NCBI GenBank assembly: GCA_965222225.1 | Contig: CBDCTK010000002.1 | Span: forward strand, 320,001-384,000 | Source: Candidatus Poribacteria bacterium | Lineage (GTDB): Bacteria > Poribacteria > WGA-4E > JAJDTR01 | DNA: 64,000 bases | Reading direction: 5' to 3' | Shown here: one piece after another, positions 1 to 64,000 of the stretch | Layout: every line of letters begins with the position of its first letter | Numbering within the stretch: position 1 is the first letter of the stretch | Notes under the pieces: generated by a model | What the model was told of the DNA's origin: nothing | Database searches by the model: none | The model's input: only the letters and a program-made list of their open reading frames with translations | Translations under genes and position numbers: made by a program

Positions 1-246
1 GGGTTGCATTTCGCCGACGTGAAGAAGCTCCTCAACGTGCTGAATCGCTTGGTGGATAAGGGTAACACCATTGTAGTGATTGAACACAATCTTGATGTTA
101 TCAAGTGTGCGGATTGGGTCATTGATCTTGGGCCTGAAGGCGGCGATGCCGGAGGAGAGATTGTCGCCATGGGGACGCCCGAGATTGTAGCCGCGGAGGG
201 GGCCTCACCTACGGGTAGGTTTTTGCAGAAAGCACTCGCATCGTGA
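1..246 (+). CDS. uvrA: Excinuclease ABC subunit A, C-terminal end (partial at window edge)
   Basis: [11 protein letters not shown]...[44 protein letters not shown] is the typical UvrA C-terminus. Confidence 0.95.
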
Positions 247-371
247 TAATATGGTGGGGGCTAGTAATTCATTTCATCGAACTTAGAAATTGTGGCTGAC
301 AGCTTAAGTGCCAACAGCCCGAAGCACGCAATCATACTTTTGAGGCGGAACACCCTCGGTGAATACGAAGG

Positions 372-400
372 TTGACAGAACTAGATCTTGCCCGTATAAT
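372..400 (+). promoter_or_regulatory. Sigma70-type promoter upstream of the transporter gene
   Basis: Perfect TTGACA (372-377), 17-nt spacer, TATAAT (395-400). Confidence 0.8.
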
Positions 401-456
401 GCAAAAAGTCATGTGAGGTAGAAGCATTCTGGAATACCTTTGCAACTGTAGGAGCG

Positions 457-491
457 ATCAAATGAGCGAATAGCGAATGCGATAGAGATTC
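457..491 (+). repeat. 35-nt micro-element copy 1, directly after TGTAGGAGCG (REP-like 5' arm)
   Basis: ATCAAATGAGCGAATAGCGAATGCGATAGAGATTC; first 33 nt identical to the copy at 53732. Confidence 0.85.
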
Positions 492-571
492 CATAGAGTT
501 CCCAAAAATATAACAACTCTGTCTGTGTGTAGATACTCTCCACAATTCCATAGTGAGTTTGTTAGAAAATT

Positions 572-2083
572 ATGGCGATGGATTCTATAAATAACAGTGA
601 AACAGGTCAACAGGCCGAAGAAACAGTTGAAAAAATAGAAATTCCGAAACCGACCGGTGTCTTTGCCGAACCATGGTCGGTGAAGAAATTAATCGGCTTG
701 CTTGCTGTCTTTGGTCCTGCCGCAATTGTGGCGTCGGCAAGCATTGGCGCGGGTGAAACTATTGTCGTTGTCAGTGCGGGTGCTTGGGCGAGTTACGGAC
801 TGCTATGGCTTGTGCTTTTGAGTTGTGTCGTAAAAGGCGTATTTGTCACCTATTTACTCGGACGCTACACCGCGGTAAGTGGGGAGCATGTAGGCCACCG
901 TCTAGTGCGCTTGCCCGGACCGCGTGGTTGGCTGTTACTTACGATTCTAATCATGGAGATGATTGGCGCCCCGCTGGCATGGGTGCCAATCGCAAAACCG
1001 TGCGGCGATCTTTTTCATTACTTCCTTGACGGGGTGCCAAAGTCTATTCCTGAGCCCGTTTGGGAAAACTTATTCACGTGTGCATTCATTGCCCTTGCGC
1101 TTGCGCTTAGCTTGCGTCTCACCTTTGAAAGGTTAGAAAAGCAGCAACTCATCATATGCGGTATCTTGGTCTTGGGTACGATCATTGGCACGTTGATGGT
1201 ACGTCCCGATTTTGGAAAGGCATTGGTTGGAAGTGTAAGCGTCGGGCAGCTTCCAAAACTTCCACCCTGGACACCTGAAGACACCGTCGAGAATCCTCTG
1301 TTAACAATGGCGACAGCCTTCGCTTATGTAGGCGGGTCCGTGTTGGGCTACATTGTTTACGCGAATTGGATTGGACTGCACCGCTGGGGGATGACGAGCC
1401 ATGAAAACATTGCAGCTATCCGAAAATACGCCTTTACGCGTGATAAGATTGACTACCTACCCGTAGGCAGAGAACAGGTGGCGCGTCTCCGAAAAATCAC
1501 CGCGCCATTACGGTGGGATGTCGGCATGGGCGCAATCGTTCTGTTCATCGTAACCGGGGCATTCATGATATCCGGTGCGGCAGTGCTCTATCCCCTAAAG
1601 ACCGAGTTCAAAGGGTGGAGTTTGCTCACAGAGCAGGCGCACGTGTGGAGCAACATCCACGCATCATTAGTTTGGGTTTACTACATTTGCATCATTGCCG
1701 CGCTGTGGGGAACGCTCCAAGCGCTGCCGGAAATCTATGCGCGAGTCTCACAGGAATTTCTTCAAGCGGTCTGGCCAAATCATAAGTGGGATTATCATAA
1801 GATTCAACGGTTAATCTGCGGTTATCTGTTCATCACCACCGCGATCATCATTTGGAGCAACGTTCCGTTCCACATCCTCACACAGATTGCCGGTTTCCTC
1901 ATAGCCAACCTGGCAATTGGTATGATGATGCTCGCTGCGCTGTATCTAAATTTTAAACTACCTTCTGCCTATCGGACACGGCTGCCGATGTCAATCGGCG
2001 CCGTTGTGTCCGCAGGCATTCTTTTTGTTTTTGCGGGTATTAGCGGGTGGGGATTATTTGCCAAGTTGCTTGGTAACGGCTAG
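572..2083 (+). CDS. Nramp-family (YcsG-like) membrane transporter
   Basis: FGPAAIVASASIGAGE N-terminal motif, GA-x-YGLLW, about 11 hydrophobic segments. Confidence 0.75.
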   Translation: MAMDSINNSETGQQAEETVEKIEIPKPTGVFAEPWSVKKLIGLLAVFGPAAIVASASIGAGETIVVVSAGAWASYGLLWLVLLSCVVKGVFVTYLLGRYTAVSGEHVGHRLVRLPGPRGWLLLTILIMEMIGAPLAWVPIAKPCGDLFHYFLDGVPKSIPEPVWENLFTCAFIALALALSLRLTFERLEKQQLIICGILVLGTIIGTLMVRPDFGKALVGSVSVGQLPKLPPWTPEDTVENPLLTMATAFAYVGGSVLGYIVYANWIGLHRWGMTSHENIAAIRKYAFTRDKIDYLPVGREQVARLRKITAPLRWDVGMGAIVLFIVTGAFMISGAAVLYPLKTEFKGWSLLTEQAHVWSNIHASLVWVYYICIIAALWGTLQALPEIYARVSQEFLQAVWPNHKWDYHKIQRLICGYLFITTAIIIWSNVPFHILTQIAGFLIANLAIGMMMLAALYLNFKLPSAYRTRLPMSIGAVVSAGILFVFAGISGWGLFAKLLGNG

Positions 2084-2339
2084 GAATATGCCGGAAGATA
2101 GGATTGAGTTCATTTGTCATGCCCTGTCAACGCGCACGGGCAACTACAGGGAAGTTTATCTTGCGTCGGGCGGGAATACCCCGTCGTAAGAAGGTATCAA
2201 AACAGGCCGGATCGTACGAAGGACTGATGCGTACGTTCTCGCATGCTGTGGCACGCGACATTACCTCGAGATTACTCCATATCTGGCATAAGTCCCTATT
2301 GTGCTTTAGCATATACGCTAAACAAAGGAGAAACTATCT

Positions 2340-3152
2340 ATGGCATCAAATCGCTTCAGAGAAAGAATGAACTCCGGCGCGCCACTCACCGGAACGCACA
2401 TCATGACCGCTCACGAAGACCTCTTTGAAATAGCTGCGGCAACAGGTCTTTATGACACTATAGAGTTTAGCGCGGAATACAGCATGTTTGACATGCGTTT
2501 GTTGAACAATATGGCACGCGCGGCAGAGTTGTATAACACGTCGCTCATCATTAAACTCGATCAATACAGTCAAGGCTTTTGGGCGCAGGCGGCCATAGGC
2601 GCGGGGTTTCACGCCGTACTTTTTACCGACATTCGGACACCTGATGACATCGTCGCGTGCCATAAGATACTTCGACCCGATAAGCCTGGAATAGACGGGC
2701 ACATGGGGGTAAAGATTCGCCGCATCGCTATTGAAGGGTACGGTGGCAGCAGCAGCTACCTTCAGAAGATTGAGGACATTGGGTTCATAGTAATGATTGA
2801 AAAGGACGTGGCTGTCCAAAACCTCGATGAGATCTGTTCTGTTGCAGCCGAGTTGGGTGTCGACATGATACAGTGGGGACCGTCGGATTTTGGATTCAGT
2901 CGGCCGAGCACGCCAACACCCGAAGAAATTCAGTATTTCGAGAAACGGGTGATTAAAACGGCTCTCGCCAAAGGCATTCGGCCTCGTGTCGAATTGGAAT
3001 TTCCTACCCCTGAAAAGATGGATTACTACACCGAGTTAGGGATTAAGGATTACTGCGCCATGTGGGACCGGAGCGCATTATCAAGTGGTTGGACTAAGAC
3101 GGGAACGGCGCTGAAGGAAGAATTGGCGGCTCGCTGGTCGCAATACTATTAA
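2340..3152 (+). CDS. HpcH/HpaI aldolase/citrate lyase family protein
   Basis: AEY, MIEK..AV.NLDEI, WGPSD motifs; AAGGAG RBS. Confidence 0.8.
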   Translation: MASNRFRERMNSGAPLTGTHIMTAHEDLFEIAAATGLYDTIEFSAEYSMFDMRLLNNMARAAELYNTSLIIKLDQYSQGFWAQAAIGAGFHAVLFTDIRTPDDIVACHKILRPDKPGIDGHMGVKIRRIAIEGYGGSSSYLQKIEDIGFIVMIEKDVAVQNLDEICSVAAELGVDMIQWGPSDFGFSRPSTPTPEEIQYFEKRVIKTALAKGIRPRVELEFPTPEKMDYYTELGIKDYCAMWDRSALSSGWTKTGTALKEELAARWSQYY

Positions 3153-3176
3153 CCGTAAATCGGATAGGAGGATATA

Positions 3177-4034
3177 ATGGCTTACAAACTGGATTCGCAA
3201 ACCATGTACATGATGCCGACGCATTTTGGACCGAGCACGGGCCCGAGACAGGGTCCGGATGGACGCAAGTTTGAATGCAAGGATAATCCCAAGTCGAAAT
3301 CTGTGTCCGTCAGCTTTCTTACCAATAGCGAGCAACTCAAGGAATTGTTGCCGCCCGGCGGTTTCGAGTTGGGCGCTGAACCCGTCGTAACTGTGTCTGC
3401 CACTTACATGACAGAAATCGAATGGTTAGCTGGTCGTGGTTACAATGTCCTTGGTGTTAGCTTTCCCGTCGTTTTTAATGGAAAAGAGGACCGTGCCAGG
3501 GGTAGTCTGCTGACCGTGCTGTGGGAAAATCTGTGCGACCCGATTCTCACGGGACGTGAACAGTTGGGGTTCTCCAAAATCTACTGCGAACTGCCTGAGC
3601 CTGTTGTTCTTCGTGGAGAGACACACGTTATAGCCAGTTGGCTCGGATTCAAATTCCTAGACATGAAGCTGACCAACATGCATGAGATACCGTTGCCGCA
3701 AACCGCACCGTCATCCGCACCATCAGCTAAACCGAAAGACGATGTGTTGACGGGGACGTTGCATTACAAGTATATGCCGAGAACAGGCGAGTGGGGTACA
3801 CCTGACATAGCTTACGCCGTACTCACGCCATCCGAGGGAGGAAATGGCCGCACCACGGAACTTTGGCGCGGTGAAGGCACTGTGGAGTTCCACAAAGCGA
3901 GATGGGAAGACCTGCCGACACAGTACAGTATCGTCAATGCTTTCCACGACTTAGAAATAGTGGAATACCGTGGCGCCAGTTTCTCGATGGGAATTGGTGA
4001 CAAAGATTTGAGCGATCAGCGAATTCTACGCTAG
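3177..4034 (+). CDS. Acetoacetate decarboxylase family protein
   Basis: Y.MP.HFGP N-terminus and PILTGREQLGFSK (GRE..G..K Schiff-base Lys motif); AGGAG RBS. Confidence 0.85.
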   Translation: MAYKLDSQTMYMMPTHFGPSTGPRQGPDGRKFECKDNPKSKSVSVSFLTNSEQLKELLPPGGFELGAEPVVTVSATYMTEIEWLAGRGYNVLGVSFPVVFNGKEDRARGSLLTVLWENLCDPILTGREQLGFSKIYCELPEPVVLRGETHVIASWLGFKFLDMKLTNMHEIPLPQTAPSSAPSAKPKDDVLTGTLHYKYMPRTGEWGTPDIAYAVLTPSEGGNGRTTELWRGEGTVEFHKARWEDLPTQYSIVNAFHDLEIVEYRGASFSMGIGDKDLSDQRILR

Positions 4035-4048
4035 ACTGAAGAAACCAA

Positions 4049-4196
4049 CTAGTACAGATAGGCGTAATTGCCTTATGAGTTAGCGGTAGGTGCGATTTCC
4101 CAATCGCACCGTCAGTTAAGGTGCTGTTTAAGTGAACGTACAGAGGGCGCGCTTAACCGTTTCATTCACTTAACTATTTCCGCCAACGTGTACTAG
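4049..4196. mobile_element. 148-bp MITE-like element with imperfect CTAGTACA...GGCG terminal inverted repeats and an internal REP hairpin
   Basis: Left CTAGTACAGATAGGCGTAATT vs right end reverse-complemented CTAGTACACGTTGGCGGAAAT; internal GGTAGGTGCGATTTCCCAATCGCACC. Confidence 0.6.
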
Positions 4197-4223
4197 CGAA
4201 CTTCAGCTCAAAGTTGTATGATT

Positions 4224-4252
4224 AAAAACCCCGGCATTGCTCGGGGTTTTTT
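4224..4252. terminator. Bidirectional intrinsic terminator
   Basis: AAAAACCCCGG-CATTGC-TCGGGGTTTTTT between convergent genes. Confidence 0.8.
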
Positions 4253-4398
4253 GTTTACATATCGCTCAATTCTCCTAGCGACTTGGGTTAATCAAGGGCG
4301 CGTCGGCTTTTATGCCTTCCGGCTTGTGCTTCAAGCCCCAAACCCCGCCTGCCGTATTTGGGCTTTGTAGGAACCGCTTGGCTTGCTCGGGCGCAGGG

Positions 4399-4685
4399 CG
4401 TAGGTTGGGTTAAATGGTTTGATGCGAATCACTACCAAGCACAATAGAGGTTCTGTCTTTCGTTGAGGCGGGTTTATACGGAGATAGAATGAAACCCAAC
4501 ACCTCAATCCAACGCACATGTTGATTATCAAGTTGGGTTTCACTAGTCATGGGAGTTTCAAGTGGTATTGGAGCTCGAAAGCCGTGCGCAATGCGGGTGA
4601 TTTTTGGCGTTGACAGGATCTCTATCGCACGGGATCTTCTATCGCGCTCATTATTCATTCGCTTGATCGTTCAACCCAACCTACA
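4399..4685. repeat. Expanded GTAG-type REP doublet carrying inserts, including micro-element copy 2 (4632-4667, minus) and a remnant (4616-4631)
   Basis: CGTAGGTTGGGTT...GAAACCCAAC...GTTGGGTTTCACT...GTTCAACCCAACCTAC. Confidence 0.7.
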
Positions 4686-4742
4686 TGGGACTGGACTTAG
4701 CCCCTTCATGTCCAGGAACCTAGAGTACTTTAATCCCGTCTC

Positions 4743-5983
4743 TTAATCCATCCATAGGGATGCAATCCCGTCTTTGATGATGTTCTCCATGCCAACCGCA
4801 AGTGGCCGGTTCACCGGATTTGCCCACAAGCTTGGGAAACAGCCCGCTTCATATCTGCCCTTTTCGCCAAGAGCCAATTCTTTGTCCGTAGCAATATACC
4901 CCGGGCCTTCATTGGTATAACCAAAGGTCATGTTGTGGTCAAACGGAGCGTTTTCGTCAACCCAAAGCTCGTATTCACAGAATATCTCGCTGGGAAGCGT
5001 AATAAGGCACCATTCCGTGCCTAGCATGATAGCGTTGATGTCGAATTGTATCTCTGACGGCGACCACTCCCCGCGTTCAATCATTTCCTTGATTGACTGA
5101 AGCAGCGGTTCCTGTCTTCTATATTCGTGAAGCGAGAGAATCCTGAGACGCTCGCATGCCTCCCGCCAGACTTCCATTGAGGGTAGCTCTTGGGTGGGGA
5201 GTGTAACTCGGGTGGATCGCACCTTTAACTTGTCTGTATTGATCTCGGTGCTGTTACGCATGGCTTCAAGTACACCACGACCAAGCTTTCTACCCGCTTC
5301 CTCAGCCCGTTCATGCCAGCCACTCTCAATGCTAAACGATACGGGAAATCCGTTAATATTTGCGCCACACCCTTGTGCGAACAGTGGTGTCACTACGTTA
5401 CCTAGTTCTTCGGTGATGTGATTTACCGCATGACCAGGAAAGTCAGCGCTGATATCACCGCTTGTCATTGTTATGACGGGGTGTGCAGCATGTTCGAACA
5501 GGAAGCAAGTGGTCTGCCGTCTTCCGTGTACGCTGCGAGCGTGTTGACCCATGGCACAACCGCGCCCTCTTGGTTGACTGCCATGATCACCACGCCATTT
5601 TCGTCGGCGAGACGGCGATTGTATCCGACCTGTGCCGATCCGCGCCCTACACGGAGCGACACATCGACTCGGTTAGCATACGCTTCTTCCGCCGCGGAGA
5701 AGATTAACTCTCCCATGCGCTTCGCCCAATCTTCGTCCCGTGAGTCGCGTCCGTCCGCATGCGTGTGCGAACAGTTTATTAGCGTGTGTTTGATGCCTAG
5801 CTGTTGCTGGATCTTTTCACGGATTTCAGGAAAGAACGGGTCTACCATGTCCAAGCAAATTATGCATAGAGTTTCTTCACCGTCATCCAACACGAGGGCT
5901 TTGGCAAAGAGCGGGTCGTGTATAGGAGGATTGCCAATGAGTTCAGGAAACGTCATATCTCTAGTGCTAACCCCAGCTTTCAT
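4743..5983 (-). pseudogene. Neutral/alkaline ceramidase-like (N-terminal domain) hydrolase, split by a 1-nt frameshift near 5505
   Basis: ORF 5471-5983 has HDPLFAKALVL, LINCSHTH and GYNRR; ORF 4743-5552 continues with HAAHPV, AQGCGANIN, PSEIF and GYTN..GY; adding one T restores GRPLAFLFEHAAHP. Confidence 0.75.
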
Positions 5984-5996
5984 GCGTTGTCTCCTT

Positions 5997-6203
5997 ATAC
6001 CATTTCTCTATATTTGAAGTGCATTAATAGCGTCAATCAAATCTTACTAATGCGGGGCAAGATGGGATTTCTATCGCCTTCGCTATTCGCTCAGCTGATC
6101 CCCGCTTATGGGTTTGGTGTGTGGGGTAATGGTTGGTATCGGTCATTTCATAACAGTATAATTGAAAAACATCATACGCAATATTATTCATGCGAAATGG
6201 TAT
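5997..6203 (-). mobile_element. MITE family A copy (TACCATTTC...GAAATGGTA ends) containing micro-element copy 3 (6065-6099)
   Basis: Reverse complement aligns along its length with 52380-52429 + 53407-53530, and at its ends with 59626-59840. Confidence 0.8.
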
Positions 6204-6325
6204 TGTCATGTATTTAAGGAATAAACTTAAGGGCTTCCTGCGACGCCATCATCGCCACTAGAGAACCACACTTCGTCGCACGCCCCCTATGTCCTCAATC
6301 CACAGCCGATGATACCACTATATGC

Positions 6326-7207
6326 TTAATCCCTCCAACGACTCGGATTAATCGAAGGTGCGTCATTTTTCATTCCTTTTGGCTTATGCTCTAGGCCCCA
6401 GACCCCGCCCGTCGTATTGAGGCTTTGCAAGAACGGCTTGGCTTGTACAGGCGCAGCAGCTACTAGCTCGGGATCCCATTCTTCCATAGGTTGGATGGGC
6501 CCCGCCCACGCCGGTCGGTAGCCGAACTGGATGAGTTCCCTGGCGGACGTATCTGTGTTCGGATGGGTGGCATGGAAAAGCGTGCTAGGAATAACCACCG
6601 CCGAACCCGCTTCTAGGCAGAGTGTAGCTTCTTCGGGGTGTGATTTATAGCGTACGTACGGACTTGCCTGTGCATGAAACGAGAGGTGGCTGCGAGGGAT
6701 ACAGCGGAACGGCGCGCGCTTTGGCAGCAGGTCATCGAGATAGTATAACACCCGCAGCAATCGAGGAGAACTCCCTTCATAGTCGAAGATTGATGAGCCA
6801 TGGGGCTGCCCATCAGTGTGCATTGAAATCCCCGGAGATCCGGGGAGTGTTCTCTGAAAGAAGCCGCGTGTAAAGACGATATCTGGTCCCATAAGTTCCG
6901 TAAGAAACTCAATCGTCGGTGGGTGACCGATAAGTTCTGCAACCGCACGGCTTATCCATTGTGGCTGTTGCTTTCCAACGGTCTGATAGTCGCTGTACGG
7001 TTTAACCCCCATCGGAGTGTCCGCAAGCTCTGCTTTAAGGCGTGCAATATGCTCCGCGCTTAGAATGTCGGGCAAGACCACATAGCCTTCCACCTCAAAA
7101 TGACGGATTCGCTGTGCCAAAGTGAATGAGCGAAAGTCGGTTTCGTCAATATTCATGAAATCGATGACTTCATTGGGGGCGATTACGGGGATATCGGTCT
7201 CTTTCAT
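6326..7207 (-). CDS. Phytanoyl-CoA dioxygenase (PhyH) family Fe/2OG dioxygenase
   Basis: F..EGYVVL..L, HTD metal motif, IPRSH and distal FHAT..N..R. Confidence 0.85.
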   Translation of the reverse strand: MKETDIPVIAPNEVIDFMNIDETDFRSFTLAQRIRHFEVEGYVVLPDILSAEHIARLKAELADTPMGVKPYSDYQTVGKQQPQWISRAVAELIGHPPTIEFLTELMGPDIVFTRGFFQRTLPGSPGISMHTDGQPHGSSIFDYEGSSPRLLRVLYYLDDLLPKRAPFRCIPRSHLSFHAQASPYVRYKSHPEEATLCLEAGSAVVIPSTLFHATHPNTDTSARELIQFGYRPAWAGPIQPMEEWDPELVAAAPVQAKPFLQSLNTTGGVWGLEHKPKGMKNDAPSINPSRWRD

Positions 7208-7344
7208 CGGATTCTCCTTCTAGGTCTTGATCGACCTCAAAGTATATTTCAACAGGGCAGTGTTTGGGCACTCCCGATTGTGTAGCGCGTTCTGTTGCAC
7301 CATTTGTCTGTGTGAGTATCTTATGGATATTCCTATGGATATTC

Positions 7345-8522
7345 CTAGAAATACTCAAGCGTATAGGTCGTTTTTGGTGGTAAAAGCGCTGTCGCAGCCT
7401 TCACCGCGTCTGCGCTGGAGCACGACACAAAACCGTGTTCCAATAGATTCTCAAGACTGGGTTCGCCTAACCACGCTTGCGAATACTGACGGATATCTAT
7501 TTGTAAATCTCCACTATCGGTTGGTTCGACATGTATACCCTCCGGGGAGAAGGATACCCGCCACGGTCCTCGGTTGGACGGCAGAATTTCGTCATCAATG
7601 ACCATTGTGAAGTTGCCAGACTCCGTTGTTGACAACCCCGTGAGTGAGTCTGGAACGTTAATAACCCGGAACATAGAGGGATTGGGAAGTCTCGCCGTCA
7701 TGCCGCGGGTGAACCACTTCGACGACAAAAATGGTCCATTTGAGGGTTCAGCCCAGGTAATGGTTTGGCGATTGATACCCACTCCTGCCAGAGTCGCAAG
7801 CATGGATTCATATCCTTCGAGTGTAGCCCACACAAACTCGATAACGTCAAGGTCGTCGTTCCGTGTCAATCGAAGGAGCGCGTATGCTTCTACCGGGTCG
7901 CCGGCGGCGAACACGAAGGGTGGAGTGCCGTGGGTCTGCGTGTGCCGCGACAAACCAAAACCTTTGCGGGACGTTCGCATTCCCGAATAGCGAAACGCAA
8001 ACTTCTCGTACGCTAGATCGAGAGGTGCCCAATCGTCGACGCTTAATTGGCGGATTGGCAGTGGACAGTCCATTTTGGGAAACAAGGGGACGGGACACGT
8101 CACGTGAACATCACGCCCGCAACATTCCCAACCGAAACGTCGATAGAAAATCTCGTGGGCGGCATGCAGGTTCGTCATCGTTTCGCCGGTGCTGTGCATG
8201 TGTTCTATACCATACGTCATCATGGCGCTGCCTATATGCCGCTTACGGGCTGAGGGTGTAACCGCGACGCCGCTCACCCCGCCGCATTTGAAGAGTGCCC
8301 CGCGGCACGTCCTCGGGGTATAAAAATCTGGAATGCGCCGGCAACTAGCCCATCTTCATCGGCGACGAACATCTGCTAGTCCTCTTCGGGACTTCAAGTG
8401 TCGAGTCGCACGTCAAGGTTATCAACATTCGGATTGGGTTGCCCGGCATCAAAAGCAGCCGACCAAATCATGCCAACCTGCTTACGGTCATCCTCTCGGT
8501 ATTCTCGGATGAGCGCGGTCAC
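7345..8522 (-). pseudogene. Eis-like GNAT acetyltransferase with SCP2-like C-terminus, 5' part disrupted
   Basis: GVAV.P.ARKRHIG, FYRRFGWE and C-terminal sterol-carrier-like domain ending EYF. The upstream frame from GTG 8522 (AAGGAG RBS) contains in-frame TGA and TAG plus a frameshift near 8315. Confidence 0.75.
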
Positions 8523-8734
8523 AAAAATAGCAATTCTCCTTTCGATTCTCAAGTGCTGGCTGTTTTATGCCATGGATTCTATTTCGTTTACTCTGGATGA
8601 CTTCTGGTGGTTCTCGTCAGATTGAAAGAACGTGCCTCAACGCTTTACATCCATAGCGATGAGCCTAATGTCTCCTGGTGTCTACCGCTGAATAGCTGAT
8701 TAAAGGATTGCGAACAAGAAAGTAACGTGACAAC

Positions 8735-9580
8735 TCAGCGGAGGTGCTTTAACATGGTAAGTGGTGTAGTTGCAAGTAACGCCGCGTCAACTGGCAGCGC
8801 CACTCCCGAAATCCAGCGAGATTCGTCGCTTCCGAGGAACACGGCTGCCCACGCGACATCCCAAGCGGTTCCCTCCGTTGCCAGCGGCACGGTTCTGCGG
8901 CGCAAATCGCGGTATTCGTCCGTTATCTTGCTAACCATTGAGGCGTAAAGGTAACCCGGAACAATGCAGTTAACGCGAATTCCATCCCTGCCGTGATGCA
9001 CCGCCATGTTCCGGGTTAGCGATATGACACCCCCTTTGGAAGCAGCGTAGGCTACTTCCGGTGTCATATTCGGCGATCGCAAAGCGGCGATTGACGAGAC
9101 GTTGATTATGGAACCGCCACCCGCTTTTATCATTGCCGGGATAGCGTATTTGCTCGTAAGCATCATACTCTTAATATTGATTTCCATCATCCGTTCCCAT
9201 CCGTCTTCCTCCACATCAAGAACGGTCCCCGGATTGCCAATTCCGCTGATGCCGACGTTATTGAATAGGATGTTTAAACTTCCGAATCGCGCAATAGCCG
9301 TCTCTACCATTGCCTTACAATCCGCGCTTCGCGTGACATCGGCGACAAACGCCGATGCTTCTCCCTCAGCCTCCTCAATGGCTGCAACGGTTCGCGCCGC
9401 GTTCTCGGCATTGACATCGACGACAAGCACCTTGGCTCCCTGCATGGCAAAAAGGACTGCTGTCGCCAGTCCGGTACCGTCAGCGTAGCCGCCGCGGCTT
9501 CCGGCGCCAGTGACGATGGCGACCTTTCCCTTCAATCTTGTGCCACTTTTTTCCAAAGTTGGAGAGATCTCATTCTTCAA
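8735..9580 (-). CDS. Short-chain dehydrogenase/reductase
   Basis: GKVAIVTGAG, NNVG, YAASK and IRVNCIVPG motifs. Confidence 0.9.
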   Translation of the reverse strand: MKNEISPTLEKSGTRLKGKVAIVTGAGSRGGYADGTGLATAVLFAMQGAKVLVVDVNAENAARTVAAIEEAEGEASAFVADVTRSADCKAMVETAIARFGSLNILFNNVGISGIGNPGTVLDVEEDGWERMMEINIKSMMLTSKYAIPAMIKAGGGSIINVSSIAALRSPNMTPEVAYAASKGGVISLTRNMAVHHGRDGIRVNCIVPGYLYASMVSKITDEYRDLRRRTVPLATEGTAWDVAWAAVFLGSDESRWISGVALPVDAALLATTPLTMLKHLR

Positions 9581-9709
9581 ATAAAACCTGTTTGAACAAC
9601 AGAAGACAAGCTATTCTTGGTCACTTGAGAAGTGACTTTCACGTGTTCTTGTCGTCAGTGGCTATACACTTGGACAGTCTCAATTTTGACTTAATGATTG
9701 AAGATAAGG

Positions 9710-9855
9710 TTCTATCGCACTGGAATTTCTATCGCGCTCCTTATTCGGTCGCTTGATCGGTTTGCCACGTATTTTCTTAAGCGGGCTTAAGCGAGTCGGG
9801 CTAGAATGGAATTTCTATCGCACTCCCTAATCGGTCGCTTGATTTCGACCTACCG
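9710..9855 (-). repeat. Micro-element copies 4 (9723-9757) and 5 (9809-9843) plus a remnant (9710-9722); copy 5 is inside a GTAGGTCG...CCCGAC REP
   Basis: Reverse complements ATCAAGCGACCGAATAAGGAGCGCGATAGAAATTC and ATCAAGCGACCGATTAGGGAGTGCGATAGAAATTC. Confidence 0.85.
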
Positions 9856-9978
9856 GAATGGGGCGCAACTTGGGTTACCTAAATGTACTTGTAAACGGGA
9901 CTCAAGATTGGCTATTGGTAACTGTAAATGGAAATGGCGATGCAAGATTAACAGCGAGATCTGCTCTTAAGCCATTCT

Positions 9979-10932
9979 CTAGAATCCGAGTTCTTTCCGT
10001 ACAACATTCGCTAACGGTTCGCCTGCCAAATACTTTTTCAGATTACCGCAGAAAAATTCGACCAAACGTGGAAACCGGCGCTGTGACACCCCGGCGACAT
10101 GCGGCGTAATTATCACGTTGTCCATATCCCACAACGGACTGTCTTTGTCGAGCGGCTCGACTTCCGTCACATCCAAACCTGCCCCGGCGATTGTTCCATT
10201 CTTCAGTGCCTCAACAAGCGCATCTTGGTCAACGATGGGTCCGCGAGCGACATTAATCAGATAAGCGGTAGGCTTCATCAATGCTAAATTACTCGCGTTA
10301 ATCAGACCGCGCGTCTCATCCGTGAGTGGACATGCAATCAGTACGGCATCTGACCGGCGCATCAAATCGGGAAGTTGGTCGATTGGCATCAATTCATCGA
10401 CATTTTCCGGTTTGTCAGTACGAAAAGCATCTACAGCGATGACATGCGTGTCAAACCCTTTTGCCCGATTTGCCATAAAGCCGCCAATCCCACCCATGCC
10501 GACGATGCCAATAGTAAGATTGGCAATCTCTATAATCGGAGTGGGTATGTGACTATCCCAGTTATGGTCATCCTGACGGCGAGCAAAATGATGAATGCCT
10601 CGGACCAACCCTAACAGAAGCGCGAATCCCTGATCGGCAACATTGGGCCCGTACAAGCCTGCCGCGTTTGTAACCACAATATTGCTATCTCGAATCGCCG
10701 GCGTCAAAAATGCGTCCATTCCCGCCGAGCTGGATTGAACCCATCTCAGATTCGGCGCTCGTTGCATCATTTCCTCACTGCATCCACCGAAGATGACCTC
10801 CACCTCTTCATCGACTGCCCCCAGCAGGTCCTCACTGGAAGCCGGAAATGCCACGCTGTTGTCGCCCGCCGCATTCAGTATCATTTGGCGGAGATCCTCA
10901 CCATAATTACTATCTGATACAATAATCTTCAT
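9979..10932 (-). CDS. D-2-hydroxyacid dehydrogenase (NAD-dependent)
   Basis: GMGGIG, INVARG, LDV...EPL and ITPH motifs; start taken at MKIIV. Confidence 0.9.
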   Translation of the reverse strand: MKIIVSDSNYGEDLRQMILNAAGDNSVAFPASSEDLLGAVDEEVEVIFGGCSEEMMQRAPNLRWVQSSSAGMDAFLTPAIRDSNIVVTNAAGLYGPNVADQGFALLLGLVRGIHHFARRQDDHNWDSHIPTPIIEIANLTIGIVGMGGIGGFMANRAKGFDTHVIAVDAFRTDKPENVDELMPIDQLPDLMRRSDAVLIACPLTDETRGLINASNLALMKPTAYLINVARGPIVDQDALVEALKNGTIAGAGLDVTEVEPLDKDSPLWDMDNVIITPHVAGVSQRRFPRLVEFFCGNLKKYLAGEPLANVVRKELGF

Positions 10933-11054
10933 GTAATCGCTCCAAGGTTGCAATGACTTTGTTTGATTCTGCGGTACTTCCCCTGAACGCTGCCTCCAAA
11001 CCGTTGGGAAGAACAAAGTTGACGAGGCGCGTTAGTTCAATTTTGTAGCCCCTG

Positions 11055-11621
11055 TTATTCTGCAGAGGTGGGTGCCAATGGTGATTCCCATAACGGCTCC
11101 GGTTGCCCCAGGCGATGATTAACAAGCCGTGCGAGAACGAAAAGAAAATCCGAGAGGCGGTTCAGGTAGGGTAGAATCACTGGGTTAATTGATTCCGAAT
11201 CCGCGAGGCTGACAACACAACGCTCACTCCGTCGACATACGGTTCGCGCGAGGTGCAGCGTAGACCCAGCCATGCTACCCCCGGGAAGAATAAAATTCAT
11301 CAACGGGGCAAGTTGGTTTTCAAGCCTGTCAATGTCCTTCTCTAGTGTTCCTACGAAATCTGCAGAAACCCGCAGTGTGTTCGACTTCGCATGAGAATCC
11401 AAGGTCGCGAGGTCTGCACCGATATTGAAAAGTTCGTTCTGAACTCGGAAAAGGAGATTGTCTTTATCGGCATCTTGGATGTGTGACCGGGCACTCCCAA
11501 TGCACGCATTGAGTTCATCAATAGCGCCAATCACTTCAATGCGTAACGAGTCCTTGGGGATGCGAGCGCCTCCATATAGCCCGGTTTCGCCGGTGTCGCC
11601 TGTTTTGGTATAAATCTTCAT
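11055..11621 (-). CDS. pduO: Cob(I)alamin adenosyltransferase, PduO type
   Basis: MKIYTKTGD.GETGL, FILPGG, RTVCRR.ER and YLNRLSDFLF motifs. Confidence 0.93.
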   Translation of the reverse strand: MKIYTKTGDTGETGLYGGARIPKDSLRIEVIGAIDELNACIGSARSHIQDADKDNLLFRVQNELFNIGADLATLDSHAKSNTLRVSADFVGTLEKDIDRLENQLAPLMNFILPGGSMAGSTLHLARTVCRRSERCVVSLADSESINPVILPYLNRLSDFLFVLARLVNHRLGQPEPLWESPLAPTSAE

Positions 11622-11655
11622 AGACGCTGATTATCAACGTTTCGCATTTGTAAAA

Positions 11656-12411
11656 TTACTTCTTGGCAGCTTCGGCATGATCCATAAACTCAGCCGCGCC
11701 AGCCGAAAGCCAGCCGCCGATTGTAGTAAAAAGGAATCGAACGCCCGCCGCTGCGTATTTTGCGACGTTGTCATTGTTCACCAAGGCACCGGCGGTTCGT
11801 CCAGCGGCTTGAATTCGCTGATGCGCATCATCAATGGTGCGTTGCACCTCAGGGTGACCTACACCTCCAAGGTACCCCATTGATGTTGCCAGATCTGAGG
11901 GTGCGACGAAGAACACATCAATATGGTCAACGGCCAAGATGTCATCCAGATTTCTTATGGCAGCGATGTCTTCGATCAACACGATTAACACCGTTTCGTC
12001 GTTGGCGAGTTTATAAAACTCAGGCACCGCGAAGCTCTGCCGGCTGCCAAACATCCCCCGGTATCCGACGGGGGCGAACATACCGCCATCCACCAGATTC
12101 TGAGCTTCCTCCTTCGTATTCACGTGTGGAACAACGATGCCTTGGGCACCCCGATCCAGTGTCCGGTAGATGATGCCTTGATTGTTTTGGTTGATGCGAA
12201 CCACTGAAGTCATTCCCCAAATGTCGCACGCTCGGGTAAGATTGCCGAGGTCAGACGGATCCACTCCACCGTGTTCCCCCTCAAGCCAGAAACCGTCAAA
12301 ACCTAGCGGACCGAATGCATCAATGTCGTCGGGATGTGTGAGACCGCCAGCCACATACGCTGTGTCGCCGGAAGCCAGTTTACGTTTGACTCGATTTGGT
12401 CTTATTTCCAT
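11656..12411 (-). CDS. HpcH/HpaI aldolase family protein
   Basis: EGEHG, LDRGAQGIVVPHVNT, IED..AIRNLDDI and APSDL motifs. Confidence 0.88.
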   Translation of the reverse strand: MEIRPNRVKRKLASGDTAYVAGGLTHPDDIDAFGPLGFDGFWLEGEHGGVDPSDLGNLTRACDIWGMTSVVRINQNNQGIIYRTLDRGAQGIVVPHVNTKEEAQNLVDGGMFAPVGYRGMFGSRQSFAVPEFYKLANDETVLIVLIEDIAAIRNLDDILAVDHIDVFFVAPSDLATSMGYLGGVGHPEVQRTIDDAHQRIQAAGRTAGALVNNDNVAKYAAAGVRFLFTTIGGWLSAGAAEFMDHAEAAKK

Positions 12412-12557
12412 TATCTATCCTCCAAAAATTGGGCAAGTGCCCGATGATTACAATCACAGTGTTTAGCCGCTACTCAGATTCCGGAGAGGCGTTGACAGGA
12501 CAGCCTTGGGCAGATTCCCAATCTGTCGTTGTTTTAGAATTTCTACATGAGGAGATC

Positions 12558-13421
12558 CTAGTCTAGGATACAACCCTTGAGGAATTGCCCGCAACGATGA
12601 AACCCCTCCTGGCGCCGGTCTCCGTCAAAAACCGGGTCTTCATGCTCAATTATGACAGCGTCCTCATATCCGCGCTCGTGCGCCATGGCGAACAAGCGGT
12701 GCCAATCAAATTTGGCGAATCCGGGCAATCGGTAGCGCCACCAGTCTTTGCCAAAAACACCGCCCCGCTTGACACGATTTTCGAAAATCTCCGTATCTTT
12801 GGCGTGTAACACATAAACGCGATCGGAAAACTCATCAAATGCGGCGAAGGGATCAATCCATTGCCAGAGGAGGTGGGAGGGGTCAAATTCTAGACCGATT
12901 TGCTTTGATGGCACTGCGTCAAACATCAATCCCCACGCTTCCGGCGTTATTGAAAGGCTTGCTCCCTCGGCGAAGGGGCCAGCACCGGGCCAATTCTCGA
13001 AGGCAATCTTCACTCCTTTGTCTTCGGCGACCTTGGCAACACGGGAATAAACCTTCTTATAACGCTCGACATTCTCTTCAAGGCTAACGCTTGGGTCGTA
13101 GCCCATCGGTCCGGGACCCGTCACAACAGCGACGTCCATCTCGTTGCAGGCATCCATGAGTTGCTCTAGGAGATTCAGTTGTTTGGACAATTCCCGTCCC
13201 AAGGTCTCACGCCGAGGAAAGTTTACATATAGGAAAGAGGCAATTGTCAATTCGTTCTCGTCAAGTAACGCTTTCGCTTTGCTTCGAGACGATTTGGCTT
13301 TAGCCGATTTGCCAATCCACTCGTCGGGCGGACCAAAAATTTCCAAACATTCAAACGACTCATCGTCGCCAGCAAATTCGACCATTTCTTCAGAATATCG
13401 CGTCAGAAACCCTAATTTCAT
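12558..13421 (-). CDS. Sugar phosphate isomerase/epimerase (xylose isomerase-like TIM barrel)
   Basis: FENWP, FDPSHL, HAKD, RLPG and IEHED metal-binding motifs. Confidence 0.88.
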   Translation of the reverse strand: MKLGFLTRYSEEMVEFAGDDESFECLEIFGPPDEWIGKSAKAKSSRSKAKALLDENELTIASFLYVNFPRRETLGRELSKQLNLLEQLMDACNEMDVAVVTGPGPMGYDPSVSLEENVERYKKVYSRVAKVAEDKGVKIAFENWPGAGPFAEGASLSITPEAWGLMFDAVPSKQIGLEFDPSHLLWQWIDPFAAFDEFSDRVYVLHAKDTEIFENRVKRGGVFGKDWWRYRLPGFAKFDWHRLFAMAHERGYEDAVIIEHEDPVFDGDRRQEGFHRCGQFLKGCILD

Positions 13422-13555
13422 AAAACCTCCTAAGAACCAATAACGTTTTCGTCAATCCAATCGCGCGTTTCAAATGAAGCGCGTTAACTCCATCACACTG
13501 TCAACTTTACCATTGCTGCCAAAGTCTCGACAATTAAGGAGCTTATTGAGCGTCA

Positions 13556-14359
13556 TTACTTCATCAGGTCTGTAAACCCAACAACGACATACGTGCCGCT
13601 GCGTGGGTTCTTACGAATCTCAATGAATCCGCGACGATTTGCATCTTCCAATAGCTCGCTAAAGGATTTATAGCCATAAAGCGACTCACTAAAGGAAGGG
13701 TTCTTCCGTTTCATCGTGTCCTTCACCATTGATGACCACAGCACTTCATGGTTCTCACGAATAATAGCACGAATTGAGTCAAATAGGAGATCGAAAGCAT
13801 CTCGAAGTTCCGCGGGGATATTCTGTCCCGCTCGTGACTCAACTCCGTCATCTTTTTCGAGATCTTCATAGTAAATGAATTCGTCACAATTTTGACTGAG
13901 AAGATCCGAGGTTGAGAATCGCATTCCCAAGCCGATGACATACTTGCCATTTTCCTTGAGTTTGGACACAAGTGGTATGAAATCACTATCGCCGGATATA
14001 ACCACAAATGTGTCTATATGTTCCTTGGAGTAGCAGAGATCCATCGCATCAACGCAAAGACGAATGTCGGCAGAATTCTTCCCCGCTAGAGAACGTTTCG
14101 GGATTTCTATTAGCGCCATGCCTGCTTCATGTAGTTTTGCTCGATCTCGTGAAAAACGATGCCAATCTGCATACGCAGTTTTGGCTACAACCTTCCCCTT
14201 CTCGACTAGGCGTCCTAAGACTTTCCGAATGTCAAATTCGAAGCCGTCGTTTACCGTCTTGATGTTTTTCTGTTTTTTTGTATCCTGAAACCCCAATGCC
14301 AGGTTCTCAAAGTCCAAGAAAACGGCAAGAGTGCGTTGTTCCTGAGGTCCTTCGGGCAT
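13556..14359 (-). CDS. NYN domain (LabA/DUF88) protein with C-terminal OST-HTH/LOTUS domain
   Basis: FLDFEN, KNSADIRL, SGDSDF, CDEFI, then FSE..YGYKSFSELL. Confidence 0.9.
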   Translation of the reverse strand: MPEGPQEQRTLAVFLDFENLALGFQDTKKQKNIKTVNDGFEFDIRKVLGRLVEKGKVVAKTAYADWHRFSRDRAKLHEAGMALIEIPKRSLAGKNSADIRLCVDAMDLCYSKEHIDTFVVISGDSDFIPLVSKLKENGKYVIGLGMRFSTSDLLSQNCDEFIYYEDLEKDDGVESRAGQNIPAELRDAFDLLFDSIRAIIRENHEVLWSSMVKDTMKRKNPSFSESLYGYKSFSELLEDANRRGFIEIRKNPRSGTYVVVGFTDLMK

Positions 14360-14928
14360 GCGATTTGCCCTCCATTACGCGATAAAATCTGGGGCTGGAT
14401 CACGTTACGTGTTGACGCAAGGGCGGGTAAGCGTCACACTCACCGTAGCGATATAAGTTTCCAGCAAGTCACTCCACTAATCTAGTTCAATAAACTTCAA
14501 GCTTGCCCGATCAAAGTCGACAAGCCCCGTCTCTGCCGATTCATGGAATCAACAAAGCGTTGACAGCATGTTTTGCTCAAGCGCCGGGTGGCGGATTCAG
14601 TTGGACAGCGCCCGGTTTTCTCTCAAATGTTCTAAATAACGATGGCTAGTTCATCAATCTGCATGTCCTCAATACAGTTTATCAAAACAGCAGAAACCAC
14701 GCAAGAGTTTTTTAGTCTGTGTGTGATTCAAGTACGATTGCCCCTTTCGATATTTGTCTCTACTACTGTTAGAGCACCAACGTCAAAAGCAACTTGCGAT
14801 TCTGATTGCGCAGGTATTATGTTTTCAGCTATAATGCACGTCTTAGATGCTGGATGGTGCAGTAGTGGCCTATTCATCCCAATCAAACGGCGACTACTCT
14901 CAATTCTCAATCGGTTATCAGTGATATT

Positions 14929-15288
14929 GTGAGTGTGAGTATGAATTTTTCTTTCATGGGCGGCAACACACCGAAATCGCTTCGTTTCTTACGCTTCCTT
15001 TATCATTTGCCCAACTTTGTCAAGCTGGCTTGGCGTCTGTTTTGGGACCGGCGTATCCCCTTCTATCGGAAAGCGGTTCTCGTCCTGTTCGAGATTCTCG
15101 CTGTGCTGTTTGCCATCCTTTACTTTATAAATCCGCTTGATTTTGACTTCCTTCCAGTAATAGGCAAGGTGGATGATATCATCATCGGTTTGCTCGCAAT
15201 TTCAATCCCGGGCGCGTGGCTGTTCATTAAACTCTCGCCAGAACACGTCGTGCGGGAACATGTGGAACGCATTTCCAGTGGTCAGTAG
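14929..15288 (+). CDS. YkvA/DUF1232 family small membrane protein
   Basis: D.R.P...K, YF.NP.D..FLPVIGKVDD. Confidence 0.8.
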   Translation: MSVSMNFSFMGGNTPKSLRFLRFLYHLPNFVKLAWRLFWDRRIPFYRKAVLVLFEILAVLFAILYFINPLDFDFLPVIGKVDDIIIGLLAISIPGAWLFIKLSPEHVVREHVERISSGQ

Positions 15289-15624
15289 ATTGGGCTCCTA
15301 AACCAAGTTTCTTCCGCAGGCAGATTCCCGAATCTTCAAACGCAATTCTCCTTCGCTAGGCAAAATCATTCGTCTTGGCAGAACAGTCGCAGAACATCTT
15401 TGAATAATGCCAAAATGGCACTTGATGTCAACTTCGCCTAAAATCTCCAACATTCCATCCTCCTAAATCAGTTTCCAAGTTGGTAAATGAGATTTAAGTG
15501 TCCCTCGTTTCTCAATTAATACTAAGGGCAAACAGGGATAAACAGTGCGTTCGCGGTGCGTGAGAGCCTTATTGCAGATAAAAAAGCAGGAAATTGTGAT
15601 GGGCTCTCAATGATGAAATCGGTT

Positions 15625-15640
15625 TTGGCATGTGAATTGC
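15625..15640 (+). promoter_or_regulatory. Putative sigma54 (-24/-12) promoter of hsp20
   Basis: TTGGCATGTGAATTGC with correct GG-N10-GC spacing, about 70 nt upstream of the start codon. Confidence 0.6.
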
Positions 15641-15711
15641 GCGTATACCAGCTCGATCCAAAAATTAGCGACGAATTTCCAAACCCTACAGTATTCAAGG
15701 AGGAACATAAA

Positions 15712-16161
15712 ATGACAAGCCTAACCACATGGAAACCACTACACGACCTATTTTCGACTCGCAGAGAAATCGACAGATTTTTCGACAACGTCTTCGGCAA
15801 CCAAGGCATTTCGCGTTCAACCACGGATAGCGCATGGGCTCCACCGGTTGATGTCGTAGATGCCGAAGACCACGTGGAGTTCCACGCGGAGGTTCCCGGA
15901 TTGTCCGAGGACCATGTTCAAGTGTCCGTCACCGAAAATGTCCTGACGATTAAGGGGGAGAAAAAGAGTGGATCGGAGGACAAAAACGCGGGCTATCACA
16001 TTGTTGAGCGAAGTTACGGTCAGTTCCAGCGTTCGTTTAGCCTTCCCAAGAATCTCCGTACTGATGATATAGATGCCTCGTTCAAGAGAGGTGTTCTAAC
16101 GATCTCGGTGCCGAAAACCAAGAAAGAGGAAGCGAAAGAAATTCCGATTCGGACCGAATAA
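15712..16161 (+). CDS. Hsp20/alpha-crystallin small heat shock protein
   Basis: W.PPVDV, E.PG, LTIKGEK, ERSYGQFQRSFSLP, GVLTI..PK; AAGGAGG RBS. Confidence 0.95.
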   Translation: MTSLTTWKPLHDLFSTRREIDRFFDNVFGNQGISRSTTDSAWAPPVDVVDAEDHVEFHAEVPGLSEDHVQVSVTENVLTIKGEKKSGSEDKNAGYHIVERSYGQFQRSFSLPKNLRTDDIDASFKRGVLTISVPKTKKEEAKEIPIRTE

Positions 16162-16183
16162 TACACGCGGCTTTCGATCCATC

Positions 16184-16221
16184 AAAAAAGCGCTCTGTCT
16201 GTACAGACAGAGCGCTTTTTT
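16184..16221. terminator. Intrinsic terminator (perfect 38-bp palindrome)
   Basis: AAAAAAGCGCTCTGTCTGTACAGACAGAGCGCTTTTTT. Confidence 0.85.
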
Positions 16222-16356
16222 ATGCGATCAATCTGAAAGAAAGACAGCAATCTGTGTTTAGTCGATGATTGCCGCGACAATACAACAGTTATAAACTTTC
16301 ATGAAACTTTCGTTTCCATGAGAGTGTGTCATTGGGAAAAAATTGGAGGTTATTAC

Positions 16357-17897
16357 ATGTCTCGATTCAAATCAGTCCGCTGGCTGCTCCTATTCTCGGC
16401 GATCGCGATAGTTGTTGTCAGCGTCACAATCAACCAATCTAACAATAGCACTAGCTTTTCAACTCAAGTTGCATCAGCTCAAACGCTTGAGAGCGATTTT
16501 GAGTATCTAGAGCGAGCCAACCGCGCCTTCATCGAATTAGTCAATCGCGCGAAACCAGCCGTTGTCCAAATCAGAACCAAGACGATTATCCCGTCGAGTA
16601 ACTCAAACAATTTTCCAGATTGGTTCGAGTATTTCTTTGATGTGCCCAGAAACCGGAGATCGCCTGAACGCGATGCCCCGGAGCGGCAGCGAGAGCAAGG
16701 GGGCCTCGGATCGGGTATTATCGTGAGCCAGAGTGGGTACATCCTCACCAACAATCATGTGATTGAAGGCGCAGATGACATCACGGTCATTCTTCCGGGA
16801 GGGCGTGAGTTTGAAGGTGAGTTGATCGGAACAGACGCTGGTCAAGAAGGGACGGATCTCGCCGTATTGAAAATCGACGGGCAGGATTTACCCGTGCTTG
16901 ATTTTGGAGACTCTGATGCGCTCGAAGTTGGCGAATGGGTGATCGCCATCGGCAGCCCGTTTGGTCTGTCTCAAACCGTAACACGGGGAATTGTGAGCGC
17001 GAAAGGCCGATCCGATCAGCTTGGGAACCGCGTACTGTACGAAGATTTTATTCAGACGGATACTCCAATCAATCGAGGAAATAGTGGTGGTGCTCTCATA
17101 AATATTCGCGGCGAACTCGTTGGCGTCAATACGGCAATTTTACGGGAAACAGTTTTCAGCCGGGCAATATAGGCGTGGGATTTGCCATCCCCAGTAACCT
17201 CGCACAACGAATAATGAGGCAACTAATCGATACCGGCAAAGTTGAACGCGGATGGCTGGGCGTGCGCCTTCAAAAACTCACTTATGAACTCGCCGAGGAC
17301 TTTGGACTGGATGAACCACGAGGGGCTTTGGTTTCAACAGTTTACGAAGGGACACCGGCAGACGAAGCCGGAATCAAACGGGGCGACGTGATTCTTGAAT
17401 TAAATCAAACACCTATCCGCGATGGAGCTCATCTCTCTCTCATTGTCGCAGCCGCTGAAGTTGGTAAGGAAGTCGAAGTCAAAATCAGCCGCCGAGGCAA
17501 AGAAAAGTTGCTGAATATTACTCTTGGAAAACGTCCGTCACAAGAGGCCCTTGAGTCTGGCAAGATATTGATGCCCGATGGTATAGATGAGAAGGCATTT
17601 GCCGGTATGCACGTGCAGGATTTAACGGATGAACTTGCCGAGAAGTATGGTCACGAAGGCGAAACGGGGGTCGTGATAGTTCGCATCAAACAGGGAAGCC
17701 AAGCGGTAAGACAAAGACAGATACGGGTTGGCGGCCTCATTCAGGAAATTGACTTCAACGAAATTCGAAACGTGAAAGATTTTACAGAATACGTTGAGTC
17801 GGTCGAGGTGGGAACCAAGGTCACACTATATGTCCGGTACCCCAATGGAGGTGGAAGCTACGTGACGCTGCAACACGGAGAAGCACCTAGAGAATAA
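16357..17897 (+). CDS. degP: DegP/Do-family serine protease with two PDZ domains; 1-nt frameshift at T-run 17138-17141
   Basis: LTNNHV, TDLAV and GNSGG catalytic triad, PDZ domains in 17175-17897; adding one T gives TAIFTGNSFQPGNIGVGFAIP. Confidence 0.85.
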
Positions 17898-17937
17898 GTA
17901 ACTGCAAAACCAAGAACAGAGATTCTCCTTCAATAGT

Positions 17938-17970
17938 TGTCGGTGAGATGAACCTCACGTCTCGCCGACG
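17938..17970. terminator. Stem-loop downstream of degP
   Basis: GTCGGTGAGATG / CGTCTCGCCGAC inverted repeat; no clear U-tract. Confidence 0.45.
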
Positions 17971-18488
17971 GCTTGCGGGGGAGAAGCGTAGTTAACTACC
18001 TTTATCCCAATTCTAACAATCGCACGACGCGACCCACATAAATGTCCCGCCATAGTAGTGTTCAGATTTCTCATCCGCTCCGCAACCTTCTTGGGTTCTG
18101 CTCAAGATTGTTGCGTAACAAAACTGACCATCTAATTCTGTCCCACTTTCTTGTTCCCGCCAGCGGTTAAACCCTTACTAATCACCCTCCAAATTCGGCT
18201 TTCTCTATGTCTCCCGAGAATCACCCGCAATTAGTAACAGGTATAGCTGCGCGAAGCGGAAAGTCAACCGGACTTTTGGCTTTGTCTTTGGCTACGGGGC
18301 GTGATATACTAAAAATTGCGTTGGTGACTCAAACAAAGCGTGCCTAAGCCACATCTGTCGAGAATAGCCACAATGTTTCCCTGTGCAGATTCGATTGGAT
18401 GCCCGAACTGCGTCGTTGCTGAATGGATCAAAATCCAACGCACTTGAATAAAGAATTGGAGAAAGATACTACCGGTGGAGAGTAGATT

Positions 18489-20573
18489 GTGAATCGAGGA
18501 CACTCAATTGAGAAAATTCGAAACATCGGCATCATGGCGCACATTGACGCCGGGAAGACAACCACGACCGAGCGTATTCTGTTTTATACCGGCAAGAAAC
18601 ACAAGATAGGCGCGGTCGATGACGGTACCGCTGAAATGGATTGGATGATCCAAGAACGGGAGCGTGGTGTCACAATTACCGCAGCAGCGACGACCTGTTT
18701 CTGGCAAGATCATGCGATCCATCTCATTGATACTCCCGGACATGTCGATTTCACCGTCGAAGTCGAGCGTTCGTTGCGCGTCCTTGATGGGGCAATTGCG
18801 CTCTTCTGTGCGGTAGGAGGAGTCGAGCCGCAGTCGGAAACTGTCTGGCATCAAGCCAACCGTTACCATATCCCTCGCATCGCATTCGTGAATAAAATGG
18901 ATCGGGTGGGAGCGAATTTTACTCGTACCGTGGAGATGATGCGTGAGCGCTTAGGTGCCAATCCCCTCGCTATCCAATTACCAGTAGGCGCCGAACACAC
19001 CTTTGCCGGTGTCATCGATCTGGTGCGAATGAAGGCGATTCGCTGGCACGATGAGGACTTTGGTCAGACGTTCGATCTTGAAGACATTCCATCGGATATG
19101 GTTGCTGAGGCAACAGAGATGCGCGAGACACTAATCGACACCGTGGCAGCCGAGGATGACGAACTTCTGGAGAAGTACCTTGATGGAGAAGTTATTTCGG
19201 ACGAAGAATTAACCTGCGGAATTCGGGTAGGGACACTCGGCGGCGCGTTTGTACCGGTGTTGTGCGGTACCTCATTGAAGAACCAAGGAGTGCAACCATT
19301 AATTGACGCCGTGGTCACCTATTTGCCATCACCCCTTGATGTCCCGCCAATTGAAGGAATTGTCCCAACGAGTGGTCACGGAGAAACGCGAGAACCGAGC
19401 GATGATGCACCATTCGCCGCTTTGGCATTTAAGGTCGCGAGCGACGCAAACGTAGATAGGATTGTCTATTGCCGCATCTACTCGGGGACACTCGGTCGAG
19501 GCTGCCGAGTTTATAATGTGGTAAACGGGAGGACTGAACGAATCACACGAATTCTACAGATGCACGCCAATAAGCAACAGGTGTGTGATACGGCTTATGC
19601 CGGGGACATTGTTGCGCTGGTAGGGCTAAGAAGTACCAAGACGGGAGATACTCTAACGTTCCCTGAACACCCGATTTTGCTGGATTCGATAAGTTTTCCC
19701 GATCCGGTCATCTCCGTTGCAATCGAGCCACAGAGCGAAAGTGACAAGGACAAACTCGAAGAAACGTTGCAAATCCTGATGGATGAGGACCCGACATTTA
19801 CCGTGGCAATCGACTCCGATACGGGGCAACGCGTTATCTCGGGCATGGGCGAGTTGCATTTGGAAATATTGACCGATCGGATGATTCGCGAGTTTGGCGT
19901 TAACGCGCGCGTGAGCAAATTGCAGGTGGCTTACCGTGAGACAATAACCCGTGAGGCTGAAGCGCAGGGAAAATACATCCACAAAACGGAGGAAGAGGGC
20001 ATCTATGGAGATGTAGTCTTGCGGGTCGAGCCGTTGCCAAAAGGAGACGGATTTCAGTTTGCCGACGAAACCGATGAAACTCAGATTCCCCGCGACTTCA
20101 TCCCTAGGGTCGAAAGGGCTTTGGAAGGTGCGCTGAACATCGGCGTCTTGACAGGTTTTCCGATGCAGGATATTAAGGCAACGCTTATTGGTGGTTCATA
20201 TCATGAAACGGATTCGTCCGAAGTCGCTTTCGAAGCGGCGGCTGTCATTGCCTTTGAGAATGCCGTCCGCGGGGCACAGCCAAGGCTTTTGGAGCCTATT
20301 ATGAGGATGCGGGTCATTGTATCCAGTGAACATACCGGAAGGGTTATCGGCGACCTAAATGCTCGTCGTGCCCGAATTCGGCAAACCGGTACTCAGGGGA
20401 CTTCCGAGGTTATTGATGCCGACATTCCGTTAGCAGAGACGTTCCAATATACTACCAAACTCCGGTCAATGACTCAGGGCCGTGGTTCGTTCACGATGGA
20501 ATTTGCGTATCATGAACCCGTACCCGCAAGTCTTCGCAGCGTAATTTTGAATCAGCGATTGACGTTTGAGTAA
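18489..20573 (+). CDS. fusA: Elongation factor G (stand-alone paralogue)
   Basis: [46 protein letters not shown] and LRSMTQGRG; not flanked by rpsG/tuf. Confidence 0.93.
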
Positions 20574-20660
20574 TTCGGATTGGTCGTTCTTCCATTATAT
20601 CTTGGATTCGGCGAAAGGAATGCGCGATTCAGGCTTGGACATAGCCACCATTCACCGTTG

Positions 20661-21443
20661 CTAGACGACATTGGACAATCCGCCATCAAGGTTTATCGCC
20701 GTGCCTGTAATGAAAGAAGCGCACTCCGACGCGAGGAAGGCGACAAGCGCTCCGGCATCGGAGGGTTCGCCGAGGCGTCCTAGGGGATGCTCTTTTGTCC
20801 GCTCAATCCAATACTCGTCCAAGGTGCCACGTTCCCCTTCCGCCTTCCAAGCGCGTTCTCCCTGCGTGCTCTTTATAGAAGTCAAGCACACGGTGTTTAC
20901 GAGGATATTGTGTGGCAATAGTTCCTTGGATAGCGCCTTCGTCATAGCGATGCCCGCCGCGCGGCTCACGGAGGTCGGGTACGAGGCTGCACCGGGCTGT
21001 TTGCCCCCCGGATGCGTAATGTTGATAATCCGTCCTCCACCGACAAGTTTCATCTGTGGAATGACTAAACGTGCACAACGCACAGCCCCCATCAGTTTCA
21101 GATCCAAATCGGCATACCAGGCATCGTCGGTCAGCTCATCAAAGGCGCTCGTGGCAGACCTGCCGGCGTTGTTGACCAAAATGTCAATGCGTCCGAAATG
21201 ATCGACTACTCGGTTGATGAAATTCGTTAGCGTTTCCGGGTTGGTCACGTCGGCAGAAACAGCGAGGAGGTCACCGCTAGTCGACGCACGAAGTTCCTCA
21301 GCTGCCTGGTGCATGACATCGTCGCGCCGCGCGCAAATCGCTACCTTTGCACGCTCTTGCAGAAACCGGAGCGCGATTCCCTTTCCGATTCCTTCACTGC
21401 CGCCCGTAATAACCGCAACTTTTCCGCTCAATCCAAGATCCAT
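20661..21443 (-). CDS. Short-chain dehydrogenase/reductase
   Basis: MDLGLSGKVAVITGGSEGIG, NNAG, PLGRLG.P and ITG..I..DGG. Confidence 0.9.
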   Translation of the reverse strand: MDLGLSGKVAVITGGSEGIGKGIALRFLQERAKVAICARRDDVMHQAAEELRASTSGDLLAVSADVTNPETLTNFINRVVDHFGRIDILVNNAGRSATSAFDELTDDAWYADLDLKLMGAVRCARLVIPQMKLVGGGRIINITHPGGKQPGAASYPTSVSRAAGIAMTKALSKELLPHNILVNTVCLTSIKSTQGERAWKAEGERGTLDEYWIERTKEHPLGRLGEPSDAGALVAFLASECASFITGTAINLDGGLSNVV

Positions 21444-21536
21444 ATCGATTCTCCTCAAGCAAGTTAATATCCGTGGTTTGCCCTAGAAACGCAACTCATG
21501 GTGCAACGAGTCACCGGTCAAATGTCGGACATTATG

Positions 21537-22487
21537 TCAGTATCCCCTAGTTTGATCGACAATATTGGTTAAGGGTTGACCTGCAACAAAGCGCTGAAGG
21601 TTTTCGCAGAAGAGGTTGAATATCCGTCCCCAAGACTTGGGAGACGCCCCTGCATGGTGTGGAGTAATAATCACGTTATCCATCTCCCAAAGCGGGCTGT
21701 CCTGCGGCAACGGCTCAGGGTCGGTTACATCGAGGCCAGCGCCGGCAATCTCCTTCGTTTGCAGAGCGTCAACCAATGCCGCTTGATCGATGATCTGTCC
21801 TCTTCCAATAGTAACCAGAATGGCTGTCGATTTCATGGCGCGGAATTCGGGCGCTCCCATCATACTTTTCGTTTGCGGTGTCAGGGGACAACAGATTGCC
21901 ACGAAGTCCGACTGACCTAGCATATCGTGCAAGCGATCCATTTTCCACAATGACTCAACGTAATCCGGTTTTCCCGTTTGCGTCGGATCGGCAGCTAGAA
22001 TACGCATGTCGAAGGCGTGAGCCCGTTTCGCTACCTGTAGACCGATATTTCCCAGACCGACAATTCCCAAGGTTTCTCCGGAGATTTCAAGAACAGGCAG
22101 GTTTCTGAAGTTTTCCCAAAATTTGTTAATCTGGTTTTTTATAGAAGTGTGGAGTGTGCGTGTGAAAGCGAGAATAAGCGACATAACGTGTTCGGAAATG
22201 TTAATAGCAGTTGAACCGCGCACGTTGGTCAACACAATATCACTATTGAGCAATTCTGGGCAAAGCACGCTCTCGACGCCGACGCTGCTAAGCTGGATCC
22301 AACGAAGTTTTCTTGCGCGTTCAATCATTTCGGGATTTATACCAAATCCGAAAAAGGCATCGGCATCCTCAATCTCGCGTATCTTATCTTCATCTGTTGT
22401 CGCCGCCACAAAACTTGCTTTGGGGACAATGGAGTGGGCAAGTGAAAGATTTTCGTCACTTAAATCGTATGACATGACAATTTTCAT
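21537..22487 (-). CDS. D-2-hydroxyacid dehydrogenase (second paralogue)
   Basis: GLGNIG, IGRG, LDVTDPEPL and ITPH motifs. Confidence 0.9.
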   Translation of the reverse strand: MKIVMSYDLSDENLSLAHSIVPKASFVAATTDEDKIREIEDADAFFGFGINPEMIERARKLRWIQLSSVGVESVLCPELLNSDIVLTNVRGSTAINISEHVMSLILAFTRTLHTSIKNQINKFWENFRNLPVLEISGETLGIVGLGNIGLQVAKRAHAFDMRILAADPTQTGKPDYVESLWKMDRLHDMLGQSDFVAICCPLTPQTKSMMGAPEFRAMKSTAILVTIGRGQIIDQAALVDALQTKEIAGAGLDVTDPEPLPQDSPLWEMDNVIITPHHAGASPKSWGRIFNLFCENLQRFVAGQPLTNIVDQTRGY

Positions 22488-22632
22488 AGTTTGTCCTTTC
22501 TGCGTGGAAGCGTTTATGTGTCGGGTCGATATTACGACACCGCCGACTTCCAAATCGCGTGAAGTTTCACGATTCTTCGTGCTGCTTGGCAGCGAAGCAA
22601 GTTCAGGGCGTTAAGCCTTTATCGTGATTTTC

Positions 22633-24231
22633 TCATCTTTCCAGGGCTTGGTTTCGTGCGGCCCTCTCAATCGCTTCGGGAATAGCTTCCAACACATCCC
22701 CAGCAATTAGTCCGTGCATCCCGGTCATCTCAGCGCTGATATCGCCAGCGAGACCGTGTAGGTATGCGCCGAGTACACCCGCTTCCGAGATTGGCACGCC
22801 CTGTGCCGTGAGTCCTGTGATTAGCCCGGCAAGAACATCGCCCATGCCGCCGGTTGCCATCCCCGGATTTCCCGTAGAATTAAGCCAAACTTCGCCAGTG
22901 TTGAGGGCAATTACCGTTGGAACACCTTTTAGAACGAGCGTTACCCCATGTTCCTGAGCGAACTCCCGAGCGACGCCGATGCGATCCCGCTCTATTTTGG
23001 GAACGCTCAAGCCAGTGAGTCGAGCCATTTCCCCCGGGTGAGGGGTTAGAATGGTTTGTGGTGGTAGAGAAGAGAGCAGATTGTTGACCTTGGAACGGGA
23101 GAAGGAGCGGTCTGTTTGCGCTTCTGCTAGCGCATTCAAACCATCAGCGTCAATTACCGTGGGGTGGTCTATTTCGCGGACCAAACTCTGAATGAGGTCT
23201 ACGGTTTCAGGGTGTTGCGACAGTCCAGGCCCAATGGCGAGAACGGCGGCGGTCCGTTCAATGAATTCGAGAATCTGCGGTTTAGCCGCCAACGCTAATG
23301 ATCCTTCAGTTGTCTCGGGTAACGGAGTGGTCATCACTTCGCTGAGTTTTGCTTCCACTATGGGATTCAGACTCTTTGGTACCCCAAGCGTGACCAAACC
23401 TGCCCCGGCGCGTAACGCGGCTTGACTTGCCAGAACTGCGGCGCCGGTCATACCTGTTGAACCAGCGAGAACAAGCACATGTCCATAGCTGCCTTTGTGG
23501 GAATAAGTCGGTCGAGCCGGAATCCAGGTGGCAACTTGATACGGTTGTGTCAAGTTTACCCAAATATCTTTCGATTCGACGACGCTCCGTGGAAAACCGA
23601 TGTCCGCAATCTCCAGCGCGCCTACTGTTTGTGCTCCCGGGTAGAGAAGTGTACCTCGCTTCGGAAGTCCAAGTGTCACGGTACAATCCGCGCAAATACA
23701 TGCGCCTTCTACCGCACCGGTGTCCGCGTTCAACCCGGACGGTAGATCGATTGCCATTATCGGGCAATTGGTTGAGTTAAGCCAATCAATGACATCCTTA
23801 ATATATCCTTCTATTCCACCGCGTAACCCTGTTCCAAAGATAGCGTCAACAATCAGGTCGCAGGAAACAATCTCTTTATCAAGCTTATTAAGGTCAGGTT
23901 CTGAGAGAACTTCCATAGTCGGAAGTCCCAGTTTTCGTGCAACTTGCAGGTTTGTCAACGCATCTCCAGTAAAGCGCTCCGGCGATGAAACAAGAACTAT
24001 TTGAACTGTATATCCTGCATGGGCAAGCTGTCTGGCTAAAGCCAGCCCATCTCCTCCATTATTTCCTTTGCCGATGACGATTCCAACATGCCGACATTCG
24101 GAAAAGTTTCTTTGAATCGATCTGAAAAGAGCAGTAGCCGCGGCCTCCATCAGCACCATGCCCGGGATACCAATCTCCTCAATGGTCTGTTTATCGATTT
24201 GCCGCATTTCTTCCGCGGTTACGACCTTCAT
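22633..24231 (-). CDS. nnr: Bifunctional NAD(P)H-hydrate epimerase/dehydratase
   Basis: LMEAA, GKGNNGGDG, DAIFGTG, HKGSYG, TPHPGEM and GG.GDVLAG motifs. Confidence 0.95.
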   Translation of the reverse strand: MKVVTAEEMRQIDKQTIEEIGIPGMVLMEAAATALFRSIQRNFSECRHVGIVIGKGNNGGDGLALARQLAHAGYTVQIVLVSSPERFTGDALTNLQVARKLGLPTMEVLSEPDLNKLDKEIVSCDLIVDAIFGTGLRGGIEGYIKDVIDWLNSTNCPIMAIDLPSGLNADTGAVEGACICADCTVTLGLPKRGTLLYPGAQTVGALEIADIGFPRSVVESKDIWVNLTQPYQVATWIPARPTYSHKGSYGHVLVLAGSTGMTGAAVLASQAALRAGAGLVTLGVPKSLNPIVEAKLSEVMTTPLPETTEGSLALAAKPQILEFIERTAAVLAIGPGLSQHPETVDLIQSLVREIDHPTVIDADGLNALAEAQTDRSFSRSKVNNLLSSLPPQTILTPHPGEMARLTGLSVPKIERDRIGVAREFAQEHGVTLVLKGVPTVIALNTGEVWLNSTGNPGMATGGMGDVLAGLITGLTAQGVPISEAGVLGAYLHGLAGDISAEMTGMHGLIAGDVLEAIPEAIERAARNQALER

Positions 24232-24718
24232 TGTTCATCCTTTATCATGAACCTAGATTTTTGACGTATGGGAGTTGGGAGTATAGATCTCTTGGAAGGA
24301 GGAGGTATGTTTACGCAAGATTGCGTATTAGCTTAGTCTGTATAAGAGTGGCGAAATCTGTGCGGCATCGGGTACAGTTGTTTCAATTCTTCCACAACCC
24401 ATAGTACGGAAACTGAGTTCAATGTTGTAAGACAAATTTGATGACGGCAAATCCTTCTGGGCAATGCTATTATTTCTCCCAATAGCGCTGAGAGGAGGGA
24501 AAAGATAAAATCTACCGGCAAAATAATCGTCGAATGTCGAAAAGAAAGCAGTCTCACCCAATAGCAGTTTGCCGAAGAGACAGGGTAATCGTATCGGGAG
24601 TCCGCTGATACCTCAATCCGGAATTGTCAACACCGGACTTAATCGCGATTGCATTCACATGGATACAGCACCTTTATAGTCGTTTACATTCATATTTACA
24701 CATATGCAACAAACCAAC

Positions 24719-24850
24719 TGTAGGGGATCAAGCGACTGAATAAGGAGGGCGATAGAGATCCCTTCCAGGTCGCGACTTCTTATCGCGAGCAGAGCTCGCT
24801 CCTACAGAAGACACGCCATAAACTACGCTACTACAAACCGAACAATGTAG
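24719..24850 (+). repeat. REP cluster containing micro-element copy 6 (24727-24761)
   Basis: TGTAGGGG|ATCAAGCGACTGAATAAGGAGGGCGATAGAGATCC|CTTCCAGGTCGCGAC...GAGCTCGCTCCTACA; flanks resemble 40458-40600. Confidence 0.8.
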
Positions 24851-25300
24851 GTCTTAAATGTATAATTCTTAGCTGTAATGACTATAAGAGCCGTGATCTG
24901 CGCTTTTTCAGGTGATTTTCAACTTGATTTTTTTGTCCCCTTTGCGTTACAGTGTAACACTGCACCGATGCAATGTCAACGGTGTAATCAGGACATAAGT
25001 GTTTGCATTCTGCGGCTACATATGCAATCTTATTCGTGCAAGACTACTAGGATGTGCCGAGATTCAGGACGCAACAATATGCAAGTACAGTGTTTGACCA
25101 AATACATCTGTTTCACCGAATTTGGGCGGTGTTATTATTGCCTTTAGCTCCTTCGAAGTGCATCCTCAACCAAAGAAGCGCATGTGCGTCTAAAGCGCAC
25201 AGAGGCCGTTTCAAAAACCGCCTTCCGTTTGACTTAAAATCAAAAATCTGGTTGGACAGATTCGCCTAGGGAAGTTGAAATTATTAGGAAATCCGTTTCT

Positions 25301-28300
25301 ATGATTAAGAATTGTATTCGTTGCCAAATATATCGGGTTCTAGCTGTCAAGAAGCCGAAAATCCGGTTCCGCACACTAAAATCCTCTTTACTGATTCAAC
25401 TGAGCTACTTCCTTTTGCTTCTAGTTATATCTGCTTCTGCTTGGGGTCAATTCTTCGAATCTCCACCGCGAGTCATTGATGATGCCAACGAAGACACAGT
25501 GTTTAGTCCGAATGGGGATGGCGTACAAGAAAATCTGATTATTAGTTTCGTGACGAATGGATTTACAGGCGATTATCGGATCATAATTGATGTGCACGGG
25601 CCCGGCGCAGTTGGTCAACCGGATGGCAAGTTCGACATTGATGATGACTGGCTTATCATAGGGGCAGTTGGCCCGGGGCAATCGGACCTATACCCCGGGA
25701 ATAATCCGAAAATCATACATCAAGAATGGGACGGAATGGACCGTGCTCCAAGCCAAGAAGCTCCGCCCAACGCGCGCCCGGTTGGAAACGGTAGTTATGA
25801 GATTCTTGTCGAAACCGATGCATTTGAGGATGGCGTGGTAAATATAATTGATTTTACTTACCAGTCATCTAAACTTACTGCTGTCATTGACGTTGACGCA
25901 CCGCAAATCTCGAGTACCGCCTCCCATCTATTCTTCTCGCCAAACAGTGATGCAATTAAAGATACCACAACAATCGCCTATACGCTATCCGAACATCTTT
26001 CCGAGCTCAGGTTGGAATTTGCCAATCTTGAAAGCCAACCCGCGATAAAGCTGACACATATTACAAGGGGCCAGCAATCGTTTGTTTGGAATGGGCTGGA
26101 TGGGCTTAGAACACCACTTGTTGATGGTACTTACAATCTCCGTCTACGTGGCACTGACAATGGCGGCAATGTGACGACATTTGATGCCGGTACGGTTCAA
26201 ATTGACACTAGGGCTCCTACCTTTTCGCAGATTATGCCGAGCCAGAATGCCTATTTGAAGACATCAGTTACCACTATTATGGTGGAATTTAATCCAGCGG
26301 AGCAGGAAAGTCCAATTGACTTTGATTCTTCGGTCACAACTATTAGTCTACAGAATGCGCGAGGCGAGATTTTCAGCGGCATAACGCGAAATGATGTTGC
26401 CAATAATCGCCTGACGTTAACATTGGACAATCCATTGGATACAATTTCGGAGAATGGCACGTATACCGCTGTTATCCGCGGAGCAGATGCAGCCGGGAAC
26501 CAGGTAGAAACCGGGAGTAGCTTCTACTTTGACACGGTGCCACCGACTCTAGAGCGAATTCGTTCGAATTATGGCAATTTTCCGCCAAACGGCTCTGTGA
26601 ACACAAAGATTACTTTCGTTGAGGTGGATTTAGACGATAACATTGATGATGGGTTAAATCTGTCCGCTTCGGCAATCGCACTCAATGGTCCGAATGGGGC
26701 AATCTTTGGGAATCAGACGTTCGGCGGCGATAGTACCTTGCGCTGGAATCTGAGAGTTCCCATAGCGACTGACGGTTCGGAAGATGGCATTTACACCATC
26801 ACGATAAATGCAACTGACCGCGCCGGCAATAGCGCAGATTTTGGCGAGATTTCCTTTGTCTATGACACTCAAGCTCCCAGGTTGGTTTCTCTCACACCAA
26901 ATCTTGAAGACAACTCGTTTCATCTCGGTGAAGGTACAATCTTCCGCAGCCAACCGTTATCACGAGTCGTTGCGGGCTTCGACGATGGAGATGGAAGTGG
27001 GGTTGACTTTGCCTCAACCCGCCTTGAAATCTTCCGTGCGGACGAAACGGGAGTTGGCAATATCTTCCTTGTGGGGACTCGCCATCCGAATGCCGCGGAT
27101 GGCACGTTGGATTTCCTGTTATCCCAGCCGCTTGAAAACCAAGACGGAACTCAAGACGGCGCGTACACTATTCGGGTTACCTCGGAAGATGTCGCCGGAA
27201 ATACCGACACAAGTCAAGTTCACCTCATTTATGACACTGAGACACCAAGAATCGTCTCAACTACACCAGAGCGAGACGCAACAGTTACGACGCTGTCGCA
27301 AGTGACCTTGGTCATGGATGACCGCATGAGTGGTGTCGATTTTGCGAACACTATCTTGAAGCTAGTTCGCGAAAGCGTTGAATTCCGCGCGACTTCGAGT
27401 AACAACGGAAAGGATACGGCAGTCTTAACGTTGTCTAATTCGCTGGCGACCAATGGTTCAGATGATGGAGAATACAGGATTGAAATCACAACTGTAGATC
27501 GAGCCGGGAACGCAAGTGACCAAATTGAACGTCGAATTTTCTTAGTATCTCAACGTCCAGAGATTCGTTTGAACGTACCTGTTAAAAAAGAGGTTAATGA
27601 ACTCACCACAATTGACGCACAGCTTTTTGATTACATTGGCACCGGCGTAAACTTTTCGCCCGAAAAATCTAGCGTGGTTGTGATGCGTGCAGACGGAACA
27701 GTGCTTCCGTCTGCATCTGTGGAAGCAGACAAGGTCAACAATCGGCTCATTTGGATGGCAAAGACGCCGCTTCCGCGCGACGGTTCTGCGGATGGTGAAT
27801 ATGCAGTCAGTGTATACTATGAAGACTTCGTTGGACAGAACTTCACGCAAGATTTTGCGTTGATATTTGATACGCAGCTTCCAGGAGTCGCCCAAACAAC
27901 GCCGGCTGCCGGTGCGCGCGTTGCCCGATTGGGAACGATAACAGTAGAATTCGCCGCGGACCTTAGCGGTATTGATTTCTCGGCTGCTCAGGTGCGTTTA
28001 CTTGATCCGAATGGAGTGCCTGTAGGAACAAATCAATCAGATAACGGGGCGGATATCATTACGCTTCGTGTTCAAGAGCTCCAAGCCTCAGTGGTCGACG
28101 GTGTCTATATTATAGAAGTTACCCCTGCCGATTGGGCCGGAAATGTTGCAGACAGCCCTTTTCTATCGGGTTTCACGTACGCTCCTCGTGAACCCTCAAT
28201 ATTGCTTCAGCCGTCAACAAACCTACCAACTAACCAACTGAACCAGATTACGGCTACCCTCCAAGATTATGTTGGTCCCGGGATTAATTTTGATTCCGCT

Positions 28301-31300
28301 GAAACGTCGATATCCGTAAGGAGCACAAACGGATCGGAGATTACGGCTCACCCGATTCAATCCAATGGAGCTGAATTACAGTTGATTTGGACCGCAGCGT
28401 CGCCCTTACCTCGGGACGGTTCGGCTGACGGGGAGTATGAAGTTGTATCTCGGTTCGTCGAAAACTCAGGGCTAGGATCAACTTCTCCCGCGACTTTCGA
28501 GCGGATTTCCACGTTGATTTTTGACACCCAACTGCCACAAATTGCGAGCACAATCCCATCTCGGAATGCGTGGATAACACAGTTGGAACGGGCTACGATT
28601 GAGTTGGGAGATAATCTAAGCGGTGTGGATTTCGATCTCACTTTGACACAGTTGTTGGGTCCCGATAACAACCCAATCCCAACGAGTATCAGCAATGATG
28701 GCGAGAAACAGATTACGCTTACTTTTGATCCGTTTAAGACAGATGGTTCAGCCGATGGCGTGTATCGCCTCGAAATCACTCCCGCAGACCTGGCAGGTAA
28801 TGTTGGTGGGCTTTCAACCATTGAGTTTGTCTATGCCACGCAAGCACCTGAAATTGAGATATTGACACCGTCTGATGAGTCCATCGTCAATCGTGTTCCA
28901 GAGATTCGTGTCGTTGTTCGTGACAATTCGGGCGAAGGGATTGACTTTGAGAAGTCCAATATAACCTTGACGAACACGAACAACGCTGATGTTCATGGAA
29001 TTCTCCGAAATGATGATGCAGGCACACTCACGCTGGAAGTGGGATTGCCGACGGATGGTACGGTTGATGGCAAGTACTCAGTGAATCTAAATCTCGTTGA
29101 TAACCTGGGAGCTGAAGCTGCCTATACGCGACAGTTTACGTATGATAGCGTCCCGCCTACGATTGTTGCGGAATCACGCCCGCCCCGCGAGAACAGAATC
29201 ATTGAGAATCGGATAATTGTAGAGTTTGAAGTGACGGATACCTCTCCGGTAGTTGGAGCTGAGTCTGGCGTCGATTTTGATGCGACGACAATTCAGCTCC
29301 ACGATGCGAATGGTGAATCCATCGCCGGTGAAAAGAGAGATGATGGCGTAAAGCTAATTACCTTCACCTCTGCGGAGCTCAGGAGTGTAGATGTTTATAC
29401 GCTGACGGTAGTGGTTGCTGACCGTGCCGGGAATGTCAGTGTCCCGCAGCGATTTGCCTACACAGACGAGATTAAACCGCCACGTGTAATATCAATCTTG
29501 CCACCGCCGAAGTCAAGAGTAAATCGCTTGACAGAGATTTCTACCGTACTTGAGGATCAATCGGGCACGGGGATTGATTTCTCTGCCACTGGTTCAAGCA
29601 TGGAACTGCGTAATCCCAATGACATGGTAGTTGGGGGTCCTGTGGTCAATGATGGTGTTGATACCATGACGTTGAAATTGATTGACCCGCTTTTGGCTGA
29701 TGGCAGCGATGATGGAGTTTACACGATTACCGTTCAACCTGTTGACCAGCTTGGAGTCAGCGGACAAGTGCGGCAATTCAGGATAATCTATGATACGCAG
29801 AATCCACGTGTTCAATCAGTTTCGCACATTGATATGACGGCGAATTTATCCACCGTGAAAGATTCAGTGAGGCGCATTGAAGTCGAACTTGTTGAGACGG
29901 GGTCGGGGATAGACTTCGAACGTTCGTATGTTCAGTTGTGGCGTCATTCGGGGGATGAACGTATTCTAGTCGTGGGCGCGCTTGATGATGATGGGTTGTT
30001 ACTGTGGTGGCAACTGGACAATCCGCTCGCACGTAATGGGGTGGATGATGGCTTGTATTCAGTAGAAATAAAGGCGGTTGATAATGCCGGTAACGTAGAA
30101 GAGAAAGCATTCGGATTTCTTTATGGTACGCAGGCTCCCGTGATTGGCACCATCGCGCCGCCGCCGAAGTCAAGAGTAAACCGCTTGACAGAGATTACTG
30201 CTGTGCTTGAGGATCAATCGGGCACGGGGATTGATTTCTCTGCCACCGGTTCGAGCATGGAACTGCGTAATCCCAATGACATGGTAGTTGGGGGTACTGT
30301 GGCCAATGATGGTGTTGATACCATGACGTTGAAATTGATTGACGCGCTCTTGACTGATGGCAGCGATGATGGAGTTTACACGATTACTGTTCAACCTGTT
30401 GACCAGCTTGGAGTCAGCGGAGAAGTACGTCAATTCAGGATAATCTATGATACGCAGAATCCACGTGTGCAATCAGTTGCGCACATAGATATGACGGCGA
30501 ATGTATCTAACGTCAAAGATTCAGTGAGGCGCATTGAAGTCGAACTTATTGAGACGGGGTCGGGGATAGACTTCGAACGTTCGTATGTTCAGTTGTGGCG
30601 TCATACGGGAGATGAACGTGTTGTTGTTCCGGGTGCACTTGATGATGATGGGTCGTTACTGTGGTGGCAACTGGACAATGGACTCGCGCGCAATGGAGCG
30701 GATGATGGCGCGTATACGGTGGAGGTGAAGGCGGTTGATATTGCCGGTAATGTAGAAGAGAAAGAATACAGGCTTCTCTATGATACGCAAGTCCCCGTTA
30801 TTGGTTCTGTTAATGCCTCCGTGGTTGCCGGAGATACACTAGAGCTAGACACTGGCGGTACCCCCACGGTGGTTGAAGTGCCCATTCACCAGATTCATCT
30901 AGTTTTTACCGACGGTTCAGGTAGCGGGATAGATGTCTCACAGATACCCGTCCAACTAATTCAATCCAATGGGATAGCAGTCGCTGCAACGCAACAAAAT
31001 GATGGGATTGAAACTGTTTCCTTAAGATTCAAACCGCTCCGAGATGATGGGACGGACGACGGACGCTACTTTATACGAGTGGCACCAATAGATTTCTCGG
31101 GTAACACTTATACAAGTCCGTTAGAATTTCAGTTCCTCTATTCAACGAGGAAACCCGAGATCGTTTCGACCACGCCAGCCGAGTACACATCTGTTAATTT
31201 ATTGGACTCGGTTAGTGCAGTACTCTTGGACTATAGCGGAGAAGGAATTGACTTTGATCGTTCTACAGTTGGTTTGTACAATGACGAAGGAAACCTAATT

Positions 31301-34300
31301 GATGGTCGCCAACATGTGGATACAGAAAGTTCGATAATCACTTGGGACTTAGACCAACCATTGTCGCGGGACGGTGTTGATGATGGGGAGTATTCCATTC
31401 GGCTTGTAGTTTTCGATGGAGCGGGCAGCGAACTTAAGTCGTCCAAGACGTTTCTCTACGATACCCAAATACCACAGATTGTCTCGGTTTCTGTAGGTAC
31501 AATACCACCGATGTCCATTCCCATCAATGCACTTGAAGTGCTTAACCAGTCAATTGCGCAGGTGGCGGTCAGGCTTTCTGATGAGCGCGTACTACCCGAC
31601 GGAGGACAGATTTCTGCATCGGGAATCGATTTTGTCGGTACGATGGTTCGACTGATTGCACCCAACAATGAACAAAAAGGCGTCACTGTAAGTGATGATG
31701 GTGAGGCACAGTTAATTGTTAGCTTTACACCGCTAGTACAACCCGGTACCTACACGCTTGAAATTACACCACGCGATCTTGCGGGAAATGCTTCCGGGCA
31801 CCCAATTCAATACAAGTTCAGTCTCAATTTGGCTAAACCGCGTGTGGATTCTGTAGCAATCGGCGAACACATGGCTCCCGTTGCTTTTGTTAATCAACTT
31901 GATAAGATTACCGCCAAACTTGTTGACCCGAATGGAGTTGGATTGGACTTAACTACCGGAGGTTCGACACTGAGTGTGATGGGACCCAATGGTGTGATTG
32001 ATGGCCTTCAAGAGGGAAGTGGGGTTGATGAGCTAGTGTGGATACCTCTGCATCTTCCAGTAGATGGTACCGCTGACGGGCGCTATACAGTGACTATTAC
32101 ACCCGTGGATAGCCTTGGCCTTTCTGGCGCTCCCGCACGTTATGAGTTCGTATTGGATACACAGAAACCCGAGCTAATTGGTGTTGACCCACTAAATCTT
32201 ACACACGCAGTGTCTTATATTGGCGGGCAGATTATCCAAATTTCTGCCCAAGTTGTGGATGTAGGCCCTGCCGGCTTAGACATCTCAGAACAGACCATTC
32301 AACTGCAAGATGCTAATGGATCGCCCGTTCCGGCGGATTTGACGTCTGATGGAGATAGGCAAGTTTTCTTAACATTAGCTCAACCACTAGCCACGAACGG
32401 CAGCAACGACGGAGAATACTCCACTATCATCAGCCTAGGCGATCGGGCCGGTAACACGCTTGAGGTTGAGCATACTTTTGTTTATGATACGCAAGCTCCA
32501 ACGCTCGTGAATACTGATCCGGCAGGTGATTTAGTTCGAGACGATCTTACTTCGATTGTCGTTGACCTCAGCGATCGTGGAGGTAGTGGCATTGACTTCG
32601 CGGTTTCCCATTTGATGCTTTTTGATCCGAACGGCAATCAGGTTAACGGACAGTTGGGTAATGATGGCGTTGGACAACTTACTTTACAGCTCGACGAATT
32701 GGCGGAAGATGGCAGTTATCGTATTCGCGTGCTGGCGGTTGACAGAGCTGGCAATGGGGCTAACGCACCATTCGATAGAACTTTCCTCTTTTCCACGAAC
32801 CTTCCCACTGTCGTATCGACTGTCCCGATAACGGCACCCGCTGAAAATGCTTTCACACGCACGCCACCGAATCAGGTCGAAGTTGAGTTTCAGTCATCGC
32901 CGAATTTGTCCACGGTCAGGTTAATTCACCCTAACGGTACAACCGTACCAGGGCAGCAGATCCGAGATGGAAATCGGCTAATCTACCGTTTATCGCGAGA
33001 ACTAGCTTCCGATGGCTCGGACGATGGTAGTTACACAATCTTGGTGACGCCCGTCAATAGTGCGGGACGAAGTGGTGAGCAGCAGCAATATAATTTCATT
33101 TATGACACTGTTCTGCCAGAAGTTGACGGAATCTTGCCAGTTGTCGAATCGCCGAGCGTTAACAATGCACTGAATGAAATTGTGGCGCTTGTCACAGATG
33201 CAAACCCCGGTTCGTCTATTGACTGGGATGAATTAGACGACTCATGGGTGACCTTCGAGAAACTAGGGCTCGGGCAAAAGATTCGCGGTAGACTTTCAAC
33301 TGATAGAGAACAGATAATCAGTTTTCGCTTGGAATCGCCGTTGGCTTCCGATGGGAGTCAGGACGGGAAGTATCGCGTGATTGTCATGCCGCGGGACCGA
33401 GCGGGTAACGTCGCTATACCGACAGCCCTTGAATTTATCCTCGACACTCGACCGCCAACTATCCACACTGATTCCCTCCTGATTAATGACCGACCGCTAT
33501 TTGTTAGTACAAATCATCCAGACTATCCCTCGGCAGACGGAAGTGGTAGCGGGGTTGTGATTCAGGCAAGAATGTCCGATTTGGGGTCTGATGGAATGGC
33601 GGGGCTTGGTGTAGACCTTTCACGATCGTCGATTGTTGTGACTTCACCCGATGGCACGTCACTGACCGGGAACCTGATACAGAACGGTACTGACACTATC
33701 GTGTTTAAGTCAGGCCCGCTGATCGCTCAAGGATTTTACCGAGTTGAAATCACGAGTGTCGGATTGGATGTAGATGGGCTTGGATTTGCTCCTACTGACT
33801 CCATCACGACTCAGTTCTTGCACGAAACGACAGAACCTGTTGCGGAATTAACCGATTTCGGTGGAAAAACGAGCCTGACGGATCAACCATTGCCGCTGCG
33901 CGGTACGGCGATAGATCCAGTTTCGTTAGTGGAAGAGGGAACTGACGAGGAGCAAGGTGGTACTGATTCGGCTTCAGGGATTGCGTTTGTGGAAATAAGT
34001 GGCACGGGCCCAGACGGTGAACCAATCGAACCGGTGCTGGCTGTGGATAAAAGCGGCGCCGAGTCAGAACCGTGGAGCAGTTGGTCACTTGATTTTCTGC
34101 CGGCACGGTCCGGCGGATACAATCTTGATATTCGTGTGACAGATCGAGCCGGCAACGTCGCTGTATACGATGGCGTAACTGTCAACCTATCCGTCTCTCT
34201 AACATACCGTGGCTCCACCTACAGTTGGCCCAGCCCGCTAAGACACTCAACAGGAGATCGCGCCCACTTTTCCTTTGATGTCAATATACCTAGTGGCTCC

Positions 34301-34531
34301 AAAATTAACATGACCTTGAGCATCTATGATTTTGCCGGCGATCTTGTCTTTGAAGACACATTCTCTAACATAAGTCCCGGAAGGGATAGCGATCAACTTG
34401 TGACATGGGATCTAAAAAACCAAGCCGGTGCAGCGATTGCCCGCGGAGTCTATATTTTCCGTCTTGAAGCCGAGGATATCGCAACCCAGAATCTGAGCAA
34501 CGCAGTCGGAAAATTGCTTGTCATCGAATGA
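25301..34531 (+). CDS. Giant (3076 aa) secreted Ig-like repeat protein with N-terminal FSPN(G)D/FlgD-type domains and a T9SS-type C-terminal sorting-like domain
   Basis: Hydrophobic signal ending ASAWG; about 25 repeats of 110-120 aa (SGIDF...NDG...PL..DGS.DG.Y.I.V...D.AGN); C-terminus YSWPSP...IYDFAGDLV...WDLKN..G..IARGVYIFRL...KLLVIE; exact start uncertain. Confidence 0.85.
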   Translation: MIKNCIRCQIYRVLAVKKPKIRFRTLKSSLLIQLSYFLLLLVISASAWGQFFESPPRVIDDANEDTVFSPNGDGVQENLIISFVTNGFTGDYRIIIDVHGPGAVGQPDGKFDIDDDWLIIGAVGPGQSDLYPGNNPKIIHQEWDGMDRAPSQEAPPNARPVGNGSYEILVETDAFEDGVVNIIDFTYQSSKLTAVIDVDAPQISSTASHLFFSPNSDAIKDTTTIAYTLSEHLSELRLEFANLESQPAIKLTHITRGQQSFVWNGLDGLRTPLVDGTYNLRLRGTDNGGNVTTFDAGTVQIDTRAPTFSQIMPSQNAYLKTSVTTIMVEFNPAEQESPIDFDSSVTTISLQNARGEIFSGITRNDVANNRLTLTLDNPLDTISENGTYTAVIRGADAAGNQVETGSSFYFDTVPPTLERIRSNYGNFPPNGSVNTKITFVEVDLDDNIDDGLNLSASAIALNGPNGAIFGNQTFGGDSTLRWNLRVPIATDGSEDGIYTITINATDRAGNSADFGEISFVYDTQAPRLVSLTPNLEDNSFHLGEGTIFRSQPLSRVVAGFDDGDGSGVDFASTRLEIFRADETGVGNIFLVGTRHPNAADGTLDFLLSQPLENQDGTQDGAYTIRVTSEDVAGNTDTSQVHLIYDTETPRIVSTTPERDATVTTLSQVTLVMDDRMSGVDFANTILKLVRESVEFRATSSNNGKDTAVLTLSNSLATNGSDDGEYRIEITTVDRAGNASDQIERRIFLVSQRPEIRLNVPVKKEVNELTTIDAQLFDYIGTGVNFSPEKSSVVVMRADGTVLPSASVEADKVNNRLIWMAKTPLPRDGSADGEYAVSVYYEDFVGQNFTQDFALIFDTQLPGVAQTTPAAGARVARLGTITVEFAADLSGIDFSAAQVRLLDPNGVPVGTNQSDNGADIITLRVQELQASVVDGVYIIEVTPADWAGNVADSPFLSGFTYAPREPSILLQPSTNLPTNQLNQITATLQDYVGPGINFDSAETSISVRSTNGSEITAHPIQSNGAELQLIWTAASPLPRDGSADGEYEVVSRFVENSGLGSTSPATFERISTLIFDTQLPQIASTIPSRNAWITQLERATIELGDNLSGVDFDLTLTQLLGPDNNPIPTSISNDGEKQITLTFDPFKTDGSADGVYRLEITPADLAGNVGGLSTIEFVYATQAPEIEILTPSDESIVNRVPEIRVVVRDNSGEGIDFEKSNITLTNTNNADVHGILRNDDAGTLTLEVGLPTDGTVDGKYSVNLNLVDNLGAEAAYTRQFTYDSVPPTIVAESRPPRENRIIENRIIVEFEVTDTSPVVGAESGVDFDATTIQLHDANGESIAGEKRDDGVKLITFTSAELRSVDVYTLTVVVADRAGNVSVPQRFAYTDEIKPPRVISILPPPKSRVNRLTEISTVLEDQSGTGIDFSATGSSMELRNPNDMVVGGPVVNDGVDTMTLKLIDPLLADGSDDGVYTITVQPVDQLGVSGQVRQFRIIYDTQNPRVQSVSHIDMTANLSTVKDSVRRIEVELVETGSGIDFERSYVQLWRHSGDERILVVGALDDDGLLLWWQLDNPLARNGVDDGLYSVEIKAVDNAGNVEEKAFGFLYGTQAPVIGTIAPPPKSRVNRLTEITAVLEDQSGTGIDFSATGSSMELRNPNDMVVGGTVANDGVDTMTLKLIDALLTDGSDDGVYTITVQPVDQLGVSGEVRQFRIIYDTQNPRVQSVAHIDMTANVSNVKDSVRRIEVELIETGSGIDFERSYVQLWRHTGDERVVVPGALDDDGSLLWWQLDNGLARNGADDGAYTVEVKAVDIAGNVEEKEYRLLYDTQVPVIGSVNASVVAGDTLELDTGGTPTVVEVPIHQIHLVFTDGSGSGIDVSQIPVQLIQSNGIAVAATQQNDGIETVSLRFKPLRDDGTDDGRYFIRVAPIDFSGNTYTSPLEFQFLYSTRKPEIVSTTPAEYTSVNLLDSVSAVLLDYSGEGIDFDRSTVGLYNDEGNLIDGRQHVDTESSIITWDLDQPLSRDGVDDGEYSIRLVVFDGAGSELKSSKTFLYDTQIPQIVSVSVGTIPPMSIPINALEVLNQSIAQVAVRLSDERVLPDGGQISASGIDFVGTMVRLIAPNNEQKGVTVSDDGEAQLIVSFTPLVQPGTYTLEITPRDLAGNASGHPIQYKFSLNLAKPRVDSVAIGEHMAPVAFVNQLDKITAKLVDPNGVGLDLTTGGSTLSVMGPNGVIDGLQEGSGVDELVWIPLHLPVDGTADGRYTVTITPVDSLGLSGAPARYEFVLDTQKPELIGVDPLNLTHAVSYIGGQIIQISAQVVDVGPAGLDISEQTIQLQDANGSPVPADLTSDGDRQVFLTLAQPLATNGSNDGEYSTIISLGDRAGNTLEVEHTFVYDTQAPTLVNTDPAGDLVRDDLTSIVVDLSDRGGSGIDFAVSHLMLFDPNGNQVNGQLGNDGVGQLTLQLDELAEDGSYRIRVLAVDRAGNGANAPFDRTFLFSTNLPTVVSTVPITAPAENAFTRTPPNQVEVEFQSSPNLSTVRLIHPNGTTVPGQQIRDGNRLIYRLSRELASDGSDDGSYTILVTPVNSAGRSGEQQQYNFIYDTVLPEVDGILPVVESPSVNNALNEIVALVTDANPGSSIDWDELDDSWVTFEKLGLGQKIRGRLSTDREQIISFRLESPLASDGSQDGKYRVIVMPRDRAGNVAIPTALEFILDTRPPTIHTDSLLINDRPLFVSTNHPDYPSADGSGSGVVIQARMSDLGSDGMAGLGVDLSRSSIVVTSPDGTSLTGNLIQNGTDTIVFKSGPLIAQGFYRVEITSVGLDVDGLGFAPTDSITTQFLHETTEPVAELTDFGGKTSLTDQPLPLRGTAIDPVSLVEEGTDEEQGGTDSASGIAFVEISGTGPDGEPIEPVLAVDKSGAESEPWSSWSLDFLPARSGGYNLDIRVTDRAGNVAVYDGVTVNLSVSLTYRGSTYSWPSPLRHSTGDRAHFSFDVNIPSGSKINMTLSIYDFAGDLVFEDTFSNISPGRDSDQLVTWDLKNQAGAAIARGVYIFRLEAEDIATQNLSNAVGKLLVIE
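29500..30803 (+). repeat. Recent in-frame tandem duplication (657-nt period, two domains) within the giant gene
   Basis: CCGCCGAAGTCAAGAGTAAA starts at 29504 and 30161; long near-identical DNA stretches follow. Confidence 0.9.
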
Positions 34532-34609
34532 CAAAGTTCCTTACTGGCGAAAAGCCGCACTCGGGATTGCACCGAGAGATGCCTTGCAAATATCTGTATC
34601 GTTTTACGC

Positions 34610-35581
34610 ATGGAAAAGGAGATTCCAGTGCAAAGAATCGTCTTAGTTCTTACCCTCTGTTTAATTAGTTTTTCCAGTTGGGGTGCCGATATTCATGATG
34701 ACGCCGGGACAACAGGTGCAGCCTTTCTCAAGATTGATGGGGGTAGCCGGCCAGCAGGTATGGGAGGCGCATTCGTTGGGCTTGCGAATGACGTAAATAC
34801 GATATTTTCAAATCCTGCAGGGCTAACCACTGTGCAGGCACACGAACTGACAGCAATGCAGAATTTCGCATTTGCGGATATCAGTAACCAGTCGATTGGC
34901 TATGCACAACGGGAAGGCAACCTCGTTTGGGGCGCGAGTTTTTTAGGCGCTTTTACTGAAATTGAGCGTCGTATTGGTCCAAGCGACAATCCGGATAGCA
35001 CGGTAAACGTCGGAGGATTCGCAGCAGGCTTCTCTCTTGCCTATCCCATATCCCCAAAAATCTCGGTTGGCGCGACAGCAAAAGCAGTTTCGCAGCAACT
35101 CGATCTCCAAAATTCATTTGGCGGGGCGATTGATGTAGGGGCTGTTTGGCGCACATTGGACGACTGCTTGGGGGTTGGGATTGCCGCACAGAATCTAGGT
35201 ATGCTTGACGAAAGTGAAGCTCTGCCGAGAAACATACGCGGAGGGATTGCCTACCATGTTCAAACCCCTTCATCTCAAGCTGAGGACGCACCGCCCAAAA
35301 ATCTCTTCTCTATCGTTGCCGATATTGATGTTCCCGTGATTGCAGCCTATCCCACGTTTCGCATCGGAGCCGAGAATTGGTTTTATGATCTGATCGCCGC
35401 TCGAATTGGTTATAGCATCAGCAAGGGTGAGAATCCCAAGAACGGCGTCACAGTTGGTATCGGGATCCGCCGTAAAGGCGAGGATTCGCTTAAAAGCGTC
35501 CGATTTCAGTTTGATTACGCTCTGGTGCCCGACGCAGATGTTGGTAATTCCCACCGGCTCGCATTTATCACTCGGTTCTAA
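34610..35581 (+). CDS. PorV/PorQ-family outer-membrane beta-barrel protein
   Basis: AAFLKI..GSRPAGMGGAFVGLAND...IFSNPAGL N-terminal motif; C-terminal DYA...GNSHRLAFITRF; alternative GTG start at 34628. Confidence 0.85.
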   Translation: MEKEIPVQRIVLVLTLCLISFSSWGADIHDDAGTTGAAFLKIDGGSRPAGMGGAFVGLANDVNTIFSNPAGLTTVQAHELTAMQNFAFADISNQSIGYAQREGNLVWGASFLGAFTEIERRIGPSDNPDSTVNVGGFAAGFSLAYPISPKISVGATAKAVSQQLDLQNSFGGAIDVGAVWRTLDDCLGVGIAAQNLGMLDESEALPRNIRGGIAYHVQTPSSQAEDAPPKNLFSIVADIDVPVIAAYPTFRIGAENWFYDLIAARIGYSISKGENPKNGVTVGIGIRRKGEDSLKSVRFQFDYALVPDADVGNSHRLAFITRF

Positions 35582-35970
35582 CGACTATTCCTTTCGGCCA
35601 AAATCACCACCTTCCGCTGACACTTGCCCGTGCCACGGTCAAGTTTCCTGGTACGCGCCGTTATGTACCCGTTCATGTACGTTGCATTTTTGATACTTTC
35701 AGTGCAACTCATACCACATATTATCCCCCTCAATTTATCTCCAATCCACTCCTTTTGGATCGATTCCACATGGTTAGGAAATTGCAATGAGTTGCAGTCG
35801 TAGTGTTGGTGGGCTATGTTCGACTCCAGGATTGGTTGTAGCGGACTCAACGAATCCTCAACTCATCAAAGGGTGAACTTACGCCCAATCGCTTAGAGTT
35901 GCGTGCACCAAAAGCGTTTGGGAGTTTGGGAAAACGCTTCTTGGCATCAACCCGAAAGAAAAAAGGTCTA

Positions 35971-38298
35971 ATGCGTCAGATATCTACCCGGAACACCAGT
36001 GTCTTAACACTTTTGTTGATGGTGTTCTTACCAACGCTCCTGTTTGCCCAGGGGACAGGTCGTATCAATGGGTACTTGCATGACAAGGTTACCGGAGAAC
36101 CATTGCCCTATGCTAGGGTCATGCTGCAAGACACTCAATTTGCCGCAACATCCGATGTGCGTGGATATTATGTATTGAACGGCATACCGCCAGGTAAATA
36201 CACGTTGATTGTCTTAATGACGCGATATGAGCGGGTTGAAATGCAACTGGAAGTTCAAACCGACGGTGAAATCAGATTTGATGTTGAGGTCGCGCCGGAA
36301 GCAATTCAACTTGATGAAGTGGAAGTGACTGGCGAAAAAACGCGATTCAAAGAAGAGGTGGAAATCAGTCGCACAAATATCAGTTCCAAAGAGATAGTCA
36401 ATACACCGTCTTTTGTTGAAACCGATGTTTTTCGGACAATGCAGCAACTCCCGAGTGTCACTTCACAAAGCGACTTTAGTTCTGCGCTGGTCGTGCGTGG
36501 TGGCAGCCCTGATGAAAATCTCATTCTAGTTGATGGCGCGGAGATTTATAATCCGTATCATCTTGTCGGGTTATTCTCAACGTTTAACGCAGATACGATC
36601 GCCGATGCTAAATTCCTGGCTGGTGGCTATCCCGCAGAATACCCCGGCAGACTGTCATCTGTCTTGGACATTACATCACGAGAAGGAAAGCAAATCAAGG
36701 GAAAGGGAGAAATCTCGCTCCTCAGTAGTAAAATGATGTTGGAAGGGCCATTCTATAAGGGCGCCTGGATTATATCCGGTAGAAGAACCTATTTCGATCT
36801 CATTGCGGACCGATTCAATCTAGCAAGGGGAGAAGATCAAGACTGGAGGTATTATTTCTGGGACGGTCAAATCAAAATATTCAGCGATCTGAATTCAGAA
36901 AACAGGTTGACGTTTTCGACCTTTGATGGACGCGACGTCTTGAGGTTCTTCTTTGATGAAGAGGATTCTGATAACAAGACCGATTTTAGCTTCGATTGGG
37001 GAAATAACGCTCCCAGTCTGAAGTGGCGGTTTGTTCCAAACGCAAAGTTCTTCTCGGAATTTGTCCTGACGCGCTCCAATTTTGATTTCGATGTGAATCT
37101 GAAAGACACAGAATCCGACAGTGCTGGAAACCAAGGCGAAACTGTCGCCAGCGCAACCAATCAAATTCAAGACTATTCCGCCTCGGAAAAATTAACCTGG
37201 TACCTATCTCCTCAGCATACCCTGAAACTTGGAGCGGCGATAAAGAAACTGAGCATGAAATTCAACTTTCATGTCGATAACGTCAATTTCTTTGACATCA
37301 AGCAAAGCCCCTACGTCTTCAGCACTTTTATTCAGGATAAATGGAAAGTCAATGACCTGCTCTCGGTTCAATTGGGATTACGAAGTTCGAAATATGAATT
37401 ACATGAAAACATCTATCTTGATCCTCGTCTCGGATTCAAATACTTATTGTCGGAAGACTGGGCATTTAACGGGAGTTGGGGCAAGTTCAATCAATTCCTT
37501 TTCACTGTGAATGAGGAAGATCAAGTTCTGCAAGTTGTCGATTTCTGGTTACCGGTACCCGAAGAATTTGACGCGATAAAGAATCAGCATTTCATTCTTG
37601 GGATAGAAAGATGGTTCAATTCCGGATTTACCGGATCGATTGAAACCTATTATAAACCCTACAGCAATGTCCTCACCAACAATCCGGATAACGACCCCGG
37701 CATTGAGTTTGATGAATTCATAGCCGGCACAGGGCGCGTTTGGGGATTGGAGTTTTTTTTGAAGAAAACCACCGGAAAAGTTTCAGGCTGGATCGGCTAT
37801 TCATACTCGAATATTGAAAGACGATTCGATTTCAATGGCGATGGTAGGGTCGAAAAAACTGAAAACCAAGCGTCTGAGGTTTATGCATCCAAATATTCAA
37901 GACCACATTCACTCAATTTGGTTGCCAGTTATCAGATGAGTAAAAAAAATCGGGTATCACTGTCCTGGACTATGTCGAGCGGTCAACCGTATACGCCGGT
38001 CGTCGGCAAAGTCTTTCATGAGGGCTACGCGCTGGACGATCCCTATGCGAGAGTGATCAGTATCCAGGGCAGACGGAATTCATCCCGTTATCCACCCTAT
38101 GTTCGGGGAGATATTGCCTGGATTAGAGACATCTCACCCTTTGGAGTGAACGGGAAATTTAAGCTTCAGGTCATCAATTTTACGAATCATTACAACTATC
38201 TAATCTATCTGTGGGATCACAATAGTTCACCTTCAGAAGTTAGCGCGATCAGTATGTTCCCAATTGTCCCGTCTTTTGGATTAGAATTCGAATTCTAG
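35971..38298 (+). CDS. TonB-dependent receptor with N-terminal carboxypeptidase-regulatory-like domain
   Basis: G.I.G...D..TGEPLPYA, VRGGSPDENLILVDG..IYNP.H, GGYPAEY.GRLSSV; terminal FEF. Confidence 0.9.
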   Translation: MRQISTRNTSVLTLLLMVFLPTLLFAQGTGRINGYLHDKVTGEPLPYARVMLQDTQFAATSDVRGYYVLNGIPPGKYTLIVLMTRYERVEMQLEVQTDGEIRFDVEVAPEAIQLDEVEVTGEKTRFKEEVEISRTNISSKEIVNTPSFVETDVFRTMQQLPSVTSQSDFSSALVVRGGSPDENLILVDGAEIYNPYHLVGLFSTFNADTIADAKFLAGGYPAEYPGRLSSVLDITSREGKQIKGKGEISLLSSKMMLEGPFYKGAWIISGRRTYFDLIADRFNLARGEDQDWRYYFWDGQIKIFSDLNSENRLTFSTFDGRDVLRFFFDEEDSDNKTDFSFDWGNNAPSLKWRFVPNAKFFSEFVLTRSNFDFDVNLKDTESDSAGNQGETVASATNQIQDYSASEKLTWYLSPQHTLKLGAAIKKLSMKFNFHVDNVNFFDIKQSPYVFSTFIQDKWKVNDLLSVQLGLRSSKYELHENIYLDPRLGFKYLLSEDWAFNGSWGKFNQFLFTVNEEDQVLQVVDFWLPVPEEFDAIKNQHFILGIERWFNSGFTGSIETYYKPYSNVLTNNPDNDPGIEFDEFIAGTGRVWGLEFFLKKTTGKVSGWIGYSYSNIERRFDFNGDGRVEKTENQASEVYASKYSRPHSLNLVASYQMSKKNRVSLSWTMSSGQPYTPVVGKVFHEGYALDDPYARVISIQGRRNSSRYPPYVRGDIAWIRDISPFGVNGKFKLQVINFTNHYNYLIYLWDHNSSPSEVSAISMFPIVPSFGLEFEF

Positions 38299-38308
38299 GA
38301 GCAAAACA

Positions 38309-39310
38309 GTGCAGATGTTAAGAATTTCGCTCATCATGCTTTTGTCAACGATTTGTCTCTCCTGTGAGCGAGAACTGGATGTTGCCGATTTCAAAGATGA
38401 TTTCGGTAATTACCAACCGGAATTAAAAGTTTCAGGACGGCTTCGGCATGATAGCCCGGAAGATTCCATCATCCGGATAATCAGAACCGAAGCAATTACG
38501 GATTCTGATGTATTCAACGGAATTGATGATGACGGAGATGGCGAAATCGATGAATACGATGAAACCCTCCCGCTTGTCCAGGATACAACCGCTTTCGTCA
38601 CAGTGACGAATTTGAATTCAGGGGAGAAATACGAATTTCAGTATGTTGAGCTGGCTGATAGGGTCGCCATTCGGTATCGTGAAGATTCCAACGGAGAAGA
38701 TTCCATAAATGGAATTCCCGACGGAGGTTACAAACCCAAGTCAAACGGTTTTCAGGTAGAACTCTATGTCCAATATCGAATAGAAATCTATTCTAGAGCG
38801 TTCGATAAAATGATTACCGGCGAAACAACAGTTTATCCGCCAGTTGAATTCCTTGATATTGATACACTCTCGACCTTTAATGACGACCACATAACGCTGA
38901 AAAGCAATGATGAAAAAGCAATCTTTTGGAAATCAGATTTGAATGTGACTTCATACTTCGTTACAGTTGAAGTACCGGAGCGCATCCGTGAAGATAAACC
39001 AGAATCCGAATTCGTCACTTCAACTTCATATTCATCTTCATCGTCTAGGGATAACGATTTGACAGAAAAGCATGGTGTTTCTATCGGAAAAGAAAACTTC
39101 TTTGTGAGCCGAATATCAAATGCCGGCAAAGTTCTGAGAATCACGGTTGAAGCGCTGAGCCCAGAATATGGGCATTATATCTTTTCATCATTGCCATTGA
39201 ATGATGCGCGAAGATCAAATCTTCGGGATCAAGATGGGAAACCCGTGATGGGCGCTTTCGGGGCAACCGCCGCGAGAAGCATACATGTAGCGATTGAAGA
39301 ACCTAGATGA
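38309..39310 (+). CDS. DUF4249-like lipoprotein partner of the TonB-dependent receptor
   Basis: Lipobox CLSC-E, position directly after the receptor, C-terminal SN......MGAFGA. Confidence 0.65.
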   Translation: MQMLRISLIMLLSTICLSCERELDVADFKDDFGNYQPELKVSGRLRHDSPEDSIIRIIRTEAITDSDVFNGIDDDGDGEIDEYDETLPLVQDTTAFVTVTNLNSGEKYEFQYVELADRVAIRYREDSNGEDSINGIPDGGYKPKSNGFQVELYVQYRIEIYSRAFDKMITGETTVYPPVEFLDIDTLSTFNDDHITLKSNDEKAIFWKSDLNVTSYFVTVEVPERIREDKPESEFVTSTSYSSSSSRDNDLTEKHGVSIGKENFFVSRISNAGKVLRITVEALSPEYGHYIFSSLPLNDARRSNLRDQDGKPVMGAFGATAARSIHVAIEEPR

Positions 39311-39724
39311 GGCGTACTGTTTTCATCGTCTGAATGGAATGCCACAAGCGTCCCTTCACCCACTCTCTTATCATTCGGATAAAGACATTATAGAATAATA
39401 GCGCCAGATAAGCCATTTAGAGCCTGATTATATCATTTGATTCGGTTTCGCATCATGTAAATTGAAGCAATGCACATCATAGTCTCAGCGGTTTTAGGAT
39501 TGGAATTCCATCTGTGATTCGATGATCGAAGATCCGTTTTTCTATTGACTGACTTTAGGAGATCTCTTTTTCCAGTCCAAAATCTATCTTATGCAACTGT
39601 CTAGTTTTTAGGGGTAATTACAAGTAAGTTGATTACCACTGCGGCACGGGAAGTAGCTTCCCGATTTGATAACCAATTATTCATTCCCCACCGTCCAAGC
39701 GAGGTGGAATTGGGAGGAACAAAA

Positions 39725-40405
39725 ATGCGAACAACAAGGTTTAATAATTGTGTGGCGCTGCTACTATTATCGGCGGGGTTCTGGATCGGGTGTGCTGCTA
39801 GAGTTGTAGACGACTCGAAACTCCAATACCTCGCCCCCGAATTTACATACAACTCGCTCTCCGAGTACGGTTTGAGCCTGCTCCCTGTAGTTGCAGGCGA
39901 GGGACAAGAAGGGCTACGCAGACCATTGGCAGCAAAGCTTGAAGCCCACCTTGCCACTCGGCTGCCAGAAGGGAGATTCGCGGGGGCAATCCAGACGCTC
40001 GATCTGATTAACGAAGCGAATTTGACAGAAGCCTATGCGCAGATGATCGATGATTATGCGCGAGCCGCGATCCTCAATAAAAGGACGCTCCATAGAATTG
40101 GCGAAGCCACTGGAATTCGATACCTCTTGCATGTGAAACTCTTGGATCAGTCTCGTACAGAACGACTTGCGCAGGCTTTTCTATCGGATGACATCGTCAG
40201 CTTGGAGGGCAAAAACGTCAGTATCTTCGGACAAGTCTGGGATTGCGGTTTGGGTGACGTTGTTTGGGAAGGTACGGGCGAGGTTGCTGCCGAGGTGGAG
40301 GTTGAATTCCAGTATGTAAAGCAGGACATCGATTATCTCGTGAGCATGGCGGCTCAATCGTTCTTAAACAACTTGCCGGGCATTCAAATTCCACGTGCCA
40401 ATTAA
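39725..40405 (+). CDS. Putative lipoprotein
   Basis: GGAGG RBS; lipobox-like WIGC; C-terminal WD...G.VVW motif. Confidence 0.6.
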   Translation: MRTTRFNNCVALLLLSAGFWIGCAARVVDDSKLQYLAPEFTYNSLSEYGLSLLPVVAGEGQEGLRRPLAAKLEAHLATRLPEGRFAGAIQTLDLINEANLTEAYAQMIDDYARAAILNKRTLHRIGEATGIRYLLHVKLLDQSRTERLAQAFLSDDIVSLEGKNVSIFGQVWDCGLGDVVWEGTGEVAAEVEVEFQYVKQDIDYLVSMAAQSFLNNLPGIQIPRAN

Positions 40406-40457
40406 GCATGAGTTGGGGACGCGGCGGCACATTTTGATAGTGGCTATTGCACAAGAC

Positions 40458-40597
40458 TGTAGGAGCGATCTCCCAATTGCGACATTCTGTCGCGAGCAGA
40501 ACTCACTCCTACAGAAGACGCGTGATGAAGGGATTCCTATCGCCCTCAGTATCTGTGCGGTTGATCTCTACTACAAACCGAACTGCGTAAGTCCTAT
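40458..40597. repeat. REP cluster with micro-element copy 7 (40531-40565, minus), ending in GCGTAAGTCCTA (MITE-like end)
   Basis: TGTAGGAGCGATCTCCCAATTGCGAC...CACTCCTACAGAAGAC; element reverse complement ATCAACCGCACAGATACTGAGGGCGATAGGAATCC. Confidence 0.75.
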
Positions 40598-40856
40598 ATG
40601 TATAATACTGAATTGGAATGACTACATATTTCGCTCAATGATGTCAATCATTGATTGTTGCCACCTATAATTCGCTAGAATCCGCCATTTTTTATCCGGT
40701 GATGCTCGTTGATTGGTTTGGGACAACATATCACCAAACAGAGATTATCTAACCCGGGACGCGAATTGCGTCCCTTTACTCAATGTGAAACCGGATGAAA
40801 TTCCTGTTTTAACTGGCGTCAAAACTACTCTAATATCTGAGGGAGGCATGAAACAC

Positions 40857-41582
40857 ATGAGAATCATAAGTACCACCAATCAATATCCTAATCCGATTCT
40901 GGCGTTCAGCGTTGGAATTTCTTTAACCGTGTTGTGTTTTCTGTTTCTCAGTTGCGGTGCACCAACCCAGAACGAGCAATGGCCTATTGCCGAACTTAAA
41001 CATTCAGGTTCCGGCAAAACTACGGTTCCCGGAAAATCCGCTAAGGAACCGTCATCATTACCGGCGAGCGCAGAGATTACCCGAAATCTGCTGCGCCCGT
41101 TGGTTGAAACCTTCGAATCACAACGACCACAGAATTTCAATGCGCTTAACGCAACCACAGTTAGCAGAGCGTATAGCCTCACGTTTATTTCGAACTGCGA
41201 TTTGGATGTTTTGAAGGGATTTATTGCAAAAGGATGGGCACCCGTTGTGTCACTGCGCGGCACTGGCAGTAACTCGCGACTTTGGGCTATGGTCGGATAC
41301 GATGCGATAGGTCAAGTTCATTTGGAAAACCCAACAAACAATCAGAGGAAAACCTCAAGAGAGGAGGATTTCACAACTCAGTGGGAATTGGCATCGGATA
41401 ACAGGTGTGCCCTAATCACACCTGGCAGGTTAGACCAAGCGAAGGTCCAGATGGAGCTAAATCGCTATCTTCCTCCATCTAAAGTCGCTCAAGTTAAAGT
41501 TCTGAGGTCGTTACAAGGACGCGCTGCTGCGCGAGGTGGTTCTTCGCCACAATCAAGGACTCGAAGTGGAAGTAATCGTTGA
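40857..41582 (+). CDS. Putative lipoprotein with a degenerate C39-peptidase-like domain
   Basis: Lipobox FLSC; GWAPVV...AMVGYD...VHLENP......EDFTTQW resembles the C-terminal half of C39 but has no His at the catalytic position. Confidence 0.5.
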   Translation: MRIISTTNQYPNPILAFSVGISLTVLCFLFLSCGAPTQNEQWPIAELKHSGSGKTTVPGKSAKEPSSLPASAEITRNLLRPLVETFESQRPQNFNALNATTVSRAYSLTFISNCDLDVLKGFIAKGWAPVVSLRGTGSNSRLWAMVGYDAIGQVHLENPTNNQRKTSREEDFTTQWELASDNRCALITPGRLDQAKVQMELNRYLPPSKVAQVKVLRSLQGRAAARGGSSPQSRTRSGSNR

Positions 41583-41784
41583 TTTAAACTTGAGGTTCTT
41601 TACATTCACTGGGCGAGATTTATACGCTAGTCCATTCGAAACGGAGCACCGTAAATCCTCTTATGATTGTCTCATAAATGAGCGGTCCGGAGCCCAGAAA
41701 CCGTGATGGTATTAGATCAATTATGATTCAAACGGTACAGATTATGTCCGGGACCATGGTTCCGATAGGTAGGAGGTAATTCAA

Positions 41785-44700
41785 GTGACCAGAGATATCG
41801 TTCTAAGTATCTATTATGTGCTAATGATAAGTCTCTTCCCTGTTTGGAACCAATCCCGGGCAGACGAAGCGGAAATTTCGGAGATTCTCGTCGGACAAGA
41901 TCTGCGCTACGTAGAGGTCGGCGGTGATTATCTGTGGTTTGCAACCAGCAAGGGTGTCAGTCGATATAATGTCGACACAAAATCATGGAGTTCCTTCACT
42001 AGCAAAGATGGACTCATCAGTAACCAGGTCAACTGTATCGCCATTGAGTGGAAGGAAGGGGTTTTTCGCAAGAATCCCACTCAACGTGTCTGGTTCGGCA
42101 CTGACTCCGGTCTGTCGGTATACGACATGAATAATAACAAATGGGAGAGTTATACCGTCAAAGATGGTTTGATTGCGAACAAAATCAAGTGCATTTCTGC
42201 GCGTCGTGATTGGATCTGGGTGGGTACAGAGCAAGGCGCAAGCGCCTATCAGCGAAAGAAGGATCGTTGGCAGTCCTATTCAACGTTTTCGGGTATCGCG
42301 TCTCCTTCAGTAACAGCCATTTATCACGATTCCGTCTATGTTTGGATTGGCACAAACAGCGGCTTGGCAAGATATAATTATAGGCACAAACAATGGGAAC
42401 ACTTCACTCGGCAAAGTAGCTCGTGGATCGGCGTCAGGGGCGGCAATCGTGGTATGCCTCGTTCTCCATTGCCAAGCGAACAGATTTACGACATTCAGGG
42501 CAGTGGGGATGTCATCTATGTTGCCACAGACAACGGTCTTGTGATAGTGACAAACAAAAAATTCCGAAGTGGGGTCGATCTTGCGCGAGCTGACAAAGCG
42601 TATTCGCAATTGAAAGGCCCTGAAAGATATAACGCGGATTTGCGGACGAGAAGCCGCCGATTGTCACGGGGCGCTAATGCCGCACGGCTACGCGCAGCCG
42701 AAGCAGAATTTGGTAGGGCACAGAGATCATTTACCCGCAACGAGGTGGAAGCTTGGGCTGCCCTCGGATGGCAAATTTACCAGCCATCAATGGTTGTCCA
42801 AGACAAAGAAAAACGGGGGCTGATATCCGATCGGATTCTCGCCCTGCAAATCTCCGCAGGTCAGGTATGGATGGCAACCAACATGGGGCTTCTGAAGTTT
42901 GACACAAAGATGCAGAATTGGGATTGGCATCACCAAGAAATGGGGCTGGTGTCAGACCGGATTAGTTCGCTGGGAATGACTGGAAACACAATCTGGATTG
43001 CCACTAATCATGGACTGTCAAAATTCGGCACACTTTCGGGCAAATGGATGAACTATGCTGCAGAGCGAACGCTGCCATCCGCCAACGTGCTGGCGGTCGG
43101 AGAAGATACAAGCGGTGTCTGGCTTGCAACTCCCAAGGCAATTAGTCTATTCAATCCGAACACAGAACGTTGGAAAACCTATACTAACGAAGAAGGTTTG
43201 GGTGGTGGAAGGGTCGCGTGCCTTGATGTCGTTGGCAATTATGTCTGGATTGGAACCGACCAAGGTATTTCACGGTTTGACAAATCTGATGAAACATGGA
43301 CGTACTTCCAGGCAGCCAAGAGCGGGTTGGTAGCCGATGAGATCACTACGACCTTAGTCGATGGCAAACACATTTGGATTGGCACCCACCTTGGACTCAA
43401 CAGATATGACAACACTACGGGGGAGTGGAGAGCGTTTTCTACACGTTTAGGGTTGGCAGGCGATCGGATTAACGACCTCGCCGCTGACCCGAGCTACGTG
43501 TGGGTTGGCACGGAAAAAGGGCTGTCCCGTTATAGCAAGTCGGATGATAGTTGGAACACAATTTCCGAATTGGGAGAAGTTCGCGTTCTTGCAATTGCCC
43601 AAAATGACGGCAAGCTTGCGGTCTCAACTGAGCGCGGGATTTATCTCCATGACGACGGATTAAGCTGGCGTCAGCTTCAAATCAAGCCGGAGCGTCCCAG
43701 CGATACCATCGTTCTTGATGGAGAACTACTCTGGCTGGGTGGCTGGCGGCACCTAGAGAGGTACGACATTCAATCCGGTCAGACCCGTAAGTTTACCGAA
43801 GAAGACGCTCAAGGGCTTTCTCGTGTGCGAGTACACGACATCAAGAACTCACTTCGTTATATTTGGGTCGCAACAGATGGAGGAATATACAGGTATAACA
43901 AGACAGATAATACATGGTGGAGTTATGCCCCAAGTCGAGAACGCGGCGCCACGGAAGTGCTTGCTGATCGAAACATCTTGGCAATCGCTGTAGGTGATGA
44001 ATTTCTCTTCGTAGGTACCCCAAGAGGGATTAGCAGGTACGACAAAATAGCGGATTCATGGCTGAACTATACCCCGAAAGACGGCTTGATTCACCATTAC
44101 GCTTCCAGCCTAGCTTGGGACGGGGAATTTCTGTGGGCAGGGACGCTTGGCGGGTTGAGCAGATACAGCTTGGGCACCGACCGGTGGGCTAACTTCACAC
44201 GTGCCCAAGGACTGTGTGACAATCGTATCAATGCGATTGCCGAATACGAGAATGTGTTGTGGATTGCTACGCAAGGAGGCGTTTCACGCTACGACACGCG
44301 CGCCGGGACTTGGCGGACATTTACTACCGACGATGGGCTTCCGCACAACATTGTCTGGGCAGTGGCAGTTGATGATGATAAGGTCTGGATTGGCACAAAC
44401 AACGGAGCGGCAAGATACAATGCTTCGGAAGATGAATGGCAAGTTTTCACGACGGTTGATGGTCTGATTAACAATGTTGTCAATTCTATCAGCGTGGAAG
44501 ATAAGTATATTTTTCTAACAACTCCTGCTGGAGTGGCGATTTACGACAAGGAGATCGGTTCCTTATCTCCCTATTCACGCAAAGACGGTTTGATTGCCAG
44601 CGATGCCAAGAGCATAGGGTCCAAAGAGAAGTATCACTGGATTGGCACCGTTGACGGTATCACACTCTACAACCAAATTACTGATCTCTCGCGGGACTTT

Positions 44701-46080
44701 ACGGTGACAGAGGGATTGCCTTCCAACAACATCCAGGTTGTCGCTGTCGATGGCGATGAAATCTGGTTTGGTACAGACGCCGGACTAGCGCGGCATCATT
44801 GGAGAAGCGGCATCTGGACAGTCTATTCTGAGGCGCCTACGGAAGTTGTCTCTACTTCCTTGGATTTAATGGGTAACAACGTGAAATCAGTGATTTCTGA
44901 TGGTGACACTCTCTGGGTTGGAACTCGAGTCGGATTGGCGCGATATGACAAAATCTTACATACTTGGCATGTCGCCAATTTGGGATATGATCTGCTCAGA
45001 AGCACGGAAAACGCTCAGACAGTTGACCTGAAGAGGGCCGTCGATAACACGGTCGAGGCGGTCGAGGAAGCGCTGCAAGCAACATCGCCCACAACGGAAC
45101 AGAAGGTTTACGTTGAATACGATCCTGTCGTAGCGCAAGAAAAAGCGGTTCAAGCTCTCCATCAAGTGATTATTCAGAAGACTCCCATGCCGAATGATCC
45201 GATCATTCCTTCCCCATTTTTGGATCTCGACATCACCTTTCCACCGAGCCCTGTGGTTCGCGTCATTGAGCCGATCTTAGGCACACTCTGGATAGGCACA
45301 GAGGCCGGAGTAATTATTTATAACAAGGCACGTGAACAGGTAATCAAAACGCATCCTTTACTTCCGTGGGTGCGGGAAATCAAATACCATCAGGGCAGAA
45401 CTTGGGTATTGTGCGATGATATGATTGCAATTCGTGATTTGAAGGCTGATTCATGGGTGCTCATATCGGGACCGCAAGTGGTAGAGCAAACACGCGCTAG
45501 GACATCCGTGGGCTACACTGAAAAGATTGAAACCGCGTCCGAGGACTGGGGTATTGTCGAATGTACAGCAATGACGTTCATGGGGGACCAGATCTGGATC
45601 GGTCGCGAAAATGGGTTGAAGGTACTTAAAATGGATTTTCCACAATTCGAAATCGCGTCCGAAATCAACATCCCCGAATACCTTCAGGAGGCAGAAATCA
45701 CCGCGCTTGATTTCGACGGACGCGACACTTGGATAGGAACCAGAAATGGACTGTTTCAATATCACTCAGAGACGGGTGCATGGAGGCCTTACACTATTCT
45801 CAACGGTCTCGCCGGTAATGAGATTAGTGCCATAACCGCAGGCGACAAATCTATCTGGGTTGGCACGGCAGGTGAGGGACTTAGTCGGTACGACAAATCA
45901 GCACAGGAATGGGCGAGTTTTAGGCTTGAGGACGGTTTAGCGGACAACAACATCCGCAGCATAGCGCTTGATGGGAAGTACATCTGGATCGGAACGTTCT
46001 CGGCTGGAGTTTGCCGGTACGACCTAACGACTGAACTTTGGACAATCTATCAGACAGCAAATCAACTCGCGCGTAGATGA
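41785..46080 (+). CDS. Large multi-beta-propeller protein (two-component-regulator-propeller-type repeats, no kinase)
   Basis: Signal peptide; more than 25 repeats of WxGT..GL.RYD....W..FT..DGL..N.I..I; AGGAGG RBS. Confidence 0.85.
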   Translation: MTRDIVLSIYYVLMISLFPVWNQSRADEAEISEILVGQDLRYVEVGGDYLWFATSKGVSRYNVDTKSWSSFTSKDGLISNQVNCIAIEWKEGVFRKNPTQRVWFGTDSGLSVYDMNNNKWESYTVKDGLIANKIKCISARRDWIWVGTEQGASAYQRKKDRWQSYSTFSGIASPSVTAIYHDSVYVWIGTNSGLARYNYRHKQWEHFTRQSSSWIGVRGGNRGMPRSPLPSEQIYDIQGSGDVIYVATDNGLVIVTNKKFRSGVDLARADKAYSQLKGPERYNADLRTRSRRLSRGANAARLRAAEAEFGRAQRSFTRNEVEAWAALGWQIYQPSMVVQDKEKRGLISDRILALQISAGQVWMATNMGLLKFDTKMQNWDWHHQEMGLVSDRISSLGMTGNTIWIATNHGLSKFGTLSGKWMNYAAERTLPSANVLAVGEDTSGVWLATPKAISLFNPNTERWKTYTNEEGLGGGRVACLDVVGNYVWIGTDQGISRFDKSDETWTYFQAAKSGLVADEITTTLVDGKHIWIGTHLGLNRYDNTTGEWRAFSTRLGLAGDRINDLAADPSYVWVGTEKGLSRYSKSDDSWNTISELGEVRVLAIAQNDGKLAVSTERGIYLHDDGLSWRQLQIKPERPSDTIVLDGELLWLGGWRHLERYDIQSGQTRKFTEEDAQGLSRVRVHDIKNSLRYIWVATDGGIYRYNKTDNTWWSYAPSRERGATEVLADRNILAIAVGDEFLFVGTPRGISRYDKIADSWLNYTPKDGLIHHYASSLAWDGEFLWAGTLGGLSRYSLGTDRWANFTRAQGLCDNRINAIAEYENVLWIATQGGVSRYDTRAGTWRTFTTDDGLPHNIVWAVAVDDDKVWIGTNNGAARYNASEDEWQVFTTVDGLINNVVNSISVEDKYIFLTTPAGVAIYDKEIGSLSPYSRKDGLIASDAKSIGSKEKYHWIGTVDGITLYNQITDLSRDFTVTEGLPSNNIQVVAVDGDEIWFGTDAGLARHHWRSGIWTVYSEAPTEVVSTSLDLMGNNVKSVISDGDTLWVGTRVGLARYDKILHTWHVANLGYDLLRSTENAQTVDLKRAVDNTVEAVEEALQATSPTTEQKVYVEYDPVVAQEKAVQALHQVIIQKTPMPNDPIIPSPFLDLDITFPPSPVVRVIEPILGTLWIGTEAGVIIYNKAREQVIKTHPLLPWVREIKYHQGRTWVLCDDMIAIRDLKADSWVLISGPQVVEQTRARTSVGYTEKIETASEDWGIVECTAMTFMGDQIWIGRENGLKVLKMDFPQFEIASEINIPEYLQEAEITALDFDGRDTWIGTRNGLFQYHSETGAWRPYTILNGLAGNEISAITAGDKSIWVGTAGEGLSRYDKSAQEWASFRLEDGLADNNIRSIALDGKYIWIGTFSAGVCRYDLTTELWTIYQTANQLARR

Positions 46081-46274
46081 AACACTCTAGTGTATCCAAA
46101 CACCGTCCGGGACGTACACTTAGTGCTTGGGCTCATACGGGGTAGGCATGAATGAAGCCGCTGAGTGAAAAATCGCCGGAGGCGGGAAGAGGTAAGTAAG
46201 GACGGAGGACCGAGACGGGTGAGGATACAACGCATCTTCAGTCGGAAAAGCGAAAACACGCTTCCAATATTTTA

Positions 46275-47447
46275 GTGATAAATCTCTCTCACTCACCCTC
46301 TCTCCCGATGCAGCGTCGGCGGAATCATCGAATCACACTCGCCTCATGGATGCTGTCGCTGCTGCTCAACGCTTTGATCCTATATCTTTTCACATTCCTC
46401 CCTCAACGCTATCCGGAGACTTCCGACGATGCGCTGCAAGTGGACACGGTTACCATGCCGACTGAACGATTTCCCAAAACTCGCGTTATCCCGCGTTCGA
46501 GATTAACTCGTTCTAACCACCCCGTCGAAGTGACTCCGCCAAAGCGTCACTCCGCTCCAACGCCGACCTTATCGCTCGTCACATCCGCTCGTCCTACGGA
46601 ACGAGTACCAAATGAAACAATTCTATCCTCATCGGACGAAGTGATGCCAATAGAAGGCAATCAGATTGCCATTGAATTAAACACTCACTTGGCTGCTTCC
46701 ACTCCAAATACACCGGTGGGTTCCAAAGTAGAATCTGCACGGAATAAGAGTCTTTCTGTTGACGCTCCGGCGCGAAAACAGGGGTGGCTGGATAAGTTGC
46801 GAGGAGAAGTCGGAGCTTCGCCGCAGGCTCAAGTGAGAAGCTCCGGCAAAGAACTGAGCGGTTATTATCACATTGCTACTGTGCAGCACGAAGACACTGC
46901 CGACACCGTCCGGAACAAAGTGTTGGGGCGACTAGTAGGTGCGATGAATCGCTGGACCAACGTGCGCACCAAACTCCTCCCCGGGAATTCGCCGCTGGCT
47001 GACCCGGAAATTCAGCGAATCCCGCTAATCTACATTACGGCAACAAGCGCCTTCACCTTTTCCGAGCAGGAGCGTGCGAATCTGGAGACATATCTTCAAA
47101 ATGGTGGGACGCTTCTATTTTCAGACCTCTCACAGGATTGGGGAAATGAGGGCGCAGTCGCAAATTCCGTCCGGTTTGAACTTTGGAAAATATTGGGCGA
47201 AAGTGCAGATTTGCATCCTGTCGATCCGGGAGAGCCTATTTGCAATAGTTTCTTTGAATTCAAGAAGGGACCGCCTCTTGTAGATGAGAAACGAGGGCAA
47301 TTCTCTGTGCTGCGACTGGATGGCCGGACTGCCGTCTTCTACGATGCGGCAGGATTGGGCTTAAAGTGGATGGAAAATGACCCAGATGAAAAGTGGCTGC
47401 GATGGGGCGTAAACCTGATTGTGCATACCCTTGCCTCTTGGCGATAA
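46275..47447 (+). CDS. Membrane-anchored DUF4159-domain protein with Pro/Ser/Thr-rich linker
   Basis: SLLLN-type transmembrane anchor; PLIYIT...FS.QER.NL..YL.NGG.L...D; GVNL..H. Confidence 0.7.
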   Translation: MINLSHSPSLPMQRRRNHRITLASWMLSLLLNALILYLFTFLPQRYPETSDDALQVDTVTMPTERFPKTRVIPRSRLTRSNHPVEVTPPKRHSAPTPTLSLVTSARPTERVPNETILSSSDEVMPIEGNQIAIELNTHLAASTPNTPVGSKVESARNKSLSVDAPARKQGWLDKLRGEVGASPQAQVRSSGKELSGYYHIATVQHEDTADTVRNKVLGRLVGAMNRWTNVRTKLLPGNSPLADPEIQRIPLIYITATSAFTFSEQERANLETYLQNGGTLLFSDLSQDWGNEGAVANSVRFELWKILGESADLHPVDPGEPICNSFFEFKKGPPLVDEKRGQFSVLRLDGRTAVFYDAAGLGLKWMENDPDEKWLRWGVNLIVHTLASWR

Positions 47448-47638
47448 CCACGTCGATTTCTTGTAAGTTACCCTTATGAGAGGTGATGCAGCACACATAG
47501 GCACGAGCGGCGATAAGGCGTAAAATACCCTAGATGGAGTTGACTTTGGCTAAACCCAAACCTTCTCGACTTGACTACCGTGAGCATTTTCTCAGCAGTC
47601 CAATTAGTTACGCAATTAGTAGTTTCAGGTGAGCATAT

Positions 47639-47990
47639 GTGAAAAAGATTCGAGTCGCACAAGTTGGCTGTGGCGGGCGAGGAATCGCCCACCTTGAAGG
47701 ATAGCTCGCCAATTGCGCCACTACGATATTGTTACCCTCCGTGAGTTGGACGGAAGCGCGTATGAGGACGGCAACTGAGCGTCTCGGGATTGAGGCAGAA
47801 CTCTACGCGGAAGCTGACCGCATGTTGGCCGAGACCAAGCCAGATTCGCTTTGATTCGCCGCAATGCCGAATGTACGGCTATTAATGGTGGAGTTAGCTG
47901 CAAAGCATTCGATTAGAGGTCTGGCTTTCGAGAAGCCTATGGCACTGCAGTCAGAGGCAAACCGAATCGCCGAACTTTTTCGCGACGGCG
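47639..47990 (+). pseudogene. Gfo/Idh/MocA oxidoreductase 5' remnant
   Basis: Hand translation: VKKIRVAQVGCGGRGIAHL*...MLAETKPD..*...FEKPMA, with stops and frameshifts, truncated just before the end of the opposite-strand gene. Confidence 0.7.
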
Positions 47991-48013
47991 GGCAGGCAGG
48001 TCTCGGTGCCGGC

Positions 48014-50893
48014 TCAAAACTCTGGGATATTGACCACCGCTCCAAAGCGTGCATCTCCCTCGTCAAAACGGTAGCTGTACCTCACGCCCATATCCCATGG
48101 GATGAACAGTGAAAAGAGTCGAAAATCGAAGGTCAGCTCGGCACCCGCCGTCTGATAGGTAGTGTGCTGAGACCCGTCCTTGCCCAAGCCGAAGTCGTAA
48201 AAAAAGTTGGACTTGATACGCTGGAGGTACACCAACGCCCCCAAGTTCCAGTCCGGGTAGAACAGCGGCAAGGCATAGTTGGCCGACCCCTGATAGAAGT
48301 GGCGATGGAAGTGGTAGTCGTAGCCGCGGACAAAGACCTGTTCGCTTGCAAAACGGTAGAGATTGGCATCATCTTGCCACTCGTAAGTACCCTTCAGTCG
48401 CAGGCTGTGGTGAGCCCAGAGACCGGGAAAGGTCAACCCCAGCCGCCCTGACAACAAGGTGACGTCGTAGTCGCCCGGAAAGGGCGTGTGGCGGTAGGTC
48501 AGTTGCAAACTCTGGCTCCAGGCCGGGGCCAGATCGCGCTTTGCCTTATGGCGCGACCGAGATAAGGCGAGCTGGTACGACACCGGCGCAAAACGCCGGT
48601 TCAGGTTTTCCTTGAACAAGCCGCTTGTATCGGGATGGTTTGGGTCGTTCTCGTCGGTGATATCGGTCAACTCTGCCTTTACGCTCAAATTGGCGGAAGA
48701 ACTCCAGGGGCCACGGGATAAATTCAAGGGCACTTCGACGACGGCATGCAGGCTCTTTTCGGTCCACTTCTCAGTGATTTCCTCTATGTCAGTGTCGTCT
48801 TTAGTACCATCTTCCTCTTCGATTTCGTAGGCTCCGATCCGCTTGCCCCAGCGTCCACCCACGCTGAAAATGGGATACGACGCCGACAAGCTGAAATCGC
48901 CCAAGACGCTGAAGGCGTCCTCGTTGCTATTGTATTCGACCCCGCTGGTCAAGCTGCTGAGATCGAGCAAATCACTGGACGTGAGTTTGAGGGAGTGGTT
49001 TGCCCCGTCTGTCCGAGGAGCCCAGCTGTGGATCTTGAGCAGATGGCCCAGTGGTCGATAGCGGCGTACCGGGTAGACCTGCCGAGGGATGTTCACCAAT
49101 ACGCTGCCGCCCTGCTCTTGGTCAATCAGCGGTTCGTAATAGCGTACACGGCGATCCACTACCTGCTCGATCGGTGTCCAGGTCGTCGGGTCTAGAGGCA
49201 TGACCGCGATGCGGTAGCCGTCAACAGTGTAATCCTCGAACAGGAGCGAATCGCCGTACACGGACACATGGGTGGCAGCCAGTGGTCGAGAGGTCACCTG
49301 GTAGTGGGCCCCGCTCGATAGGTGGACAGCGTGGATATTGTCGATACCCGAATAGGGCGAGTCGAAAAGCAGGTAGGAACCCCAGAAAATCGGCCAGCCA
49401 ATCTCGTCGCGGGTGTGCGGCAATACAATCTGCCCCTCGCCATCGACAACATCAATGTGCTCAAGCGCGTTGCCGCGTGCGTCCTGCCGCACGACAGCGA
49501 TATGGCGCCCGTCCTCCGACCACGCCGGCGTGCGCCAATACACCCCGTCGGGGGCTGGAAAACGCGCCTGCTCCTCGCCACTGGCTGTTTCCAACAGCAC
49601 CAAGTGGCAGCGCCGGTCCGGTCCGAATTCAATGGCGGCGAGGCGTGTGCCATCGGGCGAAGGAGCGGGCGCGAACAACTTGGATTTGTGGGTGAGTTGG
49701 TGCATCCGGCCGCTGGCAATGTCCAGCACCACCACGTCAGAATAGTCGCGACGGCCCCAGCGCATATCCGGGATAAAGCGGTTCCAAGCTATTTTGCCGC
49801 CGGCCACGCGAATACCGCCCAGGGGTGAGTAGAAGCGCACTCGCTCCTCGCGGCCGTCGGGATACAGCCGTATCAGCGTCGCCGGGTCAGCCATGCCGCT
49901 CTTGCTCGCCAGCACGCTGCCGTCTGCCAGGTAATGCGGGTATTTGTAGTTAGTCCATACGCCCGACTGGCTTTGCCCGGCGAGCACCCGCAACGGCGTT
50001 GTGTGCAGGTCTTTTTGCTGTACCTGCCACAGCTCGGTCAACTCGTCCATCGTCCGCTCGTAGGTTTGGGAGGCGCTGGCACCGGTGTGTTTCTTGAGCG
50101 CACGGTTAAAAGCGAAGGGATGGAACGCCCGGTTGGCGAAACTGCCCATCACCTTGTCCCACATCTCCGGACCGTAGCGGCGCTTGACGTTGGTCGTCAT
50201 AAAATACCCCAGCGTGTAGTGGTCGGGATACCAGTCGTGGTACGAGCGGTGGTAGGCCTTGTAGTAAGAATAGCGCCGTCCCGCCAGAAGCGGGGCCCGG
50301 ATGCCCAGATCGAACTGGGGCATGCGCCCACGCCCGCTCTCGCTCAGCGCCGTCTCGATCCCCACCGCATCCCCCTCCGAAAACCACTTCGGCTCCAACA
50401 GACCACCCACCAGGGATTCGCCTGTTTCGCCCGACAGCGCCCACCACAAGCGGATAAAGCCCCGGCGCATGCGGTCGGTCTGCACCACGTGGCGCATCTC
50501 GTGGAGCGCCAAGAGTTGCAACCACTCGCCGGCGAGGCCGCCAACGTTCTGGTCCGGGGTGGTTGACCACAAGCTGCGGCGCGGTGCCAAGCCGACAAAA
50601 CCGTTAGACACGGTCGTTTGGTTGGTCAGCACGACCTCCAGCGGCTTTTGCGGTCCCCGCAGCGTTTTGGAGACGGGGCCGTAGGTGTGTTCGAGCGTAT
50701 TGGCTAACCGCTGGACGTCGTTGGTAATTTCCTCGGGGAAAATGATCGTGAATCGATCTGTTTTAATCTGTCGCCAGTCCACGCCGGGCGGGGTTTGCCC
50801 CGAGAAAAAGTTTTGCTGCGCGAACGACGGGCGGGCAATCAGCACCGCCAGCGCAATTGCTACCAGCGTCTTGGTTATCATCATAGCCATCAT
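48014..50893 (-). CDS. Outer-membrane protein: zincin-like domain + TolB/PD40-like propeller + C-terminal beta-barrel
   Basis: Signal peptide; HEMRH...WFSEGDA gluzincin motif; P..SPDG and P.WSEDG repeats; alternating beta-strands with terminal F; visibly higher GC than its neighbours. Confidence 0.75.
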   Translation of the reverse strand: MMAMMITKTLVAIALAVLIARPSFAQQNFFSGQTPPGVDWRQIKTDRFTIIFPEEITNDVQRLANTLEHTYGPVSKTLRGPQKPLEVVLTNQTTVSNGFVGLAPRRSLWSTTPDQNVGGLAGEWLQLLALHEMRHVVQTDRMRRGFIRLWWALSGETGESLVGGLLEPKWFSEGDAVGIETALSESGRGRMPQFDLGIRAPLLAGRRYSYYKAYHRSYHDWYPDHYTLGYFMTTNVKRRYGPEMWDKVMGSFANRAFHPFAFNRALKKHTGASASQTYERTMDELTELWQVQQKDLHTTPLRVLAGQSQSGVWTNYKYPHYLADGSVLASKSGMADPATLIRLYPDGREERVRFYSPLGGIRVAGGKIAWNRFIPDMRWGRRDYSDVVVLDIASGRMHQLTHKSKLFAPAPSPDGTRLAAIEFGPDRRCHLVLLETASGEEQARFPAPDGVYWRTPAWSEDGRHIAVVRQDARGNALEHIDVVDGEGQIVLPHTRDEIGWPIFWGSYLLFDSPYSGIDNIHAVHLSSGAHYQVTSRPLAATHVSVYGDSLLFEDYTVDGYRIAVMPLDPTTWTPIEQVVDRRVRYYEPLIDQEQGGSVLVNIPRQVYPVRRYRPLGHLLKIHSWAPRTDGANHSLKLTSSDLLDLSSLTSGVEYNSNEDAFSVLGDFSLSASYPIFSVGGRWGKRIGAYEIEEEDGTKDDTDIEEITEKWTEKSLHAVVEVPLNLSRGPWSSSANLSVKAELTDITDENDPNHPDTSGLFKENLNRRFAPVSYQLALSRSRHKAKRDLAPAWSQSLQLTYRHTPFPGDYDVTLLSGRLGLTFPGLWAHHSLRLKGTYEWQDDANLYRFASEQVFVRGYDYHFHRHFYQGSANYALPLFYPDWNLGALVYLQRIKSNFFYDFGLGKDGSQHTTYQTAGAELTFDFRLFSLFIPWDMGVRYSYRFDEGDARFGAVVNIPEF

Positions 50894-50942
50894 ACTTGCT
50901 CCCTCCTTATACCAATGGATCTAGACGGCATCGGATCGGACA

Positions 50943-50976
50943 AGGAGATTCGCAGAACTTTTCCTGCGAATCTCCT
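50943..50976. terminator. Strong stem-loop after the OMP C-terminal remnant
   Basis: AGGAGATTCGCAG-N8-CTGCGAATCTCCT (13-bp stem). Confidence 0.55.
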
Positions 50977-50982
50977 CAACTG

Positions 50983-51211
50983 TTAATTGAACGTTGCACT
51001 GAAAAGGATACCGACGCTGTGCGTCGTGAGATTGAGTTCCTCTCCAGTTCGTAGATTCTTGTCAGGAAGAACGGTACTAGACAACTGTTCTGCAACACCA
51101 AGTCCCCAATTGTCACTCACCCACCACTCCTTACCAAGCGCTAGATTTATGCCAATACCATTATCCGATTCCAATTCCTCCCCTTCGGATTCAACAGTCC
51201 CCTTAGCGAGA
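50983..51211 (-). pseudogene. C-terminal half of a small outer-membrane beta-barrel gene
   Basis: ...GIGINLALGKEWWVSDNWGLGVA...SVGILFSATFN*. Confidence 0.65.
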
Positions 51212-51383
51212 GAAAATGACCGTGAATCGAATCCGTTCGGATCTGTCGCCAGTCCAGATCGGGTAGGGTTTGGCCGAACAAAAAGCGTCCCTGTGCGAAC
51301 GATGGACCGGCGATTAGCACCACCGGCGCGACTGCTACTAGCATCTTGGTTAGCATCTTAGTCATCACACGTACTTCCTCCTT
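51212..51383 (-). pseudogene. Diverged copy of the 5' end (RBS, signal peptide, start of mature protein) of the 48014-50893 gene family
   Basis: MTKMLTKMLVAVAPVVLIAGPSFAQGRFLFGQTLPDLDWRQIRTD vs MITKTLVAIALAVLIARPSFAQQNFFSGQTPPGVDWRQIKTD. Confidence 0.8.
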
Positions 51384-51441
51384 GATGATGATCGATAAAA
51401 CACTCCACAACTAAGCCATGGTTTAGCAACTTTAACCGGCG

Positions 51442-51962
51442 AAAGGCGTTGGGTAAACAGTTGAATACTACTGGGGTGTCTCATACCCAATTAACCAGAC
51501 TCGCACCGTTTTTCCCTCTCGTATTTCCAAAGAGGCGGCTCCTATATCCGCCCGCTCAATACTCTCATCACGAACAGCGCGATTCACGCATTTCACTGTG
51601 AAGCCCCCTCCAGACGCAAACCGACATTCCCAATAGGATAATGGCGAACGGGAGGCCAGCCGCGAGCGTGGCCGCCTGTAACGATTTTAGACCGCCGCCA
51701 AGCAGCAGCGCGATGGCGACCAGCCCCTCGACAGTACACCAGAACACACGTTGCAGCACCGGAGTGTCAATCTTGCCGCCAGCTGCGATGAGGTCAATGA
51801 TTAGGGGCCGGAGTCTGAGGAGGTAATGAAAAATACGATTGTCAGAATTATCGCGACGGATGAAAGTAGTGCCATCATCGGTAGTTTGTCAAACATTTTG
51901 AACAATGCAATTTCAAGATTATGAACTTCAACATTCTCGGTTACATCAGTATAGCCGTCAAC
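51442..51962 (-). pseudogene. About 520-bp copy of the BCCT gene 3' end plus downstream DNA (cf. 54099-54618), with a 1-nt deletion
   Basis: Long identical stretches (e.g. QRVFWCTVEGLVAIALLLGGGLKSLQAA); ATTAGGGGCCGG vs ATTAGGGAGCCGG. Confidence 0.9.
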
Positions 51963-52292
51963 TATCACTATCAGATCCTGCACGTTACTGCCAAAGATAT
52001 TGAGATTGAGAATCAGATTCTCGGCAATCGCATATCCGATCCCAATTGTCGTGTTACCAGAAACGCCGCCGAAAACAAACTCTTTTCCCTCAACCTCTTC
52101 GATAGATGCTGTGACTCCGATCCCTGTAGAAAGGCGAAGAAAGAACCCATCATACCTATGCTCAGTGTTGTCATCACCAGCCGTGACAGTGGGGGCGATC
52201 TGACCGTGGCTAATACATTATACACCATAAATCAACAACATCATCGCTAGAATCAACACGATGACTTTTCCATTCACACTTGCGTTCAACAT
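51955..52292 (-). pseudogene. N-terminal half of the small outer-membrane beta-barrel gene (premature TAA at codon 25)
   Basis: AAGGAG RBS; MLNASVNGKVIVLILAMMLLIYGV*CISHGQ...HRYDGFFLRLSTGIG...IGIGYAIAENLIL...VDG. Confidence 0.65.
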
Positions 52293-52429
52293 GAGAAAAC
52301 TCCTTATATTTGTTTTTCGATTTCAAAACGAAATCGGGTTAATGCTTGTCCTACTTGACTCCACGGCGCTCAGAATATAATACCATTTCGTTTGAATAAT
52401 AGTGCGTATAGTGTTTTTCAAATATACTA

Positions 52430-53401
52430 ACCTTTGGTGCTAGTTTAGAGAGTGAATTGAGCTATTGACAGAGGCACAAAGCCATCGTCGTCAATCGACA
52501 ATCCATTCCACTGTACCAAGAGATTGAACAAAGCCATTGTAAAGCCGACTCGCGTTTTGAAGTAACTCCAACGACGGTGCATGACTTTCTTAAAATGGCA
52601 CACTAGCGTCAACATGGACAAAATCGTTTCTACCAGCATCCGAGAATTCCACTCGCCACGTCGGCACAGACGCAAGTTGGAAGGGAACCAATCCGCTTTG
52701 GCGAAATTTACATCGGCAAAAACAACCATCTGGTCACTGACCCCATCAACGAGATGTTGGAAGGCACTCCCATCATGTACATTGGCAGTGTCGCAGTCCC
52801 AGTTGACAATCAGTCCGAGATGATTGTGTAGCAAGCAAAGTTTTCCACCTACAATCCATCGTTGGTTGGAAATGCCTTTGCGTCCGATTTGACGTTTAGA
52901 GCGCCCTTCTCGGCGCGGGTGAATCAATTCAATACCGTACGTGTCAATTCCACCGATAAGCGAAGGATTCGCCATAAAAACGTCAATGAGATGTTGATGC
53001 CCGTCGAATAAGCGGAACAATCGGGTACGCTCGGGTAACATCGGAAATAAGGATTTGAAATTGTTCGCTATCCAGCGATAGGAGGCTCGATTACCCACAC
53101 CCTTGAGCGCAAAGAGCATGGCAATGGTAACCACTTCAGACGGATAAAGTTTGGCATGGCTATGCTTATGGTTTTTACCGTGCTGTGAGAGTTTATCATC
53201 AACACAACAAAACAGTTCTGTGATAAAATCTACTATGGTCATGAGTCTAGATTTCCTCCCGTTATTTGATAGCTACCGATACTCAAATTAACGGTAGAAT
53301 CGAGGAAATCGTCTCATGCCCTGATACCTTTCGCGTTAAAGCAAAGCCAAAAGGGAATGTTATGCTTATTAACCTCCAAATTTCAAACTAGCACCATTGG
53401 T
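52430..53401 (-). mobile_element. IS982-family insertion sequence, 972 bp, with 5-bp target duplication TACTA
   Basis: TIRs ACCTTTGGTGCTAGTTT / ACCAATGGTGCTAGTTT; TACTA at 52425-52429 and 53402-53406; AC...GT ends and about 1 kb size typical of IS982. Confidence 0.85.
52445..53242 (-). CDS. DDE transposase (IS982 family)
   Basis: LFCCVDD, L..SEVVTI, LPERTRL.R, ID, G.KL, ANVHD, AD, R..VET..S.L. Confidence 0.85.
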   Translation of the reverse strand: MTIVDFITELFCCVDDKLSQHGKNHKHSHAKLYPSEVVTIAMLFALKGVGNRASYRWIANNFKSLFPMLPERTRLFRLFDGHQHLIDVFMANPSLIGGIDTYGIELIHPRREGRSKRQIGRKGISNQRWIVGGKLCLLHNHLGLIVNWDCDTANVHDGSAFQHLVDGVSDQMVVFADVNFAKADWFPSNLRLCRRGEWNSRMLVETILSMLTLVCHFKKVMHRRWSYFKTRVGFTMALFNLLVQWNGLSIDDDGFVPLSIAQFTL

Positions 53402-53718
53402 TACTATTATGACACGCCCCATACCACCTGTTGGCCTTCACACCAAACCCCGTAGGCGGGGCATCTTGCCCCGCTGTGGAAAGACCTGATTGACGCTATT
53501 GATGCACTTCGAATATAGAGAAATGGTATAACCACAAATTATAGTCAAAAGAATCTTTCCGTTTTCCACTGTTTTGCACTAATCCGTGTGCTATAAAACT
53601 CGAGTTTCCACCTTGTGAAGAAATGAGGCAAGAGAGCTTGTAAGTTGGGTAGAGGTCGGTCAATTAACGACATTGCGAACTAGTTTCTGTTAAAATTTTT
53701 GTCAAGCGTGTGCGTACT

Positions 53719-53985
53719 CGTAGGGGCGCGGATCAAATGAGCGAATAGCGAATGCGATAGAGATCTTCTCCTCGCCCAACGGGTTGGGAGACCCAACCCC
53801 TACGTTTGCCGGTGCGTGTCTAACTAGGGGGCTTGGTTTCCTCGTCCGTTCCTCCAACGCGTTGAGTTGTGTCCACATGTCAAAAAACGTGCAAAGCACA
53901 AACAGAACCCGAACGGGCGGGGATCAAATGAGCAGATAGCAATCAAGCGAACGGATAGTGAGTGCGATAGAAATCTTCTTACCCC
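53719..53985 (+). repeat. REP cluster with micro-element copies 8 (53732-53766) and 9 (53942-53976); copy 9 follows a truncated copy at 53923-53941
   Basis: CGTAGGGGCGCGG|element|TCTCCTCGCCC...GGGTTGGGAGACCCAACCCCTACG. Confidence 0.85.
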
Positions 53986-54219
53986 GTGCTGACTTCCCAC
54001 AAACTCGGTTGCTTTGCCCAATTTGCTTACTTGAGAGAACCTATTTATGCCTCCCTCGATTATCTGGTGACGACGAAATGCCAACAGAACCTAGCACAAG
54101 GCGTCGGGTTAACAGTTAAATACTACTGGGGTGTCTCATACCAAATTAACCAGATTCGCCCCGTTTTCCCCTCTCGTATTTCCAAAGAGGCGGCTCCTAT
54201 ATCCGCCCGCTCAATATTC

Positions 54220-55790
54220 TCAGCGCGATTTGCGCGATTCACGCATTTCACTGTGAAGCCCCCTCCAGACGCAAACCGACATTCCCAATAGGATAATGGC
54301 GAACGGGAGGCCAGCCGCGAGCGTGGCCGCCTGTAACGATTTTAGACCGCCGCCAAGCAGCAGCGCGATGGCGACCAGCCCCTCGACAGTACACCAGAAC
54401 ACACGTTGCGGCGCCGGTGTGTCAATCTTGCCGCCAGCCGCGATGAGGTCAATGATTAGGGAGCCGGAGTCTGAGGAGGTAATGAAAAATACGATTGTCA
54501 GAATTATCGCGACGGATGAAAGTAGTGTCATCATCGGAAATCTGTCAAACATTTTGAACAATGTAATTTCAAGATTCTGAGCTTCAACATTCTCGGCCAC
54601 ATCGGAATAACCGTCAACGAGATGCTGGTGGAGTGCAGTGCCGCCAAAGCCGCCGAACCACAATAAACATAACAACGTCGGCAAAAGGAGCACGAAGATT
54701 GTGAATTCTCGAACCGTGCGTCCTCTTGAAATGCGAGCAATGAATGGGCCAACGAACGGTGCCCAAGCAAGCCACCATGCCCAAGAGAACGTCGTCCAAT
54801 CGTGCAAGAATCCGATATCTTCCCGCCCAATCCAGTTACTGAGTGGTACAATCATCGCTAGATAGCTACCAAACCCAGCCAACATACTGCGGAAAATATA
54901 GCGCGTCGGGCCGAGGATGATAACAGTCAAGAGCAACAAAAACGCAAGAATTATGTTGAACTGGCTAAGACGCTTGATGCCCACATTAATACCGGTCAAC
55001 ACCGATGTCAGCGCGATGCACGTAATGACGACAATCAGCATTACCATGGTGGCGCTGGTCGCCGGAACATCAAACAGATAGTTCAGGCCGATGGTAATCT
55101 GTTGTACCCCCAAGCCGAGCGAGGTCGCAAGCCCAAACAACCCTGCGAATATGGCGAACGTATCAATGATATGGCCAGGCCATCCCCAGACGCGGTCTCC
55201 GATCAATGGATAGAACGCTGAGCGGATAGTGAGAGGTAGTTTCTTATTGTAGGCGAAAAACCCTAAAGCAAGTCCGCCATGCCGTAAATTGCCCAGCCGT
55301 GTAGACCCCAGTGGAAGATCGCAGCCGATATACCGACGGTGGCAGCTTCCTCCGTTCCGGCGGTAACCCCGAGCGGAGGGTTCTGCAAGTAATACATCGG
55401 TTCCGCCACACCGAAAAACAGTAGACCAATACCCACACCTGCCGAAAAGAGCATGGCAAACCAGGTTAAATTGGAGTACTCGGGTTTTGAATCCGCGCCC
55501 CCCAGGCGCACCTTGCCGAGCGGTGAGAACACCAAGTACAGAAAAAAGAGTAAGATTAGGTTGGCAGCGATCATGAAAAACCAATTAAGATTCGTTGTGA
55601 GCCAAGTGTAAGTGTCTCCGAAAACTTTCGTCGCACCTTCTTGAAAGACGAGTGCCCCAACGACAAATAGGGCGATGCCTATGCTGGACATCACGAACAC
55701 CGGAGTTAGATAGATATCTAAACCGAATAACTTCCGGTACGTCGTGTCATCTGGCAGATATGGTTGATTTTCTTCTTCGCGCACTTTCAA
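54220..55790 (-). CDS. BCCT (betaine/carnitine/choline) transporter; 1-nt frameshift near 55275
   Basis: WFAMLFSAGVGIGL.FFGVAEP, FHWGLHGWAIY, WT.F.WAWW.AW.PFVG.FIARISRGRT.REF and FF.TSSDSG; one extra G joins the two ORFs. Confidence 0.88.
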
Positions 55791-55901
55791 AATTCTCCTT
55801 TTAGCCAAGTAGGCGCGCCTTGCAAACATACCTACTTGACCCTACAGACGTAGCTGATTAGGACATTTTAAGGAAGGATGGAAAAATCCTTGCATGCCTT
55901 C

Positions 55902-56138
55902 TTCGTAACAGTTTAGTTCGGTTCAAGAAAAGGGGCTAACTGTTGAGTTTGGTCTATGAAAATGGATAAATGGTCGTAAAGTTTATGTCTCTATTTATCG
56001 GTGGGAGCGGCATCTCTGCCGCGACCAGCGCGGGTGGAGTAGCATCCGCCCATTACATGTAAACGGCGGACGTGCAATGAATTGCACTACTACGAGCCAA
56101 CATCGGCAATATAGATCGATGGACTAAACTGTTACGAA
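55902..56138. mobile_element. 237-bp MITE-like element with perfect 16-bp terminal inverted repeats and internal REP hairpins
   Basis: TTCGTAACAGTTTAGT ... ACTAAACTGTTACGAA; internal GTGGGAGCGGCATCTCTGCCGCG and GTGCAATGAATTGCACTACTAC. Confidence 0.7.
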
Positions 56139-56318
56139 AAATGGTAGTTCTTGACAATGGGTTCATCTTGCCAGGCTCTCTTAGGGAATATCGGCGATCA
56201 TTCCCTGCATTGTCCAGTCATTTTGCAAAAGGAATTACCCTTAAACTAGCCTAGATTTTCAACTCGTTGGGACAAATATACTCAATCCGGTTGAGTCGTT
56301 AAGGAGGGAAAGTGAAAA

Positions 56319-57095
56319 TTAGGAGAGCACCATCTGGTGGGCTTTCGTGAAGCAACGGCGGCGAACAATGTGAACGACGATTGAAGTGCCGATTGCCGTG
56401 GATGCAACTAACATTAACATTACTAGAATTTGATACTTGATGGCGGTCAACGGTTGAGTACCTGACATAATCTGACCTGTCATCATGCCCGGTAGCGAGA
56501 CTAAGCCGACCGTCATCAGCGCGTTAATTGAGGGGATCATTCCCGCTTTGATAACCGTGCGAAGAATATCACCGGTTGCCTCCTGATACGTGGCTCCCAA
56601 ACACAAAGCCAATTCAATTGTATCAGATTCTTTCCGCAGGTCCGAGAACAATCGATCCAAAGCAATGGATATGGCGTTCATCGAGTTGCCGATAATCATG
56701 CCGCCAAGTGGAATGAAATACTGAGGAGTATACCACGGCTTAACTTGCAGAATTGCACCAGTGACAGCGAAGGCAACAATCATGTAGCTGACAACCATGG
56801 AAACAAAGGTTGGCGTAAAAAGACGAACCTCTTTCTCCTTAACCCGACCGCTGATGGTTTGTGCCGCCCAGAAAATCATCCAGATATAGCAGAGAATCAC
56901 GAGATACGGATTCTTGATGTCGAAGATGAACTTGAGAATGTATCCGACCAGAAATAGTTGAGCAAACGTCCGCACAGTTCCCCAGACGAGGTCTTTCTCC
57001 AACCTCAACTTAAAGAGGAGGGATCCGACGCCAGCGACCACAACAAATGCCAAGCAAAGTACCAACTGGAGTGGAGAAATCTCTATGATATTCAT
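56319..57095 (-). CDS. fetB: UPF0014 ABC permease (FetB/YbbM-like)
   Basis: RT.AQL..VGY.L, IP.GGM.IGNSM, E..L.LGAT, GLVSLPGMMTGQI.SG..P..A.KYQ. Confidence 0.85.
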   Translation of the reverse strand: MNIIEISPLQLVLCLAFVVVAGVGSLLFKLRLEKDLVWGTVRTFAQLFLVGYILKFIFDIKNPYLVILCYIWMIFWAAQTISGRVKEKEVRLFTPTFVSMVVSYMIVAFAVTGAILQVKPWYTPQYFIPLGGMIIGNSMNAISIALDRLFSDLRKESDTIELALCLGATYQEATGDILRTVIKAGMIPSINALMTVGLVSLPGMMTGQIMSGTQPLTAIKYQILVMLMLVASTAIGTSIVVHIVRRRCFTKAHQMVLS

Positions 57096-57757
57096 GCGGA
57101 TACCTCCTCAAGCCTATCAGGTTGGAGGAGAAATCTCCGAGACTTTACTCGGTCGGGGACAAAATCGAAGTGTGTTACTAAAATAACACCAATCTTCTGT
57201 TCAATATTCAGTCGTTCTAGGGAATCCTCAACAATCTCCTTTGACTGTTGGTCAAGCGCCGATGTCGGTTCATCGCACAGCAGGATTTCAGGCTCCGTGA
57301 GCACCGTCCGAACCAAGGCAATTCGTTGTTTTTGACCCACGGAAAGTTTCATCGCGTCATCACTCAGCTTAACGCCTTCAATTACAAACGTCTCCATCCA
57401 CTTCTGTTTTTCAGCCGTGCCGGGCAGCTTTTGAGCGCCTGTCGAGTGGAATCGGAATGGGAAATCAAGGTTGTCTTCGACGGAGCCGGGTATCATTATA
57501 GGGGTTTGTTGGACATAGCCAATTTTACGCCTCAATGAAGTGACTTCATATGTGGCAATCAGTTGACCATCAATCAAAATCTCCCCCGATGTAGTTTCTT
57601 GCAGGCGATTCATCAGGCGCAATAGACTGGACTTCCCGACTCCGGACGCTCCCTGAACTACAATGAATTTACCTGTCTCTACGACTAGATTGATACCCTG
57701 AAGCAGCGGTGGTTTCCCGTCGTATTGCAAAGACACGTTTTTCAATTCGATTCGCAT
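57092..57757 (-). CDS. fetA: ABC transporter ATP-binding protein (FetA/YbbL-like)
   Basis: GASGVGKS, LSVGQKQR, LLCDEPTSALD and VTH; overlaps the fetB start. Confidence 0.85.
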   Translation of the reverse strand: MRIELKNVSLQYDGKPPLLQGINLVVETGKFIVVQGASGVGKSSLLRLMNRLQETTSGEILIDGQLIATYEVTSLRRKIGYVQQTPIMIPGSVEDNLDFPFRFHSTGAQKLPGTAEKQKWMETFVIEGVKLSDDAMKLSVGQKQRIALVRTVLTEPEILLCDEPTSALDQQSKEIVEDSLERLNIEQKIGVILVTHFDFVPDRVKSRRFLLQPDRLEEVSA

Positions 57758-57850
57758 ATCGGGTTAAGGGACTGTCCTGCTGTGAAGTGTAGCAAGCGTC
57801 ATCAAATTGCCTTGCATTTTCTCGCACCTCAATTCAAGTTCTCCACACAA

Positions 57851-58867
57851 TTAAAAACCGCGTCCGCTTGCTACAATAAAAGGCTGCAATTCCTCAACTA
57901 ATTGTAGGAATGTGTCTGGACTAAGCGATTGTGCACCATCAGAAAGCGCTTTATCGGGATTCGGATGCATTTCAATCATTAGTCCGTCTGCTCCCGCAGC
58001 GACAGCAGCTTTTGCCATTGGTGGAACAAATTCTGAATCTCCAGTCCCATGGCTAGGATCTGCGATGATGGGCAAATGACTCATTTTTTTGAGTACGGGA
58101 ATTGCGTTCAAATCAAATGTGTTGCGAGTTGCTGTTTCAAATGTGCGAATACCTCGCTCGCACAGCAGTACATTGTAGTTGCCACCAGAAAGGACGTATT
58201 CGGCTGAAAGCAAGAGTTCATCCACCTTGGACATCATGCCGCGCTTAATCATGACCGGCTTTTTTGCCTTTCGCAGGCGTGAGAGAAGCCCGTAGTTCTG
58301 CATATTCCGAGCTCCAATCTGAATGATGTCGGTATATTTCTCCACAAGCTGCAAATCATAACTATCAAGCAATTCGGTGATAATCAACAACCCGGTTTTG
58401 TCTCGCGCTTCGGCGAGGTATTCTAGCCCTTCTTCGCCAAGTCCTTGAAAACTATACGGAGACGTGCGCGGTTTGAAAGCGCCTCCCCGCAAGATTTGTG
58501 CACCGGACTCTTTGACAGTTTCGGCTGCTTCCAGAATCTGCTCTCGACTTTCAACGGAGCACGGTCCAGCCATCAAGATTAACCTATCACCACCGATTTC
58601 AACATTCCCGATTCGAATAACACTTCGCTCCTGCCTATATTCTCTGCCCGATAATTTGTACGGTTCAAGAATCGGTACAACTTTATCAACCGCGTGCATT
58701 GACTCTAGCTGCTGGAGTTCGTACTTGCCGCGTTCATCTCCAATAGCGGCTATGACTGTGCATTCCGTTCCCTGAATCGGGTGGGGGGTGTACCCAAGCT
58801 CCTCAATTCTGGCAATGACGGCATCAATGTATCGCTGTTCCGCCTCTGCGCTCATAACAATGACCAC
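57851..58867 (-). CDS. aroF: DAHP synthase type I-beta with N-terminal regulatory domain
   Basis: [40 protein letters not shown] and DPSHG. Confidence 0.95.
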
Positions 58868-59409
58868 TGGTCTCTATCTCCTGTGTATTTTAAGGGGTGT
58901 GGGTTGTGGTTGGTTCTCGCAACGAAGCCGGAATCCTTACATTATCGGTTTCTAACGTTGGGATTCGCGTACCCTACTTTAATCGTAGCGAATTCAATTG
59001 CATTTTCGAACGGGATTCTTGTCGAATCCAAGAAAATGGTTGGTTTTCAATCAACAATACGATTTATTGTGGTTCCGCGATTCATCATCTTTGAGCGAAT
59101 TTCGATTGTCAAATGGAAGATGGAGTTCCGAACTGCGTAAATCCAAGCAATTCAATACTATCAAGCAATTCAATACTATTTCGAAGGAAGTTGCGCCGAC
59201 TCTTTACCATTAAAGAATAACATATCTATCCACTTATTTACAAGAACAGGCAAGAACGTGTCTGAACCTAGACACGCTTCAAAGTCAGAGTATCGGGAGT
59301 ATGAATCCGTTTTCGGGGGTTAAGTCAAGGTAGTCGTAGAGGTCGAGTTATGCCATATCTAAGGGTGTTGTATACAAATCCTTGGAGTCGGCATTGTCTT
59401 TCTTTTAAC

Positions 59410-59438
59410 TTGACTTTTGGGACTGTTTTTGCTAAAAT
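59410..59438 (+). promoter_or_regulatory. Sigma70-type promoter facing gltA
   Basis: TTGACT, 17-nt spacer, TAAAAT with TG upstream of the -10. Confidence 0.55.
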
Positions 59439-59625
59439 AGCAGTGGGGTAGCGCCGAATTTAAAGTACGTTAATGCACTGCTGCGACAGAATCGGAATTT
59501 TTTTATTGAGCCTGCCGGAATGCAGTCCGTCCAAAGGTAGTGCATACCTTCCCTGTTTTCCTCACGAAGTTGACTCGTTACGAGCATTCGGGGCGCCCAA
59601 ATCTAGGACATGCACTTTGTTTGTT

Positions 59626-59840
59626 ATACCATTTCGCTTGAATAATAGTGCGTATAATGTCTTAATTATATCGTTCACTTTCTCCGTCGGCGGGGATCAA
59701 CTGACCCAACAGGCAGGGCGATGGAGATCTCGTCTTGCCCCGCCGACTTTTCGCGGAGACAAGGTTTATTTCTCTGCTACAAGCAAGTTTCTTTACTTAA
59801 TCCACGTAATCAATGCACTTGCATTTTAGTGAAATAGTAT
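59626..59840 (+). mobile_element. MITE family A copy with micro-element copy 10 (59696-59730)
   Basis: ATACCATTTCGCTTGAATAATAGTGCGTATA (1 mismatch to 52380) ... ATGCACTT...GAAATAGTAT; insert in the GCGGGG|CGTCTTGCCCCGC hairpin. Confidence 0.75.
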
Positions 59841-60046
59841 TACCAATGTAAAATTCATGGCAAATGAATTGTTCTGTTGACTTAGAGGCTATTGGGAGGG
59901 AAGGTCGCGAAGAGCAATTCTGCTTAATCTTACTGTGCTTTTTTCGGAGCCATATAAGGCAATTCACCAGATTCACAGAAACCATGTTGAAATGAATGCG
60001 GAACGATTCTCACGTGCCGTGCCGTGTCAGCCATAGGAGGGGTTGC

Positions 60047-61195
60047 ATGCCACATGAATTTGTACCCGGCCTTGAAGGGGTGCCGATTGCTAAATCCGCA
60101 ATCAGTTTTGTTGATGGGCTAAACGGAGTCTTGGAATACCGAGGAATCCGCATACAAAATCTTGCCGAACACAGCACGTATGAGGAAACCGCTCATTTGT
60201 TGCTCAAAGGCGAACTGCCAGACCAAGCGGCGCTTGACGATTTAATCCATGATTTGGCTCACTACCGAAGGCTTGAATCCCAAGTGATTGATTTAATTAA
60301 ATGCCTGCCTGAATACGGACATCCGATGGACGCCTTGCAAGCGGCGATTGCTGCTTTGGGCATGTTTCATTCTGCCAAGGATGTCACCAATAACGCGGAA
60401 AACAACCTTTCTTGCATTCGCTTAATTGCCAAGCTTCCTACCATCGTCAGTACATTCGAGAGGTTCCGAAACGGCGCTGAGATCCTTCCTCCTCATGACG
60501 GCCTTGGACACGCTGCCAATTTCTTATTCATGCTTACGGGTGAGGAGCCTAATCATGTGAGCGTAAGAGCTCTTGACGTGTGTCTAATATTGCATGCCGA
60601 CCATACAATGAATGCTTCAACGTTTAGCGGACGCGTGACAGGTTCGACCTTGGCGGATCCGTACACGGTTGTCAGTTCGGCGGTTGGCACGCTGTCAGGG
60701 CCATTACACGGTGGCGCGAACGAACAGGTGCTTGATATGCTCCGTGAAATCGGATCAGTTCAAAATGCGGAGTCCTACATCGAAAGCAAGATGGCGAACA
60801 AAGAACGAATCATGGGCTTTGGGCACCGTGTGTATAAGACCAAGGACCCGCGGGCGATTATCCTGAGACGCCTGGCAGACGAAATGACTGAGGAGCATGG
60901 TTCAACCGAGTTGTGCGAAATCGCTCTGAGGGTCGACGAAATCGTCACTGAACGGTTGGGTGAGAAGGGAATATATGCAAATGTTGATTTCTACTCGGGT
61001 ATCGTTTACGACGCGCTGGGGATCCGGCCAGACGCTTTTACTCCAATCTTTGCCATGGGGCGAGTCGCAGGATGGCTTGCGCATTGGTTGGAGCAACTAA
61101 TCGATAATCGAATCTTTCGACCGACCCAAATATACGCAGGGGAACACGACGTTCAATATAATCCGGCGGAGCAACGCGGCGGAAAATCAAGCTAG
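60047..61195 (+). CDS. gltA: Citrate synthase
   Basis: GLEGV, LHADH, GPLHGGAN, MGFGHRVYK..DPR and NVDFYSG; AGGAGG RBS. Confidence 0.96.
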   Translation: MPHEFVPGLEGVPIAKSAISFVDGLNGVLEYRGIRIQNLAEHSTYEETAHLLLKGELPDQAALDDLIHDLAHYRRLESQVIDLIKCLPEYGHPMDALQAAIAALGMFHSAKDVTNNAENNLSCIRLIAKLPTIVSTFERFRNGAEILPPHDGLGHAANFLFMLTGEEPNHVSVRALDVCLILHADHTMNASTFSGRVTGSTLADPYTVVSSAVGTLSGPLHGGANEQVLDMLREIGSVQNAESYIESKMANKERIMGFGHRVYKTKDPRAIILRRLADEMTEEHGSTELCEIALRVDEIVTERLGEKGIYANVDFYSGIVYDALGIRPDAFTPIFAMGRVAGWLAHWLEQLIDNRIFRPTQIYAGEHDVQYNPAEQRGGKSS

Positions 61196-61209
61196 AATGA
61201 GGAACAACA

Positions 61210-62460
61210 GTGATAGAATTTGATAAACTGCAAGTGCCTACTAAAGGCGAAACTATCGGTAAAGTAAACGGGCAGCTAGAGGTGCCAAGTCAGCCGATTA
61301 TTCCGGTCATTGAAGGCGATGGTATTGGCCGTGATATCATGAAAGCCACGCGCCGAGTGATTGACGCCGCAATTGAATCAGCGTATGGAAGCGAAAAACG
61401 TGTCGTATGGTTTGATGTCTATGCCGGCGAGAAAGCAAATGCCGAATATGGAGAATGGCTGCCGCAGGACACCTTCGATGCTATCAAGCATTTCCGCGTT
61501 GCCCTGAAGGGACCATTGACGACACCAGTGGGCGGCGGATTTCGAAGCTTAAATGTGACGCTGCGCCAAGTATTGGACCTGTATGCCTGTGTTCGCCCGG
61601 TGCGCTATTTTGAAGGCGTGCCAGCTCCCGTAACTCACCCCGAAAACATGAACGTCGTTATTTTCCGTGAGAATACCGAAGATGTTTATGCCGGAATCGA
61701 GTGGGCGAAGGGAACGCCTGAAGCCAAAAAAGTAATCGACTTTCTTCACAGTGATATGGGTGTGAAGGTGCGTAAAGATTCCGGGATTGGCATTAAACCT
61801 ATTAGCGTATTCGGAACAAGTCGTCTTGTGCGGATGGCGATGCAGTACGCTATCGACCACAACCGTTCCAGCGTCACGTTTGTCCATAAAGGCAATATCA
61901 TGAAGTTCACTGAAGGCGCTTTCCGTGATTGGGGTTATCAAGTTGCGGAGGATGAATTTCCGGATTCGACAATTACCGAAGACAATCTCTACGAGGTACA
62001 TGACGGGCGAGTTCCCAATGGCAAAATCGTCGTGAAAGATCGGATTGCCGACAGTATGTTACAGCAAATCTTAACACGGACTGCCGAATACGATGTAATC
62101 GCTACGCCAAACCTGAATGGCGACTACCTCTCCGATGCCTGTGCGGCGCAGGTTGGTGGTATCGGGATGGCGCCCGGCGGGAATTTTGGCGATGAAACAG
62201 CACTGTTTGAAGCAACTCACGGCACCGCTCCGAAGTACACGGATCAGGATGTTGTCAATCCAAGTTCGTTGATTCTTTCCGCCGTAATGATGCTTGAACA
62301 TCTTGGTTGGCAAGAGGCAGCAGACTTGGTTATCCATGGGCTTGAGCAAACAATTCTGCAAAAGCGTGTGACTTATGACCTTGAACGGCTGATGGACGGA
62401 GCGACGAAGGTGCGTACTTCTGAATTTGCCACCGCAATCATTGAAAATTTCACGGCTTGA
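61210..62460 (+). CDS. icd: Isocitrate dehydrogenase (NADP, dimeric)
   Basis: [42 protein letters not shown] and [10 protein letters not shown]. Confidence 0.96.
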
Positions 62461-62502
62461 TGAGATCTGATTCTGTTGCACTTTTTCTGAATGGAGGAAG
62501 AC

Positions 62503-63429
62503 GTGGGTAGAAAGAAAATCAGCGTCATTGGCGCGGGAAACGTCGGCGCGACAGCAGCGTTTCTGATTGCCCAAAAGCAACTGGGCGATGTTGTGATGGT
62601 AGACATAATCGACGGTATTCCGCAAGGCAAAGCTCTTGACATGGCACAAACCGCGCCAATTGAAGCTTTTGACGCGAACATCACGGGAGCAGTTGATTTT
62701 GAAGCTACTGCCGGGTCGGATTTAGTGATTATCACTTCGGGCTCTCCTCGAAAACCGGGTATGACCCGCGAGGATCTCTTGCAAACGAACGCCAACATAG
62801 TTAGAAACGTCACAGAAAATGTGGTAACACGCTCACCAGATTGCGTCATCGTAATGTTGACCAACCCGCTCGACATCATGACCTATCATGCGTGGAAGGT
62901 ATCGGGATTTCCTGCTCACCAAGTGGTTGGACAAGCTGGCGTCCTTGACTCGGCGCGATTCCGTTATTTTATTTCACTCGAATTGGGAGTATCCGTTGAG
63001 GACATCCACGCGCTTGTTCTTGGCGGACACGGCGATACCATGGTGCCGCTTCCTCGCTATACGACGGTTAACGGTGTTCCAATCACTCAACTTATTCCTG
63101 CCAACCGGATTGAAGAGATGGCACAACGGACTCGCGATGGCGGCGCTGAAGTCGTTGATTTGCTGAAGACTAGTGGTTATTACGCTGCGGGTGCTTCGCT
63201 CGCCGAAATGGCGGAAGCCATCATCCTTGATAGGAAGCGTCTGCTTCCCTGCTCAGCGTATCTTACTGGACAGTACGGTATTGATGACTTGTATATAGGA
63301 GTCCCAATAAAGCTTGGAGGTGGCGGCGTTGAACAGGTTATCGAAATCGACCTGACCGATGACGAACTTCAGGCATTGCAAACATCTGCCAAAACGTATC
63401 GCGAGGGAATTGCTCTACTAAGCAAGTAA
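62503..63429 (+). CDS. mdh: Malate dehydrogenase (LDH-like)
   Basis: IGAGNVG, GKALD, PRKPGMTREDL, LDSARF and GGHGD; follows icd. Confidence 0.95.
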   Translation: MGRKKISVIGAGNVGATAAFLIAQKQLGDVVMVDIIDGIPQGKALDMAQTAPIEAFDANITGAVDFEATAGSDLVIITSGSPRKPGMTREDLLQTNANIVRNVTENVVTRSPDCVIVMLTNPLDIMTYHAWKVSGFPAHQVVGQAGVLDSARFRYFISLELGVSVEDIHALVLGGHGDTMVPLPRYTTVNGVPITQLIPANRIEEMAQRTRDGGAEVVDLLKTSGYYAAGASLAEMAEAIILDRKRLLPCSAYLTGQYGIDDLYIGVPIKLGGGGVEQVIEIDLTDDELQALQTSAKTYREGIALLSK

Positions 63430-63534
63430 TTGCTTCGGTTGCAAAAGAACATACCTTGTAGTGTGGAACCGTGTAGGTTATCCGAGTTGGGAGTTCAGGC
63501 AGGAGCGATAAGTTACGGAGGCTGAAGAACAAGA

Positions 63535-64000
63535 ATGACGGAACTCGCCGATATTGAAAATGAATTCATCCGCGAAGAGATTGAAGAGTTTCTCGAACGA
63601 CCCGATGAAATAGAACGAACGATTAAGACATTTGCCAAAACTGCTCCCGAGATGCAGGCTATCGCCGCCGCGCTAATTGACGGAGACAATGATGCGGTGG
63701 ACGAATTGACCAAAGAAGCCTTGGATGCCGGGACTGAAGCACTAGAGATTATGGACGACGGGCTCATCTCTGGCATGGGTATTGTTGGCATCAAGTTCCG
63801 GGAAAACTTCATTTTCGTGCCGGAGGTGCTTGCTTGTGCGCGTGCAATGAAGGCGGGTATGGCATACGTTGAGCCCATACTGTCCGCTTCCGGGGTCGAA
63901 CCCGTTGGAACGGTAATCATGGGGACAGTGAAGGGCGATCTACACGACATTGGGAAGAATCTTTGCATTATGATGCTACGCGGTGCCGGGTTCGTAGTTC
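63535..64000 (+). CDS. Corrinoid (cobalamin-binding) methyltransferase protein, partial at window edge; absent from the ORF track
   Basis: Hand translation MTELADIENE...GLISGMGIVGIKFRENFIFVPEVLACARAMKAGM...GTVKGDLHDIGKNLCIMMLRGAGF (DxHxxG B12 motif). Confidence 0.9.
   Translation, partial: MTELADIENEFIREEIEEFLERPDEIERTIKTFAKTAPEMQAIAAALIDGDNDAVDELTKEALDAGTEALEIMDDGLISGMGIVGIKFRENFIFVPEVLACARAMKAGMAYVEPILSASGVEPVGTVIMGTVKGDLHDIGKNLCIMMLRGAGFVV

Follow-up and report, generated by a model that had tools for sequence, protein, structure and literature searches.

A family of 33–36-base elements inserted into REP hairpins and into one another in a Poribacteria genome

We describe a 33–36-base element that is among the smallest mobile DNA elements seen. 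Its copies were added to the host genome many times and independently, and composites (a copy within a copy, or a copy within a REP or MITE) keep multiplying. Part of the spread is passive, inside multiplying REPs and MITEs.

The sequence comes from the Candidatus Poribacteria bacterium MAG GCA_965222225.1, and the host of the element is a sponge symbiont. The window, meaning the whole stretch that was analyzed, comprises 64,000 nt (contig CBDCTK010000002.1, positions 320,001–384,000, forward strand).

Copies of the element and their anatomy

The ten copies that a first-pass annotation had counted in the window were all recovered. Nine are exact matches to the ATCA pattern (457+, 6065−, 9723−, 9809−, 24727+, 40531−, 53732+, 53942+, and 59696+), against an expectation of 0.00 from 100 dinucleotide shuffles; the tenth, reported as a 36-nt variant at 4632, was found at 4632/4633–4667(−) when 2 mismatches were allowed. 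The remnants noted at 4616, 9710, and 53923 proved real on reading (4616–4628(−), 9710–9718(−), and 53923–53941(+)), and an additional 3′ remnant lies at 492–502(+). The features are listed below in window coordinates.

Copy 1, 457–491, + strand: 35 nt, 9 nt after GTAG; followed by a solitary 3′ remnant (492–502) of the CATAG..TTCC type
Extra 3′ module after copy 2, 4616–4631, − strand: 3-nt linker and GCGATAG-tail
Copy 2, 4632–4667, − strand: 36-nt variant with a 7-nt tail, 16 nt after GTAG
Copy 3, 6065–6099, − strand: clean 35-nt insertion at GGGG|CAT of a MITE-like repeat hairpin
Copy 4, 9723–9757, − strand: followed by a 3′ remnant at 9710–9718
Copy 5, 9809–9843, − strand: 9 nt after GTAG
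Copy 6, 24727–24761, + strand: 7 nt after GTAG within a longer GTAG...CTAC REP
Copy 7, 40531–40565, − strand: degenerate stem, 8 nt after GTAG
Empty target, 53456–53474, + strand: uninterrupted hairpin of the MITE-like repeat that hosts copies 3 and 10
Copy 8, 53732–53766, + strand: within a GTAGGGGCG-type REP
5′ partial of an older copy, 53923–53941, + strand: 19 nt, interrupted by copy 9
Copy 9, 53942–53976, + strand: nested behind the 19-nt 5′ partial of the older copy
Copy 10, 59696–59730, + strand: within a MITE-like repeat of ~220 bp (window ~59623–59842)

Extending the pattern search to the whole genome gave 1068 core copies with 624 distinct cores. On the main contig, 909 of the 1065 cores (85%) lie outside long ORFs, which make up 82% of that contig according to our own crude ORF call. 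Fourteen genomes carry the element at high copy number.

The unit was not the fixed 35-mer that had been proposed. It consists of a 29-nt core, in which invariant ATCAA and GCGATAG blocks enclose a hairpin, and a variable tail of 4–7 nt, giving 33–36 nt in total. The tail reads RRATYY in the host genus and is TCTT-type in a second genus, and it differs among copies that share identical cores. The hairpin is made of two 2-bp helices split by tandem G·A/A·G and is closed by G·A and a 3-nt loop. Its stem shows four covarying pairs, an invariant tandem G·A, and a strand-specific G:T excess: 91% of the stem cells are paired, as compared to a mean of 58% (maximum 60%) in 500 column shuffles and to 22 to 56% when the partner was slid out of the true register. 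G:T/T:G pairs outnumber A:C/C:A pairs by 311 to 79, indicative that only the ATCA strand folds. Nearest-neighbor folding of the copies gave weak hairpins (z-scores −1.0 to +1.1), and the antisense strands had folding energies of −0.1 to −1.2 kcal/mol.

Repeated insertion into hairpins and into other copies

The relation between cores and flanks carries the case for repeated insertion. The left flank GTAGGAGCG precedes 23 copies with 21 different cores, and TAGGCGGGG precedes 14 copies with 12 cores. Conversely, 111 of the 119 multi-copy cores were found in at least two different left flanks, and one 29-nt core in as many as 21, which rules out that the element is simply the terminus of a longer IS or MITE. 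The earlier proposal of a very small non-autonomous unit is thus supported by many independent insertions into REP hairpins.

Copies also insert into one another. Excision of 239 of the 903 full copies restores an outer core, with hot spots of nesting directly after G12, G17/19, and G23 of the outer copy; as targets, element copies were entered on both strands at the same G|C step. A composite in which one copy has entered another at G12 was found repeatedly, in different flanks, and much of the 47-copy core is due to one composite core/REP unit.

Insertions directly follow a G, for the most part within a G|C step of a GTAG REP or another GC hairpin. Among 369 exact copies, position 0 is G in 92% and position 36 is C or T in 93%, and position 35 is correlated with position 36. 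The proximity to GTAG reported for the window holds: a same-strand exact GTAG lies at most 16 nt upstream in six of the ten copies and a degenerate one in three, leaving the copy at 9723 as the only one with neither. Genome-wide, GTAG occurs within 16 nt upstream of 238 of the 1068 cores, most commonly at a distance of 10 nt (113 copies), and CTAC at the same place in 22, in line with the fixed orientation relative to GTAG that had been suggested. The absence of target-site duplication was also borne out in the window and across the genome. REPs as the target proved to be one part of a wider range, which comprises GTAG REPs, the GCCCC-NNN-GGGGC hairpins flanking an IS200-like gene, MITE hairpins and, very often, other element copies.

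The two junctions behave differently. The left junction is invariant, whereas the right is often 1 to 2 target bases short (range 0–2), with an outcome that differs between target families and is reproducible within each; the conversion of G|CGA to G-element-CA recurs in unrelated contexts. We considered whether such junctions could arise with no dedicated enzyme, through template switching during replication or microhomology-mediated copying of a donor. In this scheme, a nascent strand that has stalled at a GC hairpin and ends in one or more Gs would pair with the G preceding the donor, copy the element and 1 to 2 flank bases, and return via C/T microhomology. The base preferences at positions 0 and 36, the correlation between positions 35 and 36, the resemblance of the right-junction losses to microhomology joints, the hairpin targets, the replication-strand bias described below, and the lack of a cognate enzyme among the Y1/RAYT loci examined are all consistent with this route. 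However, it leaves unexplained the rise to ~1000 copies of one sequence whose ATCAA and GCGATAG blocks are invariant and whose non-canonical hairpin covaries and is under selection. Moreover, the left junction is always the same, each target family gives a reproducible outcome instead of a scatter, and donor copying predicts that the tail is co-inherited with the core, which was not the case. We consider template switching unlikely.

Filled and empty sites can be compared within the window. As first described, the hairpin at 53456–53474 is empty and exactly 35 extra nt are present, without duplication, at 6065–6099 and 59696–59730; the exact 35 nt, however, is not a genome-wide rule. The three sites belong to three copies of one MITE-like repeat of ~207–220 bp, the first spanning window positions 5997–6203, and copies 3 and 10 carry different cores in the matching hairpin, with one flank substitution at 59696–59730. 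In 11 of the 12 filled copies of this hairpin type, the right junction falls 2 nt short of what a clean 35-nt insertion predicts. Of 13 copies of the repeat caught by a strict pattern, 8 were empty, 4 held a single copy of the element, and 1 was doubly nested. Across the genome, 267 filled copies have an empty paralog.

Comparison with related genomes (G001–G005 and G007) showed both persistence and turnover. Copy 1 is conserved at the orthologous place in G005, the 3′ module at 4616–4631 is missing from the G005 orthologue of copy 2, and an uninterrupted GTAGGGGCG-type REP, the host of copy 8, was seen in G004. G005, G003, and G007 retain nested structures at the orthologous position, which shows that copies can be old. 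The MITE-like repeat at 59.6 kb was not found in the orthologous spacer of G005, G001, or G002, from which we conclude that copy 10 arrived as a passenger. A search for orthologous presence/absence yielded no clean case. The spacers of the nearest genome (93–94% gene identity) were mostly unalignable; the copy 6 spacer was unalignable in both G005 and G001.

Passenger spread of this kind is real, and it raises the question of whether the element is self-mobile at all, or is instead a REP-like motif or protein-binding site with a function of its own, spreading only within larger repeats and with cores that are homogenized or swapped by gene conversion. The MITE absent from three relatives, the single composite unit behind much of the 47-copy core, the uniform right junctions per target family, and the orthologous nested structures would all fit. 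Yet G|CGA became G-element-CA in unrelated contexts, 12 cores occur at one site type, single cores were seen in 14 of 14 different flanks, other copies were entered on either strand at the same G|C step, and the conserved ends (5–13 nt) are too short for ordinary homologous conversion. We regard this reading as highly improbable.

Strand bias and candidate movers

In 68% of the 1065 cores, the strand that folds is the C-rich one (locus-level Fisher p = 4e-23), and empty GTAG REPs share this bias (76% of 204). If the leading strand is the G-rich one, the polarity is opposite to that expected from IS608, and the bias could stem from biased loss instead of biased insertion. No link to gene strand was observed (r = 0.05); in tandem gene contexts, 327 copies were co-oriented with and 282 opposed to gene direction.

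This independence from gene direction, together with the relation to replication asymmetry, argues against RNA-mediated spread, in which the element would be transcribed, its hairpin RNA recognized, and a cDNA inserted. Such a route has reportedly been suggested for the Nostoc small dispersed repeats. The G:T (G:U) excess and tandem G·A would suit RNA; under RNA parameters, 4 of 7 sense copies adopt the structure supported by covariation, lengthened by an ATC/GAT outer stem; and a single imprecise junction is also seen in target-primed reverse transcription. RNA runs contain the region, though they are uninformative on the element itself. Against this, the genome has a single RT-like ORF, a defence RT of the AbiA type (254.8 bits to PADLOC AbiA), RVT_1 matches are absent from three of the nine other host-genus genomes and from two of the four in genus g4, and Rfam gave no match at gathering score in the window and none at E ≤ 1 in 53650–54050. 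We judge the RNA route quite improbable.

The enzyme candidates in the genome are 5 Pfam Y1_Tnp and 7 NCBIfam REP-tyrosine-transposase matches. Across the five Y1 loci of the genome (G000) and 20 RAYT loci of relatives, no gene was flanked by the element as its own ends, and no full-length parent with these ends was found among the 25. Instead, the genes are bordered by their own REP types, and the element copies nearby are insertions into those REPs; the IS200-like gene (NF033573, 65.8 bits) has ends that differ from the element. The RAYT family is present in 33 of 41 genomes searched. Y1 homologues also occur in genera without the element, and their distribution does not track it: the L001-type Y1 was found in g6 (7/7) and g3 (5/10), but only two of the four element-carrying g4 genomes have it.

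With about even confidence, we favor the explanation that the copies form a family of very small, non-autonomous mobile elements, which would be moved as single-stranded DNA by a host Y1 enzyme in trans. The folding (ATCA) strand would be the active form, movement would be linked to replication, and a Y1 (HUH) enzyme of RAYT/IS200 type would be borrowed from the host. TnpA-REP cuts and rejoins single-stranded REP on either side of one hairpin, with a somewhat flexible cleavage site. The central step may resemble the one that Ton-Hoang et al. proposed for REP/BIME, in which an excised single-strand circle recombines with a target bearing a REP; the G preceding the element would provide the left and target cleavage site and the tail the right one. 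More tentatively, and with some doubt, the element may be a hyperparasite of the REP/RAYT system, its 29-nt single-stranded hairpin hijacking a REP-bound, domesticated Y1 and being pasted into a REP or itself at G|C during replication.

Several observations weigh against the favored explanation. Whereas HUH transposition proceeds with base precision, 0 to 2 target bases go missing at the right junction, depending on the target family, and the tail varies among copies with identical cores. The apparently reversed polarity of the bias, the weak nearest-neighbor hairpins, and the lack of a clean orthologous presence/absence case also count against it. As the first-pass annotation did, we infer an HUH mover, although no Y1 gene ends in the element and Y1 distribution does not follow it.

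Relation to known repeats and significance

The kind of element is not new. Elhai and colleagues reportedly described in 2008 the small dispersed repeats SDR1–SDR8 of Nostoc punctiforme and relatives, 21–27 nt in size, and to our knowledge the sole described class of sub-40-nt mobile repeats comes from that one cyanobacterial family. The earlier claim that the element is undescribed therefore holds for the family, which we did not find described in the literature searched, but not for very small nested mobile repeats as such. The family appears undescribed and, judged by their description, is set apart from SDR1–SDR8. According to their reported description and to citations in later papers (PMC5861425, PMC3116915), the SDRs, like our element, are tens of nucleotides long, highly repeated, dispersed, and without encoded protein, form a hairpin with compensatory changes, and occur inside other repeats or MITEs and nested in themselves. 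By the same descriptions, our element is longer than the SDRs, its poribacterial host belongs to another phylum and so it is not the same lineage, it targets GTAG REPs and G|C steps rather than HIP1 or heptamer arrays, and it has the tandem G·A hairpin and replication-strand bias shown here.

Insertion sequences that target REPs (IS1397/ISKpn1, IS110 family) were reportedly covered by Tobes and Pareja in 2006. They too insert specifically into REP hairpins, in some cases in a specific orientation, but they are kilobase-sized with their own transposase, whereas our element encodes nothing.

REP/BIME/REPIN sequences with RAYT (TnpA-REP) Y1 transposases (PMC3333891, PMC8266576, PMC3116915, PMC6006769) share with it the size class (a 20–40-nt palindromic unit), hundreds of mainly intergenic copies, one hairpin, a conserved 5′ block, and a strand-specific fold, and the host's own GTAG REPs share its strand bias. 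The REP literature proposes integration into REP-bearing targets, with variation coupled to integration, which fits the target choice observed here. Unlike REPs, the element has ATCAA instead of GTAG as its 5′ block and a short, non-canonical hairpin; unlike a REPtron, it flanks no Y1 gene as its own repeat; and it parasitizes REPs, with solo insertions that are directly visible, which is not known for REPs. The IS200/IS605 and IS608 paradigm, as summarized in PMC6006769 and PMC8266576, resembles it in lacking target duplication, in fixed orientation, in insertion 3′ of a defined base, in the link to replication asymmetry, and, as we infer for the element, in needing a folded single strand. 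By these summaries, IS200/IS605 members differ in having two subterminal hairpins instead of one and a tetra- or pentanucleotide target instead of just G (G|C); the imprecise right junction, the apparently reversed bias, and the missing full-length parent also set the element apart.

The spread of REPs and other very short repeats is still called poorly understood in PMC8266576. The present family provides such repeats in another phylum, with insertion sites readable base by base, a defined non-canonical hairpin, self-nesting with a composite that is still mobile, and a strand bias common to the host's REPs. With these traits, candidate movers can be tested using short oligonucleotides and the few Y1 proteins of the genome. 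Should the element be a hyperparasite of REPs, its hundreds of readable filled and empty insertions would show how HUH enzymes spread hairpin repeats, and it would offer a minimal in vitro substrate of less than 40 nt. The element also has practical weight: assemblies are interrupted by it at hundreds of positions, and between species of the host genus it has remodelled the majority of intergenic spacers.

Copies, census, and hairpin of the element

The ten copies that the first-pass annotation had listed in the window were recovered, nine as exact matches to its pattern, ATCA.{18}GCGAT[AG]G[AG][AG]AT[CT][CT] (0.00 expected), and the tenth, a 36-nt variant at 4633-4667 on the minus strand, when two mismatches were allowed. 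The remnants reported at 4616, 9710, and 53923 are visible in the window flanks, and a further remnant lies at 492-502. The window corresponds to C2:320001-384000 of a genome of 5.70 Mb in two contigs. In the whole genome, the exact pattern occurs 369 times, a profile search gave 932 matches at E ≤ 0.001, and the 29-nt core, with up to two substitutions tolerated, is present 1068 times in 624 distinct versions. On the main contig, 909 of 1065 cores fall outside long ORFs, which by our own crude call cover 82% of that contig. Almost every spacer in a hot spot at C2:1.54-1.586 Mb holds several copies; here, a tandem array with a 38-nt period (C2:1578373-1578600) contains six cores that differ in their stems, and behind every core comes a 9-nt linker with GTAGG at its end.

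The core is bounded by two near-invariant blocks, ATCAA (positions 1-5) and GCGATAG (positions 23-29). Between them, positions 6:22, 7:21, 10:18, and 11:17 covary, positions 8-9 and 19-20 form an invariant tandem G.A/A.G, and G12 and A16 close a 3-nt loop. Across the 624 distinct cores, 91% of the stem cells hold standard pairs, compared with a mean of 58% and a maximum of 60% in 500 column shuffles and with 22-56% when the partner was slid; 443 cores have standard pairs at all four places. As G:T/T:G pairs outnumber A:C/C:A pairs (311 vs 79), the hairpin belongs to the ATCA strand. Nearest-neighbor folding was weak and not better than that of shuffles (nonsignificant z-scores), so the case for structure rests on the covariation. 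With RNA parameters, four of seven sense copies adopted the covariation-supported fold with an additional ATC/GAT outer stem, and no fold was obtained by nearest-neighbor folding for the antisense strands. No Rfam family matches the element.

The core is followed by a variable tail, most often AGATCC (198) or AAATCC (95) among the 6-nt tails; 7-nt tails also occur, and tails differ among copies with identical cores. In a second genus, g4, TCTT-type tails follow the same cores; of 28 cores read in g4, 13 are identical to cores of the present genome.

Of the 176 genomes searched in the phylum, 14 have between 149 and 1118 exact-core matches each, namely all ten of the host genus g1 (including the present genome) and all four of g4, which belongs to another family. 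Seven further genomes have 1-17 matches and 155 have none; the reversed pattern gave 0 in every genome. In a global scan, Poribacteria account for 77 of the 80 matches listed, and the three single matches in other taxa among them are taken for chance. A HIP1 or cyanobacterial link was rejected, as a Photo_RC match is lacking and HIP1 sites number only 120. Small dispersed repeats were reportedly described in Nostoc by Elhai et al. in 2008. These repeats (see also PMC5861425, PMC3116915) are the nearest described kind; the element differs from them in its size, its targets, its type of hairpin, and the phylum of its host. A literature search, with supplements outside its scope, found no description of the element family, and the literature on Poribacteria and REPs yielded one unrelated review and nothing on the element.

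Insertion, nesting, and junctions

The filled/empty comparison that the first-pass annotation made within the window was confirmed: the hairpin is empty at 53456-53474, whereas at 6065 and at 59696 it is longer by exactly 35 bases. All three sites lie in one MITE-like repeat (∼207-220 bp, short terminal inverted repeats, many copies in the present genome and in the related genome G005), whose copies in the window are as follows.

5997-6203, MITE-like repeat, filled at 6065
∼53370-53580, MITE-like repeat, empty at 53456-53474
∼59623-59842, MITE-like repeat holding copy 10 (59696); an insertion relative to the orthologous spacer of the related genomes G005, G001, and G002, from which the unit is missing

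Of the 13 members of this ∼210-bp family caught by a strict pattern, eight are empty, four are singly filled, by four different cores, and one is doubly nested. Genome-wide, 267 copies have an "empty" paralog that is identical in the 11-nt left flank and also matches on the right. Many cores share one site type, as at GTAGGAGCG (23 copies, 21 cores), TCTCTATCG (20 copies, 19 cores), and TAGGCGGGG (14 copies, 12 cores), and conversely one core can have many flanks (e.g., 14 copies, each in a different flank); at least two flanks are found for 111 of the 119 multicopy cores.

The element also enters its own copies. Excision of 239 of the 903 full copies restored the core of an outer copy, and 5′ partials end after G12 (50), G17-19 (108), or G23 (134); the antisense strand of other copies is entered as well, at the same G/C step (slash, point of insertion). 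One composite, in which a copy sits at G12 of another copy, is found repeatedly, in flanks that differ, indicating that composites still multiply. Some of the spread is passive: a single REP-plus-insert composite makes up much of a 47-copy core, and copy 10 arrived with its MITE-like unit.

The left junction is G/ATCA; of the 369 exact copies, 92% are preceded by G. The fixed orientation proposed relative to GTAG holds genome-wide: 238 of the 1068 copies have GTAG in the 16 nt upstream vs 22 with CTAC there, and the distance peaks at 10 nt. The right junction is reproducible within each target family and differs between families.

Table. Distance from GCGATAG to the right part of the target, by target family (slash, point of insertion).
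Target; observed distance; distance for a clean insertion
GGGG/CATC-TTGCCCC; 8 nt (to TTGCCCC) in 11/12; 10 nt (35-nt insertion)
GGTGSG/CAS-TG; 8 nt in 17/18; 9 nt
CAYYGCG/CAC-CAGCC; 9 nt in 13/15; 9 nt (clean as observed)
GGGG/CGAC-AGGT; 9 nt in 9/10; 10 nt

Similarly, among 89 insertions nested at G23/CGATAG with a recognizable remainder, the filler is 7 nt long and lacks one G in 44, and in 36 it is 9 nt long, with a 7-nt tail and a clean junction. An origin of the short right junctions from pre-existing target variants was ruled out, as no uninterrupted copy has GCATAG and empty loops are uniform; the lack of uninterrupted shortened copies indicates that the bases are lost during insertion. 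Positions 35 and 36 are correlated. Pairing of the left flank with the tail, as a closing stem or a guide, was rejected because no covariation was found, and no single rule was found to fit all right-junction outcomes.

Between species, spacers are mostly unalignable. Copy 1 is common to the present genome and G005, whose genes are 93-94% identical; for copy 2, an extra 3′ module of 17 nt sets the two genomes apart. A much diverged nested pair is common to one orthologous place in G005, G003, and G007. No orthologous clean filled/empty pair was found in eight spacers compared with up to eight relatives. In four public runs, the contigs are broken at element repeats, none of which is bridged. 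Contigs of runs X3 and X8 join 4615 to 4669, skipping the 53-nt compound copy (4616-4668); this does not prove an empty allele, because the intervening sequence is marked "between: not known."

The window holds other repeats as well. An IS-like unit at 52425-53407, with a 265-aa ORF at 52445-53242 on the minus strand, is missing from the orthologous site in G005, its two flanks being directly joined there; G002 has at least 15 copies of it, ∼89% identical. A ∼240-bp repeat at 55905-56145 has copies 97-99% identical in G005.

Strand bias and candidate movers

The direction of the element is unrelated to that of neighboring genes (327 co-oriented vs 282 opposed in tandem gene contexts) and to gene-strand bias (r = 0.05). 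With GC skew computed after masking the elements, 68% of 1065 cores have their folded strand on whichever strand is locally C-rich (263/100 vs 108/204 at the locus level, Fisher p = 4e-23). Empty GTAG REPs of the commonest type show the same bias (76% of 204), two other empty types are biased 62-70%, and the bias is barely present when GTAGG words are taken as a whole (52%) or in a control word (51%). GC skew in this genome is patchy, with many sign changes along the 5.6-Mb contig; provided that the G-rich strand is the leading strand, the polarity would be opposite to that of the IS608 model.

Five Pfam Y1_Tnp and seven NCBIfam REP-tyrosine-transposase matches were found in the genome. The best Y1 candidate and the sole RT-like ORF found are the following.

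C2:3080258-3080728, IS200-like Y1 gene (locus L001/L006; homologs L007-L017), 157 aa, NF033573 65.8 bits (cut-off 55), Y1_Tnp 83.7 bits
C2:4499560-4501572, minus strand (L177:561-2573), 670-aa AbiA-type defense reverse transcriptase

Inverted copies of the element flank L001, as expected of a cognate transposase. This reading was rejected: the real ends of the gene are GCCCC-NNN-GGGGC hairpins, which are found also in genera without the element, and the copies beside it are insertions at GGGG/CGA of these hairpins. The genome also has this hairpin as a dispersed repeat, and the REPtron-like layout, a Y1 gene between inverted hairpins, is kept in several Poribacteria genera. The 20 RAYT loci of relatives are flanked by GTAG REP types of their own. 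The distribution of Y1 homologs does not track the element.

We favor movement of the element in trans by a Y1 enzyme, because the element shares target, strand, and bias with REPs. Three published points on TnpA-REP argue for the same mode of movement: it cuts both sides of a single folded hairpin in vitro, its cleavage site is somewhat flexible, and REP-bearing targets have been proposed for integration (PMC3333891, PMC8266576).
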